Source: a virus. Taken from it: DNA of 62,718 nt. The notes below the pieces were generated by a model, which was not told the DNA's origin, did no database searches, and saw only the letters and a list, made by a program, of their open reading frames with translations. The first letter of the stretch is position 1. The number at the start of each line of letters is the position of its first letter. The translations under genes and the position numbers were made by a program. Shown here in pieces: positions 1 to 62,718 of this stretch. Where the stretch lies: the IMG/VR virus record IMGVR_UViG_3300028901_000105, positions 1 through 62,718 of that record; one strand, 5' to 3'.

Positions 1-141
1 ATCAGTGACTTTATTACGCTGACGGTCGTTCCTTCGGTGCAATCGTTTATCGACAAGGTGACTGCCATTTGGACATTGGTCGAGCCGGGATTGACCAGCC
101 TCAAAAATGGCATGAGTGCGGTGTTTGACTGGATCAACACC
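1..141. repeat. Terminal overlap; identical to 62578-62718 (circular assembly junction)
   Basis: Both window ends read atcagtgactttattacgctgacgg...tttgactggatcaacacc. Unit genome length is 62577 bp. Confidence 0.95.
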
Positions 142-546
142 AATGTTATTCAGCCTGCCAAAACCGCATTTGAACAGCTTCTAGCCATCTTTAATACCTT
201 AACTGGACAAGCCGGAGGAGGGTCGGGCGGGGGCATTGATATTGGCGGCGCAGTATTTAATGCCCTGTTCCCCAACCTAGCCCTTCTCGGAAATGTTCCC
301 GGTTATGCCGCTGGCATTGACTACATTCCGAATCAGCAGATCGCCATGCTGCATCCGGGCGAAGCCGTGCTGACCGCGCAGGAAAACCGTGCGCGGATGG
401 AAGGGGGCAGTGGCGGCAGTGGGACAGTGCTGAATTTTGCTGAAGGCGCGTTTGTGATTAATGCCAGTGGGGAAGCGGAAGGCCGCGCTGCTGCCAGAGG
501 GTTTAAGGAAGAACTTGGTGAACTGATTCAGGGGAGACTGGATTAA
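1..546 (+). CDS. Tape measure protein, C-terminal part (continuation of 60319..62718 across the circular junction)
   Basis: Frame 1 is open from base 1 and in phase with the ORF running off the window end. Stop TAA at 544-546. Gly-rich GGSGG tracts. Confidence 0.9.
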   Translation: MSDFITLTVVPSVQSFIDKVTAIWTLVEPGLTSLKNGMSAVFDWINTNVIQPAKTAFEQLLAIFNTLTGQAGGGSGGGIDIGGAVFNALFPNLALLGNVPGYAAGIDYIPNQQIAMLHPGEAVLTAQENRARMEGGSGGSGTVLNFAEGAFVINASGEAEGRAAARGFKEELGELIQGRLD

Positions 547-1415
547 TGGGACGCATAACCAAGTTTACGGGTCTGAATGGCAAAACCTACACCTTCCCAA
601 CAGTACCGGGCGACCAAGATTACCGCGACAACTTCAAAGAAGTGCGGGGCAGCGTCAGCCGCATTCCCGGTGCATCCGGCGGCGTCGATGAACATGGGAT
701 CGGCAGAGCGCCAACTGCTACAGGCAATGTGCAGTTTTCTATTTATATGCTGTCCACTGACCGCAACGGAATGGACGCCTTACGCGATGCTATTGCAGAG
801 ATGGTCGATTGGGGGTGGGGACGCCTGTTTTATCAACCCACAAACCCCGCCGCCGCAGAACGGTTCTGCTGGGGTCGCGTGAACAATATTGATGACCCGG
901 AACAGCGGCACAAAAACACCGATCTGTGGCAGCCCGTACGGTTGAGTTTTCAAGTGCCTGACCCCTATTGGTACACCAGAGGGAATGAATTTCTCTGGGA
1001 CGATGGCAACTTATGGGATGCATCCGGGCTGACATGGGACGGCACAGGGGCGCTCAACAGCATCACCAACAGCGGCGAATTTACCGTTACCTACAATGGC
1101 AGCGCTTACACGGTTGCCAATATTCTGTTGCTGAAAGACACATCCGGCACGGCCAATTACTTCAAGATTCAGCGCATTGTAAACCAGCAAATCAAGGATG
1201 AAGTGCGGTGGGATGGCGCACTTTTCAACGGGCAATATCTTCTGTTCGACGCCCGCGCTCATAAAGTTATGAACGTGGGCGGCGAAACCACCCGTATTCT
1301 CTTAACGACTAAATATGCCGACTGGATGCGCCTCTTGCCGGGGGATAACACCATCCGCGTTTTGTGCGAAGGCAGCGTGAAAGTAGGGCTGCGCTATTTG
1401 GAGCGATACCGATGA
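546..1415 (+). CDS. Distal tail protein (Dit / siphovirus tail family-like)
   Basis: 289 aa. The ATG overlaps the tape measure stop (TAATG). Call rests on position directly after the tape measure gene and on size. Confidence 0.55.
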   Translation: MGRITKFTGLNGKTYTFPTVPGDQDYRDNFKEVRGSVSRIPGASGGVDEHGIGRAPTATGNVQFSIYMLSTDRNGMDALRDAIAEMVDWGWGRLFYQPTNPAAAERFCWGRVNNIDDPEQRHKNTDLWQPVRLSFQVPDPYWYTRGNEFLWDDGNLWDASGLTWDGTGALNSITNSGEFTVTYNGSAYTVANILLLKDTSGTANYFKIQRIVNQQIKDEVRWDGALFNGQYLLFDARAHKVMNVGGETTRILLTTKYADWMRLLPGDNTIRVLCEGSVKVGLRYLERYR

Positions 1416-1729
1416 CAATCACTTTAAGCATAACCCATACAGCCGCGCCTACAACAGCGGTAGGCGCGGCTGATGTGACCGGGCCGGATACGCAGCTCGC
1501 CAATCACATCAACAACATCCTGAACGCGGCACAGGCGTTTGAGCAGCAGCTTTTTACGCAGATTGCCACGCCTGCCAACCCAACCGCGACCAACTTCAAA
1601 ATCTATGTGAAGTCCGATGGCAAGGTCTACGTCCTCAACAGTTCTGGCACCGAAACGCTGGTCGGGCCAGCAGCCGCGTCATCCAGCGGGGACACATTCA
1701 ATATGGTACGAAATCGCATTTTTGCGTGA
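1412..1729 (+). CDS. Hypothetical tail-module protein
   Basis: ATGA start/stop overlap with the upstream gene. 105 aa from the internal Met of ORF 1364..1729. Confidence 0.6.
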   Translation: MTITLSITHTAAPTTAVGAADVTGPDTQLANHINNILNAAQAFEQQLFTQIATPANPTATNFKIYVKSDGKVYVLNSSGTETLVGPAAASSSGDTFNMVRNRIFA

Positions 1730-1737
1730 GGTAAACA

Positions 1738-2097
1738 ATGGCAACAGCTTATACGCTTATTCCGCTCAGCGGGTCAACACATGGGCGACCGATCAAAGTC
1801 ACCCAAACGGCAACAGCCGGGAACATCATTCATACTGCCAACGCTGTTACAGCGGACGATACGGGTGATTTGATTGAACTGTATGCAACCAATACTAGCA
1901 GTTCAAATGTTGTCCTAACGCTAGAAGTCGGCGGAACAACCAGCCCCGACGATTTAGTGAAGTTCACTGTTCCGGCCAATGGCACAATTCCGCTAGGCGA
2001 ATATTTACTGCGAAACAGCCTAGTCCTGCGAGCATTTGCTGGCACAACGGCTGTCATCAATGTGTTTGGTAAAGTGTACAGGCTGACAACGGTATGA
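1738..2097 (+). CDS. Hypothetical tail-module protein (beta-rich)
   Basis: 119-aa ORF, tightly packed in the tail operon. Confidence 0.65.
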   Translation: MATAYTLIPLSGSTHGRPIKVTQTATAGNIIHTANAVTADDTGDLIELYATNTSSSNVVLTLEVGGTTSPDDLVKFTVPANGTIPLGEYLLRNSLVLRAFAGTTAVINVFGKVYRLTTV

Positions 2098-2843
2098 AGC
2101 CCCGAATGAACTCGCTCTACAACGGCCTCATCGAATACTGGCCGCTGCATGAACCGAGCGGTGATCGATTTGGAATAGTGCTTGCAACGCAACTGGCCGA
2201 TACAAACACGGTTACACAGGCGGATGGGCGTGTCATTAGTGCAGCATCGTTTGCCAGCGCCAGCAGTGAGCGATTAGGGGTTGCCAGCAGCGCAGTTATT
2301 CAAACAGGTGACATTGACTTTACATGGGCGGCGTGGGTCTGGCTAGAAACCACAACAGCCAATATGTATATCCTGAGCAAAGACAATGCCTCTGGCACGG
2401 GGCGCGAATACGTGGTGAATTACGCCAACGTAGCAGATCGCCTTCAGTTTTCCGTATTCAAATCCGGGCCAACAGCGGTTACTGCACAAGCGGATACCTT
2501 TGGCGCACCACCAGATGACACATGGATGTTTGTGGTCGGATGGCACGATGCAGCGGCAGATACGGTCAATATTCAGGTCAATGATGGAGCAGTAGACAGC
2601 ACGGCTACAGGCGGCGCATTACAGGCAGCAGGCGCGGCGGCACTGAATTTTGGGGCGCGTGGTGATGCGACCATTTACTTAAACGGGCGGCTGTGTGAAG
2701 TCGGATTCTGGAAACGTGTCCTCACACCGCTCGAACGGCTGTGGCTCTACAATCAGGGGTTGGGCAGAACCTACCCCTTTGATGGCCGTCCCGGATTGAA
2801 ACCGCGCAAGCCGTGGCAGCAAATGATGGGGCCACTGTCATGA
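2094..2843 (+). CDS. LamG / concanavalin-A-like lectin domain protein
   Basis: DIDFTWAAWVWL...TWMFVVGWHD...IYLNGRLCEVGFWKRVLT pattern is typical of Laminin_G_3-type domains. Confidence 0.6.
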   Translation: MKPRMNSLYNGLIEYWPLHEPSGDRFGIVLATQLADTNTVTQADGRVISAASFASASSERLGVASSAVIQTGDIDFTWAAWVWLETTTANMYILSKDNASGTGREYVVNYANVADRLQFSVFKSGPTAVTAQADTFGAPPDDTWMFVVGWHDAAADTVNIQVNDGAVDSTATGGALQAAGAAALNFGARGDATIYLNGRLCEVGFWKRVLTPLERLWLYNQGLGRTYPFDGRPGLKPRKPWQQMMGPLS

Positions 2844-4624
2844 GGCTATACACAAGCGTTTACAGCACCAGTGATGAACACTTGGGGGATGTTTACACCC
2901 TCAAAGAGGCTTCGTTCACTGAAGCGTTGGACGAGGTGGGGTCAATCGCGTGCAGCATCCCGCTGGCTGACAAGGAGGGCTTTGATTTACTCGCATCCGA
3001 ACGCGAAATCCGGCTGCACCTTGAACACGACGATACAACCCGCGAATGGGGTAGGGGGATTGTTCGCAAACGGAACATCAAAAACCTGACCGATTTGCGT
3101 GTCACTGGCCCGGATGCGACGGACAAACTCAAACGCGCCAACACCCTTTTGGGGCGCAGCTATGAAAACCAGACCCTACAAACCATTGCCAACAGCCTCA
3201 TTGCGCTTGCGCCCGGATGGACAGTGACGGTTGCACCTGCCTATGCCAATTTGCTGCACAGCGCCCGCTTTGAAGGGGTGAGCGTCCTGAAAGCCCTCAC
3301 CCGCCTGGCAGAAGAACGGGGGTTGCACATTCGGCAGGGAACAGCCGCACAAACCATTGAAATTGGAGCATTCGGTACTGACAATGGCATTTGGGCGGTC
3401 GCGCCGGATTCGATTGGCCTTGACATATACCTCAACGATAACCTGATCCTCATTGACGACATCACGCAAGACACCAGCACACAGGAAGTTGTCAACTGGA
3501 TTATCCCGATTGGCGCAGGCGAAGGCACTGCTGCCCTGACCCTCAAATACAGCACCCGGTCAATTGCAGGTGGGTATCCCTACAACATTCAGTCCATGAC
3601 CGGTCCCGATGGCCGCACCTTGTATTACCTCAGCGATTCAGCCAGTATCGCGCTGTATGGACAGTCGCAAAAGGTAGTGACGTTCAAGGAAATCGGCCCC
3701 ATTGCCAACAGCAGCCCCGCGCGGGAACTGGCGGCCAACGCCCTGTATGATGCCGCCGCTGCGTGGTTGCAGCGCAACAGTGTGGCGCTTGTCACCTACA
3801 AAATCAGCGCCAAAAAGACGCGCCAAACTATTCGGGCAGGGGACAAAATTCGTGTCACCTACAAGGGCTATATCGAAACAGAAAAGGGTGATGTTGTCCC
3901 GATTGACCTGAACAATCAATTGTTTTGGGTGATGCGAAAACGGGAAAATGTAGGCAGCGATTCAACCACGCTTGGGCTGGATATTGCCAGTGTTGATCGT
4001 TATGAGATGGATACTGCGCGAGTTGTCGTGGGGGCGATTGAATCTATTCGTGTCAAAAATGTGGCCGTGCAAACATTTCCTGCCATGTTTACCTATTCGC
4101 AATGGGACACCATTCAATGGGGAACAAATGTCTATCACCAGAAGGCGGCGATATTCCCCCTCCGGGTGGATTCCAAAATCACCGATCTGATTCAGGTTTC
4201 GATGCAATTCAGAACACGTCCGCTGAGTACAACCGCAACCTTTGACCACTACGACGGCACGGCTGACCACAATGAATTTTTGGAAACCTATGCATTCGCC
4301 GTGCGGGTAAGCGAACACTACCCGCAAAGTATCTCCCTGTACATTGACGGGGAGAATGTGACGAGTGAGTTTGGCGGGCCGTGGGCCGGAAGTGACGCGG
4401 CAGTGGATATAACGCTCGAACTAACCGATAAGATCATCAACGATCCGGGCGGGTTATACCAGACACACCGAATTGAATTTCGCTGCGAACCAGTAGAGGG
4501 GCAGGATTTTGTCCATGTACAAGGCAGCGCCCCGCCTTATTCGGTCGTCAATATCAGTCACGGCTTTGTTGACTGCACAATCAGCGTCTTCGGGACGGTT
4601 CAGGCTATTGCGCCTACGACATGA
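2840..4624 (+). CDS. Tail-associated (Tal-like) tail tip protein
   Basis: ATGA overlap with the upstream stop. 594 aa. The N-terminus (MRLYTS...YTLKEASFTEALDEVGSIACSIPL) resembles the N-terminus of siphovirus Tal / prophage tail endopeptidase family proteins. Confidence 0.55.
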   Translation: MRLYTSVYSTSDEHLGDVYTLKEASFTEALDEVGSIACSIPLADKEGFDLLASEREIRLHLEHDDTTREWGRGIVRKRNIKNLTDLRVTGPDATDKLKRANTLLGRSYENQTLQTIANSLIALAPGWTVTVAPAYANLLHSARFEGVSVLKALTRLAEERGLHIRQGTAAQTIEIGAFGTDNGIWAVAPDSIGLDIYLNDNLILIDDITQDTSTQEVVNWIIPIGAGEGTAALTLKYSTRSIAGGYPYNIQSMTGPDGRTLYYLSDSASIALYGQSQKVVTFKEIGPIANSSPARELAANALYDAAAAWLQRNSVALVTYKISAKKTRQTIRAGDKIRVTYKGYIETEKGDVVPIDLNNQLFWVMRKRENVGSDSTTLGLDIASVDRYEMDTARVVVGAIESIRVKNVAVQTFPAMFTYSQWDTIQWGTNVYHQKAAIFPLRVDSKITDLIQVSMQFRTRPLSTTATFDHYDGTADHNEFLETYAFAVRVSEHYPQSISLYIDGENVTSEFGGPWAGSDAAVDITLELTDKIINDPGGLYQTHRIEFRCEPVEGQDFVHVQGSAPPYSVVNISHGFVDCTISVFGTVQAIAPTT

Positions 4625-4672
4625 GCATTACCTAAAACAGTATGAATTACTGCACAGTAGGAATGCATTGTG

Positions 4673-4681
4673 TGGTATAGT
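4673..4681 (+). promoter_or_regulatory. Extended -10 element (TGgTATAGT) upstream of the esterase gene
   Basis: tgtggtatagt lies in the 85-bp gap after the Tal-like gene. There is no good -35. An agtatgaatt 10-mer upstream equals one operator repeat at 23897. Confidence 0.35.
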
Positions 4682-4709
4682 GGTGGGTAATAAGTGCTAA
4701 CGGGCAATC

Positions 4710-5759
4710 ATGATTCGATATCTTTTCCTACTACTCACCGTACTGCTTGGCATCCGCGAAACGGCTGCTGCTCAAGCTATCACTCTGACTGTGACCTCGC
4801 CAACCGCCTATCAGGTATTCCAGCGCAGTGCTGGTGCATCTGATATTCAGGTATCGGGGTATGTCGCCAATAGTCCCGGTTATACCATCGAAGTATCACT
4901 GGACGGCGGGCAAAACTGGAACTGGCTCACGACGGCCAATGTCCCGTTTTTTCACGGGGTGGTGAGTGGAATCGCACAGGGGCAGTACACTATCTCTGTG
5001 CGGATCGCTGGCAGCGCTGTACAAAAAGATGTGCCGTTCGTCGGTGTCGGTGACATCTTTGTCATTGCGGGGCAGTCCAACGCCAGCGGGCGCTTGGTAT
5101 ACAGGCAGGTCTACAGTCATCCCACGTTGAAGGCGGGATTATTTACCAATGCGTATCTTTGGGGCGAATTGAAGGATTTCACCGACAGCATCACGAGCCA
5201 GCGAGATACCATATCGGCAGGTGATTATGGTGTTGGCAGCATATGGCCGCTGCTGGCAACGCATATTATGGCAGACCAGAATGTGCCTGTAGCCTTTGTG
5301 CCATGCGCCAAAGGTGGCAGCAGCATCACCCAATGGCAACCTGCGTACCCTCTAACTCAAACGACCTTGTACGGGTCGTGTGTCAACCGGATTTACACGG
5401 TCGGCGGAGCGAAAGCGATTCTCTGGCTGCAAGGCGAAACAGACGCGGGCAACAACATGGCAACTGAGATTTACGAGGAACGGCTAAACACCCTCGCGGA
5501 TGCTTTCCAAGCCGACACTGGCTTGTCTATGATGGTTGCCCAGCTTCACACACTGACAAAAATCCCCGTTTCTGCCCAAATGGAAATCCGCGAGGCAATA
5601 TTCGCAGCAGATGAAGCCAATGAGAACATTATCACCGGGCCAGACTTGAGTGTCATCCGGGCGACTGACCGCGCTGGTCAGCACTTCACGACCACCGCAG
5701 CAGGCCAACTTGCCGCTGATCTTTGGTGGCAGGCGATTAAAACCGCCCTGTATTCCTAA
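4710..5759 (+). CDS. Secreted SGNH/SASA-type carbohydrate O-acetylesterase-like protein
   Basis: N-terminal signal peptide MIRYLFLLLTVLLGIRETAAAQA. The motifs GQSNASGR, CAKGGSSITQW and LWLQGETDA match the sialate O-acetylesterase (DUF303) pattern. Confidence 0.65.
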   Translation: MIRYLFLLLTVLLGIRETAAAQAITLTVTSPTAYQVFQRSAGASDIQVSGYVANSPGYTIEVSLDGGQNWNWLTTANVPFFHGVVSGIAQGQYTISVRIAGSAVQKDVPFVGVGDIFVIAGQSNASGRLVYRQVYSHPTLKAGLFTNAYLWGELKDFTDSITSQRDTISAGDYGVGSIWPLLATHIMADQNVPVAFVPCAKGGSSITQWQPAYPLTQTTLYGSCVNRIYTVGGAKAILWLQGETDAGNNMATEIYEERLNTLADAFQADTGLSMMVAQLHTLTKIPVSAQMEIREAIFAADEANENIITGPDLSVIRATDRAGQHFTTTAAGQLAADLWWQAIKTALYS

Positions 5760-5992
5760 TTTTCGCCTTTGGGCGAATTATCACCCAACAAAAATTCCGT
5801 ATCAACCCAGCCTGTAGAATAAATCTGATTAAGCCCAACATGGGATTGCGCCCATTGGCACATTTTTTCAAGGACTTCAGTAGAAGTCAATCCACCCGGC
5901 CAAGCATCCTCGCCGGAAAATCCAGCAAAGTATTCACGCTCGGTTTGAGGCCTCTTAATCAGCTTTATTGGTTCACGATCATTCATGTTCAA
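5756..5992 (-). CDS. Hypothetical protein next to the recombinase
   Basis: 78-aa ORF co-oriented with the recombinase gene. Confidence 0.55.
   Translation of the reverse strand: MNMNDREPIKLIKRPQTEREYFAGFSGEDAWPGGLTSTEVLEKMCQWAQSHVGLNQIYSTGWVDTEFLLGDNSPKGEN
5762..5777. repeat. TTCGCC-TTTG-GGCGAA palindrome copy 1
   Basis: Inverted 6-7 bp arms with a 4-nt centre. Lies 3 nt after the esterase stop and inside the 3' end of 5756..5992(-), where it reads SPKGE. Confidence 0.9.
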
Positions 5993-5996
5993 ATCC

Positions 5997-6905
5997 TTAT
6001 TGGTAACGTTCGTCTAGCTTTTCAGTGAGAGCATCCGCAGCACCCTTATTGACATGCTGCAAATAAATACTGGTCACACGAACGCTTTTGTGGCGCATCA
6101 ATCTGGAAACCTCTGTGATACGCGCTCCAGATCGCTCCGCATTCATCGCCGCTGTATGGCGCAAACTGTGAACACTAATGCCATGCCCCGGCCCAAAAAC
6201 AGCGTCACATCTTTTCTTGACCATGTACTGAATCTGATAGTATTTCATGCCAAACAATGGGGCATCATCTTCACGTTCAACTGTTTTGATGTAGTCGCGG
6301 AGCACCTTCGTGGTGTTTGTGGGCAACCTGCATTCTTCTTCGTCACCACCTTTATTGACGTAAGCAAAATACATCACACTCCCTTGATTGCGAAAACTGT
6401 CTACGGTCGCACTAGCGATAGCATCAAGTCGAACAGCCGTCGTCAAAAACAAAAGCAGTATGGTGTAATCCCGCTGCCCAATAAGAGTCTTTCGGTCAAT
6501 GGCCTTCAGCAGGTCTACATCCTGTCCATCTTCCAAGGCGGTTGCTTTGCCATAGGGGTTTACTGGAATATGGTGGACATCTTCAGCCGGATTGTCATCC
6601 CTCAGATAGCCTTTGTTTATCTTGATAAATTCATAGAACGACGAAATGGCTGACAGCTTTTGATTGACAGTCGCCGCTTTGTGCTTTTGCCCCAAAACGA
6701 TTTTCCATGCGCGTACATGGTCGCGTTCAACCGCGCCTGCATGAAGCCCGCAAAACGCATAAAACTGTTCCCACGCCCGATTGTAGGCTTCGCGGGTATG
6801 ACGTGACCTAAACTCCGAAATCCAAAGCACATAAGCCTGCTGCCATTCATCAGGAAGGGTACTATGAATTGCTGTTGTTTGATGGGGTGCTGTGATCTTA
6901 CCCAT
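5997..6905 (-). CDS. Tyrosine recombinase / integrase (XerC/D-like)
   Basis: Contains RDYTILLLFLTTAVRLD and the C-terminal HSLRHTAA...RLMRHKSVRVTSIYL (R..H-x-x-R..Y catalytic pattern). Start chosen at the internal ATG preceded by GGGAGAG; the longest ORF extends to 6968. Confidence 0.85.
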   Translation of the reverse strand: MGKITAPHQTTAIHSTLPDEWQQAYVLWISEFRSRHTREAYNRAWEQFYAFCGLHAGAVERDHVRAWKIVLGQKHKAATVNQKLSAISSFYEFIKINKGYLRDDNPAEDVHHIPVNPYGKATALEDGQDVDLLKAIDRKTLIGQRDYTILLLFLTTAVRLDAIASATVDSFRNQGSVMYFAYVNKGGDEEECRLPTNTTKVLRDYIKTVEREDDAPLFGMKYYQIQYMVKKRCDAVFGPGHGISVHSLRHTAAMNAERSGARITEVSRLMRHKSVRVTSIYLQHVNKGAADALTEKLDERYQ

Positions 6906-6997
6906 ACCCTTGCTCTCCCTAAGATTGGTTTCTACATAACAACCCATTATGTAGAATAATTTTAGCATGTGCGGTCTAGGTTTGCAAACGAACAGAC

Positions 6998-7027
6998 TTG
7001 CAATTTATAGAACAAATGTGTTAGTAT
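6998..7027 (+). promoter_or_regulatory. Promoter, GAAC-N4-GTGy family (TTGCAA-N18-TAGTAT)
   Basis: cTTGCAAtttatAGAACaaatGTGtTAGTAT lies upstream of the lysis-block gene at 7055. Confidence 0.5.
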
Positions 7028-7054
7028 TCTTTAGGGAATATCAATGGTGTCTCA

Positions 7055-7807
7055 ATGTCTGTACTCGAAACAACCGAACTGAAAGAACTTGTAGAACTCC
7101 TGATGCCTGAAATTGAAGATAAGATTCGGGCGGCTGTTCGTGACGCCATGCATGATGTCCCAACCCTTGAAACCGTTGACCGGATGATCGACGCCAAGGT
7201 TGATCCGTTGAAGGTACAGATTCGGGAGCAGACCAACAGCCTTGATAAACACCTACGCCAATCTGAAGCGGACTTAAAGGAAGCTGCCCGTACCTTCAAC
7301 AAGTCGGCTGCTGACTTGCAGGTACTAAATGGGCAAATCAGCGAAAAAATTGGCGGGCTAACTGCAATGGATGCGTCCCAGCAAGGACAAATCACCCAAC
7401 TGCAAAATGCTATCACGACCATCACCAGTCAAGCGGTTGGCGACCGCAAAGACATAGATCGGGTTGTGACAGATGCCTATCGTCTGAAAGTCGATATTCA
7501 TGGCGACCCAGATCAACCTCATATTCCGAGTCTATATGGGATTATCAAAACCAATCACGCGGCGATACTTGAAAGCATCAAGCAGGTGTCGGATGAGCAG
7601 CGCCAAATCAGCGAACGTCTGGCTTCTGTAGAAGGCTTCATAACCACGCAAAAAACAGCCTTAAAAGCGCTAGTCAGCACATTTAAAGCCGTATGGCGTA
7701 CCGGACGCGGAAAGCTGCTTATTGGGGCTGTTGTGGCGGGTTTAACCACCCTCCCCGACACCGCCCCGTTTCATGCCATTATCAAGTCAGTGTTAGGACT
7801 GCCATGA
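7055..7807 (+). CDS. Coiled-coil protein with C-terminal transmembrane segment (lysis-cassette associated)
   Basis: 250 aa with heptad-rich sequence. The C-terminal LLIGAVVAGLTTL is hydrophobic. The stop overlaps the start of the glycosidase gene. Confidence 0.6.
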   Translation: MSVLETTELKELVELLMPEIEDKIRAAVRDAMHDVPTLETVDRMIDAKVDPLKVQIREQTNSLDKHLRQSEADLKEAARTFNKSAADLQVLNGQISEKIGGLTAMDASQQGQITQLQNAITTITSQAVGDRKDIDRVVTDAYRLKVDIHGDPDQPHIPSLYGIIKTNHAAILESIKQVSDEQRQISERLASVEGFITTQKTALKALVSTFKAVWRTGRGKLLIGAVVAGLTTLPDTAPFHAIIKSVLGLP

Positions 7808-9246
7808 GAATCGGTATCGGTATCCATTCGCACGGTCAAGGCATTGACCGCCAGCGGTTAAACAATTTCCTCATTACCACCCGCCCGGATTGGAACTTGG
7901 TGCTGGATGACTTGGACTACGCCAAGAAGGTTCGGGAACTGCTGCCCAACTCCAACGTCATCTTCCGTGAACATGGCGACAAGGGTGATGAAACCATTCA
8001 TCTGCAAAAAACACCGGAGGAATGGGTAACGTGGAAAAAGCCGCAGCTTGCCCAAGCACCCGGCGTCTGGATGCATACCAGCAATGAACCCCCCTTTGAT
8101 GCCAAAGTCCTCCAGTGGCACATCCGGCTGATGAAGCTGTGCGTCAAAGAGCGTATCCCGCTGGTTGTTGGCAGTTGGGCGGTTGGTGTTACGCCCAAGC
8201 CTGAAGAATTACCGAACTATCCTGACCTCAAGGAATTCCTGCAACTGCTGGATGAGCACCGCGATTTGTTCGTGTTGGGGCTGCATGAATACGGCTGTGG
8301 GGTGCTGACATCGGGATTGGTGGGCGGCGCACCGGATGACCCGGCACATCCCAATTACATCTTTCGTACAAATTGGCCGGAAAGCACAAGGGGGTTGACC
8401 AAGTTCCACTGTGGGCGTTTTGAGTTTCTGACCAACTATGCCCGGTCGCTTGGCCTTCGCGCCCCGCGTATCGTGCTGACTGAACATGGCCTCGATGACC
8501 TGAGCGACATCAAGTTCTGGTCGCAAACGCTCAAGGTCAAATCTGGCTACCTGAACATTCGCGGCTGGAAAACACTGACTGACCAATGGAACGATTGGTA
8601 CAGCAAGTACGGTTGGTCGCCTGAACAGGCTTACTTTGAAATGCTGAAGTGGGCTGACAAAGCCATCTACCAAAACACCGAAGTCGAAGGCCAAATCATC
8701 TTTTCGTGGGGTTATTCGTCCGGGGATTGGGATCAGTTCAATATCTCGGAAGCCTTCACGCTCCAACAGCAGCTTGCGCTGTACGCCTTTGAGCAGCCTG
8801 TACCCAAACCCGGTGAACCGCCTACTAACATTGGAATGCCGATGAAAGTTGTACTGCTACACGATACCCCGCTGTGTGCTGCGCCGCAGGGTGCAGCCAT
8901 TGAAACCCTGCCTGCTGGAACGGTGGGCATTCTGTACGGCATTCCAGAAACAAAGGTGGGGAATTATAGCTGGCGGTGGTTTCAGCGCGAAGGCGCACAA
9001 ACAGGCGGATTCGTCCGGTTCACCGATTTGCAGTACCGCACGTGGACACCTGAGCCGCCGCCCCCTGATCCAGAAAAGCCTACCACGCGGACGATTAAGA
9101 TCACCATCGAAGCAACCGACCCGGAACTGGCTGAACTGGCAACCTCCTATATGCAAGTCATGACCAACTTCGCGCAATACGTGGAGTTATGGCAGTCCCT
9201 TAAACCTTCAATTGTTGTGGCAATCCCACAAGGAGAAACATCGTGA
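7804..9246 (+). CDS. Putative endolysin: clan GH-A-like TIM-barrel glycoside hydrolase with C-terminal SH3b-like domain
   Basis: ATGA overlap with the upstream gene. The motifs MHTSNEPP and VLTEHGLDD resemble the acid/base and nucleophile strands of GH clan A. The C-terminal KVVLLHDTPL...GNYSWRWF is SH3-like. Confidence 0.55.
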   Translation: MRIGIGIHSHGQGIDRQRLNNFLITTRPDWNLVLDDLDYAKKVRELLPNSNVIFREHGDKGDETIHLQKTPEEWVTWKKPQLAQAPGVWMHTSNEPPFDAKVLQWHIRLMKLCVKERIPLVVGSWAVGVTPKPEELPNYPDLKEFLQLLDEHRDLFVLGLHEYGCGVLTSGLVGGAPDDPAHPNYIFRTNWPESTRGLTKFHCGRFEFLTNYARSLGLRAPRIVLTEHGLDDLSDIKFWSQTLKVKSGYLNIRGWKTLTDQWNDWYSKYGWSPEQAYFEMLKWADKAIYQNTEVEGQIIFSWGYSSGDWDQFNISEAFTLQQQLALYAFEQPVPKPGEPPTNIGMPMKVVLLHDTPLCAAPQGAAIETLPAGTVGILYGIPETKVGNYSWRWFQREGAQTGGFVRFTDLQYRTWTPEPPPPDPEKPTTRTIKITIEATDPELAELATSYMQVMTNFAQYVELWQSLKPSIVVAIPQGETS

Positions 9247-9800
9247 GTCGTGTTCGTTCGTTGTTCCTGCTTTATCTCGTGTTGTTCGTGCTTGTCCCGG
9301 TGGCCGCCGCACAGGATATTCCCGGCGTACCCACCACTGAAGACATTCTCGGCCCGGTCGCTGCAATCGCGGTCGCGGTCAATGCATTTGTAGAATTCGT
9401 CAAGCCGCGTGTTCGGACGACGAAATTCTCGGTTGGTGTACAAGACTCGCTGCTGCTATTGATCGCGGTGTCTGCGGGAATCGCTGCGGTGTTTATGGCT
9501 GGTGGGGCGGCGAACTTGTTTCCGAATATGCCAGTCCGCTACCAGACATTTGCGCTTATTCTTACAGGCGTAGTCGCGGCTTTCGGTGCTGAATTCCTGC
9601 ATGTGCTGGTCGATTTCTTGTACGCTGGTCGGGATTGGCTGCGACCGACGCCGGATGCATCCGAAAAGGTTTCGCGTTCGGATTTAAGCAAGGCGCTGCG
9701 GCGTAACGTCCCCGTGCCGGAAATTGGTACGGCTAAGGGGCAAATTGATGTGGATGTCTATCCTCGCTTGCACCCTTCGCCTCCTGACGAACGCAACTAA
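9243..9800 (+). CDS. Holin-like multi-pass membrane protein
   Basis: GTG start overlapping the upstream stop. Signal-like N-terminus plus about 3 hydrophobic helices. Last gene of the lysis block. Confidence 0.5.
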   Translation: MSRVRSLFLLYLVLFVLVPVAAAQDIPGVPTTEDILGPVAAIAVAVNAFVEFVKPRVRTTKFSVGVQDSLLLLIAVSAGIAAVFMAGGAANLFPNMPVRYQTFALILTGVVAAFGAEFLHVLVDFLYAGRDWLRPTPDASEKVSRSDLSKALRRNVPVPEIGTAKGQIDVDVYPRLHPSPPDERN

Positions 9801-9823
9801 CAGTCTAAAACCTGATGATTATG

Positions 9824-9850
9824 ACCGCCCTCCGGGGCGGTTTGCATTTA
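9824..9850 (+). terminator. Rho-independent terminator after the lysis block
   Basis: accgccc-tccg-gggcggt stem-loop followed by ttgcattta. Confidence 0.7.
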
Positions 9851-9870
9851 TAGAACTTCCGTGCTATATT
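9842..9870 (+). promoter_or_regulatory. Promoter, GAAC-N4-GTGC family (TTGCAT-N17-TATATT)
   Basis: TTGCATttatAGAACttccGTGCTATATT. It faces the ORF-free region 9871-10549. Confidence 0.55.
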
Positions 9871-9876
9871 TTCCTT

Positions 9877-10375
9877 GTCACGAGGCAAACCCTACTTCCT
9901 GTTTAAACAAGTAGAAAGGACTGCCTGGTAACACACGCCGCCGCCGAAATGGTATCGGTCGTTCCTCGAAGGGGAGCGCAAAGAGTCTCGGTACTCACGG
10001 CGGCACATGCGAGGGGGCGCTCGGCTTTCGCCCTTAAATCAGCAGAATGGCGCTGCTGTCCGGTAGCATCAGGGGGCAACCTCCGTTTACATGGTTGCAT
10101 TTCATTGGGGCGGTGGCGTCATTCTATCCCCGCTATACTGCTGACAATAGACGCAAACAAAACAGCAGTGGATAGCCTAACAGATGGTAAGGCGAGCCAT
10201 AGCCGAAAGGTTTTCCTTGCTTTATAGTCCGGGTGCAATTCCCGGCAAGGCTTCATACCCATATGACGGTTGGTAGGTTGGCGGGTGTGCGACACGTCGC
10301 TTTAAGCCGTAAAGCCGTCAAACAATGCCATTGCAGTTTCGTATCGGTGACTGTCCTACCGCAGTCACCCGCTTG
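9877..10375 (+). ncRNA. Large structured non-coding RNA of unknown class (boundaries approximate)
   Basis: Largest ORF-free stretch of the genome, with a promoter upstream. Many local helices, for example cagcag/ctgctg at 10040-10058, gcaacc/ggttgc at 10076-10098, nested ccttg..ccggg..cccgg..caagg at 10215-10250, and ggtgactg/cagtcacc at 10346-10369. Confidence 0.45.
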
Positions 10376-10450
10376 AAGGGTGTAGCTTAACCGGAAAAGC
10401 ACCCGGCTCAAGGGCGAGGCGATACTGGTTCGAATCCAGCCACCTTTCCA
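10376..10450 (+). tRNA. tRNA-like element (non-canonical anticodon arm; G3:U70)
   Basis: 7-bp acceptor aagggtg/caccttt with a G:U at pair 3:70. D arm gctt-aaccggaa-aagc. T arm ctgg-ttcgaat-ccag. Followed by cca. The anticodon stem has only 3 of 5 pairs around the loop ctcaagg. Confidence 0.45.
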
Positions 10451-10549
10451 TTTTAAAATTAGCGCTTGGCGGTCGGCAGCGCGGCCATAGTCCAGCAAGG
10501 GTTTCTTGTCTGTGATGAGTTGGCAGTCCCGCCACATGGTGTTTGTAGC

Positions 10550-12778
10550 TTAGCGGTAAAGCGCCTGATTGTGGTCGCTAACGTGATGCCATATCCACGT
10601 TTCGTCAACTTGCGGTTCGCACTCGCTTACTTGACTCTTCTCTGGCAAATTGGGTTCCAACGTTCGCGTCACTTTGCGCTCAACGATGCCCCGGCCATCC
10701 GGTTCGCTCATCTGCTCGGCAACCGCGACCTTGTACCCCTTCTCAACCAAGAGGTTAATGTATTGGTCAACGGCATGATGCGGGACGCCCGCCATTGGCA
10801 CACGTTCATCACGACTGATCGGACGCCCGGTAAGCACCAAATCGAGTTCACGCGCGGCGGTTTCGGCATCGTCATCGAAGGTTTCGTAAAAGTCTCCCAA
10901 GCGGTAGAAAAGGATGTGATTGGGGTACTCTTTTTTAATGTCTAGGTATTGCTGGCGCAGCGGGGTAACACGGGTAGCAGACTTGAAGGCCGAAACAGTT
11001 TTGAACGCGCCGCCGCTGGCGACTTGTACGAATTTGTCATTAGCTGCTTGAACATCTGGGTCTTCGAGTGCCAGATGAACGACTGGTGACATATTCAGCG
11101 TTTCAGCAAATGCAGCATCAGCAGCGCGGGCAGCTTCATTGACTTGTTTCACCCAAGCGTCTGTTTTAGCAAGATCATCCTCAACAGGCGGTGCGGTTGT
11201 AACCATATCCCACAAGCAAAGCATTCCATGAGGAAGGTTTTCAAACCGCACAGTCAGCGCTAATGGGCCGCGATTCTCAACTTTGCCTTTTGTGCCAGCC
11301 GGAACAATGACCTTTCCTTGCTCGTGAATATCTTCACTGGCATAAATGGTTGAACCTTTCTTAATTGTCTTTAGCGTGGCGTCGCTAGCCCGAGGGATAG
11401 GCTTGAGATTTTCAGGCGGTGGTACTGGGAAATCCAGATCAATGCCGTTCTCTGCTGCCCATGCTTCGCCAGCTTCAGTTATTTCAATCTTTGCCCAATC
11501 GTTGGTATCGGTAATAAACCCATGCTCCCGCAATGCCTTGCGGGTTGCCGCGTTCTTGACAACCGGTTCGCCTTTCGCTAGTGCCTGAAGGAATTCAACC
11601 TGTCGCACTGGTAGCATTAGACTTGGCGTATCAATCCGAATTTCAGGCAGATTATGTTTCGCTGCATGGCAGTTCCGGCAAATCACCTTGCCATACGGCA
11701 GCCCCATTAATGGCTTTGCCCAACCCGGTTGTTGAGCAGCGCGGTTCGACTCCGAATCAAGAAACACGCCGCACACATCACAACATATCCAACCAAGCCA
11801 ATCTTGACCGGGTTTAAGATCGCGCTTGGAGTCGTTCTCAACCATGTAGGGGCTTGTGCCGTCGGCTTCATTACAAGGCGGCAGCTTCATCACGCATTCC
11901 CAGCAGTACAACTCGCCATTGCTGGGATATAGGTCTACGCTAAGCTGTCCACATTGGGTGCAATAACGTGCTTCTGACTTAGGCGAAAATTCGCGGATTT
12001 TGCCAAACGGTGTCGGGCTGAAATGCAGATCGCGCTCAATGCGTAAATTGTAATGCCCACGCGACGCTCGAATTTCAGTGAGAGGGATATATCCCCATTC
12101 AGCACCATCGGGATAATCTGAATTGTAGGCATACCCAAAAGCCACGTCGCTTTTCGGATCGTACTCCACGATGTACCATGTCCATGAACTGTCAGGCGTG
12201 AACCAGCGGACATGCACAATCTTTTCCGCTGCCGGAATGCTTTCGGTTTCGTACATACCGGGGATTGCATGGCCGGGCGGAATAAGCACATAAGCGCTAT
12301 TGGAAGCAGGCCAACGATTGGCGGGGCGCAGCAGATGAGTTGGAATGACGAGTGTTGCACCTTCTACTTGTACACGCGAATGGGCTGGTAGTTCGCGCTC
12401 GATTTTCAACCATGTACCTTTCAGCACACCTGATGGGCTATCCCATTCAACAGAGTCACCGTCGGTAAATGAAATAACATCGTTTTTCTGCACTGGCGGG
12501 GGCGCAGATGCTTGGATTGCAGGCTGTGGCGGCTCAGATACCTTAATCGGCGTTTTGGGGCTTTCTGGTGCGTTTAACAGCCCTTCCATGCCGTACACAC
12601 CATCTACAATTTGCTGCACAGCATCCGGCAGCTTTTCACCCGTGTAAATCCAACAAACCTTTTTGTCGTCCCATTTACACCCGGCTTGACGCAAAGCATC
12701 TTTGTATTGGGGAACAGCCTTGATCTCCCAACTTCCTTCGACCTTTTTTGCTGTAACTGATGTTTTTGCTTTCGTCAT
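10550..12778 (-). CDS. Multidomain protein: DUF5710-like N-terminus, DUF2958-like domain, zinc ribbons, C-terminal MutS domain I (mismatch-binding domain only)
   Basis: The C-terminus QQYLDIKKEYPNHILFYRLGDFYETFDDDAETAARELDLVLTGRP..PMAGVPHHAVDQYINLLVEKGYKVAVAEQM..VERKVTRTLEP aligns with the bacterial MutS N-terminus, including GDFYE. The mid region FTPDSSWTWYIVEYD..FGYAY..EWGYIPLTEI..IERDLHFSP is DUF2958-like. CxxC pairs are also present. Confidence 0.8.
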   Translation of the reverse strand: MTKAKTSVTAKKVEGSWEIKAVPQYKDALRQAGCKWDDKKVCWIYTGEKLPDAVQQIVDGVYGMEGLLNAPESPKTPIKVSEPPQPAIQASAPPPVQKNDVISFTDGDSVEWDSPSGVLKGTWLKIERELPAHSRVQVEGATLVIPTHLLRPANRWPASNSAYVLIPPGHAIPGMYETESIPAAEKIVHVRWFTPDSSWTWYIVEYDPKSDVAFGYAYNSDYPDGAEWGYIPLTEIRASRGHYNLRIERDLHFSPTPFGKIREFSPKSEARYCTQCGQLSVDLYPSNGELYCWECVMKLPPCNEADGTSPYMVENDSKRDLKPGQDWLGWICCDVCGVFLDSESNRAAQQPGWAKPLMGLPYGKVICRNCHAAKHNLPEIRIDTPSLMLPVRQVEFLQALAKGEPVVKNAATRKALREHGFITDTNDWAKIEITEAGEAWAAENGIDLDFPVPPPENLKPIPRASDATLKTIKKGSTIYASEDIHEQGKVIVPAGTKGKVENRGPLALTVRFENLPHGMLCLWDMVTTAPPVEDDLAKTDAWVKQVNEAARAADAAFAETLNMSPVVHLALEDPDVQAANDKFVQVASGGAFKTVSAFKSATRVTPLRQQYLDIKKEYPNHILFYRLGDFYETFDDDAETAARELDLVLTGRPISRDERVPMAGVPHHAVDQYINLLVEKGYKVAVAEQMSEPDGRGIVERKVTRTLEPNLPEKSQVSECEPQVDETWIWHHVSDHNQALYR

Positions 12779-13059
12779 TATGCTACCCGTGCCATCTGCA
12801 CTAAACCTTCATGGCTGTAGTAGTAACATTCGTCATATCCAGCAGCTTCCGCTTCCGCCCGCGTCTCAAAGACATCTTCAGGGCTACCCTGATCGCAAGC
12901 ACGATAGAGTTTCCCTGTCCATTCATCGACAAAATAGTCGTCCGTGGCGTTGTCATCTGTTCCATGCAACCATTGGAAATCCTGCCAGTTCGCCATATGA
13001 CGGACATACTTGCTAATCCATTTCTGCGGATTACGAATGCGGCGCTTTTTCTTGGTCAT
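12778..13059 (-). CDS. Hypothetical protein
   Basis: 93-aa ORF, first gene after the promoter at 13098-13126. Its stop overlaps the start of the downstream gene. Confidence 0.65.
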   Translation of the reverse strand: MTKKKRRIRNPQKWISKYVRHMANWQDFQWLHGTDDNATDDYFVDEWTGKLYRACDQGSPEDVFETRAEAEAAGYDECYYYSHEGLVQMARVA

Positions 13060-13097
13060 TCCCCTGCCCTCCTGTTGGGGTTGTGTTGATATAGATA

Positions 13098-13126
13098 ATT
13101 ATACCGGGTATTACCCGGTATTGCAA
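13098..13126 (-). promoter_or_regulatory. Sigma70-type promoter with palindromic operator in the spacer (P1)
   Basis: The minus strand reads TTGCAA-TACCGGGTAATACCCGG-TATAAT. The 19-bp perfect palindrome TACCGGGTA-N-TACCCGGTA is at 13102-13120. Confidence 0.75.
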
Positions 13127-13160
13127 TGGGGAATGCAGAAATTGGACATGGAATGCGTTT

Positions 13161-13640
13161 TTAGCTTAAGGTCTGTGCCGTGTGAATCAGTGCAAGGGCG
13201 ATCACCATCTTACGGTTTAGGTGTTTGCCGTGTTTTAGGTATTTAGCTGCTGCTGTTTTCTCCAAAACCCCCTGTAGGGTTTTGAGTTCGCTGGCAACAT
13301 CCAACGCCCCAATCGAGCGTTCGCCCGCGTGAAGTTTTTCTTTACTGGAACTGGTTCCGGCTCGCGCGCTTAAATAGTGTTCAACATAAGATTGCCACTG
13401 TTGCGGCGAGATCGACGCAGAATCCAATGCCAGCTTCTTGATGCTAATCTCTACCAACAGCGTCAGATTTTCGCTGTAGCTAGGCAGCGGATAAGGGATA
13501 CCCGCCTCATCAGCGACATGCTGCAATTGACCACGCAACGTCTCCAATCCTCGCCCAATGGTGGTTATTTGAGGCAGGAAGGCGTCATAGAGAATGTAAA
13601 TGCTTTCGCCTTGTGGCAATCTATTTCGAACCTTATACAT
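13161..13640 (-). CDS. Hypothetical protein
   Basis: 159-aa ORF in the leftward operon. Confidence 0.65.
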   Translation of the reverse strand: MYKVRNRLPQGESIYILYDAFLPQITTIGRGLETLRGQLQHVADEAGIPYPLPSYSENLTLLVEISIKKLALDSASISPQQWQSYVEHYLSARAGTSSSKEKLHAGERSIGALDVASELKTLQGVLEKTAAAKYLKHGKHLNRKMVIALALIHTAQTLS

Positions 13641-14478
13641 GGCTGATCACCTCAGCCAGTTCATGGAGGCCAATTCGCCGCAGCGCAGCCGCGCAAGCCT
13701 TACGAACCTGCTCTGGCGTATGCGCCCACTCTGCCAGCAAAATTCCGGCTGCCTCTGCGTGAGGTGTCCCGTCCTGCAAGAAAAAGCCAGCCGCAAGTCG
13801 GACAAGTTCCTCATAGGCGCTGGTATCGGGTCGCCCTGCCTGCCCGTTACGATAAACCGTTAATGGCAATGGTGGGTCAGCATACACCACCCGACACTCA
13901 AGACCGTCCTTTTTCTCGGCAGTGACATATTCGTAGGCGACCTGCGCCGCGTCTTCATAATCGGCAAACCGCCGCTCAACCGCCAGTTCCCAATCCAACT
14001 GCTGGCCGTCCGCAAAGGTGGGTGAAATCCGCTTCTGGATGATGAACAGTGCTTCCGGCAAGCTCTCATCTGAGTCTATGCCTACAAAACCGGGGGTCGC
14101 TACCCGCGTCCCATTAAGCGCATTCTCAACATACCGCTGCCCGAAATCAAACACCGGAAATCGGGGCAATACCAAGCCATCTGGGACAACTCGGAAAACG
14201 TTGGCATTGGTCACACTGAACCGCCGGGCGGTCGCTTCCGCTTCCGCTTCATCGGGTTTGGTATCCACCGTCACCCAAACGACTTCTTTTTCCACCTTCT
14301 TCGGCACTTGGATGAGATAATCACCACCAACAGCAGCAAATCCCTGAGCAGTTAGTTTGTGATCTTCAGTCAAGTACCCCTTGCTGACAGCCAACTTGAG
14401 CGCCGCCGCTTGAATATGCGAAACGTCACCTTGCTTGGCAGCGTTCAACACCGCTTGCATTTTTGGCGATAGTGCCAA
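13633..14478 (-). CDS. Hypothetical protein
   Basis: 281-aa ORF with an 8-nt overlap with the downstream gene. Confidence 0.7.
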   Translation of the reverse strand: MALSPKMQAVLNAAKQGDVSHIQAAALKLAVSKGYLTEDHKLTAQGFAAVGGDYLIQVPKKVEKEVVWVTVDTKPDEAEAEATARRFSVTNANVFRVVPDGLVLPRFPVFDFGQRYVENALNGTRVATPGFVGIDSDESLPEALFIIQKRISPTFADGQQLDWELAVERRFADYEDAAQVAYEYVTAEKKDGLECRVVYADPPLPLTVYRNGQAGRPDTSAYEELVRLAAGFFLQDGTPHAEAAGILLAEWAHTPEQVRKACAAALRRIGLHELAEVISHV

Positions 14479-14494
14479 TTTAACACCTTTCTAA

Positions 14495-14698
14495 CTAGTT
14501 CTCAACCGAATGGTTGTTCTGGTCATCCCCAACGGGTTTCATTTCGCGGGTGCGGAATATATCCTCATCCGAGTCGTCTACCTGTGTTTCAATGGGACTG
14601 TTTGTTATTTGGTCAAACAGTCCCATATGCCACATGTGCTTCAGCCACGCGATATAGCCCCTTGATGAGATCGTATTCGCGTCCTTAGGAGGCCACAT
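14495..14698 (-). CDS. Hypothetical acidic protein
   Basis: Internal ATG (MWPPKD...) overlapping the stop of 14685..14951. 67 aa. Confidence 0.5.
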   Translation of the reverse strand: MWPPKDANTISSRGYIAWLKHMWHMGLFDQITNSPIETQVDDSDEDIFRTREMKPVGDDQNNHSVEN

Positions 14699-14951
14699 CG
14701 GTATCCTCCACCACAATGGGCAAACGGCCATGCTGGTAGGTGTAGCGGCAGTCCGCGAAAAACTGCTGTGCGCTCTCCAATCCACATTCCTTCGATTCGC
14801 TCCGCAGTCCCGCTTTCAAATACGGAATGCGCTGCTTGAGGGCTTCTATCGCTACGGGGTCAATGTGGGCGAACATGTCACTGGCAAGCAAGGCCAAGTG
14901 GTTTTCCAGCGATACCGATGCGTAATCAACTTCCTGCTGTATAGTAGTCAT
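14685..14951 (-). CDS. Hypothetical protein
   Basis: 88-aa ORF, first gene after the promoter at 15024-15052. Confidence 0.65.
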   Translation of the reverse strand: MTTIQQEVDYASVSLENHLALLASDMFAHIDPVAIEALKQRIPYLKAGLRSESKECGLESAQQFFADCRYTYQHGRLPIVVEDTDVAS

Positions 14952-15023
14952 AGCCCTACCTCACTAGGGTTAGCAGCAGTCATCGTTGTCGCAATCGGTG
15001 GCTGCTGCGCTTCATTTGATTCT

Positions 15024-15052
15024 ATGTTACCGGGTAATACCCGGTATGTCAA
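15024..15052 (-). promoter_or_regulatory. Sigma70-type promoter with palindromic operator in the spacer (P2)
   Basis: The minus strand reads TTGACA-TACCGGGTATTACCCGG-TAACAT. The palindrome is at 15028-15046. Confidence 0.7.
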
Positions 15053-15057
15053 ATTAA

Positions 15058-15087
15058 GAAAAAAGGCGATTGTCAAAAATCGCCTTT
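15058..15087 (-). terminator. Rho-independent terminator after the primase operon
   Basis: aaaggcgat/atcgccttt 9-bp stem, followed on the minus strand by a T run. It sits just upstream (in transcription order) of P2. Confidence 0.7.
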
Positions 15088-15172
15088 CGGGGTATGCTCT
15101 GAGGTGTGACATCTCAGCGGCTTTAGGGCTGTCGAGAAACCAACGCGCCTCGGATTTCCGGGGCGTTTTGGT

Positions 15173-16861
15173 TTACCGAAATTCAATCCGCGATTTCTCC
15201 GCCAGTTTTGCTTTCGCGGTCGTCAGGTCATCGGTCGTGAGCAGATAATCAACTTCCGCAATCAACCGACTCAACCGCAGTTGATACATCAATTCCAACA
15301 CATCATCTGGCTTGGTGTCGGACGGCTGGCTCACAATGGCCCATTGGTCAGCATCTAAACAGCTTTCTAGGTAAGCAATGGGTTCTACATCAAACTGCCC
15401 AATGGCATCCGTGAACATTTCGTAGACGTCTCCGAAGGTGGGAAAATCTTCGGCTTCAGGCGGTGGCGCTTGTACTTGACGAAAGCTGCGCCGGATACCA
15501 TCATACAATCCCGGCTGTGCGACCAGCGCCCGGATCACCGCTGTTTCAATACCCACGAGTTCTATGCGGGGGGCTTCATCTTCCGCCCATTTCTCCGGTA
15601 CATGTCCAGTCGCCATCATCAACACCTGATCAACAGGCAGCCGCAACCGGGCCGCTAAGGATTGCACATTCCACATTTTATAAATATCGCTCTCGCAGGC
15701 CATCAACGGTGGAATCAGGCGTTTAACCAGTTCGACGCGCTGCGGTAGTGAGGCATTTTCAGGCAGCGATTCGCAGCCTGTGCGGATGATGTAATCCGCA
15801 ACCGGTTCGGCACTACTCACCAAATCGCGCCACTGCTGCGGCGACTGCCTGATAATATCGTCCGGGTCGTGGTCAGCGGGCAATGTCATGACATACACAT
15901 CCCGTTCGGATTTCACCAGCGGTTCAATATTGCGGGCGGCGGCTTGCTGCCCAGCCTTATCGCCATCCAGCGCCAGCACAATCGATTTACTACCGCGCAG
16001 CAGTTTCAGGTGTGCGTTGGTGAGCGCCGTTCCCATCTGTGCCACAACATTCTTAAAGCCTGCCTGCCATGCCTGCATTGCATCCATGTAGCCTTCGACG
16101 ATCACCACCTGATCGCGGCACATTTCCCGGTCATAAGCAAACAACAGGCGCGATTTGCTGAAGATCGCCGTTTCCGGCCCATTCAGGTATTTGGGCTGCT
16201 GGTCATCAGCCATTGCACGTCCGGCCAGCGATACCACCCTGCCCCGTTCATCCCGAATAGGAATGATGAGTCGATTCCGAAACAGGTCATACACCCCTTT
16301 TTCAGAACGCCCCGCGAGGCCAGCCGCAAGGATTTCGGCTTCGGTGTAGCCCTGCTTTTTGAGATGATTCAAAAGCGTCTGATACCCGGATGGTGCATAC
16401 CCCAACTGAAAATGCTGCACGGTTGCAGGATTCAACTGCCGTTTTGTTTCGATGTAGGTTCGCACATCTGCCGCGCCGTTCCATTCGAGCAGGCAGCGAT
16501 GATAGACCTCGACAGCGGCAGCCAGCAGCCCATACAACTTTTCAGCATGGAAAGCGGCTTGTTTTTCGGCAGACGTTTGGCGTTTAACCTCAACGCCGAC
16601 CTGCTTACCCAATTCTTGAAGCGCCTCGCCAAATGACCAGTTGTTTCGCCTTTGGGCGAAAGCGATCACATCACCCCCGACCGCACACGCGCCGTAACAG
16701 TGCCACGTCTGCCGAATCGGGTCAACCATAAAACTGGGGGACTTTTCGCTGTGGAAAGGACACAAGCCTTTATAATGGCGTCCGGCTTTTTTGAGTTGAA
16801 CAAACTGCCCAACATAAGCAACAATGTCCAACCGCGCCTTGATGTCATCGACCGCGCTCAT
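15173..16861 (-). CDS. dnaG: DNA primase (DnaG-type)
   Basis: CHC2 zinc finger CPFHSEKSPSFMV..WHCYGCAVGGD. TOPRIM segment VVIVEGYMDAMQ..LALDGDKAGQ. Confidence 0.9.
   Translation of the reverse strand: MSAVDDIKARLDIVAYVGQFVQLKKAGRHYKGLCPFHSEKSPSFMVDPIRQTWHCYGACAVGGDVIAFAQRRNNWSFGEALQELGKQVGVEVKRQTSAEKQAAFHAEKLYGLLAAAVEVYHRCLLEWNGAADVRTYIETKRQLNPATVQHFQLGYAPSGYQTLLNHLKKQGYTEAEILAAGLAGRSEKGVYDLFRNRLIIPIRDERGRVVSLAGRAMADDQQPKYLNGPETAIFSKSRLLFAYDREMCRDQVVIVEGYMDAMQAWQAGFKNVVAQMGTALTNAHLKLLRGSKSIVLALDGDKAGQQAAARNIEPLVKSERDVYVMTLPADHDPDDIIRQSPQQWRDLVSSAEPVADYIIRTGCESLPENASLPQRVELVKRLIPPLMACESDIYKMWNVQSLAARLRLPVDQVLMMATGHVPEKWAEDEAPRIELVGIETAVIRALVAQPGLYDGIRRSFRQVQAPPPEAEDFPTFGDVYEMFTDAIGQFDVEPIAYLESCLDADQWAIVSQPSDTKPDDVLELMYQLRLSRLIAEVDYLLTTDDLTTAKAKLAEKSRIEFR
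16645..16660. repeat. TTCGCC-TTTG-GGCGAA palindrome copy 2
   Basis: Inside dnaG. This is the only coding copy in a different frame (FAQRR). Confidence 0.9.
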
Positions 16862-18360
16862 TTGCTATCTCCCAAGCGTCCAAATGGGATGGGCTTCTGT
16901 TGTGGCGGCGGGTCGGAATAAAACGTCTGGTAGGCAGGTTCCCAACCCAACTGCGCGATAACGTTAGCCCCTCCACGTCCTGCGCGATTTTTACGGAATA
17001 ACAGCTTGGCATCCATCGTGTCGGGGTCTTCGCTCACCATGCTTTCGTGATAGATGTAAAACAGCACATCAGCAGCAGCGCGACCTGCTGAACCATAATA
17101 CAAATCGGTTGCGCCGGGCAGCTTGCCTTTCCGGCCATCCCACTTCTGGTTCATCTGCGCAAAGGCCAGAATTGGCATATCGTAGTGTTTCTTCCAACCC
17201 TTCAACGCTTTGTAAAAGGCACTGGCCGCCTCGAAGTCGCCCCGAAAGCCAGAGATGGTGTCCGGGCCAACATAATCGACAATCACCAAATCGAACCCTG
17301 AACTGAGGTCAATCTCGGTGAGCTTACTCTGAATCTGCGTAAGTGTTGGTGCTTCAAAGATCGCCATCATGAACTGCTTGGAGGCGGTGTATTGTTTGAG
17401 GGTTGCGGTTGCTCGTTCAAACTGCTTTATATCCTCGTCCGTCCATTCACGTTTCTGATAGGCGGTGTAATCAATCTGCCCGATCACACAAATCATACGC
17501 TCTAGCAGTTCATCAAGTTCCATTTCCAGCGAAATGAACAGTACCCGTCTCCCTTGTTTTAGCTGATTTAATGCAGCGCAAATGGCAAAGGCGGTTTTAC
17601 CCCAACCGGGCGGCGCGGCACCGATGTACAGTTTCTTTTTCCGCCAACCGATAATCACCTTATCCAGACTGTGGAAACCTGTCGACAGTGCGGGCTGTTT
17701 CTTTTCTTCAAGTTCTGCCCGGATATTGTCGCTGTACTCCTCAACCGCATCATACAGGTTAAACGTATTCTGTTCGGATACAGTATGCATACGCACCGTC
17801 AAATCACGGGTCGCGGTTGGAACTGCATCCCGGATATCAACCAGCGACATCTGATTGACCCGCTTTCCGATTTCCGTAAGCTGGTCAGCCGAAAACATCA
17901 TAGAACGCCCCAACGATGCCCGAACGACATCCAGCGCATAATCTTCTAGATTCATGCCAGTACGGTTTTTGAGCATCAGCAAATACCGTTCGCCGCCAAT
18001 CAGATCAAGGAAAGATTGATTGCCGCGCGAAAGTTCTCCCAGCAGCGTGACCAGTCGGTCAAGGTCAATTTCCTGCCCAGATTGGTAACAACGTTCCATT
18101 GCCCTAAAAACAATCGCGTTTGACTTAAAGTAAAAGTCATCCCAATGCAGATCGGGAATACGTTCTAGTGCTTGTTTCCCCCTCCCCTGATCGCCCAAGC
18201 GTAGGATGCATGACAATACATCCTGCTCGGCACGTTCGTTATGCGGGAACTGGTGCGCCCCGATGACGTAGGTCTGCCCATCAATCTGGATTGGGCCGGG
18301 TTTGCTGGTTTCGTTAATCCAAACAGGCTTGCGAGCGCCAGTGCGTGCGAGTGCGTTCAT
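16858..18360 (-). CDS. dnaB: Replicative DNA helicase (DnaB-type)
   Basis: N-terminal ERAEQDVLSCIL. Walker A GAAPPGWGKTAF. Walker B-like LVIVDYV. 500 aa. Confidence 0.9.
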   Translation of the reverse strand: MNALARTGARKPVWINETSKPGPIQIDGQTYVIGAHQFPHNERAEQDVLSCILRLGDQGRGKQALERIPDLHWDDFYFKSNAIVFRAMERCYQSGQEIDLDRLVTLLGELSRGNQSFLDLIGGERYLLMLKNRTGMNLEDYALDVVRASLGRSMMFSADQLTEIGKRVNQMSLVDIRDAVPTATRDLTVRMHTVSEQNTFNLYDAVEEYSDNIRAELEEKKQPALSTGFHSLDKVIIGWRKKKLYIGAAPPGWGKTAFAICAALNQLKQGRRVLFISLEMELDELLERMICVIGQIDYTAYQKREWTDEDIKQFERATATLKQYTASKQFMMAIFEAPTLTQIQSKLTEIDLSSGFDLVIVDYVGPDTISGFRGDFEAASAFYKALKGWKKHYDMPILAFAQMNQKWDGRKGKLPGATDLYYGSAGRAAADVLFYIYHESMVSEDPDTMDAKLLFRKNRAGRGGANVIAQLGWEPAYQTFYSDPPPQQKPIPFGRLGDSK

Positions 18361-18368
18361 GATGCCCC

Positions 18369-19409
18369 CTAATCCAATGTTGCGATGATGTCAGCGATGA
18401 GGCTGGATGTTTTGTCAACATCAACCGGGATGCGTTTTGGGGCAGGTTCGGCAGCCTTTATCCCAAAAACCTTTTCTTTCTCTTTCTCAAGCCGCCGCTG
18501 GGCGCGGGCTTCCAACTTCCCATCGTAGGTGGGCCGGAAGATGGTTTCTTTTTCCGCAATCGTGGCAGGTTTTTGCAACATGGAAATATCATCAAACTGA
18601 TCCGTCCACCAAAGTTTCATGCCAATGATTTCCAGCGCCGTGAACGGTTCTTCCTTGAACTGAAATTCCTTGAAGGCGTCATTGGGTTTATCTTGCCCAA
18701 TCTTGCCTCGAAAGAAGTTGCCCATCTTGCGGACGTGTGACCAACCCTTGTTGTTGTTCAGCGTGGGGTGTTTGATTCCGAAGAAGTAACAGACCGCCAA
18801 GTCATAGGCTTGCTGTTCGGTTATTTCTTCTGTGGCTGATTCTTCAAACAGTTCGGTTTCGATGAATGGCTTGAATGCGGTTGGCGTTTCCTCCGTGCCG
18901 ATAGGCGCGGGTGAATATTCTTGTTTTTCTATACGTTCTTCTAAAGCGTTATTCGTTGGTGCCTGATTGGGTACAGGGGGTGTACCTGATTGGGTACAGG
19001 TTTCGTCGGAAAGGTGTACCTGATTGGGTATAGGGTGTGCCTGATTGGGTACACCTTTTTGATAACGCTGAACGTTTTCAGCCCATCGGTCGCGCACAAC
19101 AATAACGGTGGGAATTCCTTGTTTTTGTTCTTCCGCCGTTGGGCTGATAACCCGGATGTAACCCATGTTTTCAAGCTCGGTTCGGGTTTTACGAATCGTA
19201 TCCTTACCCATGCGAGTCACGCGGGCGGTTTCCCGTATACCTTCTTCGCATTGTCCGCCTTGCCCCGCCCATCTGACATAATGCCCTAAAAGGCGGTACT
19301 GGCTGGGGTTCAACTCATCGTCCGCCATGTTCAGCATCATATGGAAGTAGGTTTTTTCGCTGCGTTCTGCGACGATGCTTTGTTTTTCGTCGCCCCTTTT
19401 TTTATCCAT
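18369..19409 (-). CDS. Replication initiator / replisome organizer-like winged-helix protein
   Basis: N-terminal wHTH-like segment (TARVTRMGKDTIRKTRTELENMGYIRV). Sits upstream of dnaB-dnaG and contains four iterons in its coding sequence. Confidence 0.55.
   Translation of the reverse strand: MDKKRGDEKQSIVAERSEKTYFHMMLNMADDELNPSQYRLLGHYVRWAGQGGQCEEGIRETARVTRMGKDTIRKTRTELENMGYIRVISPTAEEQKQGIPTVIVVRDRWAENVQRYQKGVPNQAHPIPNQVHLSDETCTQSGTPPVPNQAPTNNALEERIEKQEYSPAPIGTEETPTAFKPFIETELFEESATEEITEQQAYDLAVCYFFGIKHPTLNNNKGWSHVRKMGNFFRGKIGQDKPNDAFKEFQFKEEPFTALEIIGMKLWWTDQFDDISMLQKPATIAEKETIFRPTYDGKLEARAQRRLEKEKEKVFGIKAAEPAPKRIPVDVDKTSSLIADIIATLD
18962..19052. repeat. Four direct 13-bp iterons CCTGATTGGGTAC (candidate origin)
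   Basis: Copies at 18962, 18985, 19019 (last base T) and 19040, flanked by the AT-richer stretch 18920-18960. They encode the PNQ repeats of the initiator. Confidence 0.7.
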
Positions 19410-19570
19410 GATAGAACCCTCGTTCTAAGGTCTATAGGTAATTTTAATCTAGTTCCAACCTTTCTACTTGCACGAACAGCAATCCTGCGCTATTCTGTAG
19501 TCAGGTGGAGGTAGTGATAACTATTCCGCCAGCGGTCGCCTAAACCGCAAGCCCGATGTGCATACACCCG

Positions 19571-19590
19571 AAGCCCCCTATGGGGGTTTT
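19571..19590 (+). terminator. Plus-strand GC hairpin plus T run inside the minus-strand operon
   Basis: aagccccc-tat-gggggtttt. A paralogous element is at 22044-22065. Confidence 0.4.
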
Positions 19591-19707
19591 CGCATTCTAT
19601 GGGGACATTGTTACGCTCCACACTTAAGGTATGTTTAAATGTACCTTATTGCGGTGGGGAGAGCAAATTACCCTCCCCTTCCCCATTCGGATGTATGCAA
19701 AATCCGC

Positions 19708-20418
19708 CTAGAATGGAATGTCGTTGTCGGGCGGCGGAACGTAATCCGTTACAGGCTCACGCGCCTTTTCAGGCGTTTGCCCCAAGTTTCCGTAGATTTG
19801 ATCGGCTACAGCCTGAACAGTCAGAAAGGCTTCCGGGCTGGTCGGATTCAAATCACCCACATGGACTAGACTCGGCAGTGGCGTAACCGTCTCAATCATC
19901 TTGATCGGCGGCAGCTTATCCAGTTCCTTCGACAAAATTTTCCCGGTCATCTTGGTTCCGTGAACGGCCATGAATGGGGCGCATTCTTCAAGCTGACGGA
20001 AGGTTTGTTCCTTGTCGTCGTAGCGCCCAAGCAGCCATCTCCGGGTAGCGTCAGTATCCAGCTTCAACAACTGAGTCTGTAACGCGCGAGGGGCATTCAG
20101 CACCCACAGCAGAAATTGACTGGCGTCATAGGTGACAGTTGCTTCTGTCGCGGCTTGGAATGCGCCATGTGTCTTTTCACCCGTCAGGTGATAGCGGGCA
20201 ATGGCGGCCTTTTGCAGTTCGGTTTTTAAGGCGTCGGCAGGCGCTTTGGCGTCGTCATAGGCTTTTTTGGCAGCATCGGCGGCATCCTGAAGGGCTTTGT
20301 ATTTGCGCCCCTGCTCGGCAAGATCGGCGTCCAGTTTTTGCAACAAGGCTTCGCTGTCACCTTCATGGGCTGCAAGGCCACCGCTTAATAGGTCATCTGG
20401 CAGATATTCAAAAGGCAT
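19708..20418 (-). CDS. Coiled-coil (Gp157-like) protein ending in an SSB-type acidic tip ...DNDIPF
   Basis: The N-terminal half is Ala/Lys/Asp-rich coiled coil. The last residues PPPDNDIPF match the conserved bacterial SSB C-terminal tip D-D-D-I-P-F. Confidence 0.5.
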   Translation of the reverse strand: MPFEYLPDDLLSGGLAAHEGDSEALLQKLDADLAEQGRKYKALQDAADAAKKAYDDAKAPADALKTELQKAAIARYHLTGEKTHGAFQAATEATVTYDASQFLLWVLNAPRALQTQLLKLDTDATRRWLLGRYDDKEQTFRQLEECAPFMAVHGTKMTGKILSKELDKLPPIKMIETVTPLPSLVHVGDLNPTSPEAFLTVQAVADQIYGNLGQTPEKAREPVTDYVPPPDNDIPF

Positions 20419-20468
20419 GGTTTACCTCGTATGTCTGGTTAAGGGGGTATGACACCCCCTGCGAATGG

Positions 20469-21980
20469 TTAAGCGAAAAAGGCGTTCAGGTCAGATTCTT
20501 CAACGGGTGGTTCTTCGGCGAAATCGACATCTTCCTCTGGCGGAAGTGGACTGACGAGAGTCGCATTCAGATAGCCCTGCTTGGCTTCGTACTGCACACA
20601 AACTTCACCAATCTCGTACTCGTTTCCCGGCTGCCACTGGTCGATGCCCCATTCGGTGTAAAACTCATCACCCACCCACGCTTTGAAGGTGGTTGAGCGC
20701 CCGTAAGCACGAACAGGCTGTGGTGTGAGCAGTTCGATGTAGGTCTGTTTCTGCTTTTTGCCGCGCACGGTTGTTTCGGATTCAACATATTTGGCGCGAA
20801 CGGCATACATGGGAACACGCTGTAAGACACAGGTGTTGACGTGGGCGTTCCACGCGGCGGCGGGATTGGGGAATTTCTGCTTGTAGTCTGCACCCAATGA
20901 CTTCTCAATATCCTGCCCTACCTGCCGCAAGCCGTACCAAAGGTTGTCGATCAATTGCAGTGCGTTATCTTCTGTCCAGCCCTCACCTGCTGGTTTGGTT
21001 TTTGTGGATGCTGGCTTGTTGATTTCCGCCGCAATCTGCCGCAAGCGGGCGACAAGCTGTTCTTCATTCAGCGTGGTATCGCCCAGCTTGGTAATCGGGT
21101 TCTGTGGCTGAATCTTGGGCATCCAAAGATCCATGTTATCCCCAACCAACCCCAAGTCTTTGAGCAGATAGGCAATCTTATTTTTGGCGATCTGATCTTC
21201 CAACCAATGCGGCGCGGGTTTCTCATCGGGCGGCGGTGGGCTTGCAGGCTTTTTATCCGGTGCAGGTGGTTGTTGGGCTTTGGGGGTAGCGGGCTGTGGC
21301 GGCGGGGCAATAATGGTCATACGCCCAGACTCATCGACATTAACATCCGCGCCAAGTTCTTCTTGGGTGTATAACCCTAAGATTTTGTCGGAGAATGTTA
21401 CCCGTAAATTAGCCGCCAGCGCCCGCCACTGAAACATGACTTTGGGCTGAATCTTGTAATTGCGGCTTTCCATGAGCGAGATGTTGACTTGCTGGCCGTT
21501 TCGCCATTCAGTGGTTTGGTAGCGGGTCGCTTCTTCAACACCAAAGCGGGTTGTATGGGGGGATTTACCCTTACGCTTCACGGTGACGATGCAGCGTTCA
21601 TCGTTGGCATCGAATTGAATGTCTTCCAATTCGTTGCTGTTGTAACACAGGGCTAACATCCCTTGTGGGTCGAGTGCGGGTTTGCCCTTAATCAGATCAA
21701 TTGACTTGAGCGCAGCCATCTCGGTTAGCCCAAGCGACAAGCCCTCAAGGAAGATCATCATAATATCGCCTTCGGTCAGCGGATTGCTGCCATTTTTGAC
21801 AAAGGCAAGCTGACTCTTGGCGATGTACTTGGCGAGGGTTTGCAGACGCCCGAATTGTTCTTCCGTCATGTGCAAAATCGAACGCGGAAGCGGGGCAAGA
21901 ACCCCTTGTGGTGCGTAAACCGCCAAGTCTGAGGGAGCGTTTAGCAGCGCAATTGAATTCGCTGTTGTTTCTTCAGACAT
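20469..21980 (-). CDS. RecT/Redbeta-superfamily single-strand annealing protein with long C-terminal extension
   Basis: GLSLGLTEMAALKSIDLIKGKPALDPQGMLAL...FDANDERCIVTVKRKGKSPHTTRFGVEEA resembles the Bet/RecT core. A Pro-rich linker is followed by about 200 extra residues. Confidence 0.6.
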   Translation of the reverse strand: MSEETTANSIALLNAPSDLAVYAPQGVLAPLPRSILHMTEEQFGRLQTLAKYIAKSQLAFVKNGSNPLTEGDIMMIFLEGLSLGLTEMAALKSIDLIKGKPALDPQGMLALCYNSNELEDIQFDANDERCIVTVKRKGKSPHTTRFGVEEATRYQTTEWRNGQQVNISLMESRNYKIQPKVMFQWRALAANLRVTFSDKILGLYTQEELGADVNVDESGRMTIIAPPPQPATPKAQQPPAPDKKPASPPPPDEKPAPHWLEDQIAKNKIAYLLKDLGLVGDNMDLWMPKIQPQNPITKLGDTTLNEEQLVARLRQIAAEINKPASTKTKPAGEGWTEDNALQLIDNLWYGLRQVGQDIEKSLGADYKQKFPNPAAAWNAHVNTCVLQRVPMYAVRAKYVESETTVRGKKQKQTYIELLTPQPVRAYGRSTTFKAWVGDEFYTEWGIDQWQPGNEYEIGEVCVQYEAKQGYLNATLVSPLPPEEDVDFAEEPPVEESDLNAFFA

Positions 21981-22043
21981 GTTAATGTACTCTCTTTCTT
22001 GAGGCAGGTAGCCAGCTCTCCAAAGTTAGACTACCCACCTCGG

Positions 22044-22065
22044 AGACCCCCAAATGGGGGTTTTT
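22044..22065 (+). terminator. Plus-strand GC hairpin plus T run inside the minus-strand operon
   Basis: agaccccc-aaat-gggggttttt. Similar to 19571-19590. Confidence 0.4.
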
Positions 22066-22066
22066 C

Positions 22067-22660
22067 CTATAGGGTGTAGGGCATGAACGGGGTACTCCAA
22101 CCCCAATCCGTGTCCGGGATGTCGCAGTATTCCTCTACGACCCGCGCTGGTGCTGCTGCTGATTTAGCAAACCGCAGAATGGGCGGAGTCTTGCCTAGAT
22201 TCAGCTTCAGCAAGCCAGTCCGATCATAATATTCCCAATACAGTGGAACACTCGGTTGGTCAATAACGACGACAAAGCGCCCATCCTGCAATATCCGATG
22301 GATGTACCCTGCCCGACCGCCGCGCGTCCAGACCGTTGTCCCTACTTCAAAAGCCGCTTCTGGAAGCCGCTTGACGGTATCCAGATTGACAAAGTTAGTG
22401 GTTTCTCCATCAGTGACTTCAATTTGAATGATGGGACTGCCCACCTTTTGGGAAGCATCGCCTGTGAGGGCGATCAGGTACTTGCTCCATGCCTTCCCGG
22501 TTCGCAGCCCTTCCATGAGAAAGGTCTGACCGGGCTTAAAGGGACTAATGGTTTCGACCGGGACAATCGGAACGATGCCAAGTTTGCCCTGCGGCTTACG
22601 TAAAAAGGTTGGTGAACGCCCGCTGAAAATCGGCGCACGTTCGTCAAATTCAGTTGACAT
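22067..22660 (-). CDS. Hypothetical protein
   Basis: 197-aa ORF in the early operon. Confidence 0.7.
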   Translation of the reverse strand: MSTEFDERAPIFSGRSPTFLRKPQGKLGIVPIVPVETISPFKPGQTFLMEGLRTGKAWSKYLIALTGDASQKVGSPIIQIEVTDGETTNFVNLDTVKRLPEAAFEVGTTVWTRGGRAGYIHRILQDGRFVVVIDQPSVPLYWEYYDRTGLLKLNLGKTPPILRFAKSAAAPARVVEEYCDIPDTDWGWSTPFMPYTL

Positions 22661-22922
22661 ACGGCTCTCCTTCTCGTGGCACTAATACAACGACTTGATT
22701 CACCGATACGCAGATGGTTTTGACCATCGGGTATCCCTGCTTGTCACTACCCATGCAGAACAGGTTGTAGGCAACCGGTTCGCGCGGCTCGAAGATGGTG
22801 TTGTAAACGGGCGCTGCCCCAATGACTTCCGGCGCACCCGGACCCATCAGGACGACATGAACATCATCGGGAATGCGGTTCATGTGAACATCTGCGGGGA
22901 ATACGCCTAGAAATACGTGCAT
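22650..22922 (-). CDS. Hypothetical protein
   Basis: Internal ATG (MHVFLGV...) overlapping the upstream stop (TGATG). 90 aa. Confidence 0.55.
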   Translation of the reverse strand: MHVFLGVFPADVHMNRIPDDVHVVLMGPGAPEVIGAAPVYNTIFEPREPVAYNLFCMGSDKQGYPMVKTICVSVNQVVVLVPREGEPYVN

Positions 22923-23269
22923 CACGCGACCGCCCTTTCTCGTTTTTGGCGAACAGGGGCGACGCCGTAATTGGCGTCGATCAGTCCGCACAGAACACCG
23001 CACTGTTCGGCGGCTTTGGTGCTGGCATAGGTAGCCGTGTAAATGACGTTCACGCCGAACAAAACAAGCACACGGATACCATTTGACCCGATACGTCGCC
23101 CAATCCAGCGTGTGCCATCCGGGGCAGTAAACCGTAGATTGGACGGGTGCTTATTGGTTTCATAACGGATGACCAAATGGTCAACTGCGCGTGTGCCGCG
23201 TTCGGTGGCGAACCCTAGATCATCCACGCGGATAACGGTTTCAGTAATGGGGGGTGTTGAAATCGGCAT
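22922..23269 (-). CDS. Hypothetical protein
   Basis: 115-aa ORF. Confidence 0.65.
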   Translation of the reverse strand: MPISTPPITETVIRVDDLGFATERGTRAVDHLVIRYETNKHPSNLRFTAPDGTRWIGRRIGSNGIRVLVLFGVNVIYTATYASTKAAEQCGVLCGLIDANYGVAPVRQKRERAVA

Positions 23270-23387
23270 GTTGCTAACCTTCCTGATACTAAAGTGGTAG
23301 ACCCTATATTAGAACACAATTTCCAAATTAGAGTCTAATAAGGCGTCCGAATTTGGTTAGAACTCGGTTCGAAAAGTTGCATATCTG

Positions 23388-23681
23388 TTATTTGTAGACA
23401 TGATCTCCTTTCGGGACGGGCAAAAGATGTTCGGGGACATCGTAGAATTTGCCCGTGTATGCGGGGGCAAGCTGTGCGACCTTTGGCGTATGCGCCGCAA
23501 AATACCGCGCCAGATCGCTTAAGAGTTGATCGCTGATCTCGTCAATGAAGAATGGGTCAGGCTCTTGGTCGATCCCTTTTTCTTCGCAGATTTCCCACGC
23601 AGTGGTGACGGCGAAATCCCGGATTTGTTCCCGCAGTTCATGCAGAAACACGACACATTCGACGGATAAATCGTAAGACAC
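23388..23681 (-). CDS. Hypothetical acidic protein (first gene of the leftward early block)
   Basis: 97 aa. GTG start with GAAAGG upstream. Confidence 0.6.
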   Translation of the reverse strand: MSYDLSVECVVFLHELREQIRDFAVTTAWEICEEKGIDQEPDPFFIDEISDQLLSDLARYFAAHTPKVAQLAPAYTGKFYDVPEHLLPVPKGDHVYK

Positions 23682-23897
23682 AGGCGACCTTTCTAACTAG
23701 ATGCCGTCCCAATGCGACTTGAGACGGCCTCGGTTGGTGGACACCCCGCCCGCCTACGCCCCTATGTGGAGAGTCGGTAGCGCTGCGAACGGGTGGTTAT
23801 GTAGTGTCATTAGCATTGACACGTTGTTAGAACTTACTGCACCCCTATCACCTTAAAGAGCTTTATAGGTGGTATGATTATGAGTGTGCATGTCATA

Positions 23898-23974
23898 GTA
23901 TGAATTGTATGACTTGTATGACTTTCAGTCAAGTATGAAAAATGATACTAGTATGCCTTGACACATTAGTATGC
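23898..23974. promoter_or_regulatory. Array of six GTATG(A/C) repeats (operator-like) in the divergent control region
   Basis: Copies start at 23898, 23907, 23916, 23933, 23951 and 23969. Includes the ATACTAGTAT palindrome. Confidence 0.55.
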
Positions 23975-23986
23975 CTCGTTTACAAT
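23958..23986 (+). promoter_or_regulatory. Rightward promoter TTGACA-N17-TACAAT
   Basis: ccTTGACAcattagtatgcctcgttTACAAT. Two GTATGC repeats overlap it. The ATG at 23999 is only about 6 nt from the expected transcription start. Confidence 0.55.
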
Positions 23987-23998
23987 AAAGGAGAACAA

Positions 23999-24220
23999 AT
24001 GTCTCAAAAATCTGAAGGAAAGAAAATGACGACTATCAAGGTTAGCGTTGAAGTCGCAGCAGTTATCTCAAATACCGTTCGTCGCTTGAAGGCCCAGGGT
24101 CGCAAGTCACTGACCGCAGATCAATTCCTGCTGGAACTGATGGAGGAAAAATTCCCTGAGGATACAAAACTGATTCTTAATGTCCCAAAACGAGAACAAG
24201 GCAAGGGTCAGCAGAACTAA
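23999..24220 (+). CDS. Small DNA-binding protein, possibly ribbon-helix-helix
   Basis: Internal ATG after AAGGAG. TTIKVSVEVAAVISNTVRRL fits a beta-strand plus helix pattern. Confidence 0.45.
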   Translation: MSQKSEGKKMTTIKVSVEVAAVISNTVRRLKAQGRKSLTADQFLLELMEEKFPEDTKLILNVPKREQGKGQQN

Positions 24221-24248
24221 CCTCGCTACCATAACAGGATAGAGCGAA

Positions 24249-24464
24249 ATGACTAAAAGAAGCGGTTACGTAAGGGTCAAGTCAAGGACGCATATCGCGA
24301 TTAATATGATTGCGGCAGAAATGCAGATGAAGACAGGCAAAAGTCATTCTGCTGATACAGCAATCTGGGATTTAATACAAAAAGTCAGGGCCGATATAGC
24401 TGCACTGGCCGCAGCTAAGGCCAAAGAATCTGAACAAGAAGATGACAATGACGAACAGGAGTGA
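24249..24464 (+). CDS. Small protein, possibly ribbon-helix-helix, with acidic tail
   Basis: 71 aa. YVRVKSRTHIAINMIAAEM pattern. Confidence 0.4.
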   Translation: MTKRSGYVRVKSRTHIAINMIAAEMQMKTGKSHSADTAIWDLIQKVRADIAALAAAKAKESEQEDDNDEQE

Positions 24465-24473
24465 ATAACTACA

Positions 24474-24962
24474 GTGATTTACTTCCTGCGTAATCCAAAC
24501 ACGGGGTTGGTCAAAATCGGAACTACAGGTAATTACCACTTGCGGCTTTCCCAACTAATTGCGGAGCATGGCGATTTGGAATTGCTCGGATTAATGGATG
24601 GCTCTCGTTTAGATGAGCAGGCACTTCATCAACGATTTATTGATGACCACGATCACCATGAATGGTTTCGAGTTTCTGCTGCAATAACTGACTTTGTGAA
24701 AATGAGCACGCATATGTGCGTTCCAAATAAAGGGAAACAGATTGAACGTTTTCGCCGCGTACCAGTTACGCCCGAAATCCACACTGAGTTACAAGATTTT
24801 GCGTACGGTCTAGGGGTCACATTTGATGATGCCATTAGAGTTTTATTGCTTGAAGTTGCCGATAACGAAGACCGTCTAAGTGTCGGACGGCGACTGCGGA
24901 CAAAATACCAAGCAATACTCAAACCGCAATCCAAATCAAAGAGCAAGTCAAACCCCAACTAA
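24474..24962 (+). CDS. T5orf172 / GIY-YIG-like domain protein with RHH-like C-terminus
   Basis: IYFLRNPNTGLVKIGTTGNYHLRLSQL...EQALHQRF...HEWF matches the T5orf172/MUG113 pattern. GTG start. Confidence 0.6.
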   Translation: MIYFLRNPNTGLVKIGTTGNYHLRLSQLIAEHGDLELLGLMDGSRLDEQALHQRFIDDHDHHEWFRVSAAITDFVKMSTHMCVPNKGKQIERFRRVPVTPEIHTELQDFAYGLGVTFDDAIRVLLLEVADNEDRLSVGRRLRTKYQAILKPQSKSKSKSNPN

Positions 24963-25043
24963 AACACCCCCGCAATCAAACGAGAAGGGGTCTAGAACGC
25001 ACGGCATGGGTAAAATAGGTATCCCTGTAAGCAAAGGTTAAAG

Positions 25044-26009
25044 ATGTCCACCGGAGAGCGCCGTCCACTTGCAGAAGCCCAAATTATCGCTGAGGATTTA
25101 CTCGCCCTGCTCGCGCCGTATGCGGCGTGGTGCGCGATTGCGGGCAGCATTCGGCGACAGCGCCCCACCATTGGCGATGGCGAAATTGTAGCAATTCCTA
25201 TCGGCGGGCATATCACAAAGGCACATTCCCTGCTCGGCATTACGGATAAGCTGCTGCACGAGGGGGTTATCAGCCAAGCCCTGTACAATGGCAAACCACG
25301 TTGGGGAACAAAGCTGCGCGGAATCATTTACAAGGGCATGAAGTTCGAGTTGTTTATGGTGGACGAGTATAACCGGGGGTATCGCTTCGCGGTGTGTACC
25401 GGGCCAGATAACAGCGAGGACAAAGCCAATACGTATTGCATGACGATGATTAAGCGCGGCAAAGCGCCCTTCTCGGTTCACGATGGCTATGTATGGTTGG
25501 GCGATACCGCACTGAAGATCAACACGGAGGAAGATTGGTTCGCCCTGCTCGGTATTCCTTGCCTACCGCCACCAGAGCGCAGCATTAAAGCGTATATGCG
25601 CTTTTTCGGGCGTGGTCACCGTTGGGGTGATCCGCAGCGCTACCGCGTCCAGTATGTCCAGCAAACCCTTTGGAATCTAGAACACATGTTAGAATTGGAG
25701 GAGCGTCATTTGAAGGCGGATGCATCCCCTTCCCTGCCGCAGCGCGATTTCCAATGGTGTGCGCCGTGGCTGCGCGGCAATGGCATGGTCATCATCCGCG
25801 ATTGGCGCGGACGGTGGGTGCTGGCGGAACCCACGCATCCAGCGGCGGAAGGGTATCGCCAGCGGTTGTGCTGGATGAGTTCACCGCTGTTTGGTGGGGA
25901 ACAATACACATTAACCGCATGGCTGCGCGATCAATGGGAACGGCAGCATTTTGTAGCGGACGTGCTGGCTGAAGCAATCGAGGCATTAAGGGACGCGGTT
26001 TATGAATAG
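25044..26009 (+). CDS. Pol-beta-superfamily nucleotidyltransferase, minimal family-X polymerase-like
   Basis: AGSIRRQRPTIGDGEIVAI parallels the GSxRR..DxD motif. FELFMV and the C-terminal WFALLGIPCLPPPER parallel the PolX palm and thumb ends. There is an extra 130-aa tail. Confidence 0.5.
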   Translation: MSTGERRPLAEAQIIAEDLLALLAPYAAWCAIAGSIRRQRPTIGDGEIVAIPIGGHITKAHSLLGITDKLLHEGVISQALYNGKPRWGTKLRGIIYKGMKFELFMVDEYNRGYRFAVCTGPDNSEDKANTYCMTMIKRGKAPFSVHDGYVWLGDTALKINTEEDWFALLGIPCLPPPERSIKAYMRFFGRGHRWGDPQRYRVQYVQQTLWNLEHMLELEERHLKADASPSLPQRDFQWCAPWLRGNGMVIIRDWRGRWVLAEPTHPAAEGYRQRLCWMSSPLFGGEQYTLTAWLRDQWERQHFVADVLAEAIEALRDAVYE

Positions 26010-26925
26010 CATGGTTGTCATTGAACCGATGGCGGAAGTGGAAGCCCGGGCTTGTCTCATGGCGATTCGGGGCAATTTGCAAGCGGCGGCGGCGTTGGTC
26101 AGAGAGTTTGATGAACGCCGGGGATGGGCGGCACTACAGTACAACAGCCTGCGCGAATGCCTTGCGCTGGAATTAGGCTACAGCGAGAAACACGGGTATC
26201 GGCTGGAAGCGGCGGCGCGGGTGGTAGCGAACATTCAGCAGCATTCGCCCATGGGCGAAACTGTTCTTCTCAAAGAACGCTGGATACGGGATTCAGGCAT
26301 TACTAAATTGGATGCGCCCGAACAAGCGCAAGCCTATCTGACGGCGAAAAAACTGGCGGCAACAGAAGCGAGGCCAATGCAAACGCGCCATATAGTACAG
26401 GCAGTTCGCACGATTCAGCGGCAGAGTACCGTCGTGTTCAACTGCATTTACGCAGTCGTCACCAATTTGGTGCTGACACAGTTCATTACCCCGGAGCGTG
26501 GTAAGGCGTTGGCGGATGCGATTGATCGCCTGAAGCCCAAAAAACGGGCGTACATTGTGCAGTTGATTGCCCAATACAAGCTGAACGACCCGGAACTGGT
26601 CGCACCGATTGCGGGCATGTTTGATCGTCCACCCGGTCAGGAAAGTTATGTACTGCCTGAAGTCCTCGCCGGACGACTGAACGGGAAATTCTTAGACAAA
26701 GCGACAACGGCTGATCTTCAGCGGGCGAATGCAGAGGCGCAGGAGCAGCATAAGGCGGTAGCTGCTGAACAGAAGCGACAGACGCAGCTTGCGGCGGGGG
26801 AAATCCCGGTCGAAGAAATTGCGGTAACGATTTACAAGGGCGATCCGGGTAAGACAATTCGGGCGTTGCAGCAGGCGTTGGGGGATGAATTTAAGACATT
26901 ACATAAGGCAATGTTGGGGTTATAA
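26002..26925 (+). CDS. Hypothetical protein, possible DNA-binding
   Basis: 307-aa ORF. Contains palindrome copy 3 (reads SPMGE). Confidence 0.6.
   Translation: MNSMVVIEPMAEVEARACLMAIRGNLQAAAALVREFDERRGWAALQYNSLRECLALELGYSEKHGYRLEAAARVVANIQQHSPMGETVLLKERWIRDSGITKLDAPEQAQAYLTAKKLAATEARPMQTRHIVQAVRTIQRQSTVVFNCIYAVVTNLVLTQFITPERGKALADAIDRLKPKKRAYIVQLIAQYKLNDPELVAPIAGMFDRPPGQESYVLPEVLAGRLNGKFLDKATTADLQRANAEAQEQHKAVAAEQKRQTQLAAGEIPVEEIAVTIYKGDPGKTIRALQQALGDEFKTLHKAMLGL
26244..26259. repeat. TTCGCC-CATG-GGCGAA palindrome copy 3
   Basis: Perfect 16-bp palindrome. Confidence 0.9.
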
Positions 26926-26928
26926 AAA

Positions 26929-27333
26929 ATGAGTGTTGACCGTACACATCCTAATCCAATTGTTGAGGCGTTGTATCAGGAATATTGGGACTGTATCCAA
27001 CGAACACACCAAGCAAAACAGGCTTATGAGTGGGCGTGGGGTGTATATTGGCAGGCACAGTATTGCCAAGAATGGATCGATGCGGGATTTGAGGAGCCGG
27101 TATTGTACAAAGGCGACGAATTAGCAGCAACGGAACTATTTAGAGAGTTTGTCCGGTCACAGGGAGATCGTTGGTGGCATATTCCCGAAAACAAGCAGCT
27201 TTATATTTTGGCTGTGCCATATCCTCAAGATCGTCCATATGTAAGGGCCGGAGCTTATGATAAGGCTTATAATTGGCACATCCCAATTCCAATAGCACAA
27301 GAAATGCGATTGGCTTACTTGAACGGTTTGTAG
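26929..27333 (+). CDS. Hypothetical protein
   Basis: 134-aa Trp/Tyr-rich ORF. Confidence 0.65.
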   Translation: MSVDRTHPNPIVEALYQEYWDCIQRTHQAKQAYEWAWGVYWQAQYCQEWIDAGFEEPVLYKGDELAATELFREFVRSQGDRWWHIPENKQLYILAVPYPQDRPYVRAGAYDKAYNWHIPIPIAQEMRLAYLNGL

Positions 27334-27400
27334 ATTCTAGCGGCGTTCAAGTGGACAAGTCAGATGATTTGTTCTAAGCTATTTAGTAGTAGAATTTAAA

Positions 27401-27432
27401 CCCGGCAAGCGCCGCTTAACTCGCTTGCCGGG
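27401..27432. terminator. Bidirectional stem-loop between convergent genes
   Basis: cccggcaagcg / cgcttgccggg 11-bp stem. Confidence 0.65.
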
Positions 27433-27482
27433 TCGAGACACCGATCTGGAAGGTATCAAGTGATAGTGTACACAGGAATGAT

Positions 27483-27947
27483 TTACTTTTCTAGCCGCCC
27501 AATTTCTCGATTGAGCTTGTCGATTTTTTCTTGGGCGCTGGCGAGTTGCTCCTCTGTACGCTTGAGCAAGGCTCTCAGTTCGATGTTCTCGTTCTCGAAC
27601 GGCAGCAGTCGTTCAACCTCTGCGGACAATTCGGTTACCCGCCTTTCAAGCAGCACCATTTGCATTGTGGTCTGGCTGATGGCGGTTTGCATTCCGGGTG
27701 GCGTTCCGCGTTGGCCGTTTGTGAGTGCCAAATGGATTTCATCGAAGATGACTCCGCGTTCCTTCATTTCGGCAATCAGGGCAAAAACGGTCAGGTCATC
27801 TTCTGTGTACTGGCGGTGCTTTCCTTTTTGACCGGGGGCAGCACTTGGCGATAGATACTGTGCGAATTCAATAGCCCACTGGCGCACAGTTTCCTTGCTG
27901 ATGCCAAAAAGTTCCATGAGTTCGTTGGGTGTGTAGATCATACCCAA
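27483..27947 (-). CDS. MerR-family HTH transcriptional regulator with C-terminal coiled coil
   Basis: YTPNELMELFGISKETVRQWAIEF...RQYTEDDLTVFALIAEMKERG is a typical MerR N-terminal domain. It is the lone minus-strand gene in a plus block. TTG start, or ATG at 27941. Confidence 0.7.
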   Translation of the reverse strand: MGMIYTPNELMELFGISKETVRQWAIEFAQYLSPSAAPGQKGKHRQYTEDDLTVFALIAEMKERGVIFDEIHLALTNGQRGTPPGMQTAISQTTMQMVLLERRVTELSAEVERLLPFENENIELRALLKRTEEQLASAQEKIDKLNREIGRLEK

Positions 27948-28123
27948 AGATTACAGCACAATCGCTACCTTGTACCAGCTTGCTTTTAATGTGGGTTTAG
28001 ACGGTCAATATGTACAAAGAATACCCGTTCTATTGCGGGAGAAAGGCAATCTATGGCACAGTAAATCCAATGTGGCAACCTAACGACAATATAATCGCAA
28101 AGTATGACCAATCGTAAAAAAAG

Positions 28124-28160
28124 CCCCTCTTTTAATGGAAGAATTAACCATTAAAAGGGG
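28124..28160. other. Long imperfect hairpin immediately upstream of the ParM-like gene
   Basis: cccctcttttaatgg / ccattaaaagggg form about 13 bp with two bulges, preceded by an A7 run. Confidence 0.5.
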
Positions 28161-28181
28161 TATCAAACAGGAGCAAAGAAT

Positions 28182-29477
28182 ATGACTGCGAAACTACCAA
28201 AGGCCAAGAAGGAAAAGAAAGTTGACATCCCGATCTACACTGCGGCTTCACGTGTTAATGTGAGTGACGACGACCGTGAACGTTTGAAAGGTGTGGTCGG
28301 TTATGAAGGCGGGAATGGAAAGGGTGGCATTATCTTCTTAAACAAGAAGGGATTGCTTCAACGAACCATCCTGCCAAATGCCCGTATTCGCGTTACAGGT
28401 GATCGTCTGGCAGGTGATCGCGTCGGCGTGCGCGTCCCCTATGCACAGGTAGGCATGGATAAGTGGGGTTATTCAGATGCTTTATGGCACATCTCCGGGC
28501 GGGTTGACACTTTTCAAAGTTCGCCTGAGCGGTATGGCTCACCAGAGCACGTATTCCCGTTGCTGGTCATGATGGCCGAAAACGATCTTGCAGACGGTGC
28601 GTATGCTTTGTTGGTCACTGTTCCGCCCGGCTACTACAACAGTGTGATGAATCAGGTTGAAGAAGGGTTTAGCCGCGGCGAAGTCATGGACATAAACGGT
28701 CGTAAAGAATACACCGGGCAATGGACAATCACCCTGTCTAAAGATGAAAAGCGGCGTACCTATGCATTCCCGCGAGTCTTTGTGACCATGGAAGCGGCAG
28801 ACGCTGGTTATGCAGCGTTTCGGTATGACCTCCAAGGTAATGTTGTGAAGAAGCGGGGCGCAGACGGTTTCGATTTTCTGGGTGGGCGCGTTCGCGTCGT
28901 TGACTTGGGATTTGGGACTTGTGATACCCCAACCCTTATCGATTCTAAGCTGCTCGAAGATGGATTGAGCCGGGCCAGTGATGCTCAAGGTGGCATTCTG
29001 GTCAATATCGCTGAACCAATCATGGGTCAGGTCGTTGAACAGATTCCCGAAACACGGGACTGGCTAACGACAGCCCACGTTGATTACTGGTTGCGTCGGT
29101 ATGCTACAGGCTTCACGGACGCAGAAGGTAAAACCGTTAGGCCGTGGACGTCAGAAGCTGCTCAGGTGAGCATATCTGGCAAGATTCTGCATTTGCATTC
29201 CGCCTTTGAGCATTATGCGGAACAGTACGCCCGCTATGCTTATCGCCAGATACTGGCGGCTTCCACTGAGCAGAGCGATGTTGCGTTGGCAATTGGCGGC
29301 GGATGGCTGTATGCCATTAACCACGTGCAGCGCTGGTACAAAGAATCCGGTCTGGTGATGCAGTTCTTTACCCATCAGGATGTGCCACACCTGAAGGATT
29401 TCAGCTTCGTTGACATCAATCTTGCTGGACTTATGGCACTGGCGATTGTGTTGATCCGGGAAGGGGTCTTATCATGA
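28182..29477 (+). CDS. Actin-like segregation ATPase (ParM/StbA-like)
   Basis: RVVDLGFGTCDTP (phosphate-2 DxGxGTxD) and LAIGGGWLYA (adenosine motif). 431 aa, followed by a small RHH-like gene. Confidence 0.55.
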   Translation: MTAKLPKAKKEKKVDIPIYTAASRVNVSDDDRERLKGVVGYEGGNGKGGIIFLNKKGLLQRTILPNARIRVTGDRLAGDRVGVRVPYAQVGMDKWGYSDALWHISGRVDTFQSSPERYGSPEHVFPLLVMMAENDLADGAYALLVTVPPGYYNSVMNQVEEGFSRGEVMDINGRKEYTGQWTITLSKDEKRRTYAFPRVFVTMEAADAGYAAFRYDLQGNVVKKRGADGFDFLGGRVRVVDLGFGTCDTPTLIDSKLLEDGLSRASDAQGGILVNIAEPIMGQVVEQIPETRDWLTTAHVDYWLRRYATGFTDAEGKTVRPWTSEAAQVSISGKILHLHSAFEHYAEQYARYAYRQILAASTEQSDVALAIGGGWLYAINHVQRWYKESGLVMQFFTHQDVPHLKDFSFVDINLAGLMALAIVLIREGVLS

Positions 29478-29869
29478 TACCGCAGCGCCGTCCGCCGAAT
29501 GGTTCGGGTACATCAGGGACAGTGACACTGGAACTGAACCTAAATGATCCAACGCAGCGCCGCGCCTATGAGGTTGCGTGCAGACTTGCCATTCCGCACG
29601 GGCGGCGAAAAGCGCTGTTGGTTCAGATATTAAATGCCCTCGGCGATTTTGAGGAGCGGACGAATAAGTTGCCGACGGCGGAATTGTTGTCTGCGTCGAT
29701 CATGGCTGCCGCTTTTCTGGGACGGCTAGTAATGGGAACGGGGGCGCAAGTAGATGCGCCCCCTCCGCCTCCGGGTAAGATTCTCGTTGGGACAGCTGCC
29801 AAACCGGACGAAGAACAATCCGCGAAGGTGTTTTCGTCCGGGTTTGCAAGCCGTTTCAAGAAAAACTAG
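29474..29869 (+). CDS. ParR-like RHH adaptor (putative)
   Basis: ATGA overlap with the ParM-like gene. VTLELNLNDPTQRRAYEVACRL fits a beta-strand plus helix pattern. The C-terminal half is disordered. Confidence 0.4.
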   Translation: MIPQRRPPNGSGTSGTVTLELNLNDPTQRRAYEVACRLAIPHGRRKALLVQILNALGDFEERTNKLPTAELLSASIMAAAFLGRLVMGTGAQVDAPPPPPGKILVGTAAKPDEEQSAKVFSSGFASRFKKN

Positions 29870-29904
29870 GTATACTATAAGATCATTTGTGCGTAAGGTG
29901 AGCC

Positions 29905-31323
29905 ATGAATCTAGACCTCGAAAACAAACTTTCCATCACGGTAGACGATCTTGTGAGCCAACGTATTGCTGTGCTGGGTGCGTCGGGTATGGGCAAAAGC
30001 AACACGGTTGCGCTGCTTTTGGAAAACCTGATTCCGCAGTGGCCGTTTGTGATCTTCGATATTCACGACGAATATTGGGGACTGCTTGAACAGTTCCCGA
30101 TGCTGCGGGTCGGTAAACCCTGTCCATATGGGGACGATAAATCACCCGCCATCCAGCTTGAAGCTGGCCCGGATGAAGCGGCCAAGATCGCAGACCTGTC
30201 TTACGACAAACGGCTTTCGGTGCAGGTCAATATGCTGTATATGAACCCGGACGAACGGTTGGAATTTGTGCATAACTATTGCGCCCGAATTTGGCAGCGT
30301 AATATGGTGGCGCGAACTCCGTATGGGGTGGTGCTGGAAGAAGCCCAAAACTTTATTCCGCAGCTTGGCAACAGCGAAGCACTGTTGCTGATGAAACGCT
30401 TTGCGCTGGAAGGGCGCAAGTTTGGATTCACCGTCGTGATTTCGTCGCAGCGTTCCAGCGAAATCCACAAAACGGTTCTCGGCATGTGCGGGGTGGCGTT
30501 TCTGCATGGGGTTGATATTTACAATGATGTGCAAGCCTATCAGGGGATGCTGCCGTGGACGTTTAGCGAAACCAAAAAGATAGCCTTGTCGCTTTCCGTA
30601 GGGCAGGCGATTGTCAAATGGAAACGCAAGGGGGTTAAGTTCTATGAAACCGCAAGTATTTGCCCACGCCAGACGCTGCATGTGGGTGACACGCCGGGGC
30701 TTGAAACCCGCGAGGCGGTATCGCTGAAACCGATTGACCCTGATCTCATTGACGAACTTCGCCAGCAGCTTCAGGCGGTTGCGGCAGATGAGACGGTTGA
30801 TGAAACCACGCGCGAGATTCAACGGCTAAAAGACCTTGTAGCCAAGCTGGAAGGCGAGAAACAGGCATTGGCTAAAGAACTCGCTGTGCGTCCAGTTGCC
30901 GTCCAGCAGACGTTTTTAAATGACGAAGAACAGGTCGAAATGGTGCGGGTGGAGGAACGTACCACCACCACCTATCGGTCGAGCAGGGCTGTCAATCTGG
31001 CGGTCAAACGCCAAGAAGCGGTTTTTGCCAATTACCTGACACAGTTACGGGGACTGAGTAAATCCCAACACCGGGTCTTGGCCTATTTCATGGAAGATGA
31101 AAGCCGGATTGTCGGGGCAGAAGTGATTGCCCGTGCGTGGGATTATCAGGTGGGAACCGTCCAGAACGTATTCACCAAGCTGGTGAATATGGGATGGCTG
31201 ATGCGGGTAGGGGGTGGCAAATACAAATGCCAAGTGACCTATCGCATAAAAGAAGAATTTGCCGATCTCGTCCCGGAGGACTTGATTCAGCAAATTCTGG
31301 ATGTGCTTGATGGACGCCCCTAG
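29905..31323 (+). CDS. HerA/FtsK-superfamily (DUF87-like) ATPase with coiled coil and C-terminal winged helix
   Basis: Walker A GASGMGKSNT, then DIHDEYW, then Walker B VVLEEAQNFIPQ. The C-terminal SQHRVLAYFMEDE...VQNVFTKLVNMGWLMRV is wHTH-like. Confidence 0.6.
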   Translation: MNLDLENKLSITVDDLVSQRIAVLGASGMGKSNTVALLLENLIPQWPFVIFDIHDEYWGLLEQFPMLRVGKPCPYGDDKSPAIQLEAGPDEAAKIADLSYDKRLSVQVNMLYMNPDERLEFVHNYCARIWQRNMVARTPYGVVLEEAQNFIPQLGNSEALLLMKRFALEGRKFGFTVVISSQRSSEIHKTVLGMCGVAFLHGVDIYNDVQAYQGMLPWTFSETKKIALSLSVGQAIVKWKRKGVKFYETASICPRQTLHVGDTPGLETREAVSLKPIDPDLIDELRQQLQAVAADETVDETTREIQRLKDLVAKLEGEKQALAKELAVRPVAVQQTFLNDEEQVEMVRVEERTTTTYRSSRAVNLAVKRQEAVFANYLTQLRGLSKSQHRVLAYFMEDESRIVGAEVIARAWDYQVGTVQNVFTKLVNMGWLMRVGGGKYKCQVTYRIKEEFADLVPEDLIQQILDVLDGRP

Positions 31324-31340
31324 TGCGGGGGCGTTTTTAT
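31314..31340 (+). terminator. Rho-independent terminator
   Basis: acgcccc-tagtgcg-ggggcgt followed by tttttattt. Confidence 0.75.
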
Positions 31341-31640
31341 TTATTTCCGGCGCGTCAGCATCATTCCGACAAGGCTTTCGATGGTTTCATAGACATCTAA
31401 GTTGGCAGGGTCAACCCATTCAACAAGCCAGCCATATTCGCGTGTGAGATTGGCTCGCTCAATGGTCAATGTCGAATCGATAGCGATACGATAATTGACC
31501 AATGCGGCATCCAAAGTCATGCCTGCGGTGCTGACATCAAACGTCAATTTGCCCGGATGGTTGTGGCCGCGCTCAAGCAGCTCATCAATTTTGTCATTCC
31601 AAAGTCTTTCAAGTTCTGCTTTCTGTGTTTCGGTTAGCAT
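31341..31640 (-). CDS. Hypothetical protein
   Basis: Internal ATG (MLTETQKAELERLW) after GAGGGAA, overlapping the upstream stop. 99 aa. Confidence 0.55.
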   Translation of the reverse strand: MLTETQKAELERLWNDKIDELLERGHNHPGKLTFDVSTAGMTLDAALVNYRIAIDSTLTIERANLTREYGWLVEWVDPANLDVYETIESLVGMMLTRRK

Positions 31641-32041
31641 AATTCCCTCTGTGGTTGGGCAAACATTCGGGTCATTTCTTCGTGATGTTCTTGCCCCAAA
31701 AACACCACATAATGCGCTAGGTTCAGCAGGTAGCGATTGCGTTCTTCCCGGCGCTGGGCAACACTGCGCGTCGTGGTAATGACTCGTTCGTACCGCTGAT
31801 CGAATGCCCCGCGAACAACCGCGCCATTGGAGGGTTTCAACGCTGTGCCAACGATGAGTAGGGGGATGCGCCAGTAGATGCATACCCGCGCCACTTCCGC
31901 CTCAATGCCATAGCCGTCTCCTGTGATGATGCGGCAGCTTCCGCCGCAGGGAATGGGCATGGCATGGAGCGCAGCATTACGCGCCAATGAAATCATTTCG
32001 TCAGTAGGGCAGTCAATCCCCAGTACCAAAATATTCATCAT
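31634..32041 (-). CDS. SLOG / DUF2493-like protein
   Basis: ATGA overlap with the upstream gene. ILVLG...IITGDGYGIEAEVARVCIYWRIPLLIVG resembles the DUF2493 Rossmann-like pattern. Confidence 0.4.
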   Translation of the reverse strand: MMNILVLGIDCPTDEMISLARNAALHAMPIPCGGSCRIITGDGYGIEAEVARVCIYWRIPLLIVGTALKPSNGAVVRGAFDQRYERVITTTRSVAQRREERNRYLLNLAHYVVFLGQEHHEEMTRMFAQPQRELC

Positions 32042-32238
32042 TGACGCACCCCCAAACGGCGATACACGCGCAGGTAACGGCGGCAGTAGCGCAGGCGTTC
32101 GGCCTCGGCTGTCTGGCGCAGACCGTCCTCGAAATCCTGTAGGGCAAGCTGCGTAAATGCCCCCTCGTATTGGATGATGCACTGCCGCACATTGGCGACA
32201 AGTGCATCCAGTGTCCGGCGCTCTTTACGGGTTAGCAT
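32038..32238 (-). CDS. Hypothetical small protein
   Basis: 66-aa ORF, translationally coupled on both sides. Confidence 0.55.
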   Translation of the reverse strand: MLTRKERRTLDALVANVRQCIIQYEGAFTQLALQDFEDGLRQTAEAERLRYCRRYLRVYRRLGVRQ

Positions 32239-34291
32239 GGGCTGTCTCCCGTTCGGCTTTGGCTGCTTGCAGCAGCGCGATCAGGGTATCTATTTCGTTC
32301 GGCTGAAGCTGTTCGATCAGGGCTTGCAGTCGTTGTGCGGGCGGTGTGTTTGGCACGGGCCGAATGACCACAGGCTTTAGAGGTTGGGCTGGACTGGAGT
32401 CATCCTCAAACAAGGGGGTATTTCGCAGCGCATTGAGCGCGTCATCCTCTACGGGCTTAATGGTTTCCAGCGCTTCATCCAATAGCGCCGGGTCGTTGCC
32501 ATTCGCCACTGCCAGTTTCACCGCTTCATTGCGCGGCATAGTGTAGACAACCGGAGGGGGTAGGGCGGGTGTTTCGCCCATGGGCGAAATTACCTCGAAT
32601 GTCCCTTCAATCACATCATCTTTAGGCGCAGGCAACGATTCGGTAGGCCACACCTGATCGTCAAAGTTCAACTGGACATAAGGCGGCTGGTGATTGTCGC
32701 GCAGGAAGCGGTCATTGGTGAGATACACAACGGTGGATTTGGCGCGGGTGCGGGCAACATAATCGAGATTGGTTTCCTGCTGTGAGGCTTCGGCGGTCAG
32801 TCCCGGAAACATGAGGGGCAGCTTTTCAGGCTTCAGGATGAATACCCGGTCGGCTTCTAAGCCCTTCGATTTGTGGATGGTGGATAAGATAACCTTACCA
32901 TCGGTGTTGCCATCCGAAAACAGCTTTTCAATCTCATAAATCAGTTCGTCAACAGTGGTGGCCTTGCTGCGTTCCATAATGACGCGCAAGCCTGCAACCC
33001 TGTCCTTGACGCCTTCCGCGCCTGCTTCGTCACCTTTTTTCATGAAGCGTTCAACTTCTGCTTCTTCGTAGGCAGCGAGGACATCAAGGCGTTTGTCCCA
33101 ATTCCAGTCATCCCGTTTCTGCAACTTTTCGAGCAGAGCAGTGAGGGATTTCCCGATTTCGCTGCCTAAGATGGTTGCTGGAACACCTGCTGCAAGGAAT
33201 TCGAGGATGCCCGCGACCAGTGGGGCGCGAACACGGCAGAGGATCATGTCACCGGGTTTGGCAACCTCGACCATACGCTCCTCATCAATCCACACGATTT
33301 TCCCGCGCGGCTTGTCGGGCAGGCATTGGAAGGGAGGTACAAGGCGGGCAGCATGTTCGGTGACAATCCGGGCGCAGCGGCGGGTCACAGTGAGGGGCAT
33401 CACGGTACAGTTGAATTGTTCCCGCGATAGGTCGAACGAGTCCGAATCGGCACCAGCGAAGGCATAAATCGCCTGAAATTTGTCGCCTACGAGGAAAATG
33501 CGGCCCGTGCGCCAGAGGGCTTTTGCGATCAATGCCCGCTGCATAGGGGATAGGTCTTGGGACTCGTCAACTAACACATAATTAAACTGATACATCTTGG
33601 CGTCCCACCGCACGACCCAATAGATCATATCGGTGAAGTCGATCAGCAGATTCCGGGTCTGGTTTTCCGCGACGGACATGAAGGTGGGAACGGCCTCAAC
33701 GACAACCGTGATGATACGTTCGTCGTTAAAAATGTCATCATCCATGCGATACATCTGCACCAGATCACCTAATGCGCTGAAATCGTCCCATTCGACCAGC
33801 TTGTAGCGGGTGAAGGCACACAGATCAATCGCCATTTTGATGGTGTCCTTGAGCAGGTCTTTGCGAAGCTGCTCAACGCGCTTGGCGCGGTTTTCTTGGT
33901 CACCATCTTCGCCTACTTCTTCAGCGACCGCATTAATGGCTTCCATCAGGTGGGTATTGTCCTCTGCCCATGCCTGAATGATGGCGCGGTACTTGTTGCC
34001 ATCCAGCGTCAGGTCTTTGACACCCAAGTGTTTTTTGAGGGCACTGAACCCGATGCTGTGGAAGGTCTGGGTGCGGACGCCAGTCCCGGCCAGCCGCCGT
34101 TCCAGTTCCGAAACGATGTCTTTGTTAAACGCGCAGAACAATTTTGAACCCTGTGCGGGCAACTGTTTAGCGATTTCAACCAGCGTGGTTGTTTTACCTG
34201 TGCCAGCGAGGGCAGCAATCAATAGATTGTCATGGGTGGTACGAACGGCTTCCAGAATGGCAGCCTGTTCAACCGATGGTTGGAATGCCAT
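32225..34291 (-). CDS. UvrD/Rep/PcrA-like superfamily 1 DNA helicase
   Basis: AGTGKTTTLVEIA (motif I), VLVDESQDLSP (II), GDKFQAIYAFAGAD (III), TIHKSKGLEADRVFI (V/VI region). 688 aa. Confidence 0.85.
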   Translation of the reverse strand: MAFQPSVEQAAILEAVRTTHDNLLIAALAGTGKTTTLVEIAKQLPAQGSKLFCAFNKDIVSELERRLAGTGVRTQTFHSIGFSALKKHLGVKDLTLDGNKYRAIIQAWAEDNTHLMEAINAVAEEVGEDGDQENRAKRVEQLRKDLLKDTIKMAIDLCAFTRYKLVEWDDFSALGDLVQMYRMDDDIFNDERIITVVVEAVPTFMSVAENQTRNLLIDFTDMIYWVVRWDAKMYQFNYVLVDESQDLSPMQRALIAKALWRTGRIFLVGDKFQAIYAFAGADSDSFDLSREQFNCTVMPLTVTRRCARIVTEHAARLVPPFQCLPDKPRGKIVWIDEERMVEVAKPGDMILCRVRAPLVAGILEFLAAGVPATILGSEIGKSLTALLEKLQKRDDWNWDKRLDVLAAYEEAEVERFMKKGDEAGAEGVKDRVAGLRVIMERSKATTVDELIYEIEKLFSDGNTDGKVILSTIHKSKGLEADRVFILKPEKLPLMFPGLTAEASQQETNLDYVARTRAKSTVVYLTNDRFLRDNHQPPYVQLNFDDQVWPTESLPAPKDDVIEGTFEVISPMGETPALPPPVVYTMPRNEAVKLAVANGNDPALLDEALETIKPVEDDALNALRNTPLFEDDSSPAQPLKPVVIRPVPNTPPAQRLQALIEQLQPNEIDTLIALLQAAKAERETAHANP
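32573..32588. repeat. TTCGCC-CATG-GGCGAA palindrome copy 4
   Basis: Part of the 18-bp perfect palindrome tttcgcccatgggcgaaa. Reads SPMGE in the helicase. Confidence 0.9.
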
Positions 34292-34865
34292 AGGCTTCTT
34301 CCTTGTGTACGCTTAAAAATTCCCAAATGTGGGGGTGAGACTCGCCACTTTCAACCTGTTCGGCTGTCAGGACGAGCAGGGGGATACCGCGCCGCTTTAA
34401 GAGCCGCGCCTTCCGTTTGTCATTCTTGATCTTGTGGGGCAGCTTGTGGACGCCGCCGTTGATTTCAATGGCCCACATCTGCCCTCGGCAGACGACCATA
34501 AAATCAACCAAGCAGACCCACTTTTTGCGCCCGCTGGCTTTGGTTGCCAGTGCATATTCCGGCACATATTCCACGCCCAAGTCATTCAGCAGATTGGCAA
34601 CCAGCGTTTCACTTGGCATAGGATTTTTCAGGCGGTGATCCTGTACATGGCGCATCGCCCAACGCCAGCCGTATTTTTTGACCATCGCGCGAAAGCCGAG
34701 TTCAGCCTTCGCTTTTTGGCTGCACAGGAAACAAATCGACTGGCGGCGTTCGGCATCCTTCGCACTACGTTTGGACAGCCACCGCCAATCGTCGCATTCC
34801 GGGCAGTACACGTGGTACTGTCCCTCAGCATTTGGGGTCGCCCAATCAACCTTCACGTCGGTCAT
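34269..34865 (-). CDS. Vsr / DUF559-like endonuclease with N-terminal zinc ribbon
   Basis: CPEC...CFLC pair. The core LVDFMVVCRGQMWAIEINGGVHK...NDKRKARLLKRRGIPLLVL matches the DUF559/Vsr pattern (D..ExxG..H..D..R..L..G). Start taken at the internal Met (MTDVKV). Confidence 0.6.
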   Translation of the reverse strand: MTDVKVDWATPNAEGQYHVYCPECDDWRWLSKRSAKDAERRQSICFLCSQKAKAELGFRAMVKKYGWRWAMRHVQDHRLKNPMPSETLVANLLNDLGVEYVPEYALATKASGRKKWVCLVDFMVVCRGQMWAIEINGGVHKLPHKIKNDKRKARLLKRRGIPLLVLTAEQVESGESHPHIWEFLSVHKEEAYGIPTIG

Positions 34866-35106
34866 GGTGGTTCTCCCGCCATTCCCCAAAGCGGGCAAAT
34901 GAACGGTCAATCCGCGTGTAGCCCAAATGTAGGGCTGCTCGAATGGCCTGTACTGCGGTTTCGCGCCGTACAACCTGCCGACAATGCCCGTTGATCGTGC
35001 GGACAACCACAAAACTGCGGTCGCCAAACACATCCGGTTGTTCACAGCGTACAAGTTCGGCTGTGACCGTTTGCCCCCTGTACTTTCGTGTAACTTTCAC
35101 TGGCAT
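34846..35106 (-). CDS. Hypothetical protein (first gene after P3)
   Basis: Internal ATG (MPVKVTRKY) after AGGAGAG. 86 aa. Confidence 0.55.
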   Translation of the reverse strand: MPVKVTRKYRGQTVTAELVRCEQPDVFGDRSFVVVRTINGHCRQVVRRETAVQAIRAALHLGYTRIDRSFARFGEWRENHHDRREG

Positions 35107-35143
35107 AGGACTCTCCTGTGTGACATCTCTTTGAGATAAAAGG

Positions 35144-35172
35144 ATTATACCGGGTATTACCCGGTATGTCAA
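35144..35172 (-). promoter_or_regulatory. Consensus sigma70-type promoter with palindromic operator in the spacer (P3)
   Basis: The minus strand reads TTGACA-TACCGGGTAATACCCGG-TATAAT. The palindrome is at 35148-35166. Confidence 0.8.
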
Positions 35173-35185
35173 TTAAAGCCGCGCA

Positions 35186-35917
35186 CTAGGCGGCATTGCG
35201 TGTCCATTCAAAATAGGCTTCAATATCGGCTAATTTTTCAGCAGCCGCTTGTTCGCCAAGATAGCTTATAAGCCATTTAATGGGGTCTTTATTGCCTTTG
35301 GAGTGATTGCAACTCGTTTCACCCAAAACTACCTTGATGGAATGACACAGCGGTAAAACGTTCCAAGCCACATGACCGGGGTTATCGGGGCGCGAATCAC
35401 TGATTGGTATCCAGTGATCTATTGCTATTGTGCGCGATTCGCTTGCTGAACAGCCACAAATTGCACATTTGTTACCCCAATAGGTGTGCATATTTGTTAT
35501 CTGCAATGAGGTGAGGCCTGTTGGTAAACTTTTAAGTTTTGCCCGCCTCGCCCCTTGTGCAGCGCCGCGAATGAATTTGATTTTTCGGGGATTTTTTGCG
35601 TTATATTGTTGTTGCGTTTTCCGGTTTCGAATCTTATTGTCGTCAAGCCATTGTTTAATAGCGGCCTTAAAGCGCTCAGAGTTGTTCGCCCGCCACTCTT
35701 TTAGGTACTGGCGAAATTCTTCTGGATGGTTATTGCGCCATTTCCGGCTGTATTGACGTTGTTTTTCAGGGTTATGCCAATAATGTTGTCTAGAGCGTGA
35801 CTTGGCGCATGTTTTGCAGGTGTAGGTAAATCCATCCCGACTGGTTTTATCCCGGTGAAAAAATGCAGGCGTGAGTGGGAATACTTCCCCGCATTTTGAA
35901 CACTGCTTTGTGGTCAT
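35186..35917 (-). CDS. HNH endonuclease, paralog 1 (zinc-finger N-terminus, basic repeat region)
   Basis: CSKCGEVFPLTPAFF..YTCKTCA, then AIDHWIPIS..NVLPLCHS..CNHSKG (H-N-H). Paralogous to 38838..39635 and 40693..41439. Confidence 0.7.
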   Translation of the reverse strand: MTTKQCSKCGEVFPLTPAFFHRDKTSRDGFTYTCKTCAKSRSRQHYWHNPEKQRQYSRKWRNNHPEEFRQYLKEWRANNSERFKAAIKQWLDDNKIRNRKTQQQYNAKNPRKIKFIRGAAQGARRAKLKSLPTGLTSLQITNMHTYWGNKCAICGCSASESRTIAIDHWIPISDSRPDNPGHVAWNVLPLCHSIKVVLGETSCNHSKGNKDPIKWLISYLGEQAAAEKLADIEAYFEWTRNAA

Positions 35918-35932
35918 GTTACCTCTTTTGCA

Positions 35933-35991
35933 TCAAGTGATGTATCTTGATTATAGCACTTAATCAAGTTGCGTCAAGTGACTATACTTGA
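35933..35991. promoter_or_regulatory. Two 18-bp inverted-repeat operators TCAAGTGA-N2-TAT-N-CTTGA plus an extra TCAAGT half-site
   Basis: tcaagtgatgtatcttga (35933-35950) and tcaagtgactatacttga (35974-35991), in the gap between HNH-1 and the RHH gene. Confidence 0.6.
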
Positions 35992-36025
35992 TATGATGGA
36001 GAAATGATTAGCTATGGAGAAACAC

Positions 36026-36220
36026 ATGCCCAAAATCACAATTACGATTGGTCAAGGAATGGATAAAGCGTTGCGCGAAATTGCAGACGAGCGGGGTGCG
36101 CCTATCGCCATTGTTATACGACAGGCACTTGAAGCCTATTTAGCCGCACAGGGTAAGCCGATTCCAGATGAGATTAAATGGGGCGGGAATCGAAAAGGGC
36201 AGGACAAGCCTAGTAAATAG
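36026..36220 (+). CDS. Ribbon-helix-helix (CopG/Arc-like) regulator
   Basis: MPKITITIGQGMDKALREIADERGAPIAIVIRQALEAYL is a classic RHH pattern. GGAG upstream. An alternative start is at 36014. Confidence 0.65.
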   Translation: MPKITITIGQGMDKALREIADERGAPIAIVIRQALEAYLAAQGKPIPDEIKWGGNRKGQDKPSK

Positions 36221-36329
36221 GTTATCGCTATGGGGTTGTCAGGATGTACGGATAGGCTTGGTGCTGCTGATAAGGGGGTAAGGCGCGGATTACGGGAGGT
36301 GTAGGGGTTTCCATAGGGATTGTGTTGAT

Positions 36330-36358
36330 TTGACGGTATGGAACGGATGTGCTATAGT
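36330..36358 (+). promoter_or_regulatory. Promoter, GAAC-N4-GTGC family (TTGACG-N17-TATAGT)
   Basis: TTGACGgtatgGAACggatGTGCTATAGT. Confidence 0.6.
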
Positions 36359-36364
36359 CTTTTA

Positions 36365-36573
36365 TATGGCGTCGGGTTTCCTCCTGTGGTACTTCTGGCT
36401 CTCCTAAACCTGCGAATGAGAAAACTCCGCCCGACGCTATCGTGTATCGGAGAATTCCGTGTCTGGTCGCCAGTTTGCACGAGCTGACGGATAGGCATCC
36501 GGGAGCCGATGGGCGGATGAGAACCGCTAAAGCCAGTCCTCCAATTTGGGTCAACCGGGGGACTGGCTTTTTA
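36365..36573 (+). ncRNA. ~210-nt promoter- and terminator-bounded RNA of unknown class
   Basis: Lies between the promoter at 36330-36358 and the terminator at 36531-36573. Long-range helix ggcgtcggg / cccgacgct. Hairpins ctgg-tcg-ccag and catccg..cggatg. No credible plus-strand ORF. Confidence 0.5.
36531..36573. terminator. Stem-loop plus T5 (terminator of the small RNA; also at the 3' end of the convergent minus operon)
   Basis: agccagtcc / ggactggct 9-bp stem followed by tttttaatt. Confidence 0.7.
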
Positions 36574-36855
36574 ATTAGGCTGGAGCAGAGAGTTCGTTGG
36601 CGGATGCCCGCGTCGTCGCGCTGTGTGGATTGTTACGGTGATATTGACGCTCCCAACCGCATCTGTCATGTAGGTTGGTGGAATGTCTTTATTGGGAATA
36701 ATGTCATCTCGGTGCAATATCGCCAACTCATCCCCTGATATGAGGTTGACACTATCAACAGCGGGGATAAGTTGTATATCCTCGTATTCACCAGTGTCGG
36801 GATTGTAGCGACCAATTCGGGCATTGCTCATGTAGAAGATTTTATCGTCTGTCAT
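36571..36855 (-). CDS. Hypothetical protein
   Basis: 94-aa ORF with ATGA coupling to the upstream gene. Confidence 0.55.
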   Translation of the reverse strand: MTDDKIFYMSNARIGRYNPDTGEYEDIQLIPAVDSVNLISGDELAILHRDDIIPNKDIPPTYMTDAVGSVNITVTIHTARRRGHPPTNSLLQPN

Positions 36856-37259
36856 TCCTTATGCCTTTCTAGCCATGCCGAACGCATTTCACGGACTACA
36901 GTAAGCGGTAGAATTGCGACTGCGACTGCTCCTCGTTTGTCAGCGTCCGATTTCGAGTTCTCTCCAACTACAACAAAGTCATCATCATCCAGTCGCGCGT
37001 GAATGTAATGGTAAACATGGTGGATTGTATGAATAGGCCAACCCGATGATAACAACAGGTTACGGGCAACCTCAGTCATCAAAAGTCCATCACCTTCGTG
37101 TAAGCGATCTTCCTTATCAGTCCAAAAGATTTCCTCGCTGACTGATTCCGCTTGTTTAACCAATGATTCACGCTGTTTGGTAAGGTCTTTCATCAGTGCA
37201 TCAATATCTGAAATTTGCTGCCTGATCTCTGCGAGGATTTGAATATTATCTGTAGTCAT
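36852..37259 (-). CDS. Hypothetical protein
   Basis: 135-aa ORF, coupled. Confidence 0.65.
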   Translation of the reverse strand: MTTDNIQILAEIRQQISDIDALMKDLTKQRESLVKQAESVSEEIFWTDKEDRLHEGDGLLMTEVARNLLLSSGWPIHTIHHVYHYIHARLDDDDFVVVGENSKSDADKRGAVAVAILPLTVVREMRSAWLERHKE

Positions 37260-37447
37260 GCAATCTTATTCCCTTTCTCCCCGAAGCTGACACACAATGC
37301 GCCGAGCATGAAGGCAATGGGTACGATCACAGCCGCGCAACCCTGTTGAAATAGACACAACGCAATGAATAGACCAAATGCTAAGATGAGCATCAGGCCG
37401 CCGATGGCTTTGTAGTCTTTGGCGGTTAGGGGTTTGCGGGTTGTCAT
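37256..37447 (-). CDS. Small two-helix membrane protein
   Basis: 63 aa with two hydrophobic segments. Confidence 0.55.
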   Translation of the reverse strand: MTTRKPLTAKDYKAIGGLMLILAFGLFIALCLFQQGCAAVIVPIAFMLGALCVSFGEKGNKIA

Positions 37448-37746
37448 TTGCTTATCTGCATTTGGATTACGGATTCGATTTCGACAAATCCGCGATTAAA
37501 TCGAAGCCATTCAATGAAATCAGGCATCAGCTTGCCCATTTCAGAATTCGGCTGTTGGGTGAACTGCCGCCATAACTCGTCAATGTCGGGTTGAGATGGG
37601 CCGACAATCCTGAAGCTAGTGGGCGGATCATAAGACATGATGCCCAAATCAATGAAAATAAGGTAAACGGTGTATTCGATGCTTGCTAACGATTTGTCGT
37701 GCGTTCCGTCAAGCGCTTGGAACTGCCTTAAATCTTTGCCAGCCAT
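37444..37746 (-). CDS. Hypothetical protein
   Basis: 100-aa ORF, coupled. Confidence 0.6.
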   Translation of the reverse strand: MAGKDLRQFQALDGTHDKSLASIEYTVYLIFIDLGIMSYDPPTSFRIVGPSQPDIDELWRQFTQQPNSEMGKLMPDFIEWLRFNRGFVEIESVIQMQISK

Positions 37747-37755
37747 ACAACCTCC

Positions 37756-38220
37756 CTAAAACAAGGTCAACTGTTTTTCGACAGGTGCTTTGCCTATCGC
37801 GCGAATGCCATCTGCGCTTAGGTGCGTCACCTCCACATTGTAACGCGCTTCCATTTCAGCAGCGGCGGTGCTGCGGTGACAGGTGTGATGATCCGGGCAG
37901 GCACACAGCAAAATAACACTGCGCTGGTTGAGCAATTGCACAAGTCGGAAACATCCATCATCCGGGTCAACGAGTTTAATGCCCAACTCAGGATTGCGGT
38001 AATTCACATTTCCGAGTGCGCGGATGTGGACGTAACGTTCTGTAAAGCGGCGACTCAGGTTGATACCTGACCACAGCGGATTGCGCGAGTAGGGGGATAT
38101 GCGAACATCCACCAACACAGCGTCGTAATGTTCAACGGCCTTCGCCAATTCTTCTGGCTTCAGCCCTGTGTACCCAACAGTAAAAAGGGTGTTCATGTGG
38201 CGCTCCAATAACTCGATCAT
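37756..38220 (-). CDS. DUF488-family protein
   Basis: LFTVGYTGLKPEEL..VLVDVRISPYSRNP...ILLCACPDHHTCHR matches the DUF488 pattern. Confidence 0.6.
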   Translation of the reverse strand: MIELLERHMNTLFTVGYTGLKPEELAKAVEHYDAVLVDVRISPYSRNPLWSGINLSRRFTERYVHIRALGNVNYRNPELGIKLVDPDDGCFRLVQLLNQRSVILLCACPDHHTCHRSTAAAEMEARYNVEVTHLSADGIRAIGKAPVEKQLTLF

Positions 38221-38228
38221 GTGTTCTA

Positions 38229-38257
38229 ATTATACCGCGTAATAACAGTTGGAGCAA
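38229..38257 (-). promoter_or_regulatory. Sigma70-type promoter (P4), degenerate relative of P1-P3
   Basis: The minus strand reads TTGCTC-CAACTGTTATTACGCGG-TATAAT. Only one operator half-site (TACCGCGTA) is retained. Confidence 0.6.
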
Positions 38258-38347
38258 ATAAAACCGCAAGGGGCTTGCAAAGATTTTGGTATGCTGGTAT
38301 TTTTATATAGAACGGATTTTCGCATTTAAGCGGGAACGGTTGGTTAT

Positions 38348-38420
38348 CCACTCGTCGGCTAGTCGTCTAGGCCGCCTCCTTCTCAGGGAGGAAACGCAGG
38401 TGCAAATCCTGCCGAGTGGT
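38348..38420 (+). tRNA. tRNA-like gene, anticodon CUC (Glu) by position; atypical D and T loops
   Basis: Acceptor ccactcg/cgagtgg (7 bp). D stem ggct/ggcc. Anticodon stem cctcc/ggagg with loop ttCTCag. T stem gcagg/cctgc with loop tgcaaat. Followed by cttttcgttt. The D loop lacks GG and T-loop position 55 is G. Confidence 0.55.
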
Positions 38421-38438
38421 CTTTTCGTTTATGGGGAG

Positions 38439-38454
38439 TTCTCCAATGGGCGAA
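38439..38454. repeat. TTCTCC-AATG-GGCGAA, degenerate palindrome copy (1 mismatch)
   Basis: Overlaps the RBS and start of 38446..38733. Confidence 0.6.
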
Positions 38455-38733
38455 TGTTACCTGATTGCCTTGAATGACCAAGATAGCGTGTTGGTTCTTT
38501 CACCAGATGGAAACGGGGCGTTACTGGCTGCCAATGGACATCCAATGGATGATGTTTTGGCGCGAGTCAGAGCGTTTGAAGATGTGATTAACGTGAAGCT
38601 GGATTTTGAACCGCTGGTGATGTTTCTGAAGCGGTTAGGGCTAACCGAAAGGGAACTGACAGTCAAAGATGCTGTGCAGGGCATGATGGGCGTATTGAAG
38701 CAGTATCGACACTTGGCTGAAGGGGTTCAATGA
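38446..38733 (+). CDS. Hypothetical protein
   Basis: Start placed at the ATG after GGGGAG (MGECYLIAL...), because the longer ORF overlaps the tRNA-like gene. Confidence 0.5.
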   Translation: MGECYLIALNDQDSVLVLSPDGNGALLAANGHPMDDVLARVRAFEDVINVKLDFEPLVMFLKRLGLTERELTVKDAVQGMMGVLKQYRHLAEGVQ

Positions 38734-38837
38734 GCAAAAAGCGGAATTTTTAGGTATAATTGATTCACCATAAGACAACGCGCTCACGTTGCTATGAACA
38801 ACTGAGCGCGCGAGTAACCAATTGGAGCTTGGCTACT

Positions 38838-39635
38838 ATGGCTAATTTTACATCATGTCCAGACCAATACAAACGCTGTACGATGTGTCAGCAATGTATT
38901 CCAGCAACCCCGCAATATTTTCTTCGCAACAAATTAGGGCTTTACGGACTCCAAGCATATTGCAAGGAATGTTCTGCTGCTTTAAGGCACGGGTGTCTCT
39001 GCAAAATTGATCCGTACAAAGCCTCACAAAAAAAGCCATGTGCAAAGTGTAGGGAAATCAAATCAGCAGAGGGATTTTACCCTGCAAAACGAGGCTTACT
39101 TGGTCGTAGAACGATATGTATTGCCTGCGAGAAAGAGTTGCAACACAGCAATTTACCAAGAATCCGCGTCAAGCAACGGATAAGGTATCACAATAATCCA
39201 CAAGTAGGCAAATCAATTAAAGATTGGCAGATTGCCAATTTTCAAAAAGTCAAAAGTTTTAAACAAAGCTGGAAAAAGAACAATCCTGAACAGGTGCAAG
39301 TTGCAAGCCTTCGTCGGCGCGCCCGCATTTATAGTTTGCCCGACACTTTTACCCACAAAGAATATCAACAGATGATGGAATATTGGGGATATGCTTGTGC
39401 AATTACGGGGCAAACCGCTGATTTGCATGTTGACCATTGGATTCCTGTCGCTCATGAAGATTGCCCCGGAACTGTTGCCATAAATCTTATCCCATTGGCG
39501 GCTCATCTAAATTTAAATAAGCATCGAAAACCCCCTCATCAATGGCTTTATGAAACATTCCCAGAAGATCAAGCAAGGATAATACTGGAACGCATAGAAG
39601 CCTATTTTGAGTGGGTTAGGTCGCAAGCCGACTAA
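38838..39635 (+). CDS. HNH endonuclease, paralog 2
   Basis: CTMCQQCIPATPQYF..YCKECS, then VDHWIPVA..NLIPL..LNLNKH, and the shared C-terminus IEAYFEWVR. Internal Met start after GGAG. Confidence 0.7.
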   Translation: MANFTSCPDQYKRCTMCQQCIPATPQYFLRNKLGLYGLQAYCKECSAALRHGCLCKIDPYKASQKKPCAKCREIKSAEGFYPAKRGLLGRRTICIACEKELQHSNLPRIRVKQRIRYHNNPQVGKSIKDWQIANFQKVKSFKQSWKKNNPEQVQVASLRRRARIYSLPDTFTHKEYQQMMEYWGYACAITGQTADLHVDHWIPVAHEDCPGTVAINLIPLAAHLNLNKHRKPPHQWLYETFPEDQARIILERIEAYFEWVRSQAD

Positions 39636-39643
39636 ATCTAATC

Positions 39644-39670
39644 AGGGGTGTTTTACACCCCTTAATTTTT
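39644..39670 (+). terminator. Rho-independent terminator after HNH-2
   Basis: aggggtg-tttta-cacccct followed by taattttt. Homologous to 41448-41477. Confidence 0.75.
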
Positions 39671-39754
39671 GCTGTAAAATCAGAACTAATGTTCGTACAA
39701 ACTGACGTACAGCGCGGCGGTTATGCACCGCGATAGAGAAGGGACGTTACAAGA

Positions 39755-39976
39755 ATGGCAGACGAAGTTCAACAAGACAGCGAAAACCTAACTTGTCCTA
39801 CATGCGGCGGGCATTTGCAAAGACGATTCACAGGGGAACGGTCAACCGCTGCACCAGAGCAGTTTGAATTTGAGTTATGGTGTCCAGCTTGCACCAAGCG
39901 CGAAGCCAATGAGGTTTACATGGCGGCACAGAAGCGGTTGGCCGACGCGGGCTATTTCACCGGAGGAGGTTCGTAA
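39755..39976 (+). CDS. Zinc-ribbon protein
   Basis: CPTCGG...CPAC. 73 aa. Its stop is coupled (TAAATG) to the next gene. Confidence 0.6.
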   Translation: MADEVQQDSENLTCPTCGGHLQRRFTGERSTAAPEQFEFELWCPACTKREANEVYMAAQKRLADAGYFTGGGS

Positions 39977-40522
39977 ATGACCTGCATTGTCGGTATAGAA
40001 CACGAAGGTAAGGTCTACATGGGGGCTGACAGTATCGGGGTTGATGGCTGGCAGCGAACCGTTATGGATTTCCCTAAAGTGTTCCACGTTCGGGATTTAC
40101 TCATTGGTTGCGCTGGCAGTATCCGGGCATTGCAACTTCTTCGCTATAACCTCGATGTGCGTGCACGAAATGACAGCGAAGATGATATGGAATACATGGT
40201 TACAGGTGTTGCGGATACCGCCCGGCGATTATTCAAAGATAGTGGCTGGTCGCACATCGAAAACAATAAAGAGTCTGGGGCTAATTTCCTTGTCGGTTAT
40301 CGGGGGAGATTGTATGCCGTTGAAGATGAATTTAGCGTTGTGCGTATGCAGCAACCCTATTGGGCGCTTGGGGTAGGGAAGGTTTACGCATTGGCAGCCA
40401 TTCTCACCCTGCGCTCGGAACGCGATGATTTGACTCCTGAGCATCAAATCAATCGTGCGTTAAAAGTGGCATCGGAATTAAGCATCGGTGTGCATCCGCC
40501 ATTTCACATTGAAAGTCTGTAG
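39977..40522 (+). CDS. HslV / proteasome beta-like Ntn peptidase (family T1-like)
   Basis: MTCIVGIEHEGKVYMGADSIGV...PKVFHV..LLIGCAGS aligns with the HslV sequence TTIVSVRRNGHVVIAGDGQ...KVRRL..VIAGFAGG. Thr2 is the predicted nucleophile. Confidence 0.6.
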   Translation: MTCIVGIEHEGKVYMGADSIGVDGWQRTVMDFPKVFHVRDLLIGCAGSIRALQLLRYNLDVRARNDSEDDMEYMVTGVADTARRLFKDSGWSHIENNKESGANFLVGYRGRLYAVEDEFSVVRMQQPYWALGVGKVYALAAILTLRSERDDLTPEHQINRALKVASELSIGVHPPFHIESL

Positions 40523-40589
40523 TTGGAGATCGAAGCATGGACATTGCAGCAATCAACACGACCTTAGCGGAACTCTCAAAACAGATTTG

Positions 40590-40598
40590 TGGTATAAT
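40590..40598 (+). promoter_or_regulatory. Extended -10 element TGgTATAAT upstream of HNH-3
   Basis: tttgtggtataatg in the intergenic gap. Confidence 0.45.
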
Positions 40599-40692
40599 GA
40601 TAGGCATAGGCAGTCTAGGGTAGCTCCCAAAAAGCGGTAAACCTCACCGTCTGGCTGTCTAAACATCAAGAGGTGTAGCATAGAGGTGTGCT

Positions 40693-41439
40693 ATGAATGT
40701 CCCCGCAAAGGCTTGTACATGCTGCAAGCGTGAATTTCCAGCTACGACAGAATTTTTCTACAAATCGAAAACGGGGCGCGATGGCCTTATGTCGGAATGC
40801 AAAGAATGCCGACGCGCCTACGCGAAAGTGCAGGGTCAGCGTCCGGAAGTTATCGCGCGTGATAAAGCCCGACGAAAAACACCCAAGTTCAAGGATCGCA
40901 ATCGGGAATATCAACGCGAATGGATGCGACTCCCTGAAAACAAGGAACGCAGCAAGCGTTATCGTGATGCGAATAAAGATCGGATACGCATTCGAGACGC
41001 TGAATACCGTTCACGCCCTGAACAACTAACCAAGCAACGAGTACGGCGGCAATCCGAAGATTACAAGACTTATATGGGAATCTTTGGACTAAAAAGACGT
41101 GCGCGGCGCAAGGGATTACCGTCAACGCTCACAAAGGCAGATTGGGAACGGGCGTTAGATTATTGGGGAAATCGGTGTTGTATTTGCGGCAAAGAAGCTG
41201 ATTCTTGTACAGTGATTGCAAGAGAACACTGGATACCCCAATGTAAAGGGGGCGGATATACCCCCGAAAATATTCTACCCATGTGTCATTCTGTTAAGGG
41301 TGGTAGAGGCGGTTGTAACAATACTAAAAACAGCACAGACCCTATCAAGTGGCTTGTGCATAAATTAGGAGAAGAAAGCGCACTCCTAAAACTAGCTGAG
41401 ATTAATGACTATTTTGAATGGGCAAGTCAGCAAGGGTGA
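40693..41439 (+). CDS. HNH endonuclease, paralog 3
   Basis: CTCCKREFPATTEFF..SECKECR, a basic repeat region, EHWIPQCKGG..NILPMCHS..CNNTKN, and the C-terminal INDYFEWA. Confidence 0.7.
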   Translation: MNVPAKACTCCKREFPATTEFFYKSKTGRDGLMSECKECRRAYAKVQGQRPEVIARDKARRKTPKFKDRNREYQREWMRLPENKERSKRYRDANKDRIRIRDAEYRSRPEQLTKQRVRRQSEDYKTYMGIFGLKRRARRKGLPSTLTKADWERALDYWGNRCCICGKEADSCTVIAREHWIPQCKGGGYTPENILPMCHSVKGGRGGCNNTKNSTDPIKWLVHKLGEESALLKLAEINDYFEWASQQG

Positions 41440-41447
41440 TAATCATT

Positions 41448-41477
41448 AAGGGGTATATTGTGTACCCCTTAATTTTT
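41448..41477 (+). terminator. Rho-independent terminator after HNH-3
   Basis: aaggggta-tattgtg-tacccctt followed by aattttt. Confidence 0.75.
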
Positions 41478-41517
41478 AAGTAGAATTAGAACATCAGTTC
41501 TTTATTTGAGGAATGCC

Positions 41518-42000
41518 ATGCCCCGGCCTCGTAATGGGGAGAAGCCTCAAAAGGGCAAAAAGTCCGTGCGTTGGGATATTGACCCAGAGATATTGGCGCG
41601 TCTCACGGTTGTGCAGTCGATGATGGTGCAGAAGGCGCGGTCGTGGCAAATTGCGAACGCGATGGGCTACGATGTGCGGACGGCGCTGCGCGACATGGAC
41701 AGGGTACGTGAACTGCAACGTCGGGAGTCCATTGGCGAAATTATCACGCTGCGCAACGAAAGCCTTGCCCAACTGGATGAGGTTATCCTGCGGTCATGGG
41801 AAAGCTACCGGGCGGCTGATAAACCCCACATCAAAAATGACTGCCTTCGAGTCATTTTGCAGGCGCAAAAGCAGAAGGATGAGATTCTTGGCACCAAAGC
41901 GCCTGACACCATTAAACACACAGGGAGTTTGGGTCTGACGCTTGACCCCAAAGGGCTAACCGACGATGAGCTTGCAGCTATCGCGGCAGGACGCGGCTAG
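41518..42000 (+). CDS. Terminase small subunit (putative)
   Basis: ATG after GAGGAA. Basic N-terminus, HTH-like ARSWQIANAMGYDVRTALRDM. Immediately upstream of the large terminase. Confidence 0.55.
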   Translation: MPRPRNGEKPQKGKKSVRWDIDPEILARLTVVQSMMVQKARSWQIANAMGYDVRTALRDMDRVRELQRRESIGEIITLRNESLAQLDEVILRSWESYRAADKPHIKNDCLRVILQAQKQKDEILGTKAPDTIKHTGSLGLTLDPKGLTDDELAAIAAGRG

Positions 42001-43468
42001 TGAGCTGATCGCACGTCGCCAAGCCCGAAACAGCCTGATCGCGTTTGCCCAATACACCTATCCGGGGTATCTCGTTGACCCGATGCATGAACTCATTGCA
42101 TCCAAATTGGATGCAGTGGCGGATGGGAAAATACGGCGGCTTATCATTACCGCTCCCCCGCAGCACGGGAAATCCCTCTTAACCTCTGTGCTGTTTCCCG
42201 CCTATTGGATGGGCAAACGCCCCAACGATCCGGTCATTATTTCCAGTTACGCGGCAGATCTCGCCCATTCCAAATCCCGCGAGTCGCGCGGTATTGTCGA
42301 AGGGCATGAATACCGGGCGTTGTTTGGCGATTTGGTGTCTCAAGATTTTGTCCCGGTCGCCACCAGCCCAGACAGCCGCGCAGTAGACGAATGGCATCTC
42401 AAAATCCCGTATCGGGGCGGAATGCGGGCGGTTGGTGTTGGCGGCGGGTTGACAGGTTTCCCCGGCATGTTGGGCATCATCGATGACCCAATGGCGGGCT
42501 GGAAAGAAGCCCAATCCCGTACCGAACGCGATAATGCCCGTGAGTGGTACAAGTCAGTATTCCGCACCCGTATTTGGGAGGGCGGCGCGATTGTTATTAT
42601 CATGACTCGCTGGCACGCAGATGACCTTGCTGGGTGGCTGCTCAAAACACAAGCGGGGTTATGGGAAGTGCTGCGCCTGCCCGCTTTAGCCGAAACCCAA
42701 GAACAGCGCGACCGCAATAATGTGTATCTAGGGCTGCCTGAAGGACTGCCTGATCCATTAGGCCGCGAACCCGGTGAACCGGTCGCCCCGCGCCGATTCA
42801 GCAAAGACGCACTGCTCGAAATCAAAAGCGAGTCTGGGTCAGTGGTGTGGGGCGCACTGTATGACGGTGTTCCACGTCCAGCAGAAGGCAACCGTTGGAA
42901 GCGGCATTGGTTTGAAATCGTGGATGCCGTTCCCGCGCGGGCAAAACGCATTCGCTATTGGGACAAAGCGGACAACGAAGGGGAGGGGGCGGCGACTGCT
43001 GGTGTGCTGCTGGCGCAAGTCAATGGGATGACCTATGTCGAAGATGTGGTGCGCGGGTTTTGGTCAGCCTATGAACGCGAAAAGATCATTAAACAAACCG
43101 CCCAATTAGATGCCCAGAAATATGGCGGACCGTCCGCCGTTGAAATTTGGATTGAGCAAGAACCCGGCAGCGGCGGTAAGGAAAGCGCAGAAGCGACGAT
43201 TAAAAACCTTTCCGGGTTTAAAGTCAGAAAAGAAACCGCATCGGGCGATAAAGATACGCGCCTTGAACCGTTTGCAGCCCAAGCGGAGGCGGGGAATGTA
43301 CGTCTGAAACGGGCAGCATGGAATGGTGATTACATTGAGGAATTTGTCGCTATTCCCAACGGCGCGTACCGCGACCAGTCAGATGCAACGAGTGGCGCAT
43401 TCAATAAATTCATCAGACCGACCCGCCAAGCCACCCTTCTTGAGCAAACAGGATTGTATGACCGTTAA
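41966..43468 (+). CDS. Terminase large subunit
   Basis: Walker A ITAPPQHGKS. Walker B-like GMLGIIDDP. MTRWHADDL. C-terminal nuclease-type acidic motifs. 500 aa. Confidence 0.85.
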   Translation: MSLQLSRQDAASELIARRQARNSLIAFAQYTYPGYLVDPMHELIASKLDAVADGKIRRLIITAPPQHGKSLLTSVLFPAYWMGKRPNDPVIISSYAADLAHSKSRESRGIVEGHEYRALFGDLVSQDFVPVATSPDSRAVDEWHLKIPYRGGMRAVGVGGGLTGFPGMLGIIDDPMAGWKEAQSRTERDNAREWYKSVFRTRIWEGGAIVIIMTRWHADDLAGWLLKTQAGLWEVLRLPALAETQEQRDRNNVYLGLPEGLPDPLGREPGEPVAPRRFSKDALLEIKSESGSVVWGALYDGVPRPAEGNRWKRHWFEIVDAVPARAKRIRYWDKADNEGEGAATAGVLLAQVNGMTYVEDVVRGFWSAYEREKIIKQTAQLDAQKYGGPSAVEIWIEQEPGSGGKESAEATIKNLSGFKVRKETASGDKDTRLEPFAAQAEAGNVRLKRAAWNGDYIEEFVAIPNGAYRDQSDATSGAFNKFIRPTRQATLLEQTGLYDR

Positions 43469-43529
43469 GGCGTTGGACAGTCTTTATTTTTTCTGTATAA
43501 TTGAGTAGAACAAAGGTTCGGAATATGCT

Positions 43530-45056
43530 ATGACTACTCGCCAAAAAACATCTACTGAGATTCGAAAACAGCGCCAGCGCGTCCATGAAGTCATCGGACG
43601 TTCGGGTTCGATAACGGGGTCTGCTTTCTCCCGAAACAGCGCGTCCTATACCTATGACACCACCATCACCGATTATGCTTGGTGGGACAAGTTTCGGCGC
43701 GGAATGCTCAAAGGGTATGAGTTCTCAGGGCTGTTTGCCAAGCCTATCACGCAGATTATCAGTGGTTGGGTTTTGGGGTCAGGCATTGACGCGAGTCTGG
43801 TCACAGATGAAGTAGGCGAATCGGTTGACTACACCAATGATGTACTCAATCGGTTGATGAAAGCCCTACATGGTTTTTTGGGGCAGGTGGTTGAAGATTT
43901 ATACGGGTTGGGCGATCAGTATGTGATCGTCAATCTGGATGGGTCGTTCAGCGTGCCGTCGCCGGAAACCGTAGATGTTGAACACGATTTGCTGGATTAC
44001 CGAACTGCTGTTAAATACACCATTTCCAACAAGCTCCCCAACGGGCTTGAAGTTAAAGACATCTTTACCGCGGAGAGCCGCACCCTGCGGGTTAAAACCA
44101 GTGACAAGCTGAAGGCGGTTGAACTGCGGGCGCGGGGTTTCCAGCAAATTAGCGGCGACGAATTTGAACTGGTGTACGAAAACCTGATCGGGCGTATCCC
44201 CATTGTTCACTTCGCCAATGATCGCAGCAGCAACGAAATGCGGGGACGCCCCATCTATGAGGCTTTGTATCGACTGTTTAGTCGGTACAACGATCTCCTC
44301 GAAAAGATGGTTACAGGCGCTGCTCTGCTCGGCAATCCCATTCCCACCTTTGAAGGACTCGAAGATATAGATGGGACAATCGCTGCAAACGGGTCGCCAA
44401 CCAATGAAACCTACACAGACGCGCAAGGCAATGAGCGTCAGCGTTACAAACTCTCCTTTGACAAAATCCCTGCCATCTTAGTGCCGGGGAACGGACGGTT
44501 TAAATTCTCCGGCCCGGATATTGGTTTCACCAAAGACTTGATTGAAGCCCTCAAAACCATGTTTCTGCTCATTATGGAATTTACCCGCATTCCAGATGGG
44601 ATGTGGGGTGCAGAACTTGGCAGTGCTCGCGCCACGTTGGTTGAGCAGATGAAAACCTTCGAGATGTATGTGACGTCGCGGCGGGCGTTGCTCAGTGGGC
44701 AGGGGACAGATGAAGTATTGGGGATGCAGGCGAAGGGCGGCTTGCTGGAATTGGTTGAGATTTGGCTGATGATTAAGCGCCTCACTGATCCGCGCATTGT
44801 TGTGGGTGCGGTCACGATTACCTATCAACCGCTGAATGAAGAGGACAAGAAACTACTCTTTGACAAGATCAAGCACGCTGACGATACTGGCAAACTGACC
44901 GATGTCACTGCACTGGATTTACTAGGGTTGGTCGCTGACCCTGAAGCCGAAATTGAAGCTGCAAAAAAGGAACGGGCTGAAAGCGATCCCTTTGAGAATT
45001 CCGTAGATACAGACCTACTAAATGGCAACACAAATAATGATGAGGAGGCCGCATAA
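43530..45056 (+). CDS. Portal protein
   Basis: 508 aa directly after the large terminase, with an acidic C-terminus. Call rests on position and size. Confidence 0.65.
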   Translation: MTTRQKTSTEIRKQRQRVHEVIGRSGSITGSAFSRNSASYTYDTTITDYAWWDKFRRGMLKGYEFSGLFAKPITQIISGWVLGSGIDASLVTDEVGESVDYTNDVLNRLMKALHGFLGQVVEDLYGLGDQYVIVNLDGSFSVPSPETVDVEHDLLDYRTAVKYTISNKLPNGLEVKDIFTAESRTLRVKTSDKLKAVELRARGFQQISGDEFELVYENLIGRIPIVHFANDRSSNEMRGRPIYEALYRLFSRYNDLLEKMVTGAALLGNPIPTFEGLEDIDGTIAANGSPTNETYTDAQGNERQRYKLSFDKIPAILVPGNGRFKFSGPDIGFTKDLIEALKTMFLLIMEFTRIPDGMWGAELGSARATLVEQMKTFEMYVTSRRALLSGQGTDEVLGMQAKGGLLELVEIWLMIKRLTDPRIVVGAVTITYQPLNEEDKKLLFDKIKHADDTGKLTDVTALDLLGLVADPEAEIEAAKKERAESDPFENSVDTDLLNGNTNNDEEAA

Positions 45057-45511
45057 TGGCTGGATGGACGAATCGTGGCAAGAAGCTGATTATGGATAGT
45101 TTTTTCCGTGCAGCTACCCCGCCTACAAATTTCTATGTCGCACTGGTGACGAGCGCAACCGCGCCGACTGCCGATACCAATACCCTAAGTGAATTGACCG
45201 AAATCGCGGCGGGTAATGGGTATACCTCTGGTGGCATTAGCCTCAGCCGTAACAGTACGGACTTTGACACTCTGACTGAAAATGACACCGATGACCGGGG
45301 CGAATTGCTCATCAAGGATTTGGCATGGACGGCCAGCGGTGGGCCACTACCTGCCAGCGGCAACGGTGCGCGGTACGCGGTGCTGACCACTGATGAAGGC
45401 ACGGTCGGCAATCGTCAAGTGATCGCATTCTGGAGTTTGACCAGTGATCGCTCCGTATCCGTTGGGCAGACGCTTACCTTGCAAAACTGCGAACTCCGCT
45501 TGACTGAATAG
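45056..45511 (+). CDS. Hypothetical virion-module protein
   Basis: 151-aa ORF with TAATG coupling. Confidence 0.65.
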   Translation: MAGWTNRGKKLIMDSFFRAATPPTNFYVALVTSATAPTADTNTLSELTEIAAGNGYTSGGISLSRNSTDFDTLTENDTDDRGELLIKDLAWTASGGPLPASGNGARYAVLTTDEGTVGNRQVIAFWSLTSDRSVSVGQTLTLQNCELRLTE

Positions 45512-45528
45512 CGCAGGAGGCTTCACCA

Positions 45529-45783
45529 ATGGCCGCTTTGACAAATACTGATCGCATAGCGATTTGGCAGAAAATGATGGAATCCATGTCTCGCGCAAAC
45601 GAGTCGTGTTCACTGACAAAACCCCAACTCCGGGCCGCCATTGATGCGGCGGACGATTGGGCTGATGCCAACGCTGCTGCATACAATAATGCATTACCTG
45701 CCGCCGCGCGTACCAATCTGACAGCAAAGCAAAAAGCCTATTTGCTGGCACTGGTCATCATGCGGCGATGGGAGGTCGGCTGA
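45529..45783 (+). CDS. Hypothetical protein
   Basis: 84-aa ORF. Confidence 0.6.
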   Translation: MAALTNTDRIAIWQKMMESMSRANESCSLTKPQLRAAIDAADDWADANAAAYNNALPAAARTNLTAKQKAYLLALVIMRRWEVG

Positions 45784-46280
45784 TGGCTACACGGTTTGTA
45801 CTCACTCCCGAATCGGCTGCACCCGTTGCAGGCTCTACTTTCCCAGAGCGCGGACGAGACGCCCAAGACCGTTCCTATTTGGCGTTCGATGCTGCGAATG
45901 ATGAACTTGCCGAATGGGGCGGTCTGGTGATGCCGCAAGGTATCACGGGAACATGGACGGCGCTGGTGTATTACTACATGGCCTCGGCAACCAGCGGCAG
46001 TGTACGCGGGCAAGGCGCGGCTGAGTGCATCACCCCCGGCGATGCCCTTGATCTGGATTCTGCCAGCAGTTTCGATACCGCCAACAGTGCTGGTGATACT
46101 GTGCCAGCGACAGGGCAGTACTCGGATGTGTTGAGCATCACCATGACCAACATGGACAGCCCCGCCGCTGGTGATTTATTTCGCTTTCGCTTTAACCGGG
46201 ATGCTGACCAGACAAGCGGGACGGATGACGCCGCTGGAGATATGCGCGTTATATCAATCGAACTCCGCGATGGTGCGTAA
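45783..46280 (+). CDS. Hypothetical protein
   Basis: ATG after GGAGG, overlapping the upstream stop (TGATG). 165 aa. Confidence 0.6.
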   Translation: MATRFVLTPESAAPVAGSTFPERGRDAQDRSYLAFDAANDELAEWGGLVMPQGITGTWTALVYYYMASATSGSVRGQGAAECITPGDALDLDSASSFDTANSAGDTVPATGQYSDVLSITMTNMDSPAAGDLFRFRFNRDADQTSGTDDAAGDMRVISIELRDGA

Positions 46281-46283
46281 TCC

Positions 46284-47903
46284 ATGACCCGCTTTGATGC
46301 CGCCGCAGATCGTCAGTTAAGGACGAGCGATTTGCTCTCCATGAACAGTGATTACACGATCATGGGTTGGGCTTATTTGTCGTCTGATACCAATACCTAT
46401 CAGACGTTCTACGGGGTATCCGACGACAGCACCAACAACTTCGACACCTGTGGCGCAAGTGCCGATGGCACAACCTTCATGGTTGGGCGAACCAATGGTG
46501 GCGCTGGTACGTTCGTCGAAAATACAGGGACGGTGCTGTCCTTAAATACGTGGTATCACTGGTGCGTGGTGCGGTCGGGCAGCAACTTGACCGGGTATCT
46601 GAATGGCGTTCAGGATGTCACCATCAGCAGCAGCATCAGCGGACGTGCGGCTGCTACACGCATGGAACTCGGTGGGGCAACCTCTGCTAATCTTTCTCGG
46701 CTGGACGGGCGCGAAAATTACATCAAGGCATGGGCGGCTGCCCTCACGCTGGCGGAAATCAACATTGAACGCCCGCTGATTCGTCCAACACGGCTGGCAA
46801 ATCTGTATGGTTGGTGGCCGCTGCTGGCGGGCAGCGCCGAAAGATTGCGGGACTATTCAGGATTCGGACGGGCATGGACTGAAGTCGGAACGCTGACGGA
46901 TGAAGACCAACCCCCTGTTGCATGGGGCGGCTCGATTTATGTCATAGCACCGAACTTCAGCGTTGCGATAACACCCAATCCAGTCAGCGCGGCGGCATCT
47001 AAGATTGACCCAACGGTTGTACTTGGAAGCCTATCCCTATCACCCAACCCGGCAGCCAGCAGCGCGGCGGTTGTTGACCCTACAACCGTTTTAGGCAGCG
47101 TCGCCATTACCCCTTCGCCAGTAAGTGCTGCATCCAACGTAATCGCCCCCACTGTCGTACTCGGCAACGTTGTAATCACCCCTGCCAGCGCCGATAGTGT
47201 GACCGCAGTGGTCACGCCGGATGCGGTGTTGGGCAGTCTGACGATTGCCCTTGATCCTGTTCAGGCTGTTGCTGCGGTTGTTGCGCCGACTGTGCTGGAA
47301 GGCTCTGTTTCCATTACGCCATCCCCAGTGGCAACCGCCGCGTCTGGCGTCGATCCGATTGTGGCGATGGGCAGTCTGAGTCTTTTGCCTGCGGCAGCAG
47401 CGGCGGCAGCAGGTGTTATTGATCCGACTGTTGTGCTGGGCAGTATTGTCGTAGCACCGGGGGCGGCTAATGCGGTAGCAACGACCATAGCGCCAACAGT
47501 GGAAGGCGGCGGAATCATCTTCACGCCTGATCCGGCTTTGGTAGCAGCAGTGAGTGTCAATCCTGATGTTGTATTGGGCAGTCTGATTTTGACACCGCAA
47601 TTTGCTTCAGCGGTTGCGACAGTTCTTGATCCAACGGTCGTAGCAGGCGGTGATTTGGTAATTGCGCCAAATTCAGCATTCGCAGTCTGTACAACTTTCC
47701 AGCCAGATATCATTTTGAGCAGTGTTGTAATTACGCCCGCAGCAGGTGAAGTTGTAACAACCGTAAATAACCCTGCGGTCTTAGTTGGCTCACCTGAAAC
47801 ATCCGGCAGTGTGATAGTTACTACGCAACCTGCCGGGAGCGTTGCGTTTGCAATCATCCATGCGGGGACATTGACCATAGATATTCAACCGAGGGACTCA
47901 TGA
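46284..47903 (+). CDS. LamG-domain protein with 12 tandem 23-aa repeats (putative head or virion fibre)
   Basis: N-terminal YTIMGWAYL...WYHWCVVRSGSNLTGYLNG...YIKAWAAALT (LamG pattern), then repeats of the form ITPxPVxAAxxxxDPTVVLGSxx. Confidence 0.6.
   Translation: MTRFDAAADRQLRTSDLLSMNSDYTIMGWAYLSSDTNTYQTFYGVSDDSTNNFDTCGASADGTTFMVGRTNGGAGTFVENTGTVLSLNTWYHWCVVRSGSNLTGYLNGVQDVTISSSISGRAAATRMELGGATSANLSRLDGRENYIKAWAAALTLAEINIERPLIRPTRLANLYGWWPLLAGSAERLRDYSGFGRAWTEVGTLTDEDQPPVAWGGSIYVIAPNFSVAITPNPVSAAASKIDPTVVLGSLSLSPNPAASSAAVVDPTTVLGSVAITPSPVSAASNVIAPTVVLGNVVITPASADSVTAVVTPDAVLGSLTIALDPVQAVAAVVAPTVLEGSVSITPSPVATAASGVDPIVAMGSLSLLPAAAAAAAGVIDPTVVLGSIVVAPGAANAVATTIAPTVEGGGIIFTPDPALVAAVSVNPDVVLGSLILTPQFASAVATVLDPTVVAGGDLVIAPNSAFAVCTTFQPDIILSSVVITPAAGEVVTTVNNPAVLVGSPETSGSVIVTTQPAGSVAFAIIHAGTLTIDIQPRDS
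46968..47792 (+). repeat. Twelve diverged tandem 69-bp coding repeats
   Basis: Periodic ..P.P..A.....(D/A)PTV(V/L)LGS.. in the translation. 825 bp divided by 69 is about 12. Confidence 0.8.
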
Positions 47904-48196
47904 GTCAAGTTTTTAGCGGGGCTGAACAACAGCTGACGTTTACCTTTAAGAATGTCAGCGGCACATTGAGTAATCCCACAACCATTAGCTTTATGCTGAT
48001 GCGACCAGATGGGACGGTTGTATCCCCAACCTACACGCAGGCCGATATGAGCAATCCGTCAACAGGTGTTTGGCGTTTTCTGTTCACCTTCGATGAAGAA
48101 GGGCGCTGGCGGTATCGCATTACATCTACCGGAACGCCCAAAACAGCCTTTCAGGGTTTTGTTGACGTTGCAGATAATCCCTTTGCTGAGGTGTAA
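47900..48196 (+). CDS. Hypothetical beta-sandwich-like protein
   Basis: 98-aa ORF, coupled on both sides. Confidence 0.6.
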   Translation: MSQVFSGAEQQLTFTFKNVSGTLSNPTTISFMLMRPDGTVVSPTYTQADMSNPSTGVWRFLFTFDEEGRWRYRITSTGTPKTAFQGFVDVADNPFAEV

Positions 48197-49335
48197 TGGT
48201 CGAACCAATTGCAACCAAGCAGGTTTTGGGGAAAGCCCAAAAGGGATTCCGGCGCGATGTACGGTTGGAATTTCAACGGACTGCTGCATCTATTCGTCAA
48301 ACCATCATGCGGGCGGCCAACGCCAATGGTGTCATCCCAATCAGCCGTAAAGAAGCGGTTGTACGCGAAGCCGGGGGCATTCTCCAGCGCATGTTCATCG
48401 GCTACAACGGACAGCCTTTTGCAGACGATGGTGTGACGGCGACCGCGCCCTATCCGCAACTGCTCAACAAGTGGTATGTGCTGACGGTTACGGGGGTCGT
48501 CAAACAACACCATAACTGGATGAAGCGGCACATTCCCGAAGATGTGTTTAATGCACTACGGTGGCGGCGGTCGCGTCCCATTCCGGTCAAGGTTGCAGAA
48601 GCGGCTAACCCTTTCTTGCGCCACGAAGGGGAGAGCGTTGAAGACCATATCAAGCGGTTGGCTGACCTGCGTATCTTCCGCCCGAATCCGCTGGCGGAAT
48701 ACGACCCGATGCATACATGGGTTGATCCCAACGGATACCGACTCAGCGACCGCATTTGGAATACCAGCGATACCGCACGTAATCAGCTTAACAATCTCAT
48801 CCGGGACGCCATTAATCAGGGGATGCCTGCTGAGAAGCTGGCGAAGCTGATTGAACAGTTTCTTGACCCGGAGCGGGCGGCGCTGCGAACCCAGAAACCG
48901 TATGGGCGCGACGGCAGCTTTGATGCCATGCGCCTTGCGCGAACGGAGATTTCCCGCGCCCACGCGCAGGCGGCTTTTATCGCCGCCTATTTGAATCCCT
49001 ACACCAAAGGGGTTGATTGGGCGTTGTCGCCCTCCCATCCAAAACGGGATGTGTGCGATTCGCGCGCCACTATCGGCATGGGTGGCGAACGCCTCAAGGA
49101 CTCGTATCCATTTGAAAGCGCACAGCTTCCACCTGCACATCCCCATTGTTTATGTAGGGTGCAGTCAGACATGCGGGATGACCCGGCAACCGTCACCGCA
49201 CAGCTTAAGGCGATTCTAGACGATGCCCAAGCGCAGTATCTTGAACCCTATCTCACACCTGCGGCGATAGACGAATTTATCCTGTCGCTGCTTGGCCCAA
49301 TCCTCAATCAGTTCTTAGGACAACTGGCAGCATGA
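48196..49335 (+). CDS. Head morphogenesis protein (Mu F / SPP1 gp7-like)
   Basis: RTEISRAHAQA...DWALSPSHPKRDVCD...LPPAHPHCLCRV matches the Phage_Mu_F C-terminal pattern. Confidence 0.7.
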   Translation: MVEPIATKQVLGKAQKGFRRDVRLEFQRTAASIRQTIMRAANANGVIPISRKEAVVREAGGILQRMFIGYNGQPFADDGVTATAPYPQLLNKWYVLTVTGVVKQHHNWMKRHIPEDVFNALRWRRSRPIPVKVAEAANPFLRHEGESVEDHIKRLADLRIFRPNPLAEYDPMHTWVDPNGYRLSDRIWNTSDTARNQLNNLIRDAINQGMPAEKLAKLIEQFLDPERAALRTQKPYGRDGSFDAMRLARTEISRAHAQAAFIAAYLNPYTKGVDWALSPSHPKRDVCDSRATIGMGGERLKDSYPFESAQLPPAHPHCLCRVQSDMRDDPATVTAQLKAILDDAQAQYLEPYLTPAAIDEFILSLLGPILNQFLGQLAA

Positions 49336-49607
49336 ACCAACTTCCCAAGTTTAACTATTTCACTGACGTGCTGATTTATATCTGCGATACGTTCAATCTC
49401 GATCACCAGACGATGATTCTGCTCAGACAGCGGCTTGAGAAGGCATTTCACAGTCAAGGCAAGCCCAAGAAAAAAACACCTGCAACCCTGATGCAAATCG
49501 CACTATTGATGCTGTCGGACTTCAATGCAGGACGCACAGTTCAACAGGTTCTTGATCGGTCAGACAAGGACTTTATCAAGCTGGCACGAAAGGTTAAACC
49601 CCAATGA
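49332..49607 (+). CDS. Hypothetical protein
   Basis: 91-aa ORF, coupled. Confidence 0.55.
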   Translation: MNQLPKFNYFTDVLIYICDTFNLDHQTMILLRQRLEKAFHSQGKPKKKTPATLMQIALLMLSDFNAGRTVQQVLDRSDKDFIKLARKVKPQ

Positions 49608-50851
49608 AGATGGCACTTGGGTTTATGTTCCAGAACGAAGCGGCGTGGATAAATCTTCACCTGCCAGTGCTGTTGAAATCCGCTATGGTGGATGGCGTGG
49701 TTGCCATTGATGGCGGTTCAACGGATGGCGGGCGGCAGGTGATTGAGTCGCTCGGCGGCCAAGTCCGTGACCGGGTGTGGGACTGGAAACCGTGCGAACA
49801 GGAAAACGCGGTGATTCAGTTTGCCGAAGCAGAAGGTTATGACGCCCTGATGCTGGTCGCGCCGGACGAATTGTGGTTTCCTGAACATCTCGACCAGATC
49901 AAAATGTTTTTGGCAGGCGGACAATACAAGGCGCTGCGTTTCCCCACCTACAACTTCATGAAAGACCGTCTGCATTATTCGCCTGTTCCCCCGTATTACC
50001 CGGACGCACATGTACGCGCGTGGATGTTGAATGAGGGCGTTCGGCATGTGGGGGCGCTGGACAGCGTTCCCAACACGGATGCATTAGGGTGGTACGAGGG
50101 CGATAAGCTGCTGTCTGTCCCGCATATTCACCTGTACCACTATGCCCACATCAAAAATCGGGCGTGGTACACCCTAAAGGGACTCAATTTTCACCGCGTC
50201 AAAGACGGACTTTCGCCTTTGGGCGAATTACCGGAAGGCACACCGCTGGCCGCTTACCCAATGACCATTCCGTTTGTGGGGGTGCAGCCGCTAGACCCAT
50301 CTGTAGGGAAACGTGCGCCGCTGCCCTACTTTGAAGAAACACCCGCCCAAACCAGCAATGGGGCGTTTATGTACAAATCATTTGCAGTAAACCACCAAGA
50401 GACATTTACAAATTGGGAATGGCTGCCCGAAATACACACGGCCATCCATCTGGGCAGTGGTATAGGCGAATTCGGCGTTGGGCTAAAAAAGAAATTCCCC
50501 AATGCACAGCTTATTACTGTCGAAACCGTAGAACCAAAAGGGACGGATTTAATTCAACTTAACCTTGCACATTGGCCTGACGTGTATTGCTATGAGTGGA
50601 AAGACGAATCTGATCGTTCAGGGCAAGGCGGAGCACAGTTACTAGAAACAATGTTACACCGTCATCTGATGCCAGAGGTTGATCTGCTGTACCTTGATGC
50701 CCGCCCATATTATCAGGCGGTGTTCAATAACCTGCCTGTAGAGCATCAGCAGCGGTTTAAGTGGATTATCACATCCGGGGTTATTGCGCCAGCAACCCAC
50801 GAAGAAGTGATGCGCGTGAATGGAATGGTCTACTGGAGGCGGAAGGCGTGA
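49604..50851 (+). CDS. Glycosyltransferase-like (GT-A fold) protein with possible methyltransferase-like C-terminal half
   Basis: VVAIDGGSTDGG and LMLVAPDELW (DxD-like) in the N-terminal half. IHLGSGIGEFG in the C-terminal half. Contains palindrome copy 5 (reads SPLGE). Confidence 0.4.
   Translation: MKMALGFMFQNEAAWINLHLPVLLKSAMVDGVVAIDGGSTDGGRQVIESLGGQVRDRVWDWKPCEQENAVIQFAEAEGYDALMLVAPDELWFPEHLDQIKMFLAGGQYKALRFPTYNFMKDRLHYSPVPPYYPDAHVRAWMLNEGVRHVGALDSVPNTDALGWYEGDKLLSVPHIHLYHYAHIKNRAWYTLKGLNFHRVKDGLSPLGELPEGTPLAAYPMTIPFVGVQPLDPSVGKRAPLPYFEETPAQTSNGAFMYKSFAVNHQETFTNWEWLPEIHTAIHLGSGIGEFGVGLKKKFPNAQLITVETVEPKGTDLIQLNLAHWPDVYCYEWKDESDRSGQGGAQLLETMLHRHLMPEVDLLYLDARPYYQAVFNNLPVEHQQRFKWIITSGVIAPATHEEVMRVNGMVYWRRKA
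50212..50227. repeat. TTCGCC-TTTG-GGCGAA palindrome copy 5
   Basis: The 20-mer tttcgcctttgggcgaatta is identical to copy 1 (5761-5780). Confidence 0.9.
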
Positions 50852-51612
50852 ATATTCACTGTATTGTCATTGCCTATGGACTGGTTGAAGATTTGCTGCG
50901 TTTGTTCGAGCGTGGCAATGCGCCAAACATCATGTGGCATCTGTTTCTGCACAGCACCATTCCGCAGGTAGTTACTGCCTGTGACCAACTGACAGCGCAG
51001 TATCCGAACCTGTATTACTACCGCCATATGCGAAATCGCGGTCTATCCGCATCATGGAACGATGGCATTGAGGCTGCTTACCGCGACGGCGCGGACGTGG
51101 CGCTTATCATCAATGACGACATGATTCCGGGGCCGGGTGATATTCAGAAGGTCGCCCAAGCCGCGCTTGATCATCCAGATTGCGGCATCGTCAAATGTTG
51201 GGGATTCGATCTGCGCTCCATGACACACACCACAATGGAATTTGGGCTGACCGCGATCACCAAACGTGGTTGGGAAGTGGTGGGCGCTTTCGACGAAAAC
51301 ATTTTCCCGATCTATTGGGAGGACATTGATTGGGGCAGGCGTCACGGATTAGCAGGACTGCCCATGCATATTGTCGATAACACCAGTGCAGTTCACGCGG
51401 GAAGCAAAACCAGTGTTACTGTGCCGGGACTGCTTCAGGAAACATCACAGGCATATAACCAGAATGAGGCGTATTACCGTCGCAAATGGGGCAGAACTCA
51501 TACAGAAGGGGAGTCCTACGCCACCCCCTTTAATGACCCTGCATTGACCTTCTACATCGCGCCGGAACAGCGCCATGCGCCGTATCCCGGTTATGACAGG
51601 ACAGACCGATGA
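50848..51612 (+). CDS. Family 2 glycosyltransferase
   Basis: GTG start overlapping the upstream stop. CIVIAYG..., NRGLSASWNDG, LIINDDM (DxD). Confidence 0.6.
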   Translation: MNIHCIVIAYGLVEDLLRLFERGNAPNIMWHLFLHSTIPQVVTACDQLTAQYPNLYYYRHMRNRGLSASWNDGIEAAYRDGADVALIINDDMIPGPGDIQKVAQAALDHPDCGIVKCWGFDLRSMTHTTMEFGLTAITKRGWEVVGAFDENIFPIYWEDIDWGRRHGLAGLPMHIVDNTSAVHAGSKTSVTVPGLLQETSQAYNQNEAYYRRKWGRTHTEGESYATPFNDPALTFYIAPEQRHAPYPGYDRTDR

Positions 51613-52616
51613 AATACCTTGTGACAGGTGGGTTTGGATTTATTGGCAGTCATCTTGTGGAACGGCTGCTGAAGGATGGGCATCAGGTTCACATTGTTGA
51701 TAACCTGAGCAGCAATGGGGTAATGCCAGATGTTCTGCTGGACGAATGGGGGCATCCTGAAGGACTCACATTTGATCTGGCGGAATTCACAGAATGGCGT
51801 GAGGGGAAAGCCTACCACCATCGGGGTTTTGACGGCATCTTTCATCTCGCCAGCCCGGTTGGGCCAGCCGGGGTTCTGCAACATGCGGGCGATATGGTAT
51901 GGGACATCACCATGAGTACCTACGCTGCAATGGCATTGGCACAAAATGTCTGGAAGGCCAAATTGGTGGATGTTTCCACCAGCGAAGTCTACGGTGGCGG
52001 CCAGCAGGGATACTGCTCTGAAGAATTGCCCCGAATCATTCAGGCTGAAACGACGGTTCGGCTTGAATACGCCGTCGCAAAGCTGGCCGCAGAAACCGCG
52101 ATTATCAACATGTGCAAAGTACATGCGCTTAATGCCGTTATTGTGCGCCCGTTCAATGTGGCTGGGCCGCGCCAGTCCGGTAAAGGCGGCTTTGTGCTGC
52201 CGCGCTTTATTCAGCAGGCAATGGCGGGTAGTGGGCTAACCGTGTTTGGCGACGGATCGCAGATTCGCGCCTTCACGCATGTGGTAGACATCGTAGATGG
52301 GCTGGTACGCGCAATGGACAAGGGGCGCTCTGGCGAAGTCTACAATTTGGGCAACCCTGCCAACAAAACCACCATCCTTGATCTTGCAGAACGGGTTATT
52401 GAGATTGTGGGGCAGGGCGCGATTGTCTTTACCGATCCCAAACTGCTGTATGGGAAGCTGTATGCGGAAGCGGCGGATAAGTATCCAAACGCCACCAAAG
52501 CACAGCGCGATTTGGGATGGACACCTACACGCAGTATTGACCAGACGATCAAAGACGCCTATGCCTACATACAGCATTTAGCCGAGCCTGTTGCAATTAC
52601 AGAACACTTGTGCTAA
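51609..52616 (+). CDS. NAD-dependent sugar-nucleotide epimerase/dehydratase (SDR)
   Basis: VTGGFGFIGSHLV (GxxGxxG), YAVAKLAAE (YxxxK). 335 aa. Confidence 0.85.
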   Translation: MKYLVTGGFGFIGSHLVERLLKDGHQVHIVDNLSSNGVMPDVLLDEWGHPEGLTFDLAEFTEWREGKAYHHRGFDGIFHLASPVGPAGVLQHAGDMVWDITMSTYAAMALAQNVWKAKLVDVSTSEVYGGGQQGYCSEELPRIIQAETTVRLEYAVAKLAAETAIINMCKVHALNAVIVRPFNVAGPRQSGKGGFVLPRFIQQAMAGSGLTVFGDGSQIRAFTHVVDIVDGLVRAMDKGRSGEVYNLGNPANKTTILDLAERVIEIVGQGAIVFTDPKLLYGKLYAEAADKYPNATKAQRDLGWTPTRSIDQTIKDAYAYIQHLAEPVAITEHLC

Positions 52617-52619
52617 ATT
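52591..52619 (+). promoter_or_regulatory. Promoter, GAAC-N4-GTGC family (TTGCAA-N17-TAAATT), overlapping the epimerase stop
   Basis: TTGCAAttacAGAACacttGTGCTAAATT. Confidence 0.55.
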
Positions 52620-52641
52620 AAGGATTGAACAATTATACGAA

Positions 52642-52685
52642 TCCGCGAGGCGGACAGAGGGCGAGGCCCTATGTTCGCCTTTTTT
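52642..52685 (+). promoter_or_regulatory. Leader with two GAG-triloop hairpins and a competing terminator-like stem plus T6
   Basis: tccgc-gag-gcgga, agggc-gag-gccct, and the alternative ggcga..tcgcc followed by tttttt. Confidence 0.5.
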
Positions 52686-52703
52686 GTTGTTGGACGTGTT
52701 GTG

Positions 52704-53957
52704 ATGGAACGGATTGCTGAAACCCTGTATGGCCCGCTCAAGGGGGATTATCCCAAAGATATTCCTACCTATCCATCGGTCGATACCGAACTGCTTTACG
52801 AAGGGGATGATAAACCATTCCATGTGGTATTGCCGATTGCAGAGGTTGGGCGTATCAGCGAAAACGGCCTGTTGTATGACGAGGCGCTTGTCAACGCCAT
52901 TGCTGAACAGTTACCGGGTTCAGGTGGCATACGCGGGCATATTCCATCCGACCAGATCAGTTCGGCGTTTCCAGTGGACGCGGTTCACTGGATTGGGCAT
53001 GTCATTCAAGAAAATGTGCTGTGGGGCAAGGGCTACATCCCTCCGGGGGAAACCCGCGAAGACGTGAGACGTCGGAAAGCGCGAGGCGGCAACTTAGGCA
53101 CATCCATCTTTGGGGACGCAATCAAGGAAACAACCGACAAAACCAACAAACGGGGCAATAAGGTTTGGCGCGCTCGGAATTTCCAGCTTGAAACACTGGA
53201 CTTGGCGCACGACAAACGGGCTTCACTGCGCCAGAAGCGCGGGTTCGCAATCGTTGGTGAAACAGAAGGATACCCTCAAATGGAAAACATGACTGTGGCA
53301 GATGTTCCACAGAATATCCGTGAGCAGATTATTCGGGGCTATGAAACCGAAGAGAAAGCCCAACGGGTAGCTGAGCTGGAACAGAAATTGCAGACTGCCG
53401 AAGAACGGGTGAAGGTTGCAGAAGCACAGGTCGCAGAAGCGGCAAGCTGGAAATCCATTGTTGCAGAAATTCGCAGCACCATTGGCAAGGACACCGATAC
53501 CGTTCAGATCATTGCGGAATACCACAACCAAATCACCAAGCTGGCTGAGATGTTGGGCGTTCCATTTAGCAATATCACCGTCAAAGTCGAGGAAATGCAC
53601 GAACAGGTAGCGGAAATGAAAGAAGCTGCCTTTGAAGGGGCTGTGGTCGCAGAAGTCGAAAAGCGCACTGCATGGAAGGTGAACAACCCCAAAGTTCAGG
53701 AACAAGTCAAGGCATTTCGGAATTCGTTCAAGAAAGCGATTCTGGCTGAGATGGGTGACGAACGCGCTACCGAACGTATTGCGGAAACCGCGACAGGTCT
53801 TTGGGACAGCGAGTACAGTCTGATCGCACAGGGATTGCTCACCACGCTGGGCGGCCCCGCTGCGGCAATTGGTGGGAAGTCACCCGCGATTGAACAGCGC
53901 GTAGACCTTGACGTGCCTGAAACGCGCACTGCTGTCAAAGCCAAGTTCGGTTTGTAA
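52704..53957 (+). CDS. Prohead protease (HK97 S78-like) fused to a coiled-coil scaffold region
   Basis: The N-terminal half has GGIRGHIP, LGTSIFGD and LETLDLAHDKRAS. The C-terminal half is Glu/Ala/Lys coiled coil. Internal Met start (MERIAETLY). Confidence 0.5.
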   Translation: MERIAETLYGPLKGDYPKDIPTYPSVDTELLYEGDDKPFHVVLPIAEVGRISENGLLYDEALVNAIAEQLPGSGGIRGHIPSDQISSAFPVDAVHWIGHVIQENVLWGKGYIPPGETREDVRRRKARGGNLGTSIFGDAIKETTDKTNKRGNKVWRARNFQLETLDLAHDKRASLRQKRGFAIVGETEGYPQMENMTVADVPQNIREQIIRGYETEEKAQRVAELEQKLQTAEERVKVAEAQVAEAASWKSIVAEIRSTIGKDTDTVQIIAEYHNQITKLAEMLGVPFSNITVKVEEMHEQVAEMKEAAFEGAVVAEVEKRTAWKVNNPKVQEQVKAFRNSFKKAILAEMGDERATERIAETATGLWDSEYSLIAQGLLTTLGGPAAAIGGKSPAIEQRVDLDVPETRTAVKAKFGL

Positions 53958-53990
53958 CCAGCACTGCTGGAGAAATACGAGACATAACAC

Positions 53991-54422
53991 ATGGCAATTC
54001 TCACACTGGAGGCCAAAGCAGTACGCCCGCTGTTTGGCTCAGTCACCAGTTCAAAGGTAATGGGCGAAGCATCAAGCGTGAAAAAGATCGTGTTTGTTGG
54101 CCCGGACAGCCTTATGTACGAAGCCGCAGGCGACGATAACAACCACGCGACAGGTCTTTTGGGCATGATCGTTTCCGGTGGACGCGCAGCCACCGACGGC
54201 ACGGTACAGGCGGGCGAAGCGGTTGACGTGCTGTGGTTTGGGCGCGTTGAACTGGGTACAACGTTGGACGAAACCAAGCAGTATTACCTCGCTGACGAAA
54301 CAGGTGGGGTAAAAGGACTGATTGGCGACGCCCCCGGCACGGTTACCCGCCGCTTGGGTAAGCCGGAAAGCTCGCGCGTTTTCTTTTTCAACCCGCAAGA
54401 CGTGGCGACTGCCTACACGTAG
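53991..54422 (+). CDS. Head decoration-like protein (DUF2190-like)
   Basis: 143 aa, located between the scaffold and capsid genes, with a Gly-rich beta pattern. Confidence 0.4.
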   Translation: MAILTLEAKAVRPLFGSVTSSKVMGEASSVKKIVFVGPDSLMYEAAGDDNNHATGLLGMIVSGGRAATDGTVQAGEAVDVLWFGRVELGTTLDETKQYYLADETGGVKGLIGDAPGTVTRRLGKPESSRVFFFNPQDVATAYT

Positions 54423-54458
54423 GCCGCACCGAAACAACACTAAGGAGAAACAAATCTC

Positions 54459-55622
54459 ATGCCATCAATTGGGCCACGTATGTTACTCGACATCGCCCTG
54501 CCGACCGGGGTTGATGCGAACACCATTCTCAATTTCGAGATGCGGGAAGGGATGACCCCGCAAGATGTCATCACTATGGCGGTCACCGTCATTGGTGAGG
54601 CCAATGAATATGTGCGGATGACCTATGGCGGTCTGTACGCCGAAACACAGCGCCTGTGGTCGCGGTATCGCAAAGGCGATGGTACACGGTCAATGACGCC
54701 TAAACGCAGCGAAGTCAGCCGCAAGGACGGCATTCGCGGGGATCGTATCGGGCATATGTTGGACATCGAATCGTTCGATGATGCCAACGACTGGACAACT
54801 GATTATCTGCGCGAGGCGATCCGCGAAGACCTGCGCGATGATGTGCTGATGGTTCGTGACCGCTGGATTAACCGCTGCGACTACAACTTCATCTGGCGGA
54901 TGCTCAGCAACACTGAGGTTCAAATCGGGCAAACGGGTTGGGCGCCGGGATGGGCAATTGGCAGCGGTGGAAACCTGCCTTTTGTTCCGCCGCAGTACGG
55001 CGCGTATAAGTTCGATAGTACCCACACACACTACATCCGCTACAACGCTGCGTACAACGCAACCAATCTGGCGACAGCATTGGATCGTGGGGCGCAGGAA
55101 CTGTCGCATCACGGGCATACCGGGCAGAAGATTTGCCTCATGAGCGAATCCAACCTGAGTATCCTGAAAACCATGACGGCAAAGGAACTTGCACGTTTTC
55201 TTCCTGCGGGCTTCCGGCCTGCGGGCGGCAACACCGGACAATCCACACTGCCCGGCGAATTGGAAGGTATTCCGGGCGAAACCGTCGCGTGGTATGCCAG
55301 CGACTACGGCATGGTTCAGATCAAGTATCACCCGCGCCTGCCTGCTGGCTATCTGTGGATGGGGAAGTCCTACGGTATCGACAATCCGGCGAACCCGCTG
55401 GCACTGCGGACTGATCCGCTGCGCGGCGGCTTCGGCATCGTGGTTAATCCACAGGTGGATAACAGCCTGAATCCACGTCTGCAAAAGCTCTCCTATGAGG
55501 GCAAAAACGGCGTGAACGTCAATGACCGCACCAACGGCGTAGCCATTCAGATCGAAACAGGGTCTGATGACTACGAAAGCCCAACGGACACCGAACTCGG
55601 CGTGGAGACCCAAGCCGCGTAA
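54459..55622 (+). CDS. Major capsid protein (by position and size)
   Basis: 387-aa ORF after the protease/scaffold and decoration genes, preceded by AAGGAG. Confidence 0.6.
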   Translation: MPSIGPRMLLDIALPTGVDANTILNFEMREGMTPQDVITMAVTVIGEANEYVRMTYGGLYAETQRLWSRYRKGDGTRSMTPKRSEVSRKDGIRGDRIGHMLDIESFDDANDWTTDYLREAIREDLRDDVLMVRDRWINRCDYNFIWRMLSNTEVQIGQTGWAPGWAIGSGGNLPFVPPQYGAYKFDSTHTHYIRYNAAYNATNLATALDRGAQELSHHGHTGQKICLMSESNLSILKTMTAKELARFLPAGFRPAGGNTGQSTLPGELEGIPGETVAWYASDYGMVQIKYHPRLPAGYLWMGKSYGIDNPANPLALRTDPLRGGFGIVVNPQVDNSLNPRLQKLSYEGKNGVNVNDRTNGVAIQIETGSDDYESPTDTELGVETQAA

Positions 55623-56632
55623 TGAAAGCTATAAACTGGGTTGCGTACCGGTTTATCAAAGAGGATGGCTACGGGCGCTTTGGCATCAATATGGTGCGGG
55701 CGCTCGTGGCCGCTGGCCTACAGGTTACACCCGGTACGACAGAAGCGATAGCGGAACTGCCCGCTTGGATGCAGAACCTTGCAGGCTGGAATTGGGGGAA
55801 TACCACCATCCAGTGCCTACCCGCAAACATGGCAATGCCTCTCGCGGGGCGCAGCTTTATTTTTTCCATGACCGAAGATACAGGCTGTCCCAAAGATTGG
55901 CCTGACAAGATCAACACCATCGCGGAACGGCTGATTGTCCCCTGTGAACAAAACGTGGAAGCCTTTCAGCGGCGGGGTGTCAAATGCCCGATTCATGTGG
56001 TGCATGGCGGCACAAACCCCGAAGAATTTCCGGTCATTGAAGCCCCACAGAATGGCCGCCCATACACGTTCCTCTGTTTGGCGGATCGCCTGCCGCGTAA
56101 AGGCACAGAGGTTGTATGGAGTGCCTTCTACAAGGCGTTTGAAAATAACCCTGATGTACGGTTGATTGTTAAAGGGCGTCCGTCGTCCATGCAGTGGCTC
56201 AACACGTTCAACTTTGTGGACAAACGCATCACCTTTTGGAAAGCGGATGTGGAGTCGATGGCGGATGTGTTCGCCCAAGTGGATTGTTTCGTATTCCCCT
56301 CATTCGGGGAAGGGTGGGGGATGCCACCGCGCGAAGCCGCCATGATGGGTTTGCCTGTGATTGCGACCCGCTGGAGTGGACTGGAAGTTGGCATTGATGA
56401 ATGGGCGATTCCGGTCAACACGTTCAAGATGGGCGAAAGCACACTGCCACATGGCAGCAGTCAATGGGCGCTCCCTGATCTGGACGAGGTTATCGCCCAT
56501 ATGCGCTGGTGTTACGAAAATCAGGACGCAGCGCGGATGCGCGGGCGCAAAGCGGCTGCATGGCTGCGCGAAAACCAGACATGGAAACACAGCGCCCAAC
56601 AAGTAATGAGGCTGCTCGAAGAACATGGCTAA
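55622..56632 (+). CDS. Family 1 (GT4-like) glycosyltransferase
   Basis: FVFPSFGEGWGMPPREAAMMGLPVIAT (E-x7-E motif). TAATG coupling to the capsid gene. Confidence 0.7.
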   Translation: MKAINWVAYRFIKEDGYGRFGINMVRALVAAGLQVTPGTTEAIAELPAWMQNLAGWNWGNTTIQCLPANMAMPLAGRSFIFSMTEDTGCPKDWPDKINTIAERLIVPCEQNVEAFQRRGVKCPIHVVHGGTNPEEFPVIEAPQNGRPYTFLCLADRLPRKGTEVVWSAFYKAFENNPDVRLIVKGRPSSMQWLNTFNFVDKRITFWKADVESMADVFAQVDCFVFPSFGEGWGMPPREAAMMGLPVIATRWSGLEVGIDEWAIPVNTFKMGESTLPHGSSQWALPDLDEVIAHMRWCYENQDAARMRGRKAAAWLRENQTWKHSAQQVMRLLEEHG

Positions 56633-57011
56633 CCTAACTGCAACAGAGATTGAGCGCATTCGCCGCAAAATCGGAGACAATGGTGTTCCCCAAGAGGGAG
56701 GAGAGCCGAAATACACATTCCAAGACTCCGAAATCCAAGATGAATACGATGCTGCGGGCGGGGACTTCAATAAGACAATTCTTGCGCTATATGAGGATTT
56801 GCTTGGCAGTGCGTGGCGCTTCCACGACTACACCCAAAACCAATCCGACGAAAAGAAGCAGCAGATTTTTAAGAATCTGGAAGCTGCTGCTAAATGGTGG
56901 CGGCAAAAGGTTGCAGACGATACAGCCATAGCCACTAGAGCAGTGCCGCGTATCATCGGCGTTGAAGTTGTTCCGCCAGATGACAAATCTGCACCGGAAG
57001 GGTGGGACTGA
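56625..57011 (+). CDS. Head-tail connector protein (putative)
   Basis: 128 aa. Call rests on position after the capsid block. Confidence 0.45.
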   Translation: MANLTATEIERIRRKIGDNGVPQEGGEPKYTFQDSEIQDEYDAAGGDFNKTILALYEDLLGSAWRFHDYTQNQSDEKKQQIFKNLEAAAKWWRQKVADDTAIATRAVPRIIGVEVVPPDDKSAPEGWD

Positions 57012-57382
57012 TGGACATCAATGTGATTACCGGGCAAGGCCAACCGATTGAGGCAACCGAACGGGCGACTGATGCATGGTCACATATCCTCGAAAAACCC
57101 ACCAGCATTGTGCTTGTGCGTGGCAAAAATACGACCCTTGCTGCACAAACCGTCCGCATTGAATTTACCAGCACCACGCGCGGCACAGAGGTTACAGGGC
57201 AGGGGGGCGGTCAATCTTCTAACCAATCCGTTGTCATCTTTGGTGTACGCGATCATCCCACCATTCCCGATACCAACATTGAACGTGACGACCGTTTTGT
57301 TGAGGATGGCATTTTCTTCCGAGTCACCGATGTTGTGAAAACCATCGGGCAAATCCAAGCGAACGCAGATGCCAACCAATGA
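57002..57382 (+). CDS. Head closure / head-tail adaptor protein (putative)
   Basis: 126 aa. Call rests on position. Confidence 0.45.
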   Translation: MGLMDINVITGQGQPIEATERATDAWSHILEKPTSIVLVRGKNTTLAAQTVRIEFTSTTRGTEVTGQGGGQSSNQSVVIFGVRDHPTIPDTNIERDDRFVEDGIFFRVTDVVKTIGQIQANADANQ

Positions 57383-57728
57383 GATTCGTTGGTATGGCAT
57401 CGAAGAAATGCAGACCAACATCCGCAAATATGGCGAAGCGGCGCGTTTTGCAGTGGTGCAGGTTGCTCAATACTGGCAGCCTGTTATAGAAACCTTCGCC
57501 AAAAACAACGCCCCGTGGACAGATCGCTCTGCCAACGCCCGCCAATCCTTAGAAGCATGGGTAGATGATCTCTCCGAAGATACGGTTAAACTCTACCTCT
57601 CCCACGGAATGACATATGGCATTTTCCTTGAAACCCGTTGGGCAGGGCGTTATGCCATCATCTGGCCGACGCTTGAGCAGCACCTTGAACCGATTGCCCA
57701 AATGCTGCGCGGCATCTTCGGGCGCTGA
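57369..57728 (+). CDS. HK97 gp10-family tail-completion protein
   Basis: APWTDRSANARQSL...YLSHGMTYGIFLE pattern. Confidence 0.55.
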   Translation: MPTNEIRWYGIEEMQTNIRKYGEAARFAVVQVAQYWQPVIETFAKNNAPWTDRSANARQSLEAWVDDLSEDTVKLYLSHGMTYGIFLETRWAGRYAIIWPTLEQHLEPIAQMLRGIFGR

Positions 57729-57749
57729 TTTTCGCCAATGGGCGAAAAT
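57728..57749. repeat. ATTTTCGCC-AATG-GGCGAAAAT palindrome copy 6 (only intergenic copy)
   Basis: 9-bp arms. Starts at the last base of the gp10-like stop codon. Confidence 0.9.
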
Positions 57750-57791
57750 ATAGTAAAAATAAAGGGGCTACTAATTCATAAGTGAGGGGTT

Positions 57792-57989
57792 ATGAGACGA
57801 AAATCGCGTCGCGTCAAGGTCATCCGTATCAATCATGGCATTATGGGCAATCCGCATAGCCGCAATATCGAACGCGCAATCACCAAATGGATGAAAAAAG
57901 GGTATCGGTTAGACAAACAGCAAGACGAACGGGGGAGGGGGTGTACGAGTTGGGGCTACACCCTACTAACGTTCATAGAAGAAGAATAA
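57792..57989 (+). CDS. Small basic hypothetical protein
   Basis: 65 aa. GAGGGG upstream. Inserted between the connector and tail genes. Confidence 0.5.
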   Translation: MRRKSRRVKVIRINHGIMGNPHSRNIERAITKWMKKGYRLDKQQDERGRGCTSWGYTLLTFIEEE

Positions 57990-57999
57990 ATCAGCCTGC

Positions 58000-58028
58000 T
58001 TGAAATAATCGAACAATTGTGCTAAATT
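58000..58028 (+). promoter_or_regulatory. Promoter, GAAC-N4-GTGC family (TTGAAA-N17-TAAATT)
   Basis: TTGAAAtaatcGAACaattGTGCTAAATT. Confidence 0.55.
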
Positions 58029-58047
58029 AAGTCTATAAGCAGATAAA

Positions 58048-58095
58048 TTCCGCGAGGCGGAACGTGCCGATACTGTCGGTGTGTTCCGCCTTTTT
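58048..58095 (+). promoter_or_regulatory. Leader with mutually exclusive hairpin and terminator
   Basis: ttccgc-gag-gcggaa competes with ggcggaac...gttccgcc followed by ttttt. The sequence is paralogous to 52620-52690. Confidence 0.55.
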
Positions 58096-58108
58096 GTTTG
58101 GAGGCGAC

Positions 58109-58543
58109 ATGAAAAGACTCCTGTTGGTGCTAATCGGACTGCTGTTGTTGGCACTGCCCGTACAGGCACAGGATGCACCGCTAACCCCTGACCAGATTCG
58201 GGCGCTGGTGTTGAATACGCTGCCCGGTGGGGTGGGGCTGTCGCTAGATGTGTATTACACCCGCGAAGTCCGCGAAACCGTTGCTGGTGAAATCGCTCTT
58301 GGAACGGCGGTCACCTTTAACGCAACCGCAGAACTGGCAATCGGGCAGGTTGGCACAACCAGCGGTGTGATTGTGGGCTACATCTTCGCCTCGCCATCCA
58401 ACACCATTCCTGCTTCACTGACCGGAGCATTCAACCGGGCGGATTGGGCAACGGTGCGTTACATCATCCGCTTCACCCGCGCACCGGGAAACCTCCACTT
58501 GGATGAAGTCGCGCTGGACGCTGACCAGTTTCAGGTTGTTTAA
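58109..58543 (+). CDS. Secreted hypothetical protein
   Basis: Start after GGAGG. Signal peptide MKRLLLVLIGLLLLALPVQAQ. Confidence 0.6.
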   Translation: MKRLLLVLIGLLLLALPVQAQDAPLTPDQIRALVLNTLPGGVGLSLDVYYTREVRETVAGEIALGTAVTFNATAELAIGQVGTTSGVIVGYIFASPSNTIPASLTGAFNRADWATVRYIIRFTRAPGNLHLDEVALDADQFQVV

Positions 58544-58990
58544 ATGCCCACCCTGCGCGAACTCCTCCAATCCACCTTAACAGCAGATGCCACGCTGACC
58601 GCACTGCTGCCGGGTGGATTCATGGATGCCAACGACCTCCCGCAAGACAGCGGCGGCGCAGCCAGCGCCCCACGTCAAGGCGACGGGATACGCATCAATC
58701 CGTTTGGAATTATCCGGTATCGCGCAGGCAACCGCACACAGGCAGATGTTCCAAGCCTGCGTTCTGGGCAGCAGTCCATCGAAATCTATGTCTATGAGGA
58801 TGTGGGCTACGGCGTGATTGACGCGGCGATTGATCGACTCATCACGCTGCTGGACAACACATACCTGTACCCCACAGACCGCGCAATTGTCCATCTGCTC
58901 AACAGTTTCGAGTCAGAAGAAATCCCGGCTGAAGAATTTGGCAATGCGCCAAGCCGCTTCGTCCGGTTCCAAACCGTAAGCACACGCTAG
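58544..58990 (+). CDS. Tail terminator-like protein (DUF3168-like)
   Basis: 148 aa immediately upstream of the major tail gene. Confidence 0.45.
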   Translation: MPTLRELLQSTLTADATLTALLPGGFMDANDLPQDSGGAASAPRQGDGIRINPFGIIRYRAGNRTQADVPSLRSGQQSIEIYVYEDVGYGVIDAAIDRLITLLDNTYLYPTDRAIVHLLNSFESEEIPAEEFGNAPSRFVRFQTVSTR

Positions 58991-59003
58991 AGAGGAACGA
59001 CCA

Positions 59004-59609
59004 ATGGCTGTTTATTCTGAAGTGATCTACAACCCGACAGAGACGTGGATCGCCAAACTCAAAAACGACAACACCTATGAAACCCCGGTCAAGATCGACT
59101 ACTTGGGCAAGGTGTCCTTCACGGTCGAAGCCGACACCGACGAACTGATGTCAGGCGGCATGATCGTCGAAACCCTCGCCATCCCCAAGAAAAACACCGG
59201 GGAAATCACGATGGGTAAGCTCAATCTGGACGCGATGGCGGCCATGTGCAACTACCCAACGGGCGAGTATTACACCACGCCCAATCGGGTTTCCGTGCTC
59301 GACCTGCTCATGGGTGGTGAAGGATTGCCCTTCTTTGGCATGATCGTTGCCTACGCCTCCACGCTCGGCGCGAACGTGATGGTGGGCTTCCCCAAAGCCA
59401 AGCTGCAAACCGTCCCCGGATTCGATGTTGACCAAAACAAATTCCGCATTGGCAGCGCCAATTTCGATGCCATTGCCCCTTCAACCAGCGTTCGTAAAGC
59501 GGCGCGTTTCAAGTTAAACGAGACGGCTGCCACGATTGAAGCGTTCTATGCGGCGTCGGCAGGGAATTTCCTGTCGTACTTCAAAGCGCCGACCGATATG
59601 TTCGCCTAG
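59004..59609 (+). CDS. Major tail protein
   Basis: 201 aa. Located upstream of the chaperone pair and the tape measure gene. Confidence 0.6.
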   Translation: MAVYSEVIYNPTETWIAKLKNDNTYETPVKIDYLGKVSFTVEADTDELMSGGMIVETLAIPKKNTGEITMGKLNLDAMAAMCNYPTGEYYTTPNRVSVLDLLMGGEGLPFFGMIVAYASTLGANVMVGFPKAKLQTVPGFDVDQNKFRIGSANFDAIAPSTSVRKAARFKLNETAATIEAFYAASAGNFLSYFKAPTDMFA

Positions 59610-59618
59610 AGGTACACA

Positions 59619-60029
59619 ATGGCTTCATCCGCAAAAGACTTTCGCCGTATCGAAACACTCACTTTGCCATCCGGACTGCAAGTGGATGTCCACCCGATCA
59701 ACCTCCAACGGTTGGTCTTGACTGCCCCTGCGGGAACACTGCCTGACCCGATTACCAAGCGGGTGATGGACAGCCTCATCAAAGGGAAAAAGGTCAACCC
59801 GAAAGAGCAACCGGAGTGGACGCCTGACGATGTGCCGAAACTCAACCATCTGATGGAGATGGTGGTGAAGGCCGTCGTCGTTTCACCCGCGATTGTGGAT
59901 GCCCCGGACTATGAGCAAAACCAGATGGCGATTACGGATTTGCAGGATGCGGAAATCAACCAAATTTTCGCATGGGCTATGCCGGGGGTGAACGCGGAAA
60001 TCAACGCCGCGATCACGTTTCAGCAGTGA
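59619..60029 (+). CDS. Tail assembly chaperone (gpG-like)
   Basis: 136 aa, acidic. Lies between the major tail and tape measure genes. Confidence 0.6.
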   Translation: MASSAKDFRRIETLTLPSGLQVDVHPINLQRLVLTAPAGTLPDPITKRVMDSLIKGKKVNPKEQPEWTPDDVPKLNHLMEMVVKAVVVSPAIVDAPDYEQNQMAITDLQDAEINQIFAWAMPGVNAEINAAITFQQ

Positions 60030-60318
60030 TCTTTACCAAGTCTATGCGCTCTACGAACGCTGCGTCGATTTTGGGCTGAATCCCTCTGACGAGTTTGGGC
60101 TGACCGAAGAATGGGTTCGCTACTGCTTCAACAATGCCGTATGGCAGTTCGGGCGAACCGTCCGCAACAAACTTGACGAGTTTGATGTGAACAAGGCAAC
60201 CGGCGAACGCAAGCGCAAGTGGACGCTTGAACAGATTTTGGAAGGCTACGCCTTCGGGCGGCTTCAGCAAATGAGTGCCGCGTTCCTGCTGAGTGGACAA
60301 GGCTCAATGGATATTTAG
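59992..60318 (+). CDS. Start-less +1-frame extension of the chaperone (gpGT-like frameshift product)
   Basis: Frame 1 is open from 59992 to the TAG at 60316-60318, with no ATG/GTG/TTG near its 5' end. It overlaps the last 38 nt of the chaperone gene. Confidence 0.5.
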   Translation, partial: TRKSTPRSRFSSDLYQVYALYERCVDFGLNPSDEFGLTEEWVRYCFNNAVWQFGRTVRNKLDEFDVNKATGERKRKWTLEQILEGYAFGRLQQMSAAFLLSGQGSMDI

Positions 60319-62718
60319 ATGCCTCCAAACCGCGATCCCGCCACCGGGCGCTTTATATCAAGCGGCGGTGGTACACAGCTAGGCAATGCTTACGGTGTCA
60401 TCACGATTGACACCAGCGGCATTGACGCGGCTATTGACCGGGCGGTCAGCGCGGTTGGGCGGATTCCCGGTGCAATACAACCGGGCATTGATAAGCTGCT
60501 GGATTCGGTCGGCACTATCGCAGGCAACCTCACCGCGCTCACTGCGCCGCTGATGGTGGCAGGTGGGGCAGGGGTTAAAGCGGCAGCAGACTTCGATGTA
60601 CTGCTCACGCAAATTGAAGTGTTCGGCAATGTCGCCCCTGACCAGATGGAAAAGGTGCGTCAGTACGCGCTGCAAATGGGCGCGGATACCAAGTTCGCGT
60701 CATCGGATGCTGCCTCTGCCATGCTCGATCTGCTGAAATCCGGGCAATCGCTAGAACAGGCAATGGCAACCCTGCCAGAAGTCCTGAATCTGGCAGCAGC
60801 AGGCGAGATCGGGCTGGCAGAAGCAGCGGGCATCGTCTCATCTGGTTTGGCAGTCTTCAAGCTGGGCGCGGAAGATGCTGCGCGGGTATCCAATGCGCTT
60901 GCACAGGCGGCGAACGCCAGCCGTGCGGACGTGCGCGGACTAGGGCAAGCGCTGAACAACGTCGGGCCAGTCGCTGCACAATTTAATCTCAGCATCGAAG
61001 ATACAGCGGCGGTGTTAGGCGTGTTCGCCCAAAACGGTATCATGGGGGCTGAAGCCGGAACACAGCTTCGCTCGATGCTCTTGAATATGTCCGAGCAGAC
61101 GCCCAAGACGAAGGCGGCATGGGATGAACTAAACATCTCCATGTACGACAGTCAGGGCAACATGCGCGATTTCAACACCATCATCAAGGAGTTGGATACC
61201 GCGCTCGACAGACTCCCGGTAGAAGATCAAAACCGCCTGATGGCGCAACTCGGCGGTTCATACGGTATCGTCGGTTTGTCAGCACTCCGCGCAGCGGGCG
61301 GTATCGACAGTATGCGGGCGTCAATGGCCGAAGCCCCCGAAGCGGCCAGCATTGCAGAACGGTTCATGGAAACCTTCAAGGGCAAGGTCGAGTCCCTCAT
61401 GGGGTCAATTGAAACCCTGCAAATCACAGCGCTGACCCCCTTCATGAATGATTTCCTCGCGCCGCTGGCAGATCGTGTGATTGAGGTCGTCAACGCAACC
61501 ACCCAATGGGTTGAAGCCAATCAGCCAATCGCCCAAACCATCATTCGCATTATTGCGGTCGTAGGGGCGCTTGCCCCGATTATTTGGGGCGCAACCAAAG
61601 CCATACAGTCGGTTATTTCCGTATTTCGGGCATTAGGGACAATTATCACTTTGGCTACTTCTAGCTGGATTGTTCCCTTAATCGCCGCGATTGCCGGGTT
61701 GGTGTGGGCATTCCAGAACAACTTTTTGGGCATCCGGGATTTCTTGCAGCCCATCATCGACAACATTGTGGGTGGATTCCAAACCCTTTTCGGGGTGTTA
61801 GGCAACCTCGGCAACATTGTGGATACGCAGGGCATTGGCGCGGCAATTGATTACATCCTGAACGCCTTTGCTCAAATGTTTGGCCTCGTGGATTCGGGCG
61901 ATTTCCTTGAACCACTGCGGGGATTTGGCGATGGCATTGTAGGCGCGTTCCTGTCGGTTGTCAGCTTCATTCAAGCCAATGTGCTGCCCGTTCTCCAGCA
62001 GGTGGGGGATTGGTTTATCAACACCGCACTGCCCGCTATCATCACCTTCGTGACGACGGTGGCTATCCCGGCGATTGGGTCATTCTTCAACTTTTTGGGG
62101 CAGGCGTGGGCGGTCATCGGGCCAGCCTTGTTTGCAATCGCCGACTGGTTTATCAATACTGCGCTACCGTTCATTGTGTCCTACATTCAAACGGTTGTCG
62201 TTCCCGCTTTTCAGGGGTGGTTTAATTTCTTAGGCCAAGTGTGGGCAATCATTGGCCCCGCGCTGGCCTCGCTTTATGACTGGTTCGTCACGACGGCACT
62301 CCCCGCGATTGTCACTTACATCACGGATACCGTTGTTCCGGGTGTACAAACCTTTATTGACCAGTTGGTGAACTTCTGGACAAACATCCAACCAACCCTG
62401 CAAAGCGTTTATGACTGGTTTATCACAACGGGATTGCCCGCAATCGTTACGTTTATCACCGATACGGTTGTGCCGGGCGTACAAGATTTCATTGATTTGG
62501 TGGTGGGCATTTGGGAGGACATTCAGCCCACACTCCAAAGTGTTTATGACTGGTTTATCACGAGTGGGCTTCCTGCCATCAGTGACTTTATTACGCTGAC
62601 GGTCGTTCCTTCGGTGCAATCGTTTATCGACAAGGTGACTGCCATTTGGACATTGGTCGAGCCGGGATTGACCAGCCTCAAAAATGGCATGAGTGCGGTG
62701 TTTGACTGGATCAACACC
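60319..62718 (+). CDS. Tape measure protein (N-terminal 800 codons; continues at 1..546)
   Basis: No stop before the window end. The core ADTKFASSDAASAMLDLLKSGQSLEQAM...LGQALNNVGPVAAQFNLSIEDTAAVLGVFAQNGIMGAEAGTQLRSMLLNM matches the TP901-type tape measure core. Confidence 0.9.
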   Translation, partial: MPPNRDPATGRFISSGGGTQLGNAYGVITIDTSGIDAAIDRAVSAVGRIPGAIQPGIDKLLDSVGTIAGNLTALTAPLMVAGGAGVKAAADFDVLLTQIEVFGNVAPDQMEKVRQYALQMGADTKFASSDAASAMLDLLKSGQSLEQAMATLPEVLNLAAAGEIGLAEAAGIVSSGLAVFKLGAEDAARVSNALAQAANASRADVRGLGQALNNVGPVAAQFNLSIEDTAAVLGVFAQNGIMGAEAGTQLRSMLLNMSEQTPKTKAAWDELNISMYDSQGNMRDFNTIIKELDTALDRLPVEDQNRLMAQLGGSYGIVGLSALRAAGGIDSMRASMAEAPEAASIAERFMETFKGKVESLMGSIETLQITALTPFMNDFLAPLADRVIEVVNATTQWVEANQPIAQTIIRIIAVVGALAPIIWGATKAIQSVISVFRALGTIITLATSSWIVPLIAAIAGLVWAFQNNFLGIRDFLQPIIDNIVGGFQTLFGVLGNLGNIVDTQGIGAAIDYILNAFAQMFGLVDSGDFLEPLRGFGDGIVGAFLSVVSFIQANVLPVLQQVGDWFINTALPAIITFVTTVAIPAIGSFFNFLGQAWAVIGPALFAIADWFINTALPFIVSYIQTVVVPAFQGWFNFLGQVWAIIGPALASLYDWFVTTALPAIVTYITDTVVPGVQTFIDQLVNFWTNIQPTLQSVYDWFITTGLPAIVTFITDTVVPGVQDFIDLVVGIWEDIQPTLQSVYDWFITSGLPAISDFITLTVVPSVQSFIDKVTAIWTLVEPGLTSLKNGMSAVFDWINT
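62008..62682 (+). repeat. Five tandem 135-bp (45-aa) repeats in the tape measure gene
   Basis: ga(c/t)tggtt(t/c) units start at 62008, 62143, 62278, 62413 and 62548. The peptide unit is DWFI.T.LPAI..FIT.TVVP.VQ.F... Confidence 0.85.
62578..62718. repeat. Terminal overlap; identical to 1-141
   Basis: See feature 1..141. Confidence 0.95.

Follow-up and report, generated by a model that had tools for sequence, protein, structure and literature searches.

Outside MutS itself, MutS domain I (MutS-I) has been described only in polyvalent proteins that phages and conjugative elements encode, where about 80% of the cases carry an ArdC-N domain and the proteins come from Bacteroidetes and Firmicutes (Iyer, Burroughs, Anand, de Souza and Aravind, 2017, J Bacteriol; PMC5512222). 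Small MutS-related proteins that stand alone and are encoded by phage-associated elements are known in the MSL (MutS-like) accessory proteins of diversity-generating retroelements (DGRs) (Wu et al., 2018, NAR; PMC5758913). The locus analysed here lies in a DNA stretch of 62,718 nucleotides (IMG/VR record IMGVR_UViG_3300028901_000105, positions 1 to 62,718; hereafter the window), which is a complete temperate phage genome. Set against the polyvalent cases from Bacteroidetes and Firmicutes, the lineage examined here is that of a tailed, temperate phage, at 52% GC. It encodes a MutS-I fusion protein, a nuclease and a superfamily 1 helicase, which the original prediction joined into one mismatch- or heteroduplex-processing pathway. 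We give about an even chance to a different reading, a repressor-controlled early regulon in which the MutS-I protein forms one module and the nuclease-helicase pair another.

A promoter-operator shared by three units

A perfect 19-bp palindrome, TACCGGGTAWTACCCGGTA, occurs exactly three times in the window compared with 0.01 copies expected by chance, and all three copies lie inside minus-strand promoters, where they fill the 17-nt spacer and overlap the -10 element (Table 1). As predicted, the MutS-I gene behind P1 and the nuclease-helicase operon behind P3 thus share their promoter-operator. P2, which drives an unrelated unit of four genes, had been left out of the original prediction. The three near-consensus sigma-70 promoters with their common palindrome probably constitute a small repressor-controlled regulon, for which we predict early timing. 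In the P2 unit, the 96-aa ORF is doubtful, since it overlaps the 88-aa ORF, and in relatives, homologues of the 88-, 281- and 159-aa genes are found upstream of the fusion gene.

Two further genes were correctly anticipated, namely a RecT-like annealase, next to which no exonuclease gene is detectable, and a protein with an SSB-type tail. The proposed PolX-like gene, on the other hand, is unconfirmed (Table 1). Integrase genes are found in the window and in its relatives, and the window genome encodes neither a methyltransferase nor a MutL-like matchmaker.

Table 1. Positions of the operator-controlled units and of other genes discussed, in window coordinates.
Feature	Coordinates	Strand	Description
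Tyrosine integrase gene	5997..6968	-	marks the phage as temperate
Modular MutS-I protein gene	10550..12778	-	742-aa ORF
MutS domain I, aa 605-707	10658..10966	-	Pfam MutS_I E=2.3e-35; GDFYETF motif
DUF2958 module, aa 189-256	12011..12214	-	Pfam 7.6e-8; within the family in P0001 and P0002 only
N-terminal header domain, aa 1-70	12569..12778	-	family signature; no significant Pfam or PDB match
First P1-unit gene	12778..13059	-	93 aa, no family match
P1	13098..13127	-	sigma-70, TTGCAA-17-TATAAT; spacer holds the 19-bp palindromic operator TACCGGGTAATACCCGGTA, which overlaps the -10
P2 unit	13161..14951	-	up to four ORFs (88, 96, 281, 159 aa), no family matches
P2	15024..15053	-	TTGACA-17-TAACAT; third promoter-operator copy; just downstream of the terminator-like hairpin that follows the primase gene
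SSB-tail protein	19708..20418	-	236 aa, ends ...PPPDNDIPF; no OB-fold match
RecT-like single-strand annealing protein	20469..21980	-	phrog_561 4.9e-13; outside operator control
Proposed PolX-like gene	25044..26009	+	sub-threshold DNA_pol_B_thumb match only, 1.1e-3
MerR-family regulator	27483..27947	-	candidate binder of the spacer palindrome
Two small distal P3-unit genes	31341..32044	-	about 136 aa and about 100 aa; end at a bidirectional terminator
Helicase gene	32225..34291	-	688 aa, SF1A UvrD-superfamily
Nuclease gene	34269..34865	-	198 aa; N-terminal Zn-ribbon and DUF559/EDxHD-type PD-(D/E)xK domain
First P3-unit gene	34846..35106	-	86 aa; matches no family; L005 counterpart 80% identical
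P3	35144..35173	-	TTGACA-17-TATAAT, 12/12 consensus; identical module in close relative L005

A modular protein ending in MutS domain I

Like every other feature that it named, the MutS-I fusion was placed correctly by the original prediction, coordinates included. The C-terminal 147 aa of the 742-aa protein align with residues 5-118 of E. coli MutS (PDB 1E3M; E about 1e-29), which is the domain that the two proteins have in common, and the mismatch-inserting Phe36 and Glu38 are kept in GDFYE(T)F, leaving the Phe-X-Glu motif intact. Unlike E. coli MutS, the protein stops about 35 aa past domain I and gives no Pfam match to MutS_II, III, IV or V; it also stays far below the cut-offs of the full-length MutS equivalogs (NF003810, 143 bits vs 480; TIGR01070, 138 bits vs 642). 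Its identity as a MutS is ruled out, since in the absence of the connector, core/lever, clamp and ABC ATPase domains and of the dimerisation parts it cannot act as one.

From the N terminus, the protein consists of the header, an SH3-like module, DUF2958, a Cys-rich module, a wHTH-like module, a second SH3-like module, a linker and MutS-I; the AF2 model of the full length is poor (pLDDT 43). With at least six modules, and with MutS-I among the domains listed for polyvalent proteins, it resembles these proteins as a multi-module product of a mobile element that carries MutS-I outside MutS (Iyer et al., 2017), and in its relatives these modules are joined to DNA methylases and DarA_C, as in the polyvalent pool. 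It differs from them in its N-terminal header, which is previously undescribed; neither an ArdC-N header nor an MPTase peptidase was detected in it with Pfam, and an ArdC-N/MPTase protein is encoded by a separate gene on a 93-kb relative. Classical polyvalent genes adjoin packaging or transfer genes, often together with a processing peptidase, whereas the MutS-I gene has neither feature and belongs to the replication module: it is the last gene of its operator-controlled unit, after DnaB and DnaG, as it is wherever a relative covers this region (L001, L032, L036). In L003, the 93-aa first gene of the P1 unit is missing from this position, and the fusion gene directly follows the shared ribosome-binding site. 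The likeness to the MSL proteins does not extend to architecture or genomic context, and around the MutS-I gene neither a DGR cassette nor a reverse transcriptase was seen.

The family defined by the header is very rare, with 41 members among 1.84 billion representatives, and MutS_I is present on 11 of these, while others carry MethyltransfD12, MTS, DarA_C or DUF488-N3a. The module map is one of shuffling, down to minimal forms that consist of the N-terminal domain and MutS-I alone, and in P0005 a fused MTS methylase takes the same genomic slot as the MutS-I fusion; MutS-I is one swappable end-module of this family. Among the MutS-I members displayed, all keep GDFYE[TL]F at a domain identity of 45-75%. 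Methylases recur around the family. Of the genes that recur beside the MutS-I fusion, the nearest encodes an N6-adenine methylase; its orthologues lie immediately downstream in four of the eight MutS-I loci seen, and the orthologous N6_Mtase genes directly downstream in L003, L032, L035, L036 and L037 are 47-67% identical. Furthermore, L036 encodes a C5 methylase as well, L007 an LPD29-MTS protein with the family's N-terminal domain, and the DUF2958 relatives P0006 and P0008 are large N6_Mtase/Eco57I proteins.

The nuclease-helicase operon

The nuclease behind P3 had been called Vsr/DUF559-like, of which the second half stands. Its own Pfam matches remain below the gathering threshold (DUF2726, 5e-4; MTES_1575, 2.6e-3), its homologues give weak DUF559 or DUF2726 matches, and phmmer finds no match for the single sequence in the PDB. 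The family profile, however, matches the catalytic domain of I-Bth0305I (PDB 3r3p) at 1.7e-5, and with the AF2 model (pLDDT 81.8) Foldseek retrieves 3r3p (TM 0.74) and the NGO0050 endonuclease-like protein 3hrl (TM 0.68), so that the DUF559-like label is right. Matches of the model to restriction-endonuclease-fold nucleases include Bax1, the partner of the XPB helicase. The fold and the catalytic signature D...E.(N/D)G..H...D.RK, with invariant D121, E134, H140, D149, R151 and K152, are shared with the DUF559/EDxHD nucleases of the wider Vsr-like PD-(D/E)xK branch, from whose members I-Bth0305I and NGO0050 the nuclease differs by its additional N-terminal Zn-ribbon and helical region. The Vsr family gives no Pfam match at E<=0.01, and Vsr structures are absent from the best 50 Foldseek matches. 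Vsr identity is rejected accordingly, as the solved structures nearest to the nuclease belong to a homing endonuclease and to a DUF559 protein and its likeness to Vsr holds at superfamily level only; nothing in the sequence or the structure model points to the T:G mismatch specificity of Vsr. Homologues are missing from 50,697 cultured-phage records.

The helicase was predicted to be of UvrD/PcrA type, and here superfamily membership is borne out but orthology is not. Pfam assigns UvrD-helicase (PF00580, 3.8e-22), AAA_19 (PF13245) and UvrD_C (PF13361), and Walker A, DExx and motifs III-VI of SF1A are present, with AGTGKT, DESQD, GDKFQAIYAFAGA and VARTRA readable in the translation. Orthology to UvrD, PcrA or Rep is rejected at scores far below the cut-offs (uvrD, 45 bits vs 1144; pcrA, 59 vs 911; rep, 48 vs 951), and the best equivalog match, helicase IV, reaches 71 bits vs 543. 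The protein matches the phrog_1967 'DNA helicase' family (9e-88), known from Pseudomonas phage MiCath and from Brevundimonas and Salinibacter phages, and has homologues with 30-33% identity in the helicase core in at least 112 cultured-phage records; both contexts inspected (n=2) are replication/recombination modules. Unlike these relatives, it carries a 150-aa low-complexity C-terminal extension and is translationally coupled to the DUF559 nuclease, the start of its gene overlapping the nuclease gene by 23 nt, an arrangement kept in L005 and L009. Of the distal genes of the operon, the 136-aa one is conserved in L005 and L007.

Conservation of the regulon under operator turnover

All three genes recur on the divergent 93-kb JGI contig Ga0613812_000061, where the helicase is 57% and the nuclease 51% identical to those of the window. 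A different palindrome, TGCGGTATAATTACCGCA, stands there upstream of three units, comprising a small-gene operon, DUF3560 followed by the MutS-I fusion P0038, and a small gene followed by nuclease and helicase. Co-regulation is thus conserved in a second genome behind three copies of a different operator, and two divergent genomes in all have the three genes together and under joint regulation. Other relatives have operators of their own: the palindrome is TACCGCGCAATACGCGGTA in L003 and AACATAATTATTATGT in L001, L007 and L031, while L035 carries two copies of TACCTTAAAGTTTAAGGTA, the contig comprising L034 and L009 three of TGCGGTATAATTACCGCA, and L036 two of TTAACATA..TGTTAA. In L001 and L007 the regulon, under another operator, contains a fusion in which a methyltransferase replaces MutS-I, together with the nuclease but no adjacent helicase. 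The co-occurrence expected from the original prediction is seen in two divergent genomes but not on four other contigs with MutS-I fusions (22-66 kb), where a search of limited sensitivity detected no nuclease homologue.

Two modules or one pathway

According to the two-module reading, the P1 product would be a polyvalent-type, beads-on-a-string DNA-binding protein made of the header, shuffled small modules and a C-terminal MutS-I domain. It may dock on distorted, mismatched or single/double-strand junction DNA of the newly replicating or recombining phage and, once docked, could shield or mark this DNA against host surveillance, meaning restriction and possibly host MutS. Lacking the ATPase, the clamp and the MutL-contacting parts, it cannot signal repair. 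In relatives a DNA methyltransferase accompanies it, either on the same polypeptide or by translational coupling. The P3 products might work together as a helicase-nuclease, unwinding branched intermediates or DNA ends and cutting them; single strands made in this way could feed the RecT-like annealase, for which no exonuclease partner can be recognised, or the pair could instead degrade host DNA. Against two separate modules it must be held that the MutS-I and nuclease-helicase units co-occur and share an operator in both genomes where this is visible, which lends some weight to a functional link between them. Moreover, the argument from methylase partners draws on the relatives, the window phage having no methyltransferase, and the MutS-I gene stands outside the classical polyvalent context and has no peptidase.

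The original prediction also allowed for an action against host mismatch repair. It is unlikely, if conceivable, that the MutS-I protein is a decoy that occupies RecT-generated mismatches or blocks host MutS and thereby protects homeologous phage recombination, with nuclease and helicase serving separately in end processing. Host MutS and MutL strongly suppress homeologous and oligo-mediated recombination, and the gene lies at the end of a replication-recombination module that includes the RecT-like gene. The Phe-X-Glu wedge is strictly conserved among the MutS-I members displayed despite their divergence, and with all repair-signalling parts missing, binding by MutS-I would be non-productive. 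However, a MutS domain I on its own is not known to be a tight mismatch binder, and the partner methylase of the family is a gamma-class N6_Mtase (PF02384) instead of Dam, as would suit an escape from restriction better than mismatch repair.

The pathway originally predicted, in which MutS-I would recognise heteroduplex mismatches, the DUF559-type nuclease nick and the UvrD-like helicase unwind under joint expression from the shared operator, we consider very improbable. In its favour, all three domain types appear intact in their FxE motif, invariant D/E/H residues and helicase motifs, the operator is conserved with turnover in the second divergent genome that has all three genes, and the RecT-like annealase would create heteroduplexes. 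Nevertheless, with neither MutS domains II-V nor a MutL- or MutH-like protein there is no known coupling of recognition to incision. A methylase replaces MutS-I in the same slot of the same regulon, the nuclease is found without the helicase in L007, a search of limited sensitivity detected no nuclease on four other MutS-I contigs, and the closest recurrent neighbour of MutS-I is a methylase, neither nuclease nor helicase. In addition, the regulon includes the unrelated P2 operon, the nuclease is nearest to a homing endonuclease and DUF559 instead of Vsr, and the helicase is of a family often met in the replication modules of phages.

There is equally little to recommend the nuclease as a free-standing or domesticated EDxHD homing endonuclease whose function is linked neither to the helicase nor to the MutS-I protein, for although its best PDB matches in sequence and structure are to I-Bth0305I, N-terminal Zn-ribbons like its own are common among homing endonucleases, it occurs without the helicase in L007 and the window genome also encodes other HNH- or endonuclease VII-like genes, it is not sporadic but holds the same position behind the same type of promoter in four divergent phages (51-72% identity), and its overlap with the helicase gene is kept in three genomes.

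An operator shared by three transcription units

The palindrome TACCGGGTAWTACCCGGTA occurs exactly three times in the window, compared with 0.01 copies expected by chance, and each copy occupies the 17-nt spacer and overlaps the -10 element of a strong minus-strand promoter (P1, P2 and P3). It is absent from the other strong promoters of the region. The original prediction that the gene of the MutS-I fusion protein and the nuclease and helicase genes share one promoter-operator (P1 and P3) is thereby borne out, and the third copy, at P2, had gone unmentioned in it. The coordinates of these and all other features are collected in the table.

The P3 module is identical in the close relative L005, whose helicase is 93% identical, whereas in farther relatives the architecture is kept and the palindrome differs. 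TACCGCGCAATACGCGGTA lies ahead of the MutS-I fusion gene of locus L003, AACATAATTATTATGT is found in L001, L007 and L031 at sites ahead of a homologue of a P2 gene, the fusion gene and the nuclease gene, TACCTTAAAGTTTAAGGTA is present in two copies in L035, and L036 holds two copies of a further variant. On a 93-kb JGI contig (Ga0613812_000061), three copies of TGCGGTATAATTACCGCA precede a small-gene operon, a DUF3560 gene followed by an 837-aa MutS-I fusion (P0038), and a small gene followed by nuclease and helicase. These layouts indicate that the same three transcription units remain behind a common operator whose own sequence changes, in the manner of a repressor/operator specificity pair of temperate phages. 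The shared operator is genuine and conserved; the comparison across relatives argues that the co-regulation is meaningful, and with its constant units and varying palindrome the regulon illustrates operator-repressor turnover clearly.

Palindromes in promoter spacers are the typical binding sites of MerR proteins, and the P1-P3 operator is likewise placed. A MerR-family regulator, encoded by a lone minus-strand gene within a plus-strand block and overlapping a 123-aa plus-strand ORF, is 99% identical in L005, which has the same operator, compared with 38% in L007, which has a different one; it therefore fits as a candidate binder of the palindrome.

Several smaller observations concern the same promoters. 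The RBS of the 93-aa gene behind P1 leads directly to the fusion gene in L003 (920-1000), and the 93-aa gene thus looks like an insertion separating P1 from the fusion gene. The promoter of a DUF488 gene carries only half an operator, ACGCGGTATAAT, which matches a half-site of the L003 variant. A second promoter-like motif, TTGCAATTACAGAACACTTGTGCTAAATT, occurs in four copies near structural genes and may be the promoter of another temporal class.

Features of the window discussed in the text
Feature	Position	Strand	Remarks
Identical ends	1-141 and 62578-62718		141 nt
Tyrosine integrase	5997..6968	-
TTGCAATTACAGAACACTTGTGCTAAATT motif	9842-9873, 52591-52622, 56765-56796, 58000-58031	+
Fusion ORF	10550..12778	-	742 aa; DUF2958 at aa 189-256, Pfam MutS_I at aa 605-707 (2.3e-35)
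93-aa gene	12778-13059	-
P1	13098-13127	-	Drives the 93-aa gene, then the MutS-I protein
P2	15024-15053	-	Drives up to four ORFs without a family match
Replication initiator	18369..19409	-
GGGTGTACCTGATTGGGTACAGG repeats	18955-19058		Four copies of about 23 nt
SSB-tail protein	19708-20418	-	236 aa; adjoins the RecT-like gene; tail DNDIPF
Strong promoters without palindrome	23904-23986, 35950-35977
123-aa ORF	27460-27831	+
MerR-family regulator	27483..27947	-
HerA-like gene trio	28182-31323	+	431 aa, 131 aa, HerA-like ATPase
Helicase ORF	32225..34291	-	SF1A, UvrD superfamily; all motifs present
Nuclease ORF	34269..34865	-	Own Pfam matches sub-threshold only
P3	35144-35173	-	12/12 promoter match; drives an 86-aa gene, nuclease, helicase and two small genes
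HNH or endonuclease VII-like gene	35186-35917	-
DUF488 gene	37756-38220	-
DUF488 gene promoter	38229-38258
Methylase remnant	39693-39776		28 aa
Proteasome-subunit-like protein	39977-40522	+	181 aa
HNH or endonuclease VII-like gene	40693-41439	+
Tandem repeats	62003-62579		Genome end; minus-strand ORF region

The MutS-I fusion protein

The fusion protein is a mosaic in which BLAST and alignment distinguish eight parts, in order an N-terminal domain (aa 1-70), an SH3-like segment, DUF2958, a Cys-rich module, a wHTH-like module, a second SH3-like segment, a linker and MutS-I. Alignment places its last 147 aa on residues 5-118 of E. coli MutS, with the GDFYE wedge, Phe36 and Glu38 kept, and together with the Pfam match confirms the predicted MutS domain I; none of MutS domains II-V is present. 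No informative literature on DUF2958 was found. The AF2 model of the full-length protein, based on 5 sequences, was not good enough for a structure search (pLDDT 43), and a profile search of the N-terminal 70 aa against 5.8 billion proteins returned nothing significant, nor does this domain match Pfam or PDB significantly, the sole hint being DUF5710 (0.027, in one of 22 sequences).

An exhaustive HMMER scan of 1.84 billion representative proteins, with P0004 (a member lacking MutS-I and DUF2958) as query, identified a family of 41 proteins. MutS_I is present in 11 of them, and the rest carry MethyltransfD12, MTS, DarA_C or DUF488-N3a, the last fused in one member. In the recurrent plan the N-terminal domain comes first and MutS-I last, minimal forms (213-231 aa) consist of these two alone, and GDFYE[TL]F is kept in all members displayed. 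IMG/VR scans that used the fusion, its MutS-I domain, the helicase or a profile of the nuclease yielded no true relatives; the MutS-I pattern matches there were all to host mutS at prophage contig ends. Three tblastn matches to the MutS-I part, opened in phage records, proved to be full-length MutS (876-942 aa), probably host DNA, and hence unusable for co-occurrence; these three records hold no related helicase or nuclease. In a JGI scan for GDFYETFD, all motif-carrying ORFs among 120 rows had the motif near the N terminus, like canonical MutS.

In the relatives, the slot of the fusion gene follows DnaB(/DnaG) and a few small genes, and its contents vary: a version with MutS-I (P0003, P0022), one without MutS-I and followed by an N6_Mtase gene (P0004) and one with a fused MTS methylase (P0005). 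Judging by these contents, the MutS-I module is interchangeable with methylases. An orthologous N6-adenine methylase gene (47-67% identical) directly follows the fusion gene in five loci (L003, L032, L035, L036 and L037), with a C5 methylase between the two in L036. No DNA methyltransferase match was found anywhere in the window; all that is present is a 28-aa remnant, 89% identical to the C-terminal end of a DAM-like/GNAT protein of L005. A deletion seems to have removed the methylase gene, and this phage has lost the methylase partner. In two relatives (L034, 2261-3708; L037, 925-2435), a Prok-E2_D and ThiF (E2/E1-like) gene pair precedes the MutS-I fusion by a few kb; the window has no such pair.

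Outside MutS, MutS-I has been described only in the polyvalent proteins of phages and conjugative elements, where it is combined with methylase, ArdC-N and Dar domains and was proposed to bind the DNA of the invading element (Iyer et al., 2017; PMC5512222). The window fusion is exactly this kind of protein; however, the present family differs in that its header domain is another one, without a Pfam or PDB match, in that it has no peptidase, and in that it belongs to an operator-controlled unit of the replication module, while the polyvalent cases lie beside packaging genes (Iyer et al., 2017). Hardly any proteins with a stand-alone MutS domain I are known apart from MutS, and since the wedge is intact and the repair-signalling parts are absent, the family is a natural test case for an isolated mismatch reader in a virus, whose possible roles include DNA shielding, methylase targeting and blocking of host mismatch repair in phage recombination.

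The nuclease and the helicase

Homologues of the nuclease give weak DUF559 or DUF2726 matches, and a profile of seven of them matches 3r3p, the catalytic domain of homing endonuclease I-Bth0305I (1.7e-5). The AF2 model (pLDDT 81.8) superposes on 3r3p with a TM of 0.74 and on the NGO0050 endonuclease-like protein (3hrl) with 0.68, followed by R2 RLE, TnsA and Bax1 nucleases; Vsr is absent from the top 50 structural matches. The family has D121, E134, H140, D149, R151 and K152 as invariant residues. From the profile, structure and homologue matches, DUF559-like, one half of the predicted Vsr/DUF559-like label, is correct, while Vsr-like applies at superfamily level only. The nuclease profile found nothing in JGI metagenomes, and no match exists among cultured phages. 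That the nuclease is itself a homing endonuclease, as the 3r3p match might suggest, was ranked low because its position and gene overlap are conserved.

The helicase, predicted as UvrD/PcrA-type, is of the UvrD superfamily but scores far below the UvrD, PcrA, Rep, RecB and helicase IV cut-offs and matches phage family phrog_1967 (9e-88). The same family occurs in at least 112 cultured-phage records; both contexts opened are replication modules, that of Pseudomonas phage MiCath placing the gene beside a polymerase, an exonuclease and a Holliday-junction resolvase. The reading as a known defence system was discarded, since in PADLOC the likeness of the helicase to GajB is no more than that of a generic UvrD-like protein and neither the nuclease nor the fusion has a match.

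In the window, L005 and L009, the end of the nuclease gene runs 23 nt into the start of the helicase gene, which suggests translational coupling and a functional nuclease-helicase pair; in L007 the nuclease stands behind that lineage's own operator without the helicase. Since no exonuclease partner of the RecT-like gene could be recognised, making single-stranded ends would be a reasonable role for the helicase-nuclease.

Possible functions of the regulon

In the best reading, to which we give about an even chance, a repressor would control an early regulon that contains two independent modules, one a protein of the polyvalent type that would bind or shield DNA and the other a helicase-nuclease that would serve DNA processing. 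It is improbable, in our estimate, that the early MutS-I protein is an anti-mismatch-repair decoy, hiding mismatches in RecT-made heteroduplexes from host MutS while the co-regulated nuclease-helicase prepares recombination substrates. The captured domain I, with its strongly conserved Phe-X-Glu wedge, would then sit on heteroduplex mismatches, and the fast-evolving operator would tie decoy expression to the nuclease-helicase. If true, this would be a phage counter-measure to the host barrier against homeologous recombination, and a MutS-I protein that blocks host MutS could find use in recombineering.

The MutS-Vsr-UvrD mismatch-processing toolkit of the original prediction is not supported and should not be kept as an annotation, as the MutS-I module lacks repair-signalling parts and trades places with methylases in relatives, the nuclease is not Vsr, the helicase belongs to a common phage type and the regulon contains other genes. 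All three genes are present in both genomes in which all regions are visible (the window and the 93-kb contig), which speaks for a link. Two observations speak against an obligatory one: a search that found nuclease homologues down to 51% identity detected none on 61-kb, 66-kb, 37-kb and 22-kb contigs with MutS-I fusions, and in the L001/L007 lineage the regulon includes a fusion to a methylase and a nuclease that stands alone. The comparison drew on a tiny sample of related genomes, covering 20 kb around each gene. As for the accessory functions proposed alongside, the RecT-like annealase is supported and the SSB-type tail confirmed, while the PolX-like gene gave a single sub-threshold match and that family call was not confirmed.

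Genome and neighbouring genes

From its identical ends, the window is a genome assembled as a circle, about 62.6 kb long and probably complete. It contains an integrase, terminase- and portal-type structural genes (assigned by synteny with relatives), two tRNAs and a minus-strand replication-recombination block (RecT-like protein, DnaB, DnaG and a replication initiator with iteron-like repeats inside its gene); the phage is temperate and tailed, and its lineage has not been sampled so far. No close relatives are present among 50,697 deposited phage records or in IMG/VR, and megablast of both regions against the former gave no match. A GTDB genome scan returned no contig beyond the one known before, which lies in an 'uncultured Rickettsiales' bin and is probably misbinned. 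The GGGTGTACCTGATTGGGTACAGG repeats within the initiator gene look like origin iterons by analogy with lambda O/ori. The SSB-tail protein has no OB-fold match and may be a mimic recruiting, or competing for, host SSB-interacting proteins.

Further genes and repeats were observed outside the regulon. The genome end carries five tandem 135-bp repeats (45-aa units, about 70-80% identity). The gene trio with the HerA-like ATPase (DUF87, matching anti-phage HerA models) is 94-100% identical in L005 and 30-42% in L009, where the HerA-like gene (836 aa) has a weak LAGLIDADG_3 match, aligns in two pieces and may be interrupted by an intein or a homing-endonuclease insertion. Inverted repeats of 37 nt (35201-35237/41388-41424) and 23 nt (35406-35428/41215-41237) are common to two HNH or endonuclease VII-like genes, whose products may be paralogous nucleases of the homing type. 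One protein encoded upstream of the terminase genes matches Proteasome-subunit (PF00227, 5.9e-5), which is unusual for a phage.

Follow-up and report, generated by a model that had tools for sequence, protein, structure and literature searches.

One palindromic operator within three near-consensus promoters of a phage genome and the probable class of its repressor

Background

Which protein reads a palindrome that recurs in exact register inside three promoters of one phage genome, and what would it do there? The window, i.e. the whole stretch of 62,718 nucleotides that was analysed, is a complete circular phage genome of 62.6 kb with a 141-bp terminal repeat and a GC content of roughly 52%. 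Close cultured phage relatives were not found by megablast, the terminase shares no more than 41% identity with any phage record, and IMG/VR locus searches based on the primase and MutS_I fusion proteins gave no matches. An earlier note had described three leftward operons, each headed by a promoter (here P1, P2 and P3) whose 17-bp spacer holds the same perfect palindrome, together with a fourth promoter (P4) keeping a single half-site; it proposed one dimeric repressor for the three operons and pointed to a lone MerR-family gene as a candidate.

The reading that we favour, and hold to be somewhat more probable than its negation, is that P1-P3 are sigma-70-type promoters with an operator in the spacer, on which a bound repressor, of the RHH type, would exclude RNA polymerase and so switch three accessory operons together.

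Results

Promoters and operator

The 19-bp palindrome TACCGGGTA-N-TACCCGGTA spans the 17-bp spacer and the initial two bases of the -10 hexamer, in the same register in P1, P2 and P3 (Table 1), and its centre falls on spacer position 10 of 17. Near-consensus hexamers 16-18 bp apart, the mark of sigma-70-type promoters, are found in all three; in a whole-genome scan P3 was the sole promoter matching the consensus at 12/12 positions, with P1 and P2 at 10/12 each. Because P3 is a full consensus promoter, it should need no activator. A gene start bearing a Shine-Dalgarno sequence lies 31-66 nt downstream of each of the three. P2 and P3 both carry TTAATTGACA plus the palindrome. A 12-mer, GAGATGTCACAC, also lies near P2 and P3 and was judged not significant alone.

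A pattern search of the genome returned exactly the three sites described in the earlier note, and no further copy of the 19-mer with up to 3 mismatches (0.00 expected, 100 shuffles). The half-site with at most one mismatch is found 22 times, against 6.4 expected in the genome, and its sole additional intergenic match is the one within P4, which confirms the fourth promoter and its single recognisable half. With its three identical operators and a decayed fourth, each at a promoter of its own, this complete genome has the layout of a dispersed-operator regulon. Moreover, the flanks of P1, P2 and P3 share no homology beyond about 33 bp, so the identity of the operators does not stem from the duplication of a longer segment.

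Each 9-bp half of the operator (TACC-S-GGTA) is itself palindromic, as a given 9-mer would be by chance in about 1 of 256 cases. The whole is TACC-G-GGTA / N / TACC-C-GGTA, its two subsites centred 10 bp from each other, and locally two-fold symmetric subsites about one helical turn apart are a trait of RHH operators. Since the operator is made of two tandem 9-bp palindromes, its binder most likely has a DNA-reading unit that is itself two-fold symmetric, and binds as a dimer of dimers of the RHH type; judged from this nested symmetry, a simple dimer of the HTH or MerR kind appears to fit less well than a beta-ribbon (RHH-type) dimer of dimers.

Table 1. Promoters, operons, terminators and candidate regulators in the window
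Feature	Position	Strand	Description
P1	13098..13126	-	13126-13098 reads TTGCAA, 17-bp spacer TACCGGGTAATACCCGG, TATAAT; operator 13102-13120
P2	15024..15052	-	15052-15024 reads TTGACA, 17-bp spacer TACCGGGTATTACCCGG, TAACAT; operator 15028-15046
P3	35144..35172	-	35172-35144 reads TTGACA, 17-bp spacer TACCGGGTAATACCCGG, TATAAT; operator 35148-35166
P4	38229..38257	-	TTGCTC-17-TATAAT; decayed operator, right half TACGCGGTA 8/9 (38233-38241), left half 5/9
P1 operon	10550..13059	-	93-aa gene (12778-13059), 742-aa DUF2958 + MutS_I fusion (10550-12778); Pfam, JGI gene calls
P2 operon	13161..14951	-	function-unknown genes: 88 aa (14685-14951), 67 aa (14495-14698), 275 aa (13633-14460), 159 aa (13161-13640)
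P3 operon	31341..35106	-	86 aa (34846-35106), 198 aa (34269-34865), UvrD helicase 688 aa (32225-34291), 66 aa, 135 aa, 99 aa (31341-31640)
P4 operon	36571..38220	-	DUF488 protein (37756-38220), then small genes without known function
Intrinsic terminator	15061..15088	-	insulates P2 from primase/DnaB operon; compensatory stem change in relative L023
Second hairpin near P2 terminator	15145-15166		
Weak terminator-like hairpin	35178..35194	-	GCCGC...GCGGC then TTT, directly upstream of P3; read from sequence
MerR-fold protein	27483..27941	-	C-terminal coiled coil; lone opposite-strand gene; conserved 14-mer upstream (27969-27982)
Candidate RHH repressor	36026..36220	+	only sequence-supported RHH protein in genome
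Candidate RHH-like repressors, two small early genes	23999-24220, 24249-24464	+	beside GTATG(A/C) repeats 23870-23975

Operons and their insulation

The three leftward operons agree with JGI gene calls on identical contigs and with Pfam. In the operon previously labelled Vsr/UvrD the helicase stands, and the Vsr label goes back to weak matches of the 198-aa product to endonuclease-like families (DUF2726/REase-like; E about 5e-4, which falls short of the Pfam cut-off). A PADLOC search for defence systems gave generic matches only (UvrD GajB-like, HerA, mad1/mad8). Terminators lie directly upstream of P2 and P3, and P1 directly follows the P2 operon.

This anatomy supports the earlier proposal of a promoter with a built-in operator and of one dimeric repressor for the three operons. 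P1-P3 should have near-maximal intrinsic strength, each with the identical operator within the spacer, and a sequence-specific repressor on the 19-mer would cover the DNA from -35 to -10 and exclude RNA polymerase. As the same palindrome is present in three promoters, one repressor probably switches the MutS_I fusion operon, the four-gene operon and the operon of the nuclease-like and UvrD proteins.

Conservation in relatives and in other contigs

When the operator pattern was followed into related phages, both sites recovered in ERZ761597 were found to keep 18/18 specified positions, the central base alone varying. The P2 site is identical in the related fragment L023, within a P2 intergenic region that as a whole shows about 95% identity, and in the related fragment L020, whose homology begins at the P3 -35 region, the operator differs at the central base only. 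Operator conservation in relatives is not clearly above this background.

Scanning metagenomes for the exact 19-mer gave 18 loci, mostly AT-rich hairpins, tandem repeats or coding sequence; the relevant ones are L020, L023 and L013 only. Among 185,579 representative genomes the same scan found 5 isolated copies, about chance level, none of them in a comparable promoter context. A looser in-register pattern gave 62 matches in IMG/VR, nearly all coding, and only L001 and an unrelated low-GC site (L100) were promoter-like. A literature search with the half-site returned primers only.

L013 is one of five high-GC contigs (with L032-L035), unrelated to the phage, that carry an RHH gene family of 57-95% mutual identity, in which the gene's own promoter has TACC(S)GGTA units in a 17-bp spacer, in the same register as in the phage. 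L013 has the identical 19-mer, and the variants of L032-L035 retain the -35-proximal unit; in L033 and L034 the second unit is altered and the overall dyad is lost, yet the TACC(S)GGTA unit is retained. The match could be a convergence, because nested palindromes occupy a small sequence space. A local HMM search found no homologue of this RHH family in the window.

Candidate RHH repressors

The product of 36026-36220 scores 26.1 bits with Pfam RHH_1 (cut-off 20.5) and matches known RHH seed sequences with an hhalign probability of 93.9%; to the RHH family of L013 it shows a generic RHH match only (hhalign E 0.005). Its promoter (35928-35997) has different dyads, ATCAAGT/ACTTGA, which are conserved in L039 and would be the more natural target of this protein. 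Autoregulation, with the same operator at the RHH gene's own promoter, is accordingly a feature of the L013 family and is absent from the window. Of the two small early genes, 23999 encodes a product with a predicted beta-alpha-alpha topology (pLDDT 73), for whose monomer model Foldseek gave uninformative matches; sequence profiles lent neither product support as an RHH protein.

Discussion

Alternative readers of the palindrome

The gene at 27483-27941 does encode a genuine MerR fold, as the earlier note had supposed. Its product matches Pfam MerR_1 at 1.3e-10, and its AF2 model (pLDDT 88; helices 5-12, 16-25, 47-61, 66-74, 87-151) has the N-terminal winged HTH and the long dimerisation helix of the family, with Foldseek matches to MtaN, BmrR, CvkR, CueR and SoxR at probability 1.0. 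This protein could bind the dyad as a dimer and repress or distort the three promoters, an explanation that we think unlikely. The dyad is centred in the spacer as at MerR-regulated promoters, the protein has a coiled coil of 65 residues, and its layout as a lone opposite-strand gene recurs in homologues, the nearest of which on a long contig (L025) has a perfect 9-N-9 palindrome, of different sequence, 94 bp upstream of the gene. Elimination also leads to it, the other regulators of the genome each having a different motif beside their own gene. Furthermore, MerR-type repressors of phages or elements have precedents in D29 Gp36 (PMC12266134) and GIL01 gp1 (PMC11511902), and CvkR (PDB 7xn2), among the Foldseek matches, is a MerR-type repressor. 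However, the caveat already raised in the earlier note, that MerR targets usually have spacers of 19-20 bp, holds, all spacers of P1-P4 being of 17 bp. The gene lies 7-14 kb from the sites instead of adjacent to or divergent from them with a shared operator, no operator copy was found near it or near its homologues, and upstream of it is a different 14-mer, CAAGCTGGTACAAG, common to the homologue L101 and present once in the window. A MerR dimer also leaves the internal symmetry of the half-sites unexplained, and other lineages tie the operator to an RHH gene, with no MerR gene seen at those loci. The MerR fold is thus supported, the assignment of the protein to this operator is not.

A regulator encoded by the host might bind the palindrome and tie the phage operons to a host signal, much as host LexA boxes are found in prophage promoters. 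The regulated genes resemble DNA-repair genes, and none of the phage regulators can be firmly assigned to the operator; nevertheless the chance-level count of exact copies in representative genomes makes such control distinctly improbable, with the proviso that host sites could be degenerate. It is very unlikely that the palindrome acts through a DNA or RNA hairpin and not through a bound protein, be it as a cruciform or as a terminator/insulator against upstream read-through. Its RNA hairpin is stable (-12.4 to -13.7 kcal/mol) and the P1 copy, just after the P2 operon, was flagged as terminator-like, but a U-tract is absent after the P2 hairpin and poor at P1 and P3, P2 and P3 already have terminators of their own just upstream, a hairpin role would not account for the exact register with the -35 and -10 hexamers, and L033 and L034 keep the unit after losing the dyad. 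It is just as improbable that the sites are recombination-spread copies of one strong promoter cassette whose palindromic spacer at present regulates nothing. The sequence common to P2 and P3 and the recombination joint at the promoter in L020 agree with such a spread; on the other hand, a perfect nested 19-bp palindrome is kept three times in a genome where palindrome counts reveal a strong avoidance of short palindromes, P4 exemplifies what decay looks like, and a 12/12 consensus promoter left without control would carry a cost.

Meaning of a common switch

If a shared RHH-type repressor does act on P1-P3, the regulon is small and cleanly delimited, with three insulated accessory cassettes under one switch, and it includes an unusual MutS_I fusion and a nuclease-like/UvrD module in a phage without close cultured relatives. 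It would indicate when these poorly understood genes come into use. The promoter-operator unit would be a small natural counterpart of promoters engineered for tight repression, and its nested symmetry leads to a testable prediction of the repressor class. An operator in the spacer of a strong promoter is a familiar design, seen here in a new phage, so that what the case offers is annotation and a definite experiment, not a new principle. A bolder scheme, to which we give little credence, is that the doubled TACC-S-GGTA unit is a portable RHH-type promoter-operator cassette across unrelated phage lineages, namely this phage and the high-GC RHH/vWA loci, which here would gate an immediate-early repair/anti-restriction regulon (the MutS_I fusion, the nuclease-like protein and UvrD) that an early RHH-like protein would silence, in a genome otherwise purged of restriction palindromes.

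Comparison with known systems

The uncharacterised high-GC RHH + vWA loci share with the phage the TACC(S)GGTA units, their register and the 17-bp spacer, but each of them has a single site, which lies immediately before the RHH gene, with a leaderless transcript; their second unit is variable and their RHH protein is without a homologue in the window. At the MerR-activated promoters Pmer, PcopA and PsoxS a dyad is likewise centred in the spacer, and the phage does encode a MerR-fold protein; there, however, the spacer is of 19-20 bp, an excess length that makes the promoter depend on distortion of its DNA by the regulator, whereas the phage promoters combine 17 bp with near-consensus hexamers and a non-adjacent regulator gene. 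PLtetO-1 and PLlacO-1 also place a 19-bp palindromic operator in a 17-bp spacer, with tight repression, but they are engineered and read by an HTH repressor (TetR or LacI), while the phage promoters are natural.

In phage P1 (C1 operators) and in IncP plasmids (KorA/KorB) one repressor silences scattered operons through promoter-overlapping copies of its operator, and dispersed copies of one operator overlapping promoters are what the proposed phage regulon has. The P1 operators differ in their asymmetry and large number, the KorA sites in overlapping the -10 box, and the repressors of both are known. E. coli MetJ binds tandem short palindromes, AGACGTCT, one RHH dimer on each, cooperatively and at several promoters of its regulon. 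Tandem short palindromes at several promoters recur in the phage, where each site has exactly two units, 9 bp long and repeated with a period of 10 bp, while met-boxes are of 8 bp, abutting, and serve a host regulon with a co-repressor. Arc and Mnt of P22 are small RHH repressors that act by occlusion as tetramers on symmetric operators of about 17-21 bp at Pant/Pmnt. P22 has one control region beside its repressor genes, in contrast to three dispersed operators at unrelated operons with no adjacent repressor gene; what the proposed system would have in common with Arc and Mnt is a symmetric operator that lies in a strong promoter, or partly covers it, and silences it by occlusion when bound.

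Genome organization and transcription units

The first 141 bases of the window (1-141) are identical to the last 141 (62578-62718), so that the contig is a circular assembly and the genome, of about 62.6 kb, complete; a regulator encoded by the phage, if any, must therefore lie within the window. The gene content comprises tail, head and terminase genes and an integrase, and the tail genes at the window start carry on the structural block from the window end. The replication operon (primase, DnaB) is leftward and starts from divergent promoters at about 23.9 kb. The JGI metagenome 3300028830 and one Logan assembly include contigs that match parts of the window identically, and the gene calls on these contigs bear out the operon layout. 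Two short contigs of the ENA assembly ERZ761597 belong to a phage about 85% identical to the window; no close relative was found among the cultured phages searched.

A terminator precedes P2, and a weak terminator-like hairpin precedes P3; in a relative, the stem of the P2 terminator has a compensatory change. Each of the three cassettes is thus an insulated transcription unit that relies on its own promoter.

The int-alpA RNA match reaches 41.9 bits, the gathering score being 35.8; the long non-coding stretches, which contain GC-rich hairpin-like segments, gave no Rfam family at gathering score except tRNA. Three paralogous Cys-rich genes (35% and 28% identity, E 5e-45 and 3e-27) have a C-terminal motif that is HNH-like by eye and give no match in Pfam. 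One of them lies between the ribbon-helix-helix (RHH) gene and P3 and is missing there in the relative L020, as expected of a mobile homing-type gene.

Coordinates and content of the features discussed (window numbering unless a contig is named)
Feature	Position	Sequence or content
P1, minus strand	13098-13126 (operator 13102-13120)	TTGCAA-TACCGGGTAATACCCGG-TATAAT; operon: 93-aa gene, then 742-aa DUF2958 + MutS_I fusion
P2, minus strand	15024-15052 (operator 15028-15046)	TTGACA-TACCGGGTATTACCCGG-TAACAT; operon: four genes, function unknown
P3, minus strand	35144-35172 (operator 35148-35166)	TTGACA-TACCGGGTAATACCCGG-TATAAT; operon: 86-aa gene, 198-aa protein (weak endonuclease-like matches), UvrD helicase, three small genes
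P4, minus strand	38229-38257	TTGCTC-N17-TATAAT
RHH gene	36026-36220	
RHH control region	35928-35997	ATCAAGT/ACTTGA dyads
Facing leftward promoter, in RHH control region	35977-35950	TTGACG-16-TATAAT
Small early genes	23999-24220; 24249-24464	candidate regulators
Repeat array	23870-23975	(A/T)GTATG(A/C)
Further repeat copy	28101	(A/T)GTATG(A/C)
MerR-like gene	27483-27941	
14-mer near MerR-like gene	27969-27982	CAAGCTGGTACAAG
14-mer in L101	381-394 of L101	CAAGCTGGTACAAG, opposite orientation
Palindrome in L025	9889-9907 of L025	AGACGGCGA-A-TCGCCGTCT
MerR-like gene and divergent operon	27483-31323	operon: 431 aa, 131 aa, HerA-like ATPase with C-terminal winged-helix region
tRNA-Leu(CAA)	10376-10449	
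tRNA-Glu(CTC)	38348-38421	
int-alpA RNA motif match	40608-40673	
Long non-coding stretches	9870-10370; 19410-19700; 23680-23860	
Cys-rich paralogues	35186-35917 (-); 38760-39635 (+); 40693-41439 (+)	
Second palindrome	5762; 16645; 26244; 32573; 38439; 50212; 57731	TTCGCC-N4-GGCGAA
Motif after -10-like boxes	7006; 9849; 38306; 39994; 38223-38228	TATAGAAC / TAGAAC
Exact 12-mer	15104-15115; 35118-35129 (-)	GAGATGTCACAC

A nested palindrome in the promoter spacers

The earlier note had described three minus-strand promoters with a palindrome in a 17-bp spacer, and these are present exactly as it gave them; P3 alone reaches 12/12 of the sigma-70 consensus in a whole-sequence promoter scan, P1 and P2 reaching 10/12. 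The genome pattern search that it proposed returned only these three copies of TACCGGGTA-N-TACCCGGTA, even at up to three mismatches, where shuffled sequences expect 0.00. Its fourth promoter with a single retained half-site was recovered as well, since the sole extra intergenic match of a relaxed half-site search was TACGCGGTA, within P4, the other half of which matches the operator half at 5/9 positions. The flanks of P1, P2 and P3 are unrelated past about 33 bp, so that identity is limited to the promoter-operator unit.

Each 9-bp half (TACC-S-GGTA) is palindromic in its own right, a property with a chance of about 1/256 for a given 9-mer. The site is therefore a tandem pair of palindromic units, spaced 10 bp, or, equivalently, a row of four GGTA/TACC elements at 5-bp intervals. 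An HTH dimer places one monomer on each half-site, which need not be symmetric within itself, and such a dimer would not fit a palindrome as short as 9 bp. RHH dimers are two-fold symmetric and bind short palindromic subsites, adjacent dimers lying about one helical turn apart, as in Arc, Mnt, MetJ and CopG. From this established knowledge of the families we infer that an RHH protein would be a better candidate binder than an HTH protein.

Among the relatives, L023 has P2 unchanged; overall identity across the P2 intergenic region is about 95%, and conservation on its own is thus weak evidence. In L020, homology with the window starts at the P3 -35 region, the upstream DNA being unrelated, and the central base is the sole change in the operator, a pattern expected if the central position is free to vary and the promoter marks a module boundary.

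RHH loci sharing the operator units

A 171-kb contig of high GC content (L001/L013) also contains the exact 19-mer, as TTGTCA-TACCGGGTATTACCCGG-TATGAT, immediately upstream of an RHH gene that is followed by a vWA gene. Four more contigs encode homologues of this RHH protein (57-95% identical), and in each the promoter of the RHH gene itself contains TACC(S)GGTA units at the same register: TTGACC-TACCCGGTATGACCCGG-TATGAT in L034 and L035, TTGTAA-TACCGGGTATTACCAAT-TACGCT in L033 and TTGTCA-TACCGGTATGACC... in L032. The -35-proximal unit is retained, and the second unit is so variable that the overall dyad is gone (L033, L034). By association, this ties the TACC(S)GGTA-type site to a putative RHH autoregulation in the L013 lineage. 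A search of the window for a homologue of the L013 RHH protein found none and, as the sequence space of nested palindromes is small, the match between the two operators may reflect convergence within one class of operators and not a common regulator.

Candidate regulators and alternative explanations

Taken together, we consider it probable, though well short of certain, that the palindrome is a repressor operator co-regulating the three accessory cassettes, with an RHH-type protein, as a dimer of dimers, the most likely binder. The operator reading of the earlier note is thereby supported, with two refinements: the nested symmetry of the site and its connection with RHH genes in another lineage. 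The sole RHH gene of the genome with sequence support has, in its control region, two tandem promoter-like units with 17-bp spacers and ATCAAGT/ACTTGA dyads, whose arms are conserved and whose centre is variable in the relative L039; judged by position, these dyads would be its more natural target. A leftward promoter in the same region faces these units and is aimed at the neighbouring gene. Two small early genes are further candidates. They adjoin at least seven direct (A/T)GTATG(A/C) repeats, which are set at multiples of 9 bp over the two diverging early promoters (leftward TTGACT-17-TACAAT, rightward TTGACA-17-TACAAT); an additional copy follows a TATAAT box in front of the operon at 28182. 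Profile support for either product as RHH is absent; the product of 23999-24220 has a predicted beta-alpha-alpha topology (pLDDT 73), and Foldseek was uninformative for this model.

The earlier note had named the MerR-like protein as a candidate binder. The protein genuinely has the MerR fold, together with a long coiled coil; its gene stands alone on the opposite strand, an arrangement shared by the homologues, and phage MerR-like repressors are also known (PMC12266134, PMC11511902). We nevertheless regard its assignment to the operator as unsupported and the protein as an unlikely binder: the operator has no copy near the gene, the 17-bp spacers lack the defining trait of MerR-activated promoters, and the upstream region holds a different 14-mer, CAAGCTGGTACAAG, which occurs once in the window, about 30-40 bp from the gene. 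The same 14-mer lies upstream of a homologue in L101 with the same recognition-helix residues (RQWAIEF), and is likely the MerR-like protein's own operator. Other homologues have different palindromes upstream; in L025, a 53.8-kb phage contig, a perfect 9-N-9 palindrome, single in the 12.7 kb fetched, stands 94 bp upstream of a homologue 45% identical. Divergently from the MerR-like gene runs an operon that includes a HerA-like ATPase, and the weak mad1, mad8 (MADS) and HerA matches given by PADLOC suggest that the region may be a defence-like module. Binding by a host regulator is quite improbable, the scan of representative genomes for the operator having given chance-level copies only. That the palindrome acts as a hairpin is very doubtful: hairpins of -12 to -14 kcal/mol are predicted, but they are without proper U-tracts, separate terminators are already in place, and retention of the unit in the L013 family while the overall dyad is lost argues for protein recognition. 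It is just as hard to credit that the unit is an unregulated promoter cassette.

Other sequence features

Short palindromes and restriction sites are extremely avoided genome-wide (observed versus expected: CCWGG 3 vs 157, GGTACC 0 vs 18, CCCGGG 1 vs 19, CGGCCG 0 vs 26, GCCGGC 0 vs 29, TGGCCA 0 vs 26, AAGCTT 0 vs 20, GGCC 145 vs 313), and CCSGG shows no avoidance. The centre of the operator unit is always S, and GGTA-W-TACC keeps clear of GGTACC. This palindrome-avoiding phage also encodes MutS_I, nuclease-like and UvrD genes. A second palindrome is present in seven copies at up to two mismatches (0.6 expected), within genes (primase, UvrD) and also 3' of genes. The motif TATAGAAC / TAGAAC directly follows -10-like boxes in a number of intergenic regions, among them P4 (TATAATTAGAAC) and the one preceding tRNA-Glu; it is also present in L020 and may mark another class of promoter. 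An exact 12-mer has only two copies, one lying some 55 bp upstream of P2 and the other within the 5' untranslated region of the P3 operon; alone it is not significant.

Proposed mechanism and known systems

Given their near-consensus hexamers and optimal spacing, P1-P3 should be strong without help, and a protein bound in the spacer would repress them by exclusion. Repression of this type is known from P22 Pant/Arc and from engineered promoters that carry tetO in their spacer: Arc at Pant represses in the exclusion mode proposed for P1-P3, and in the engineered promoters, as in our proposal, repression comes from a spacer-bound protein. The regulatory design itself is known; the phage that carries it is new.
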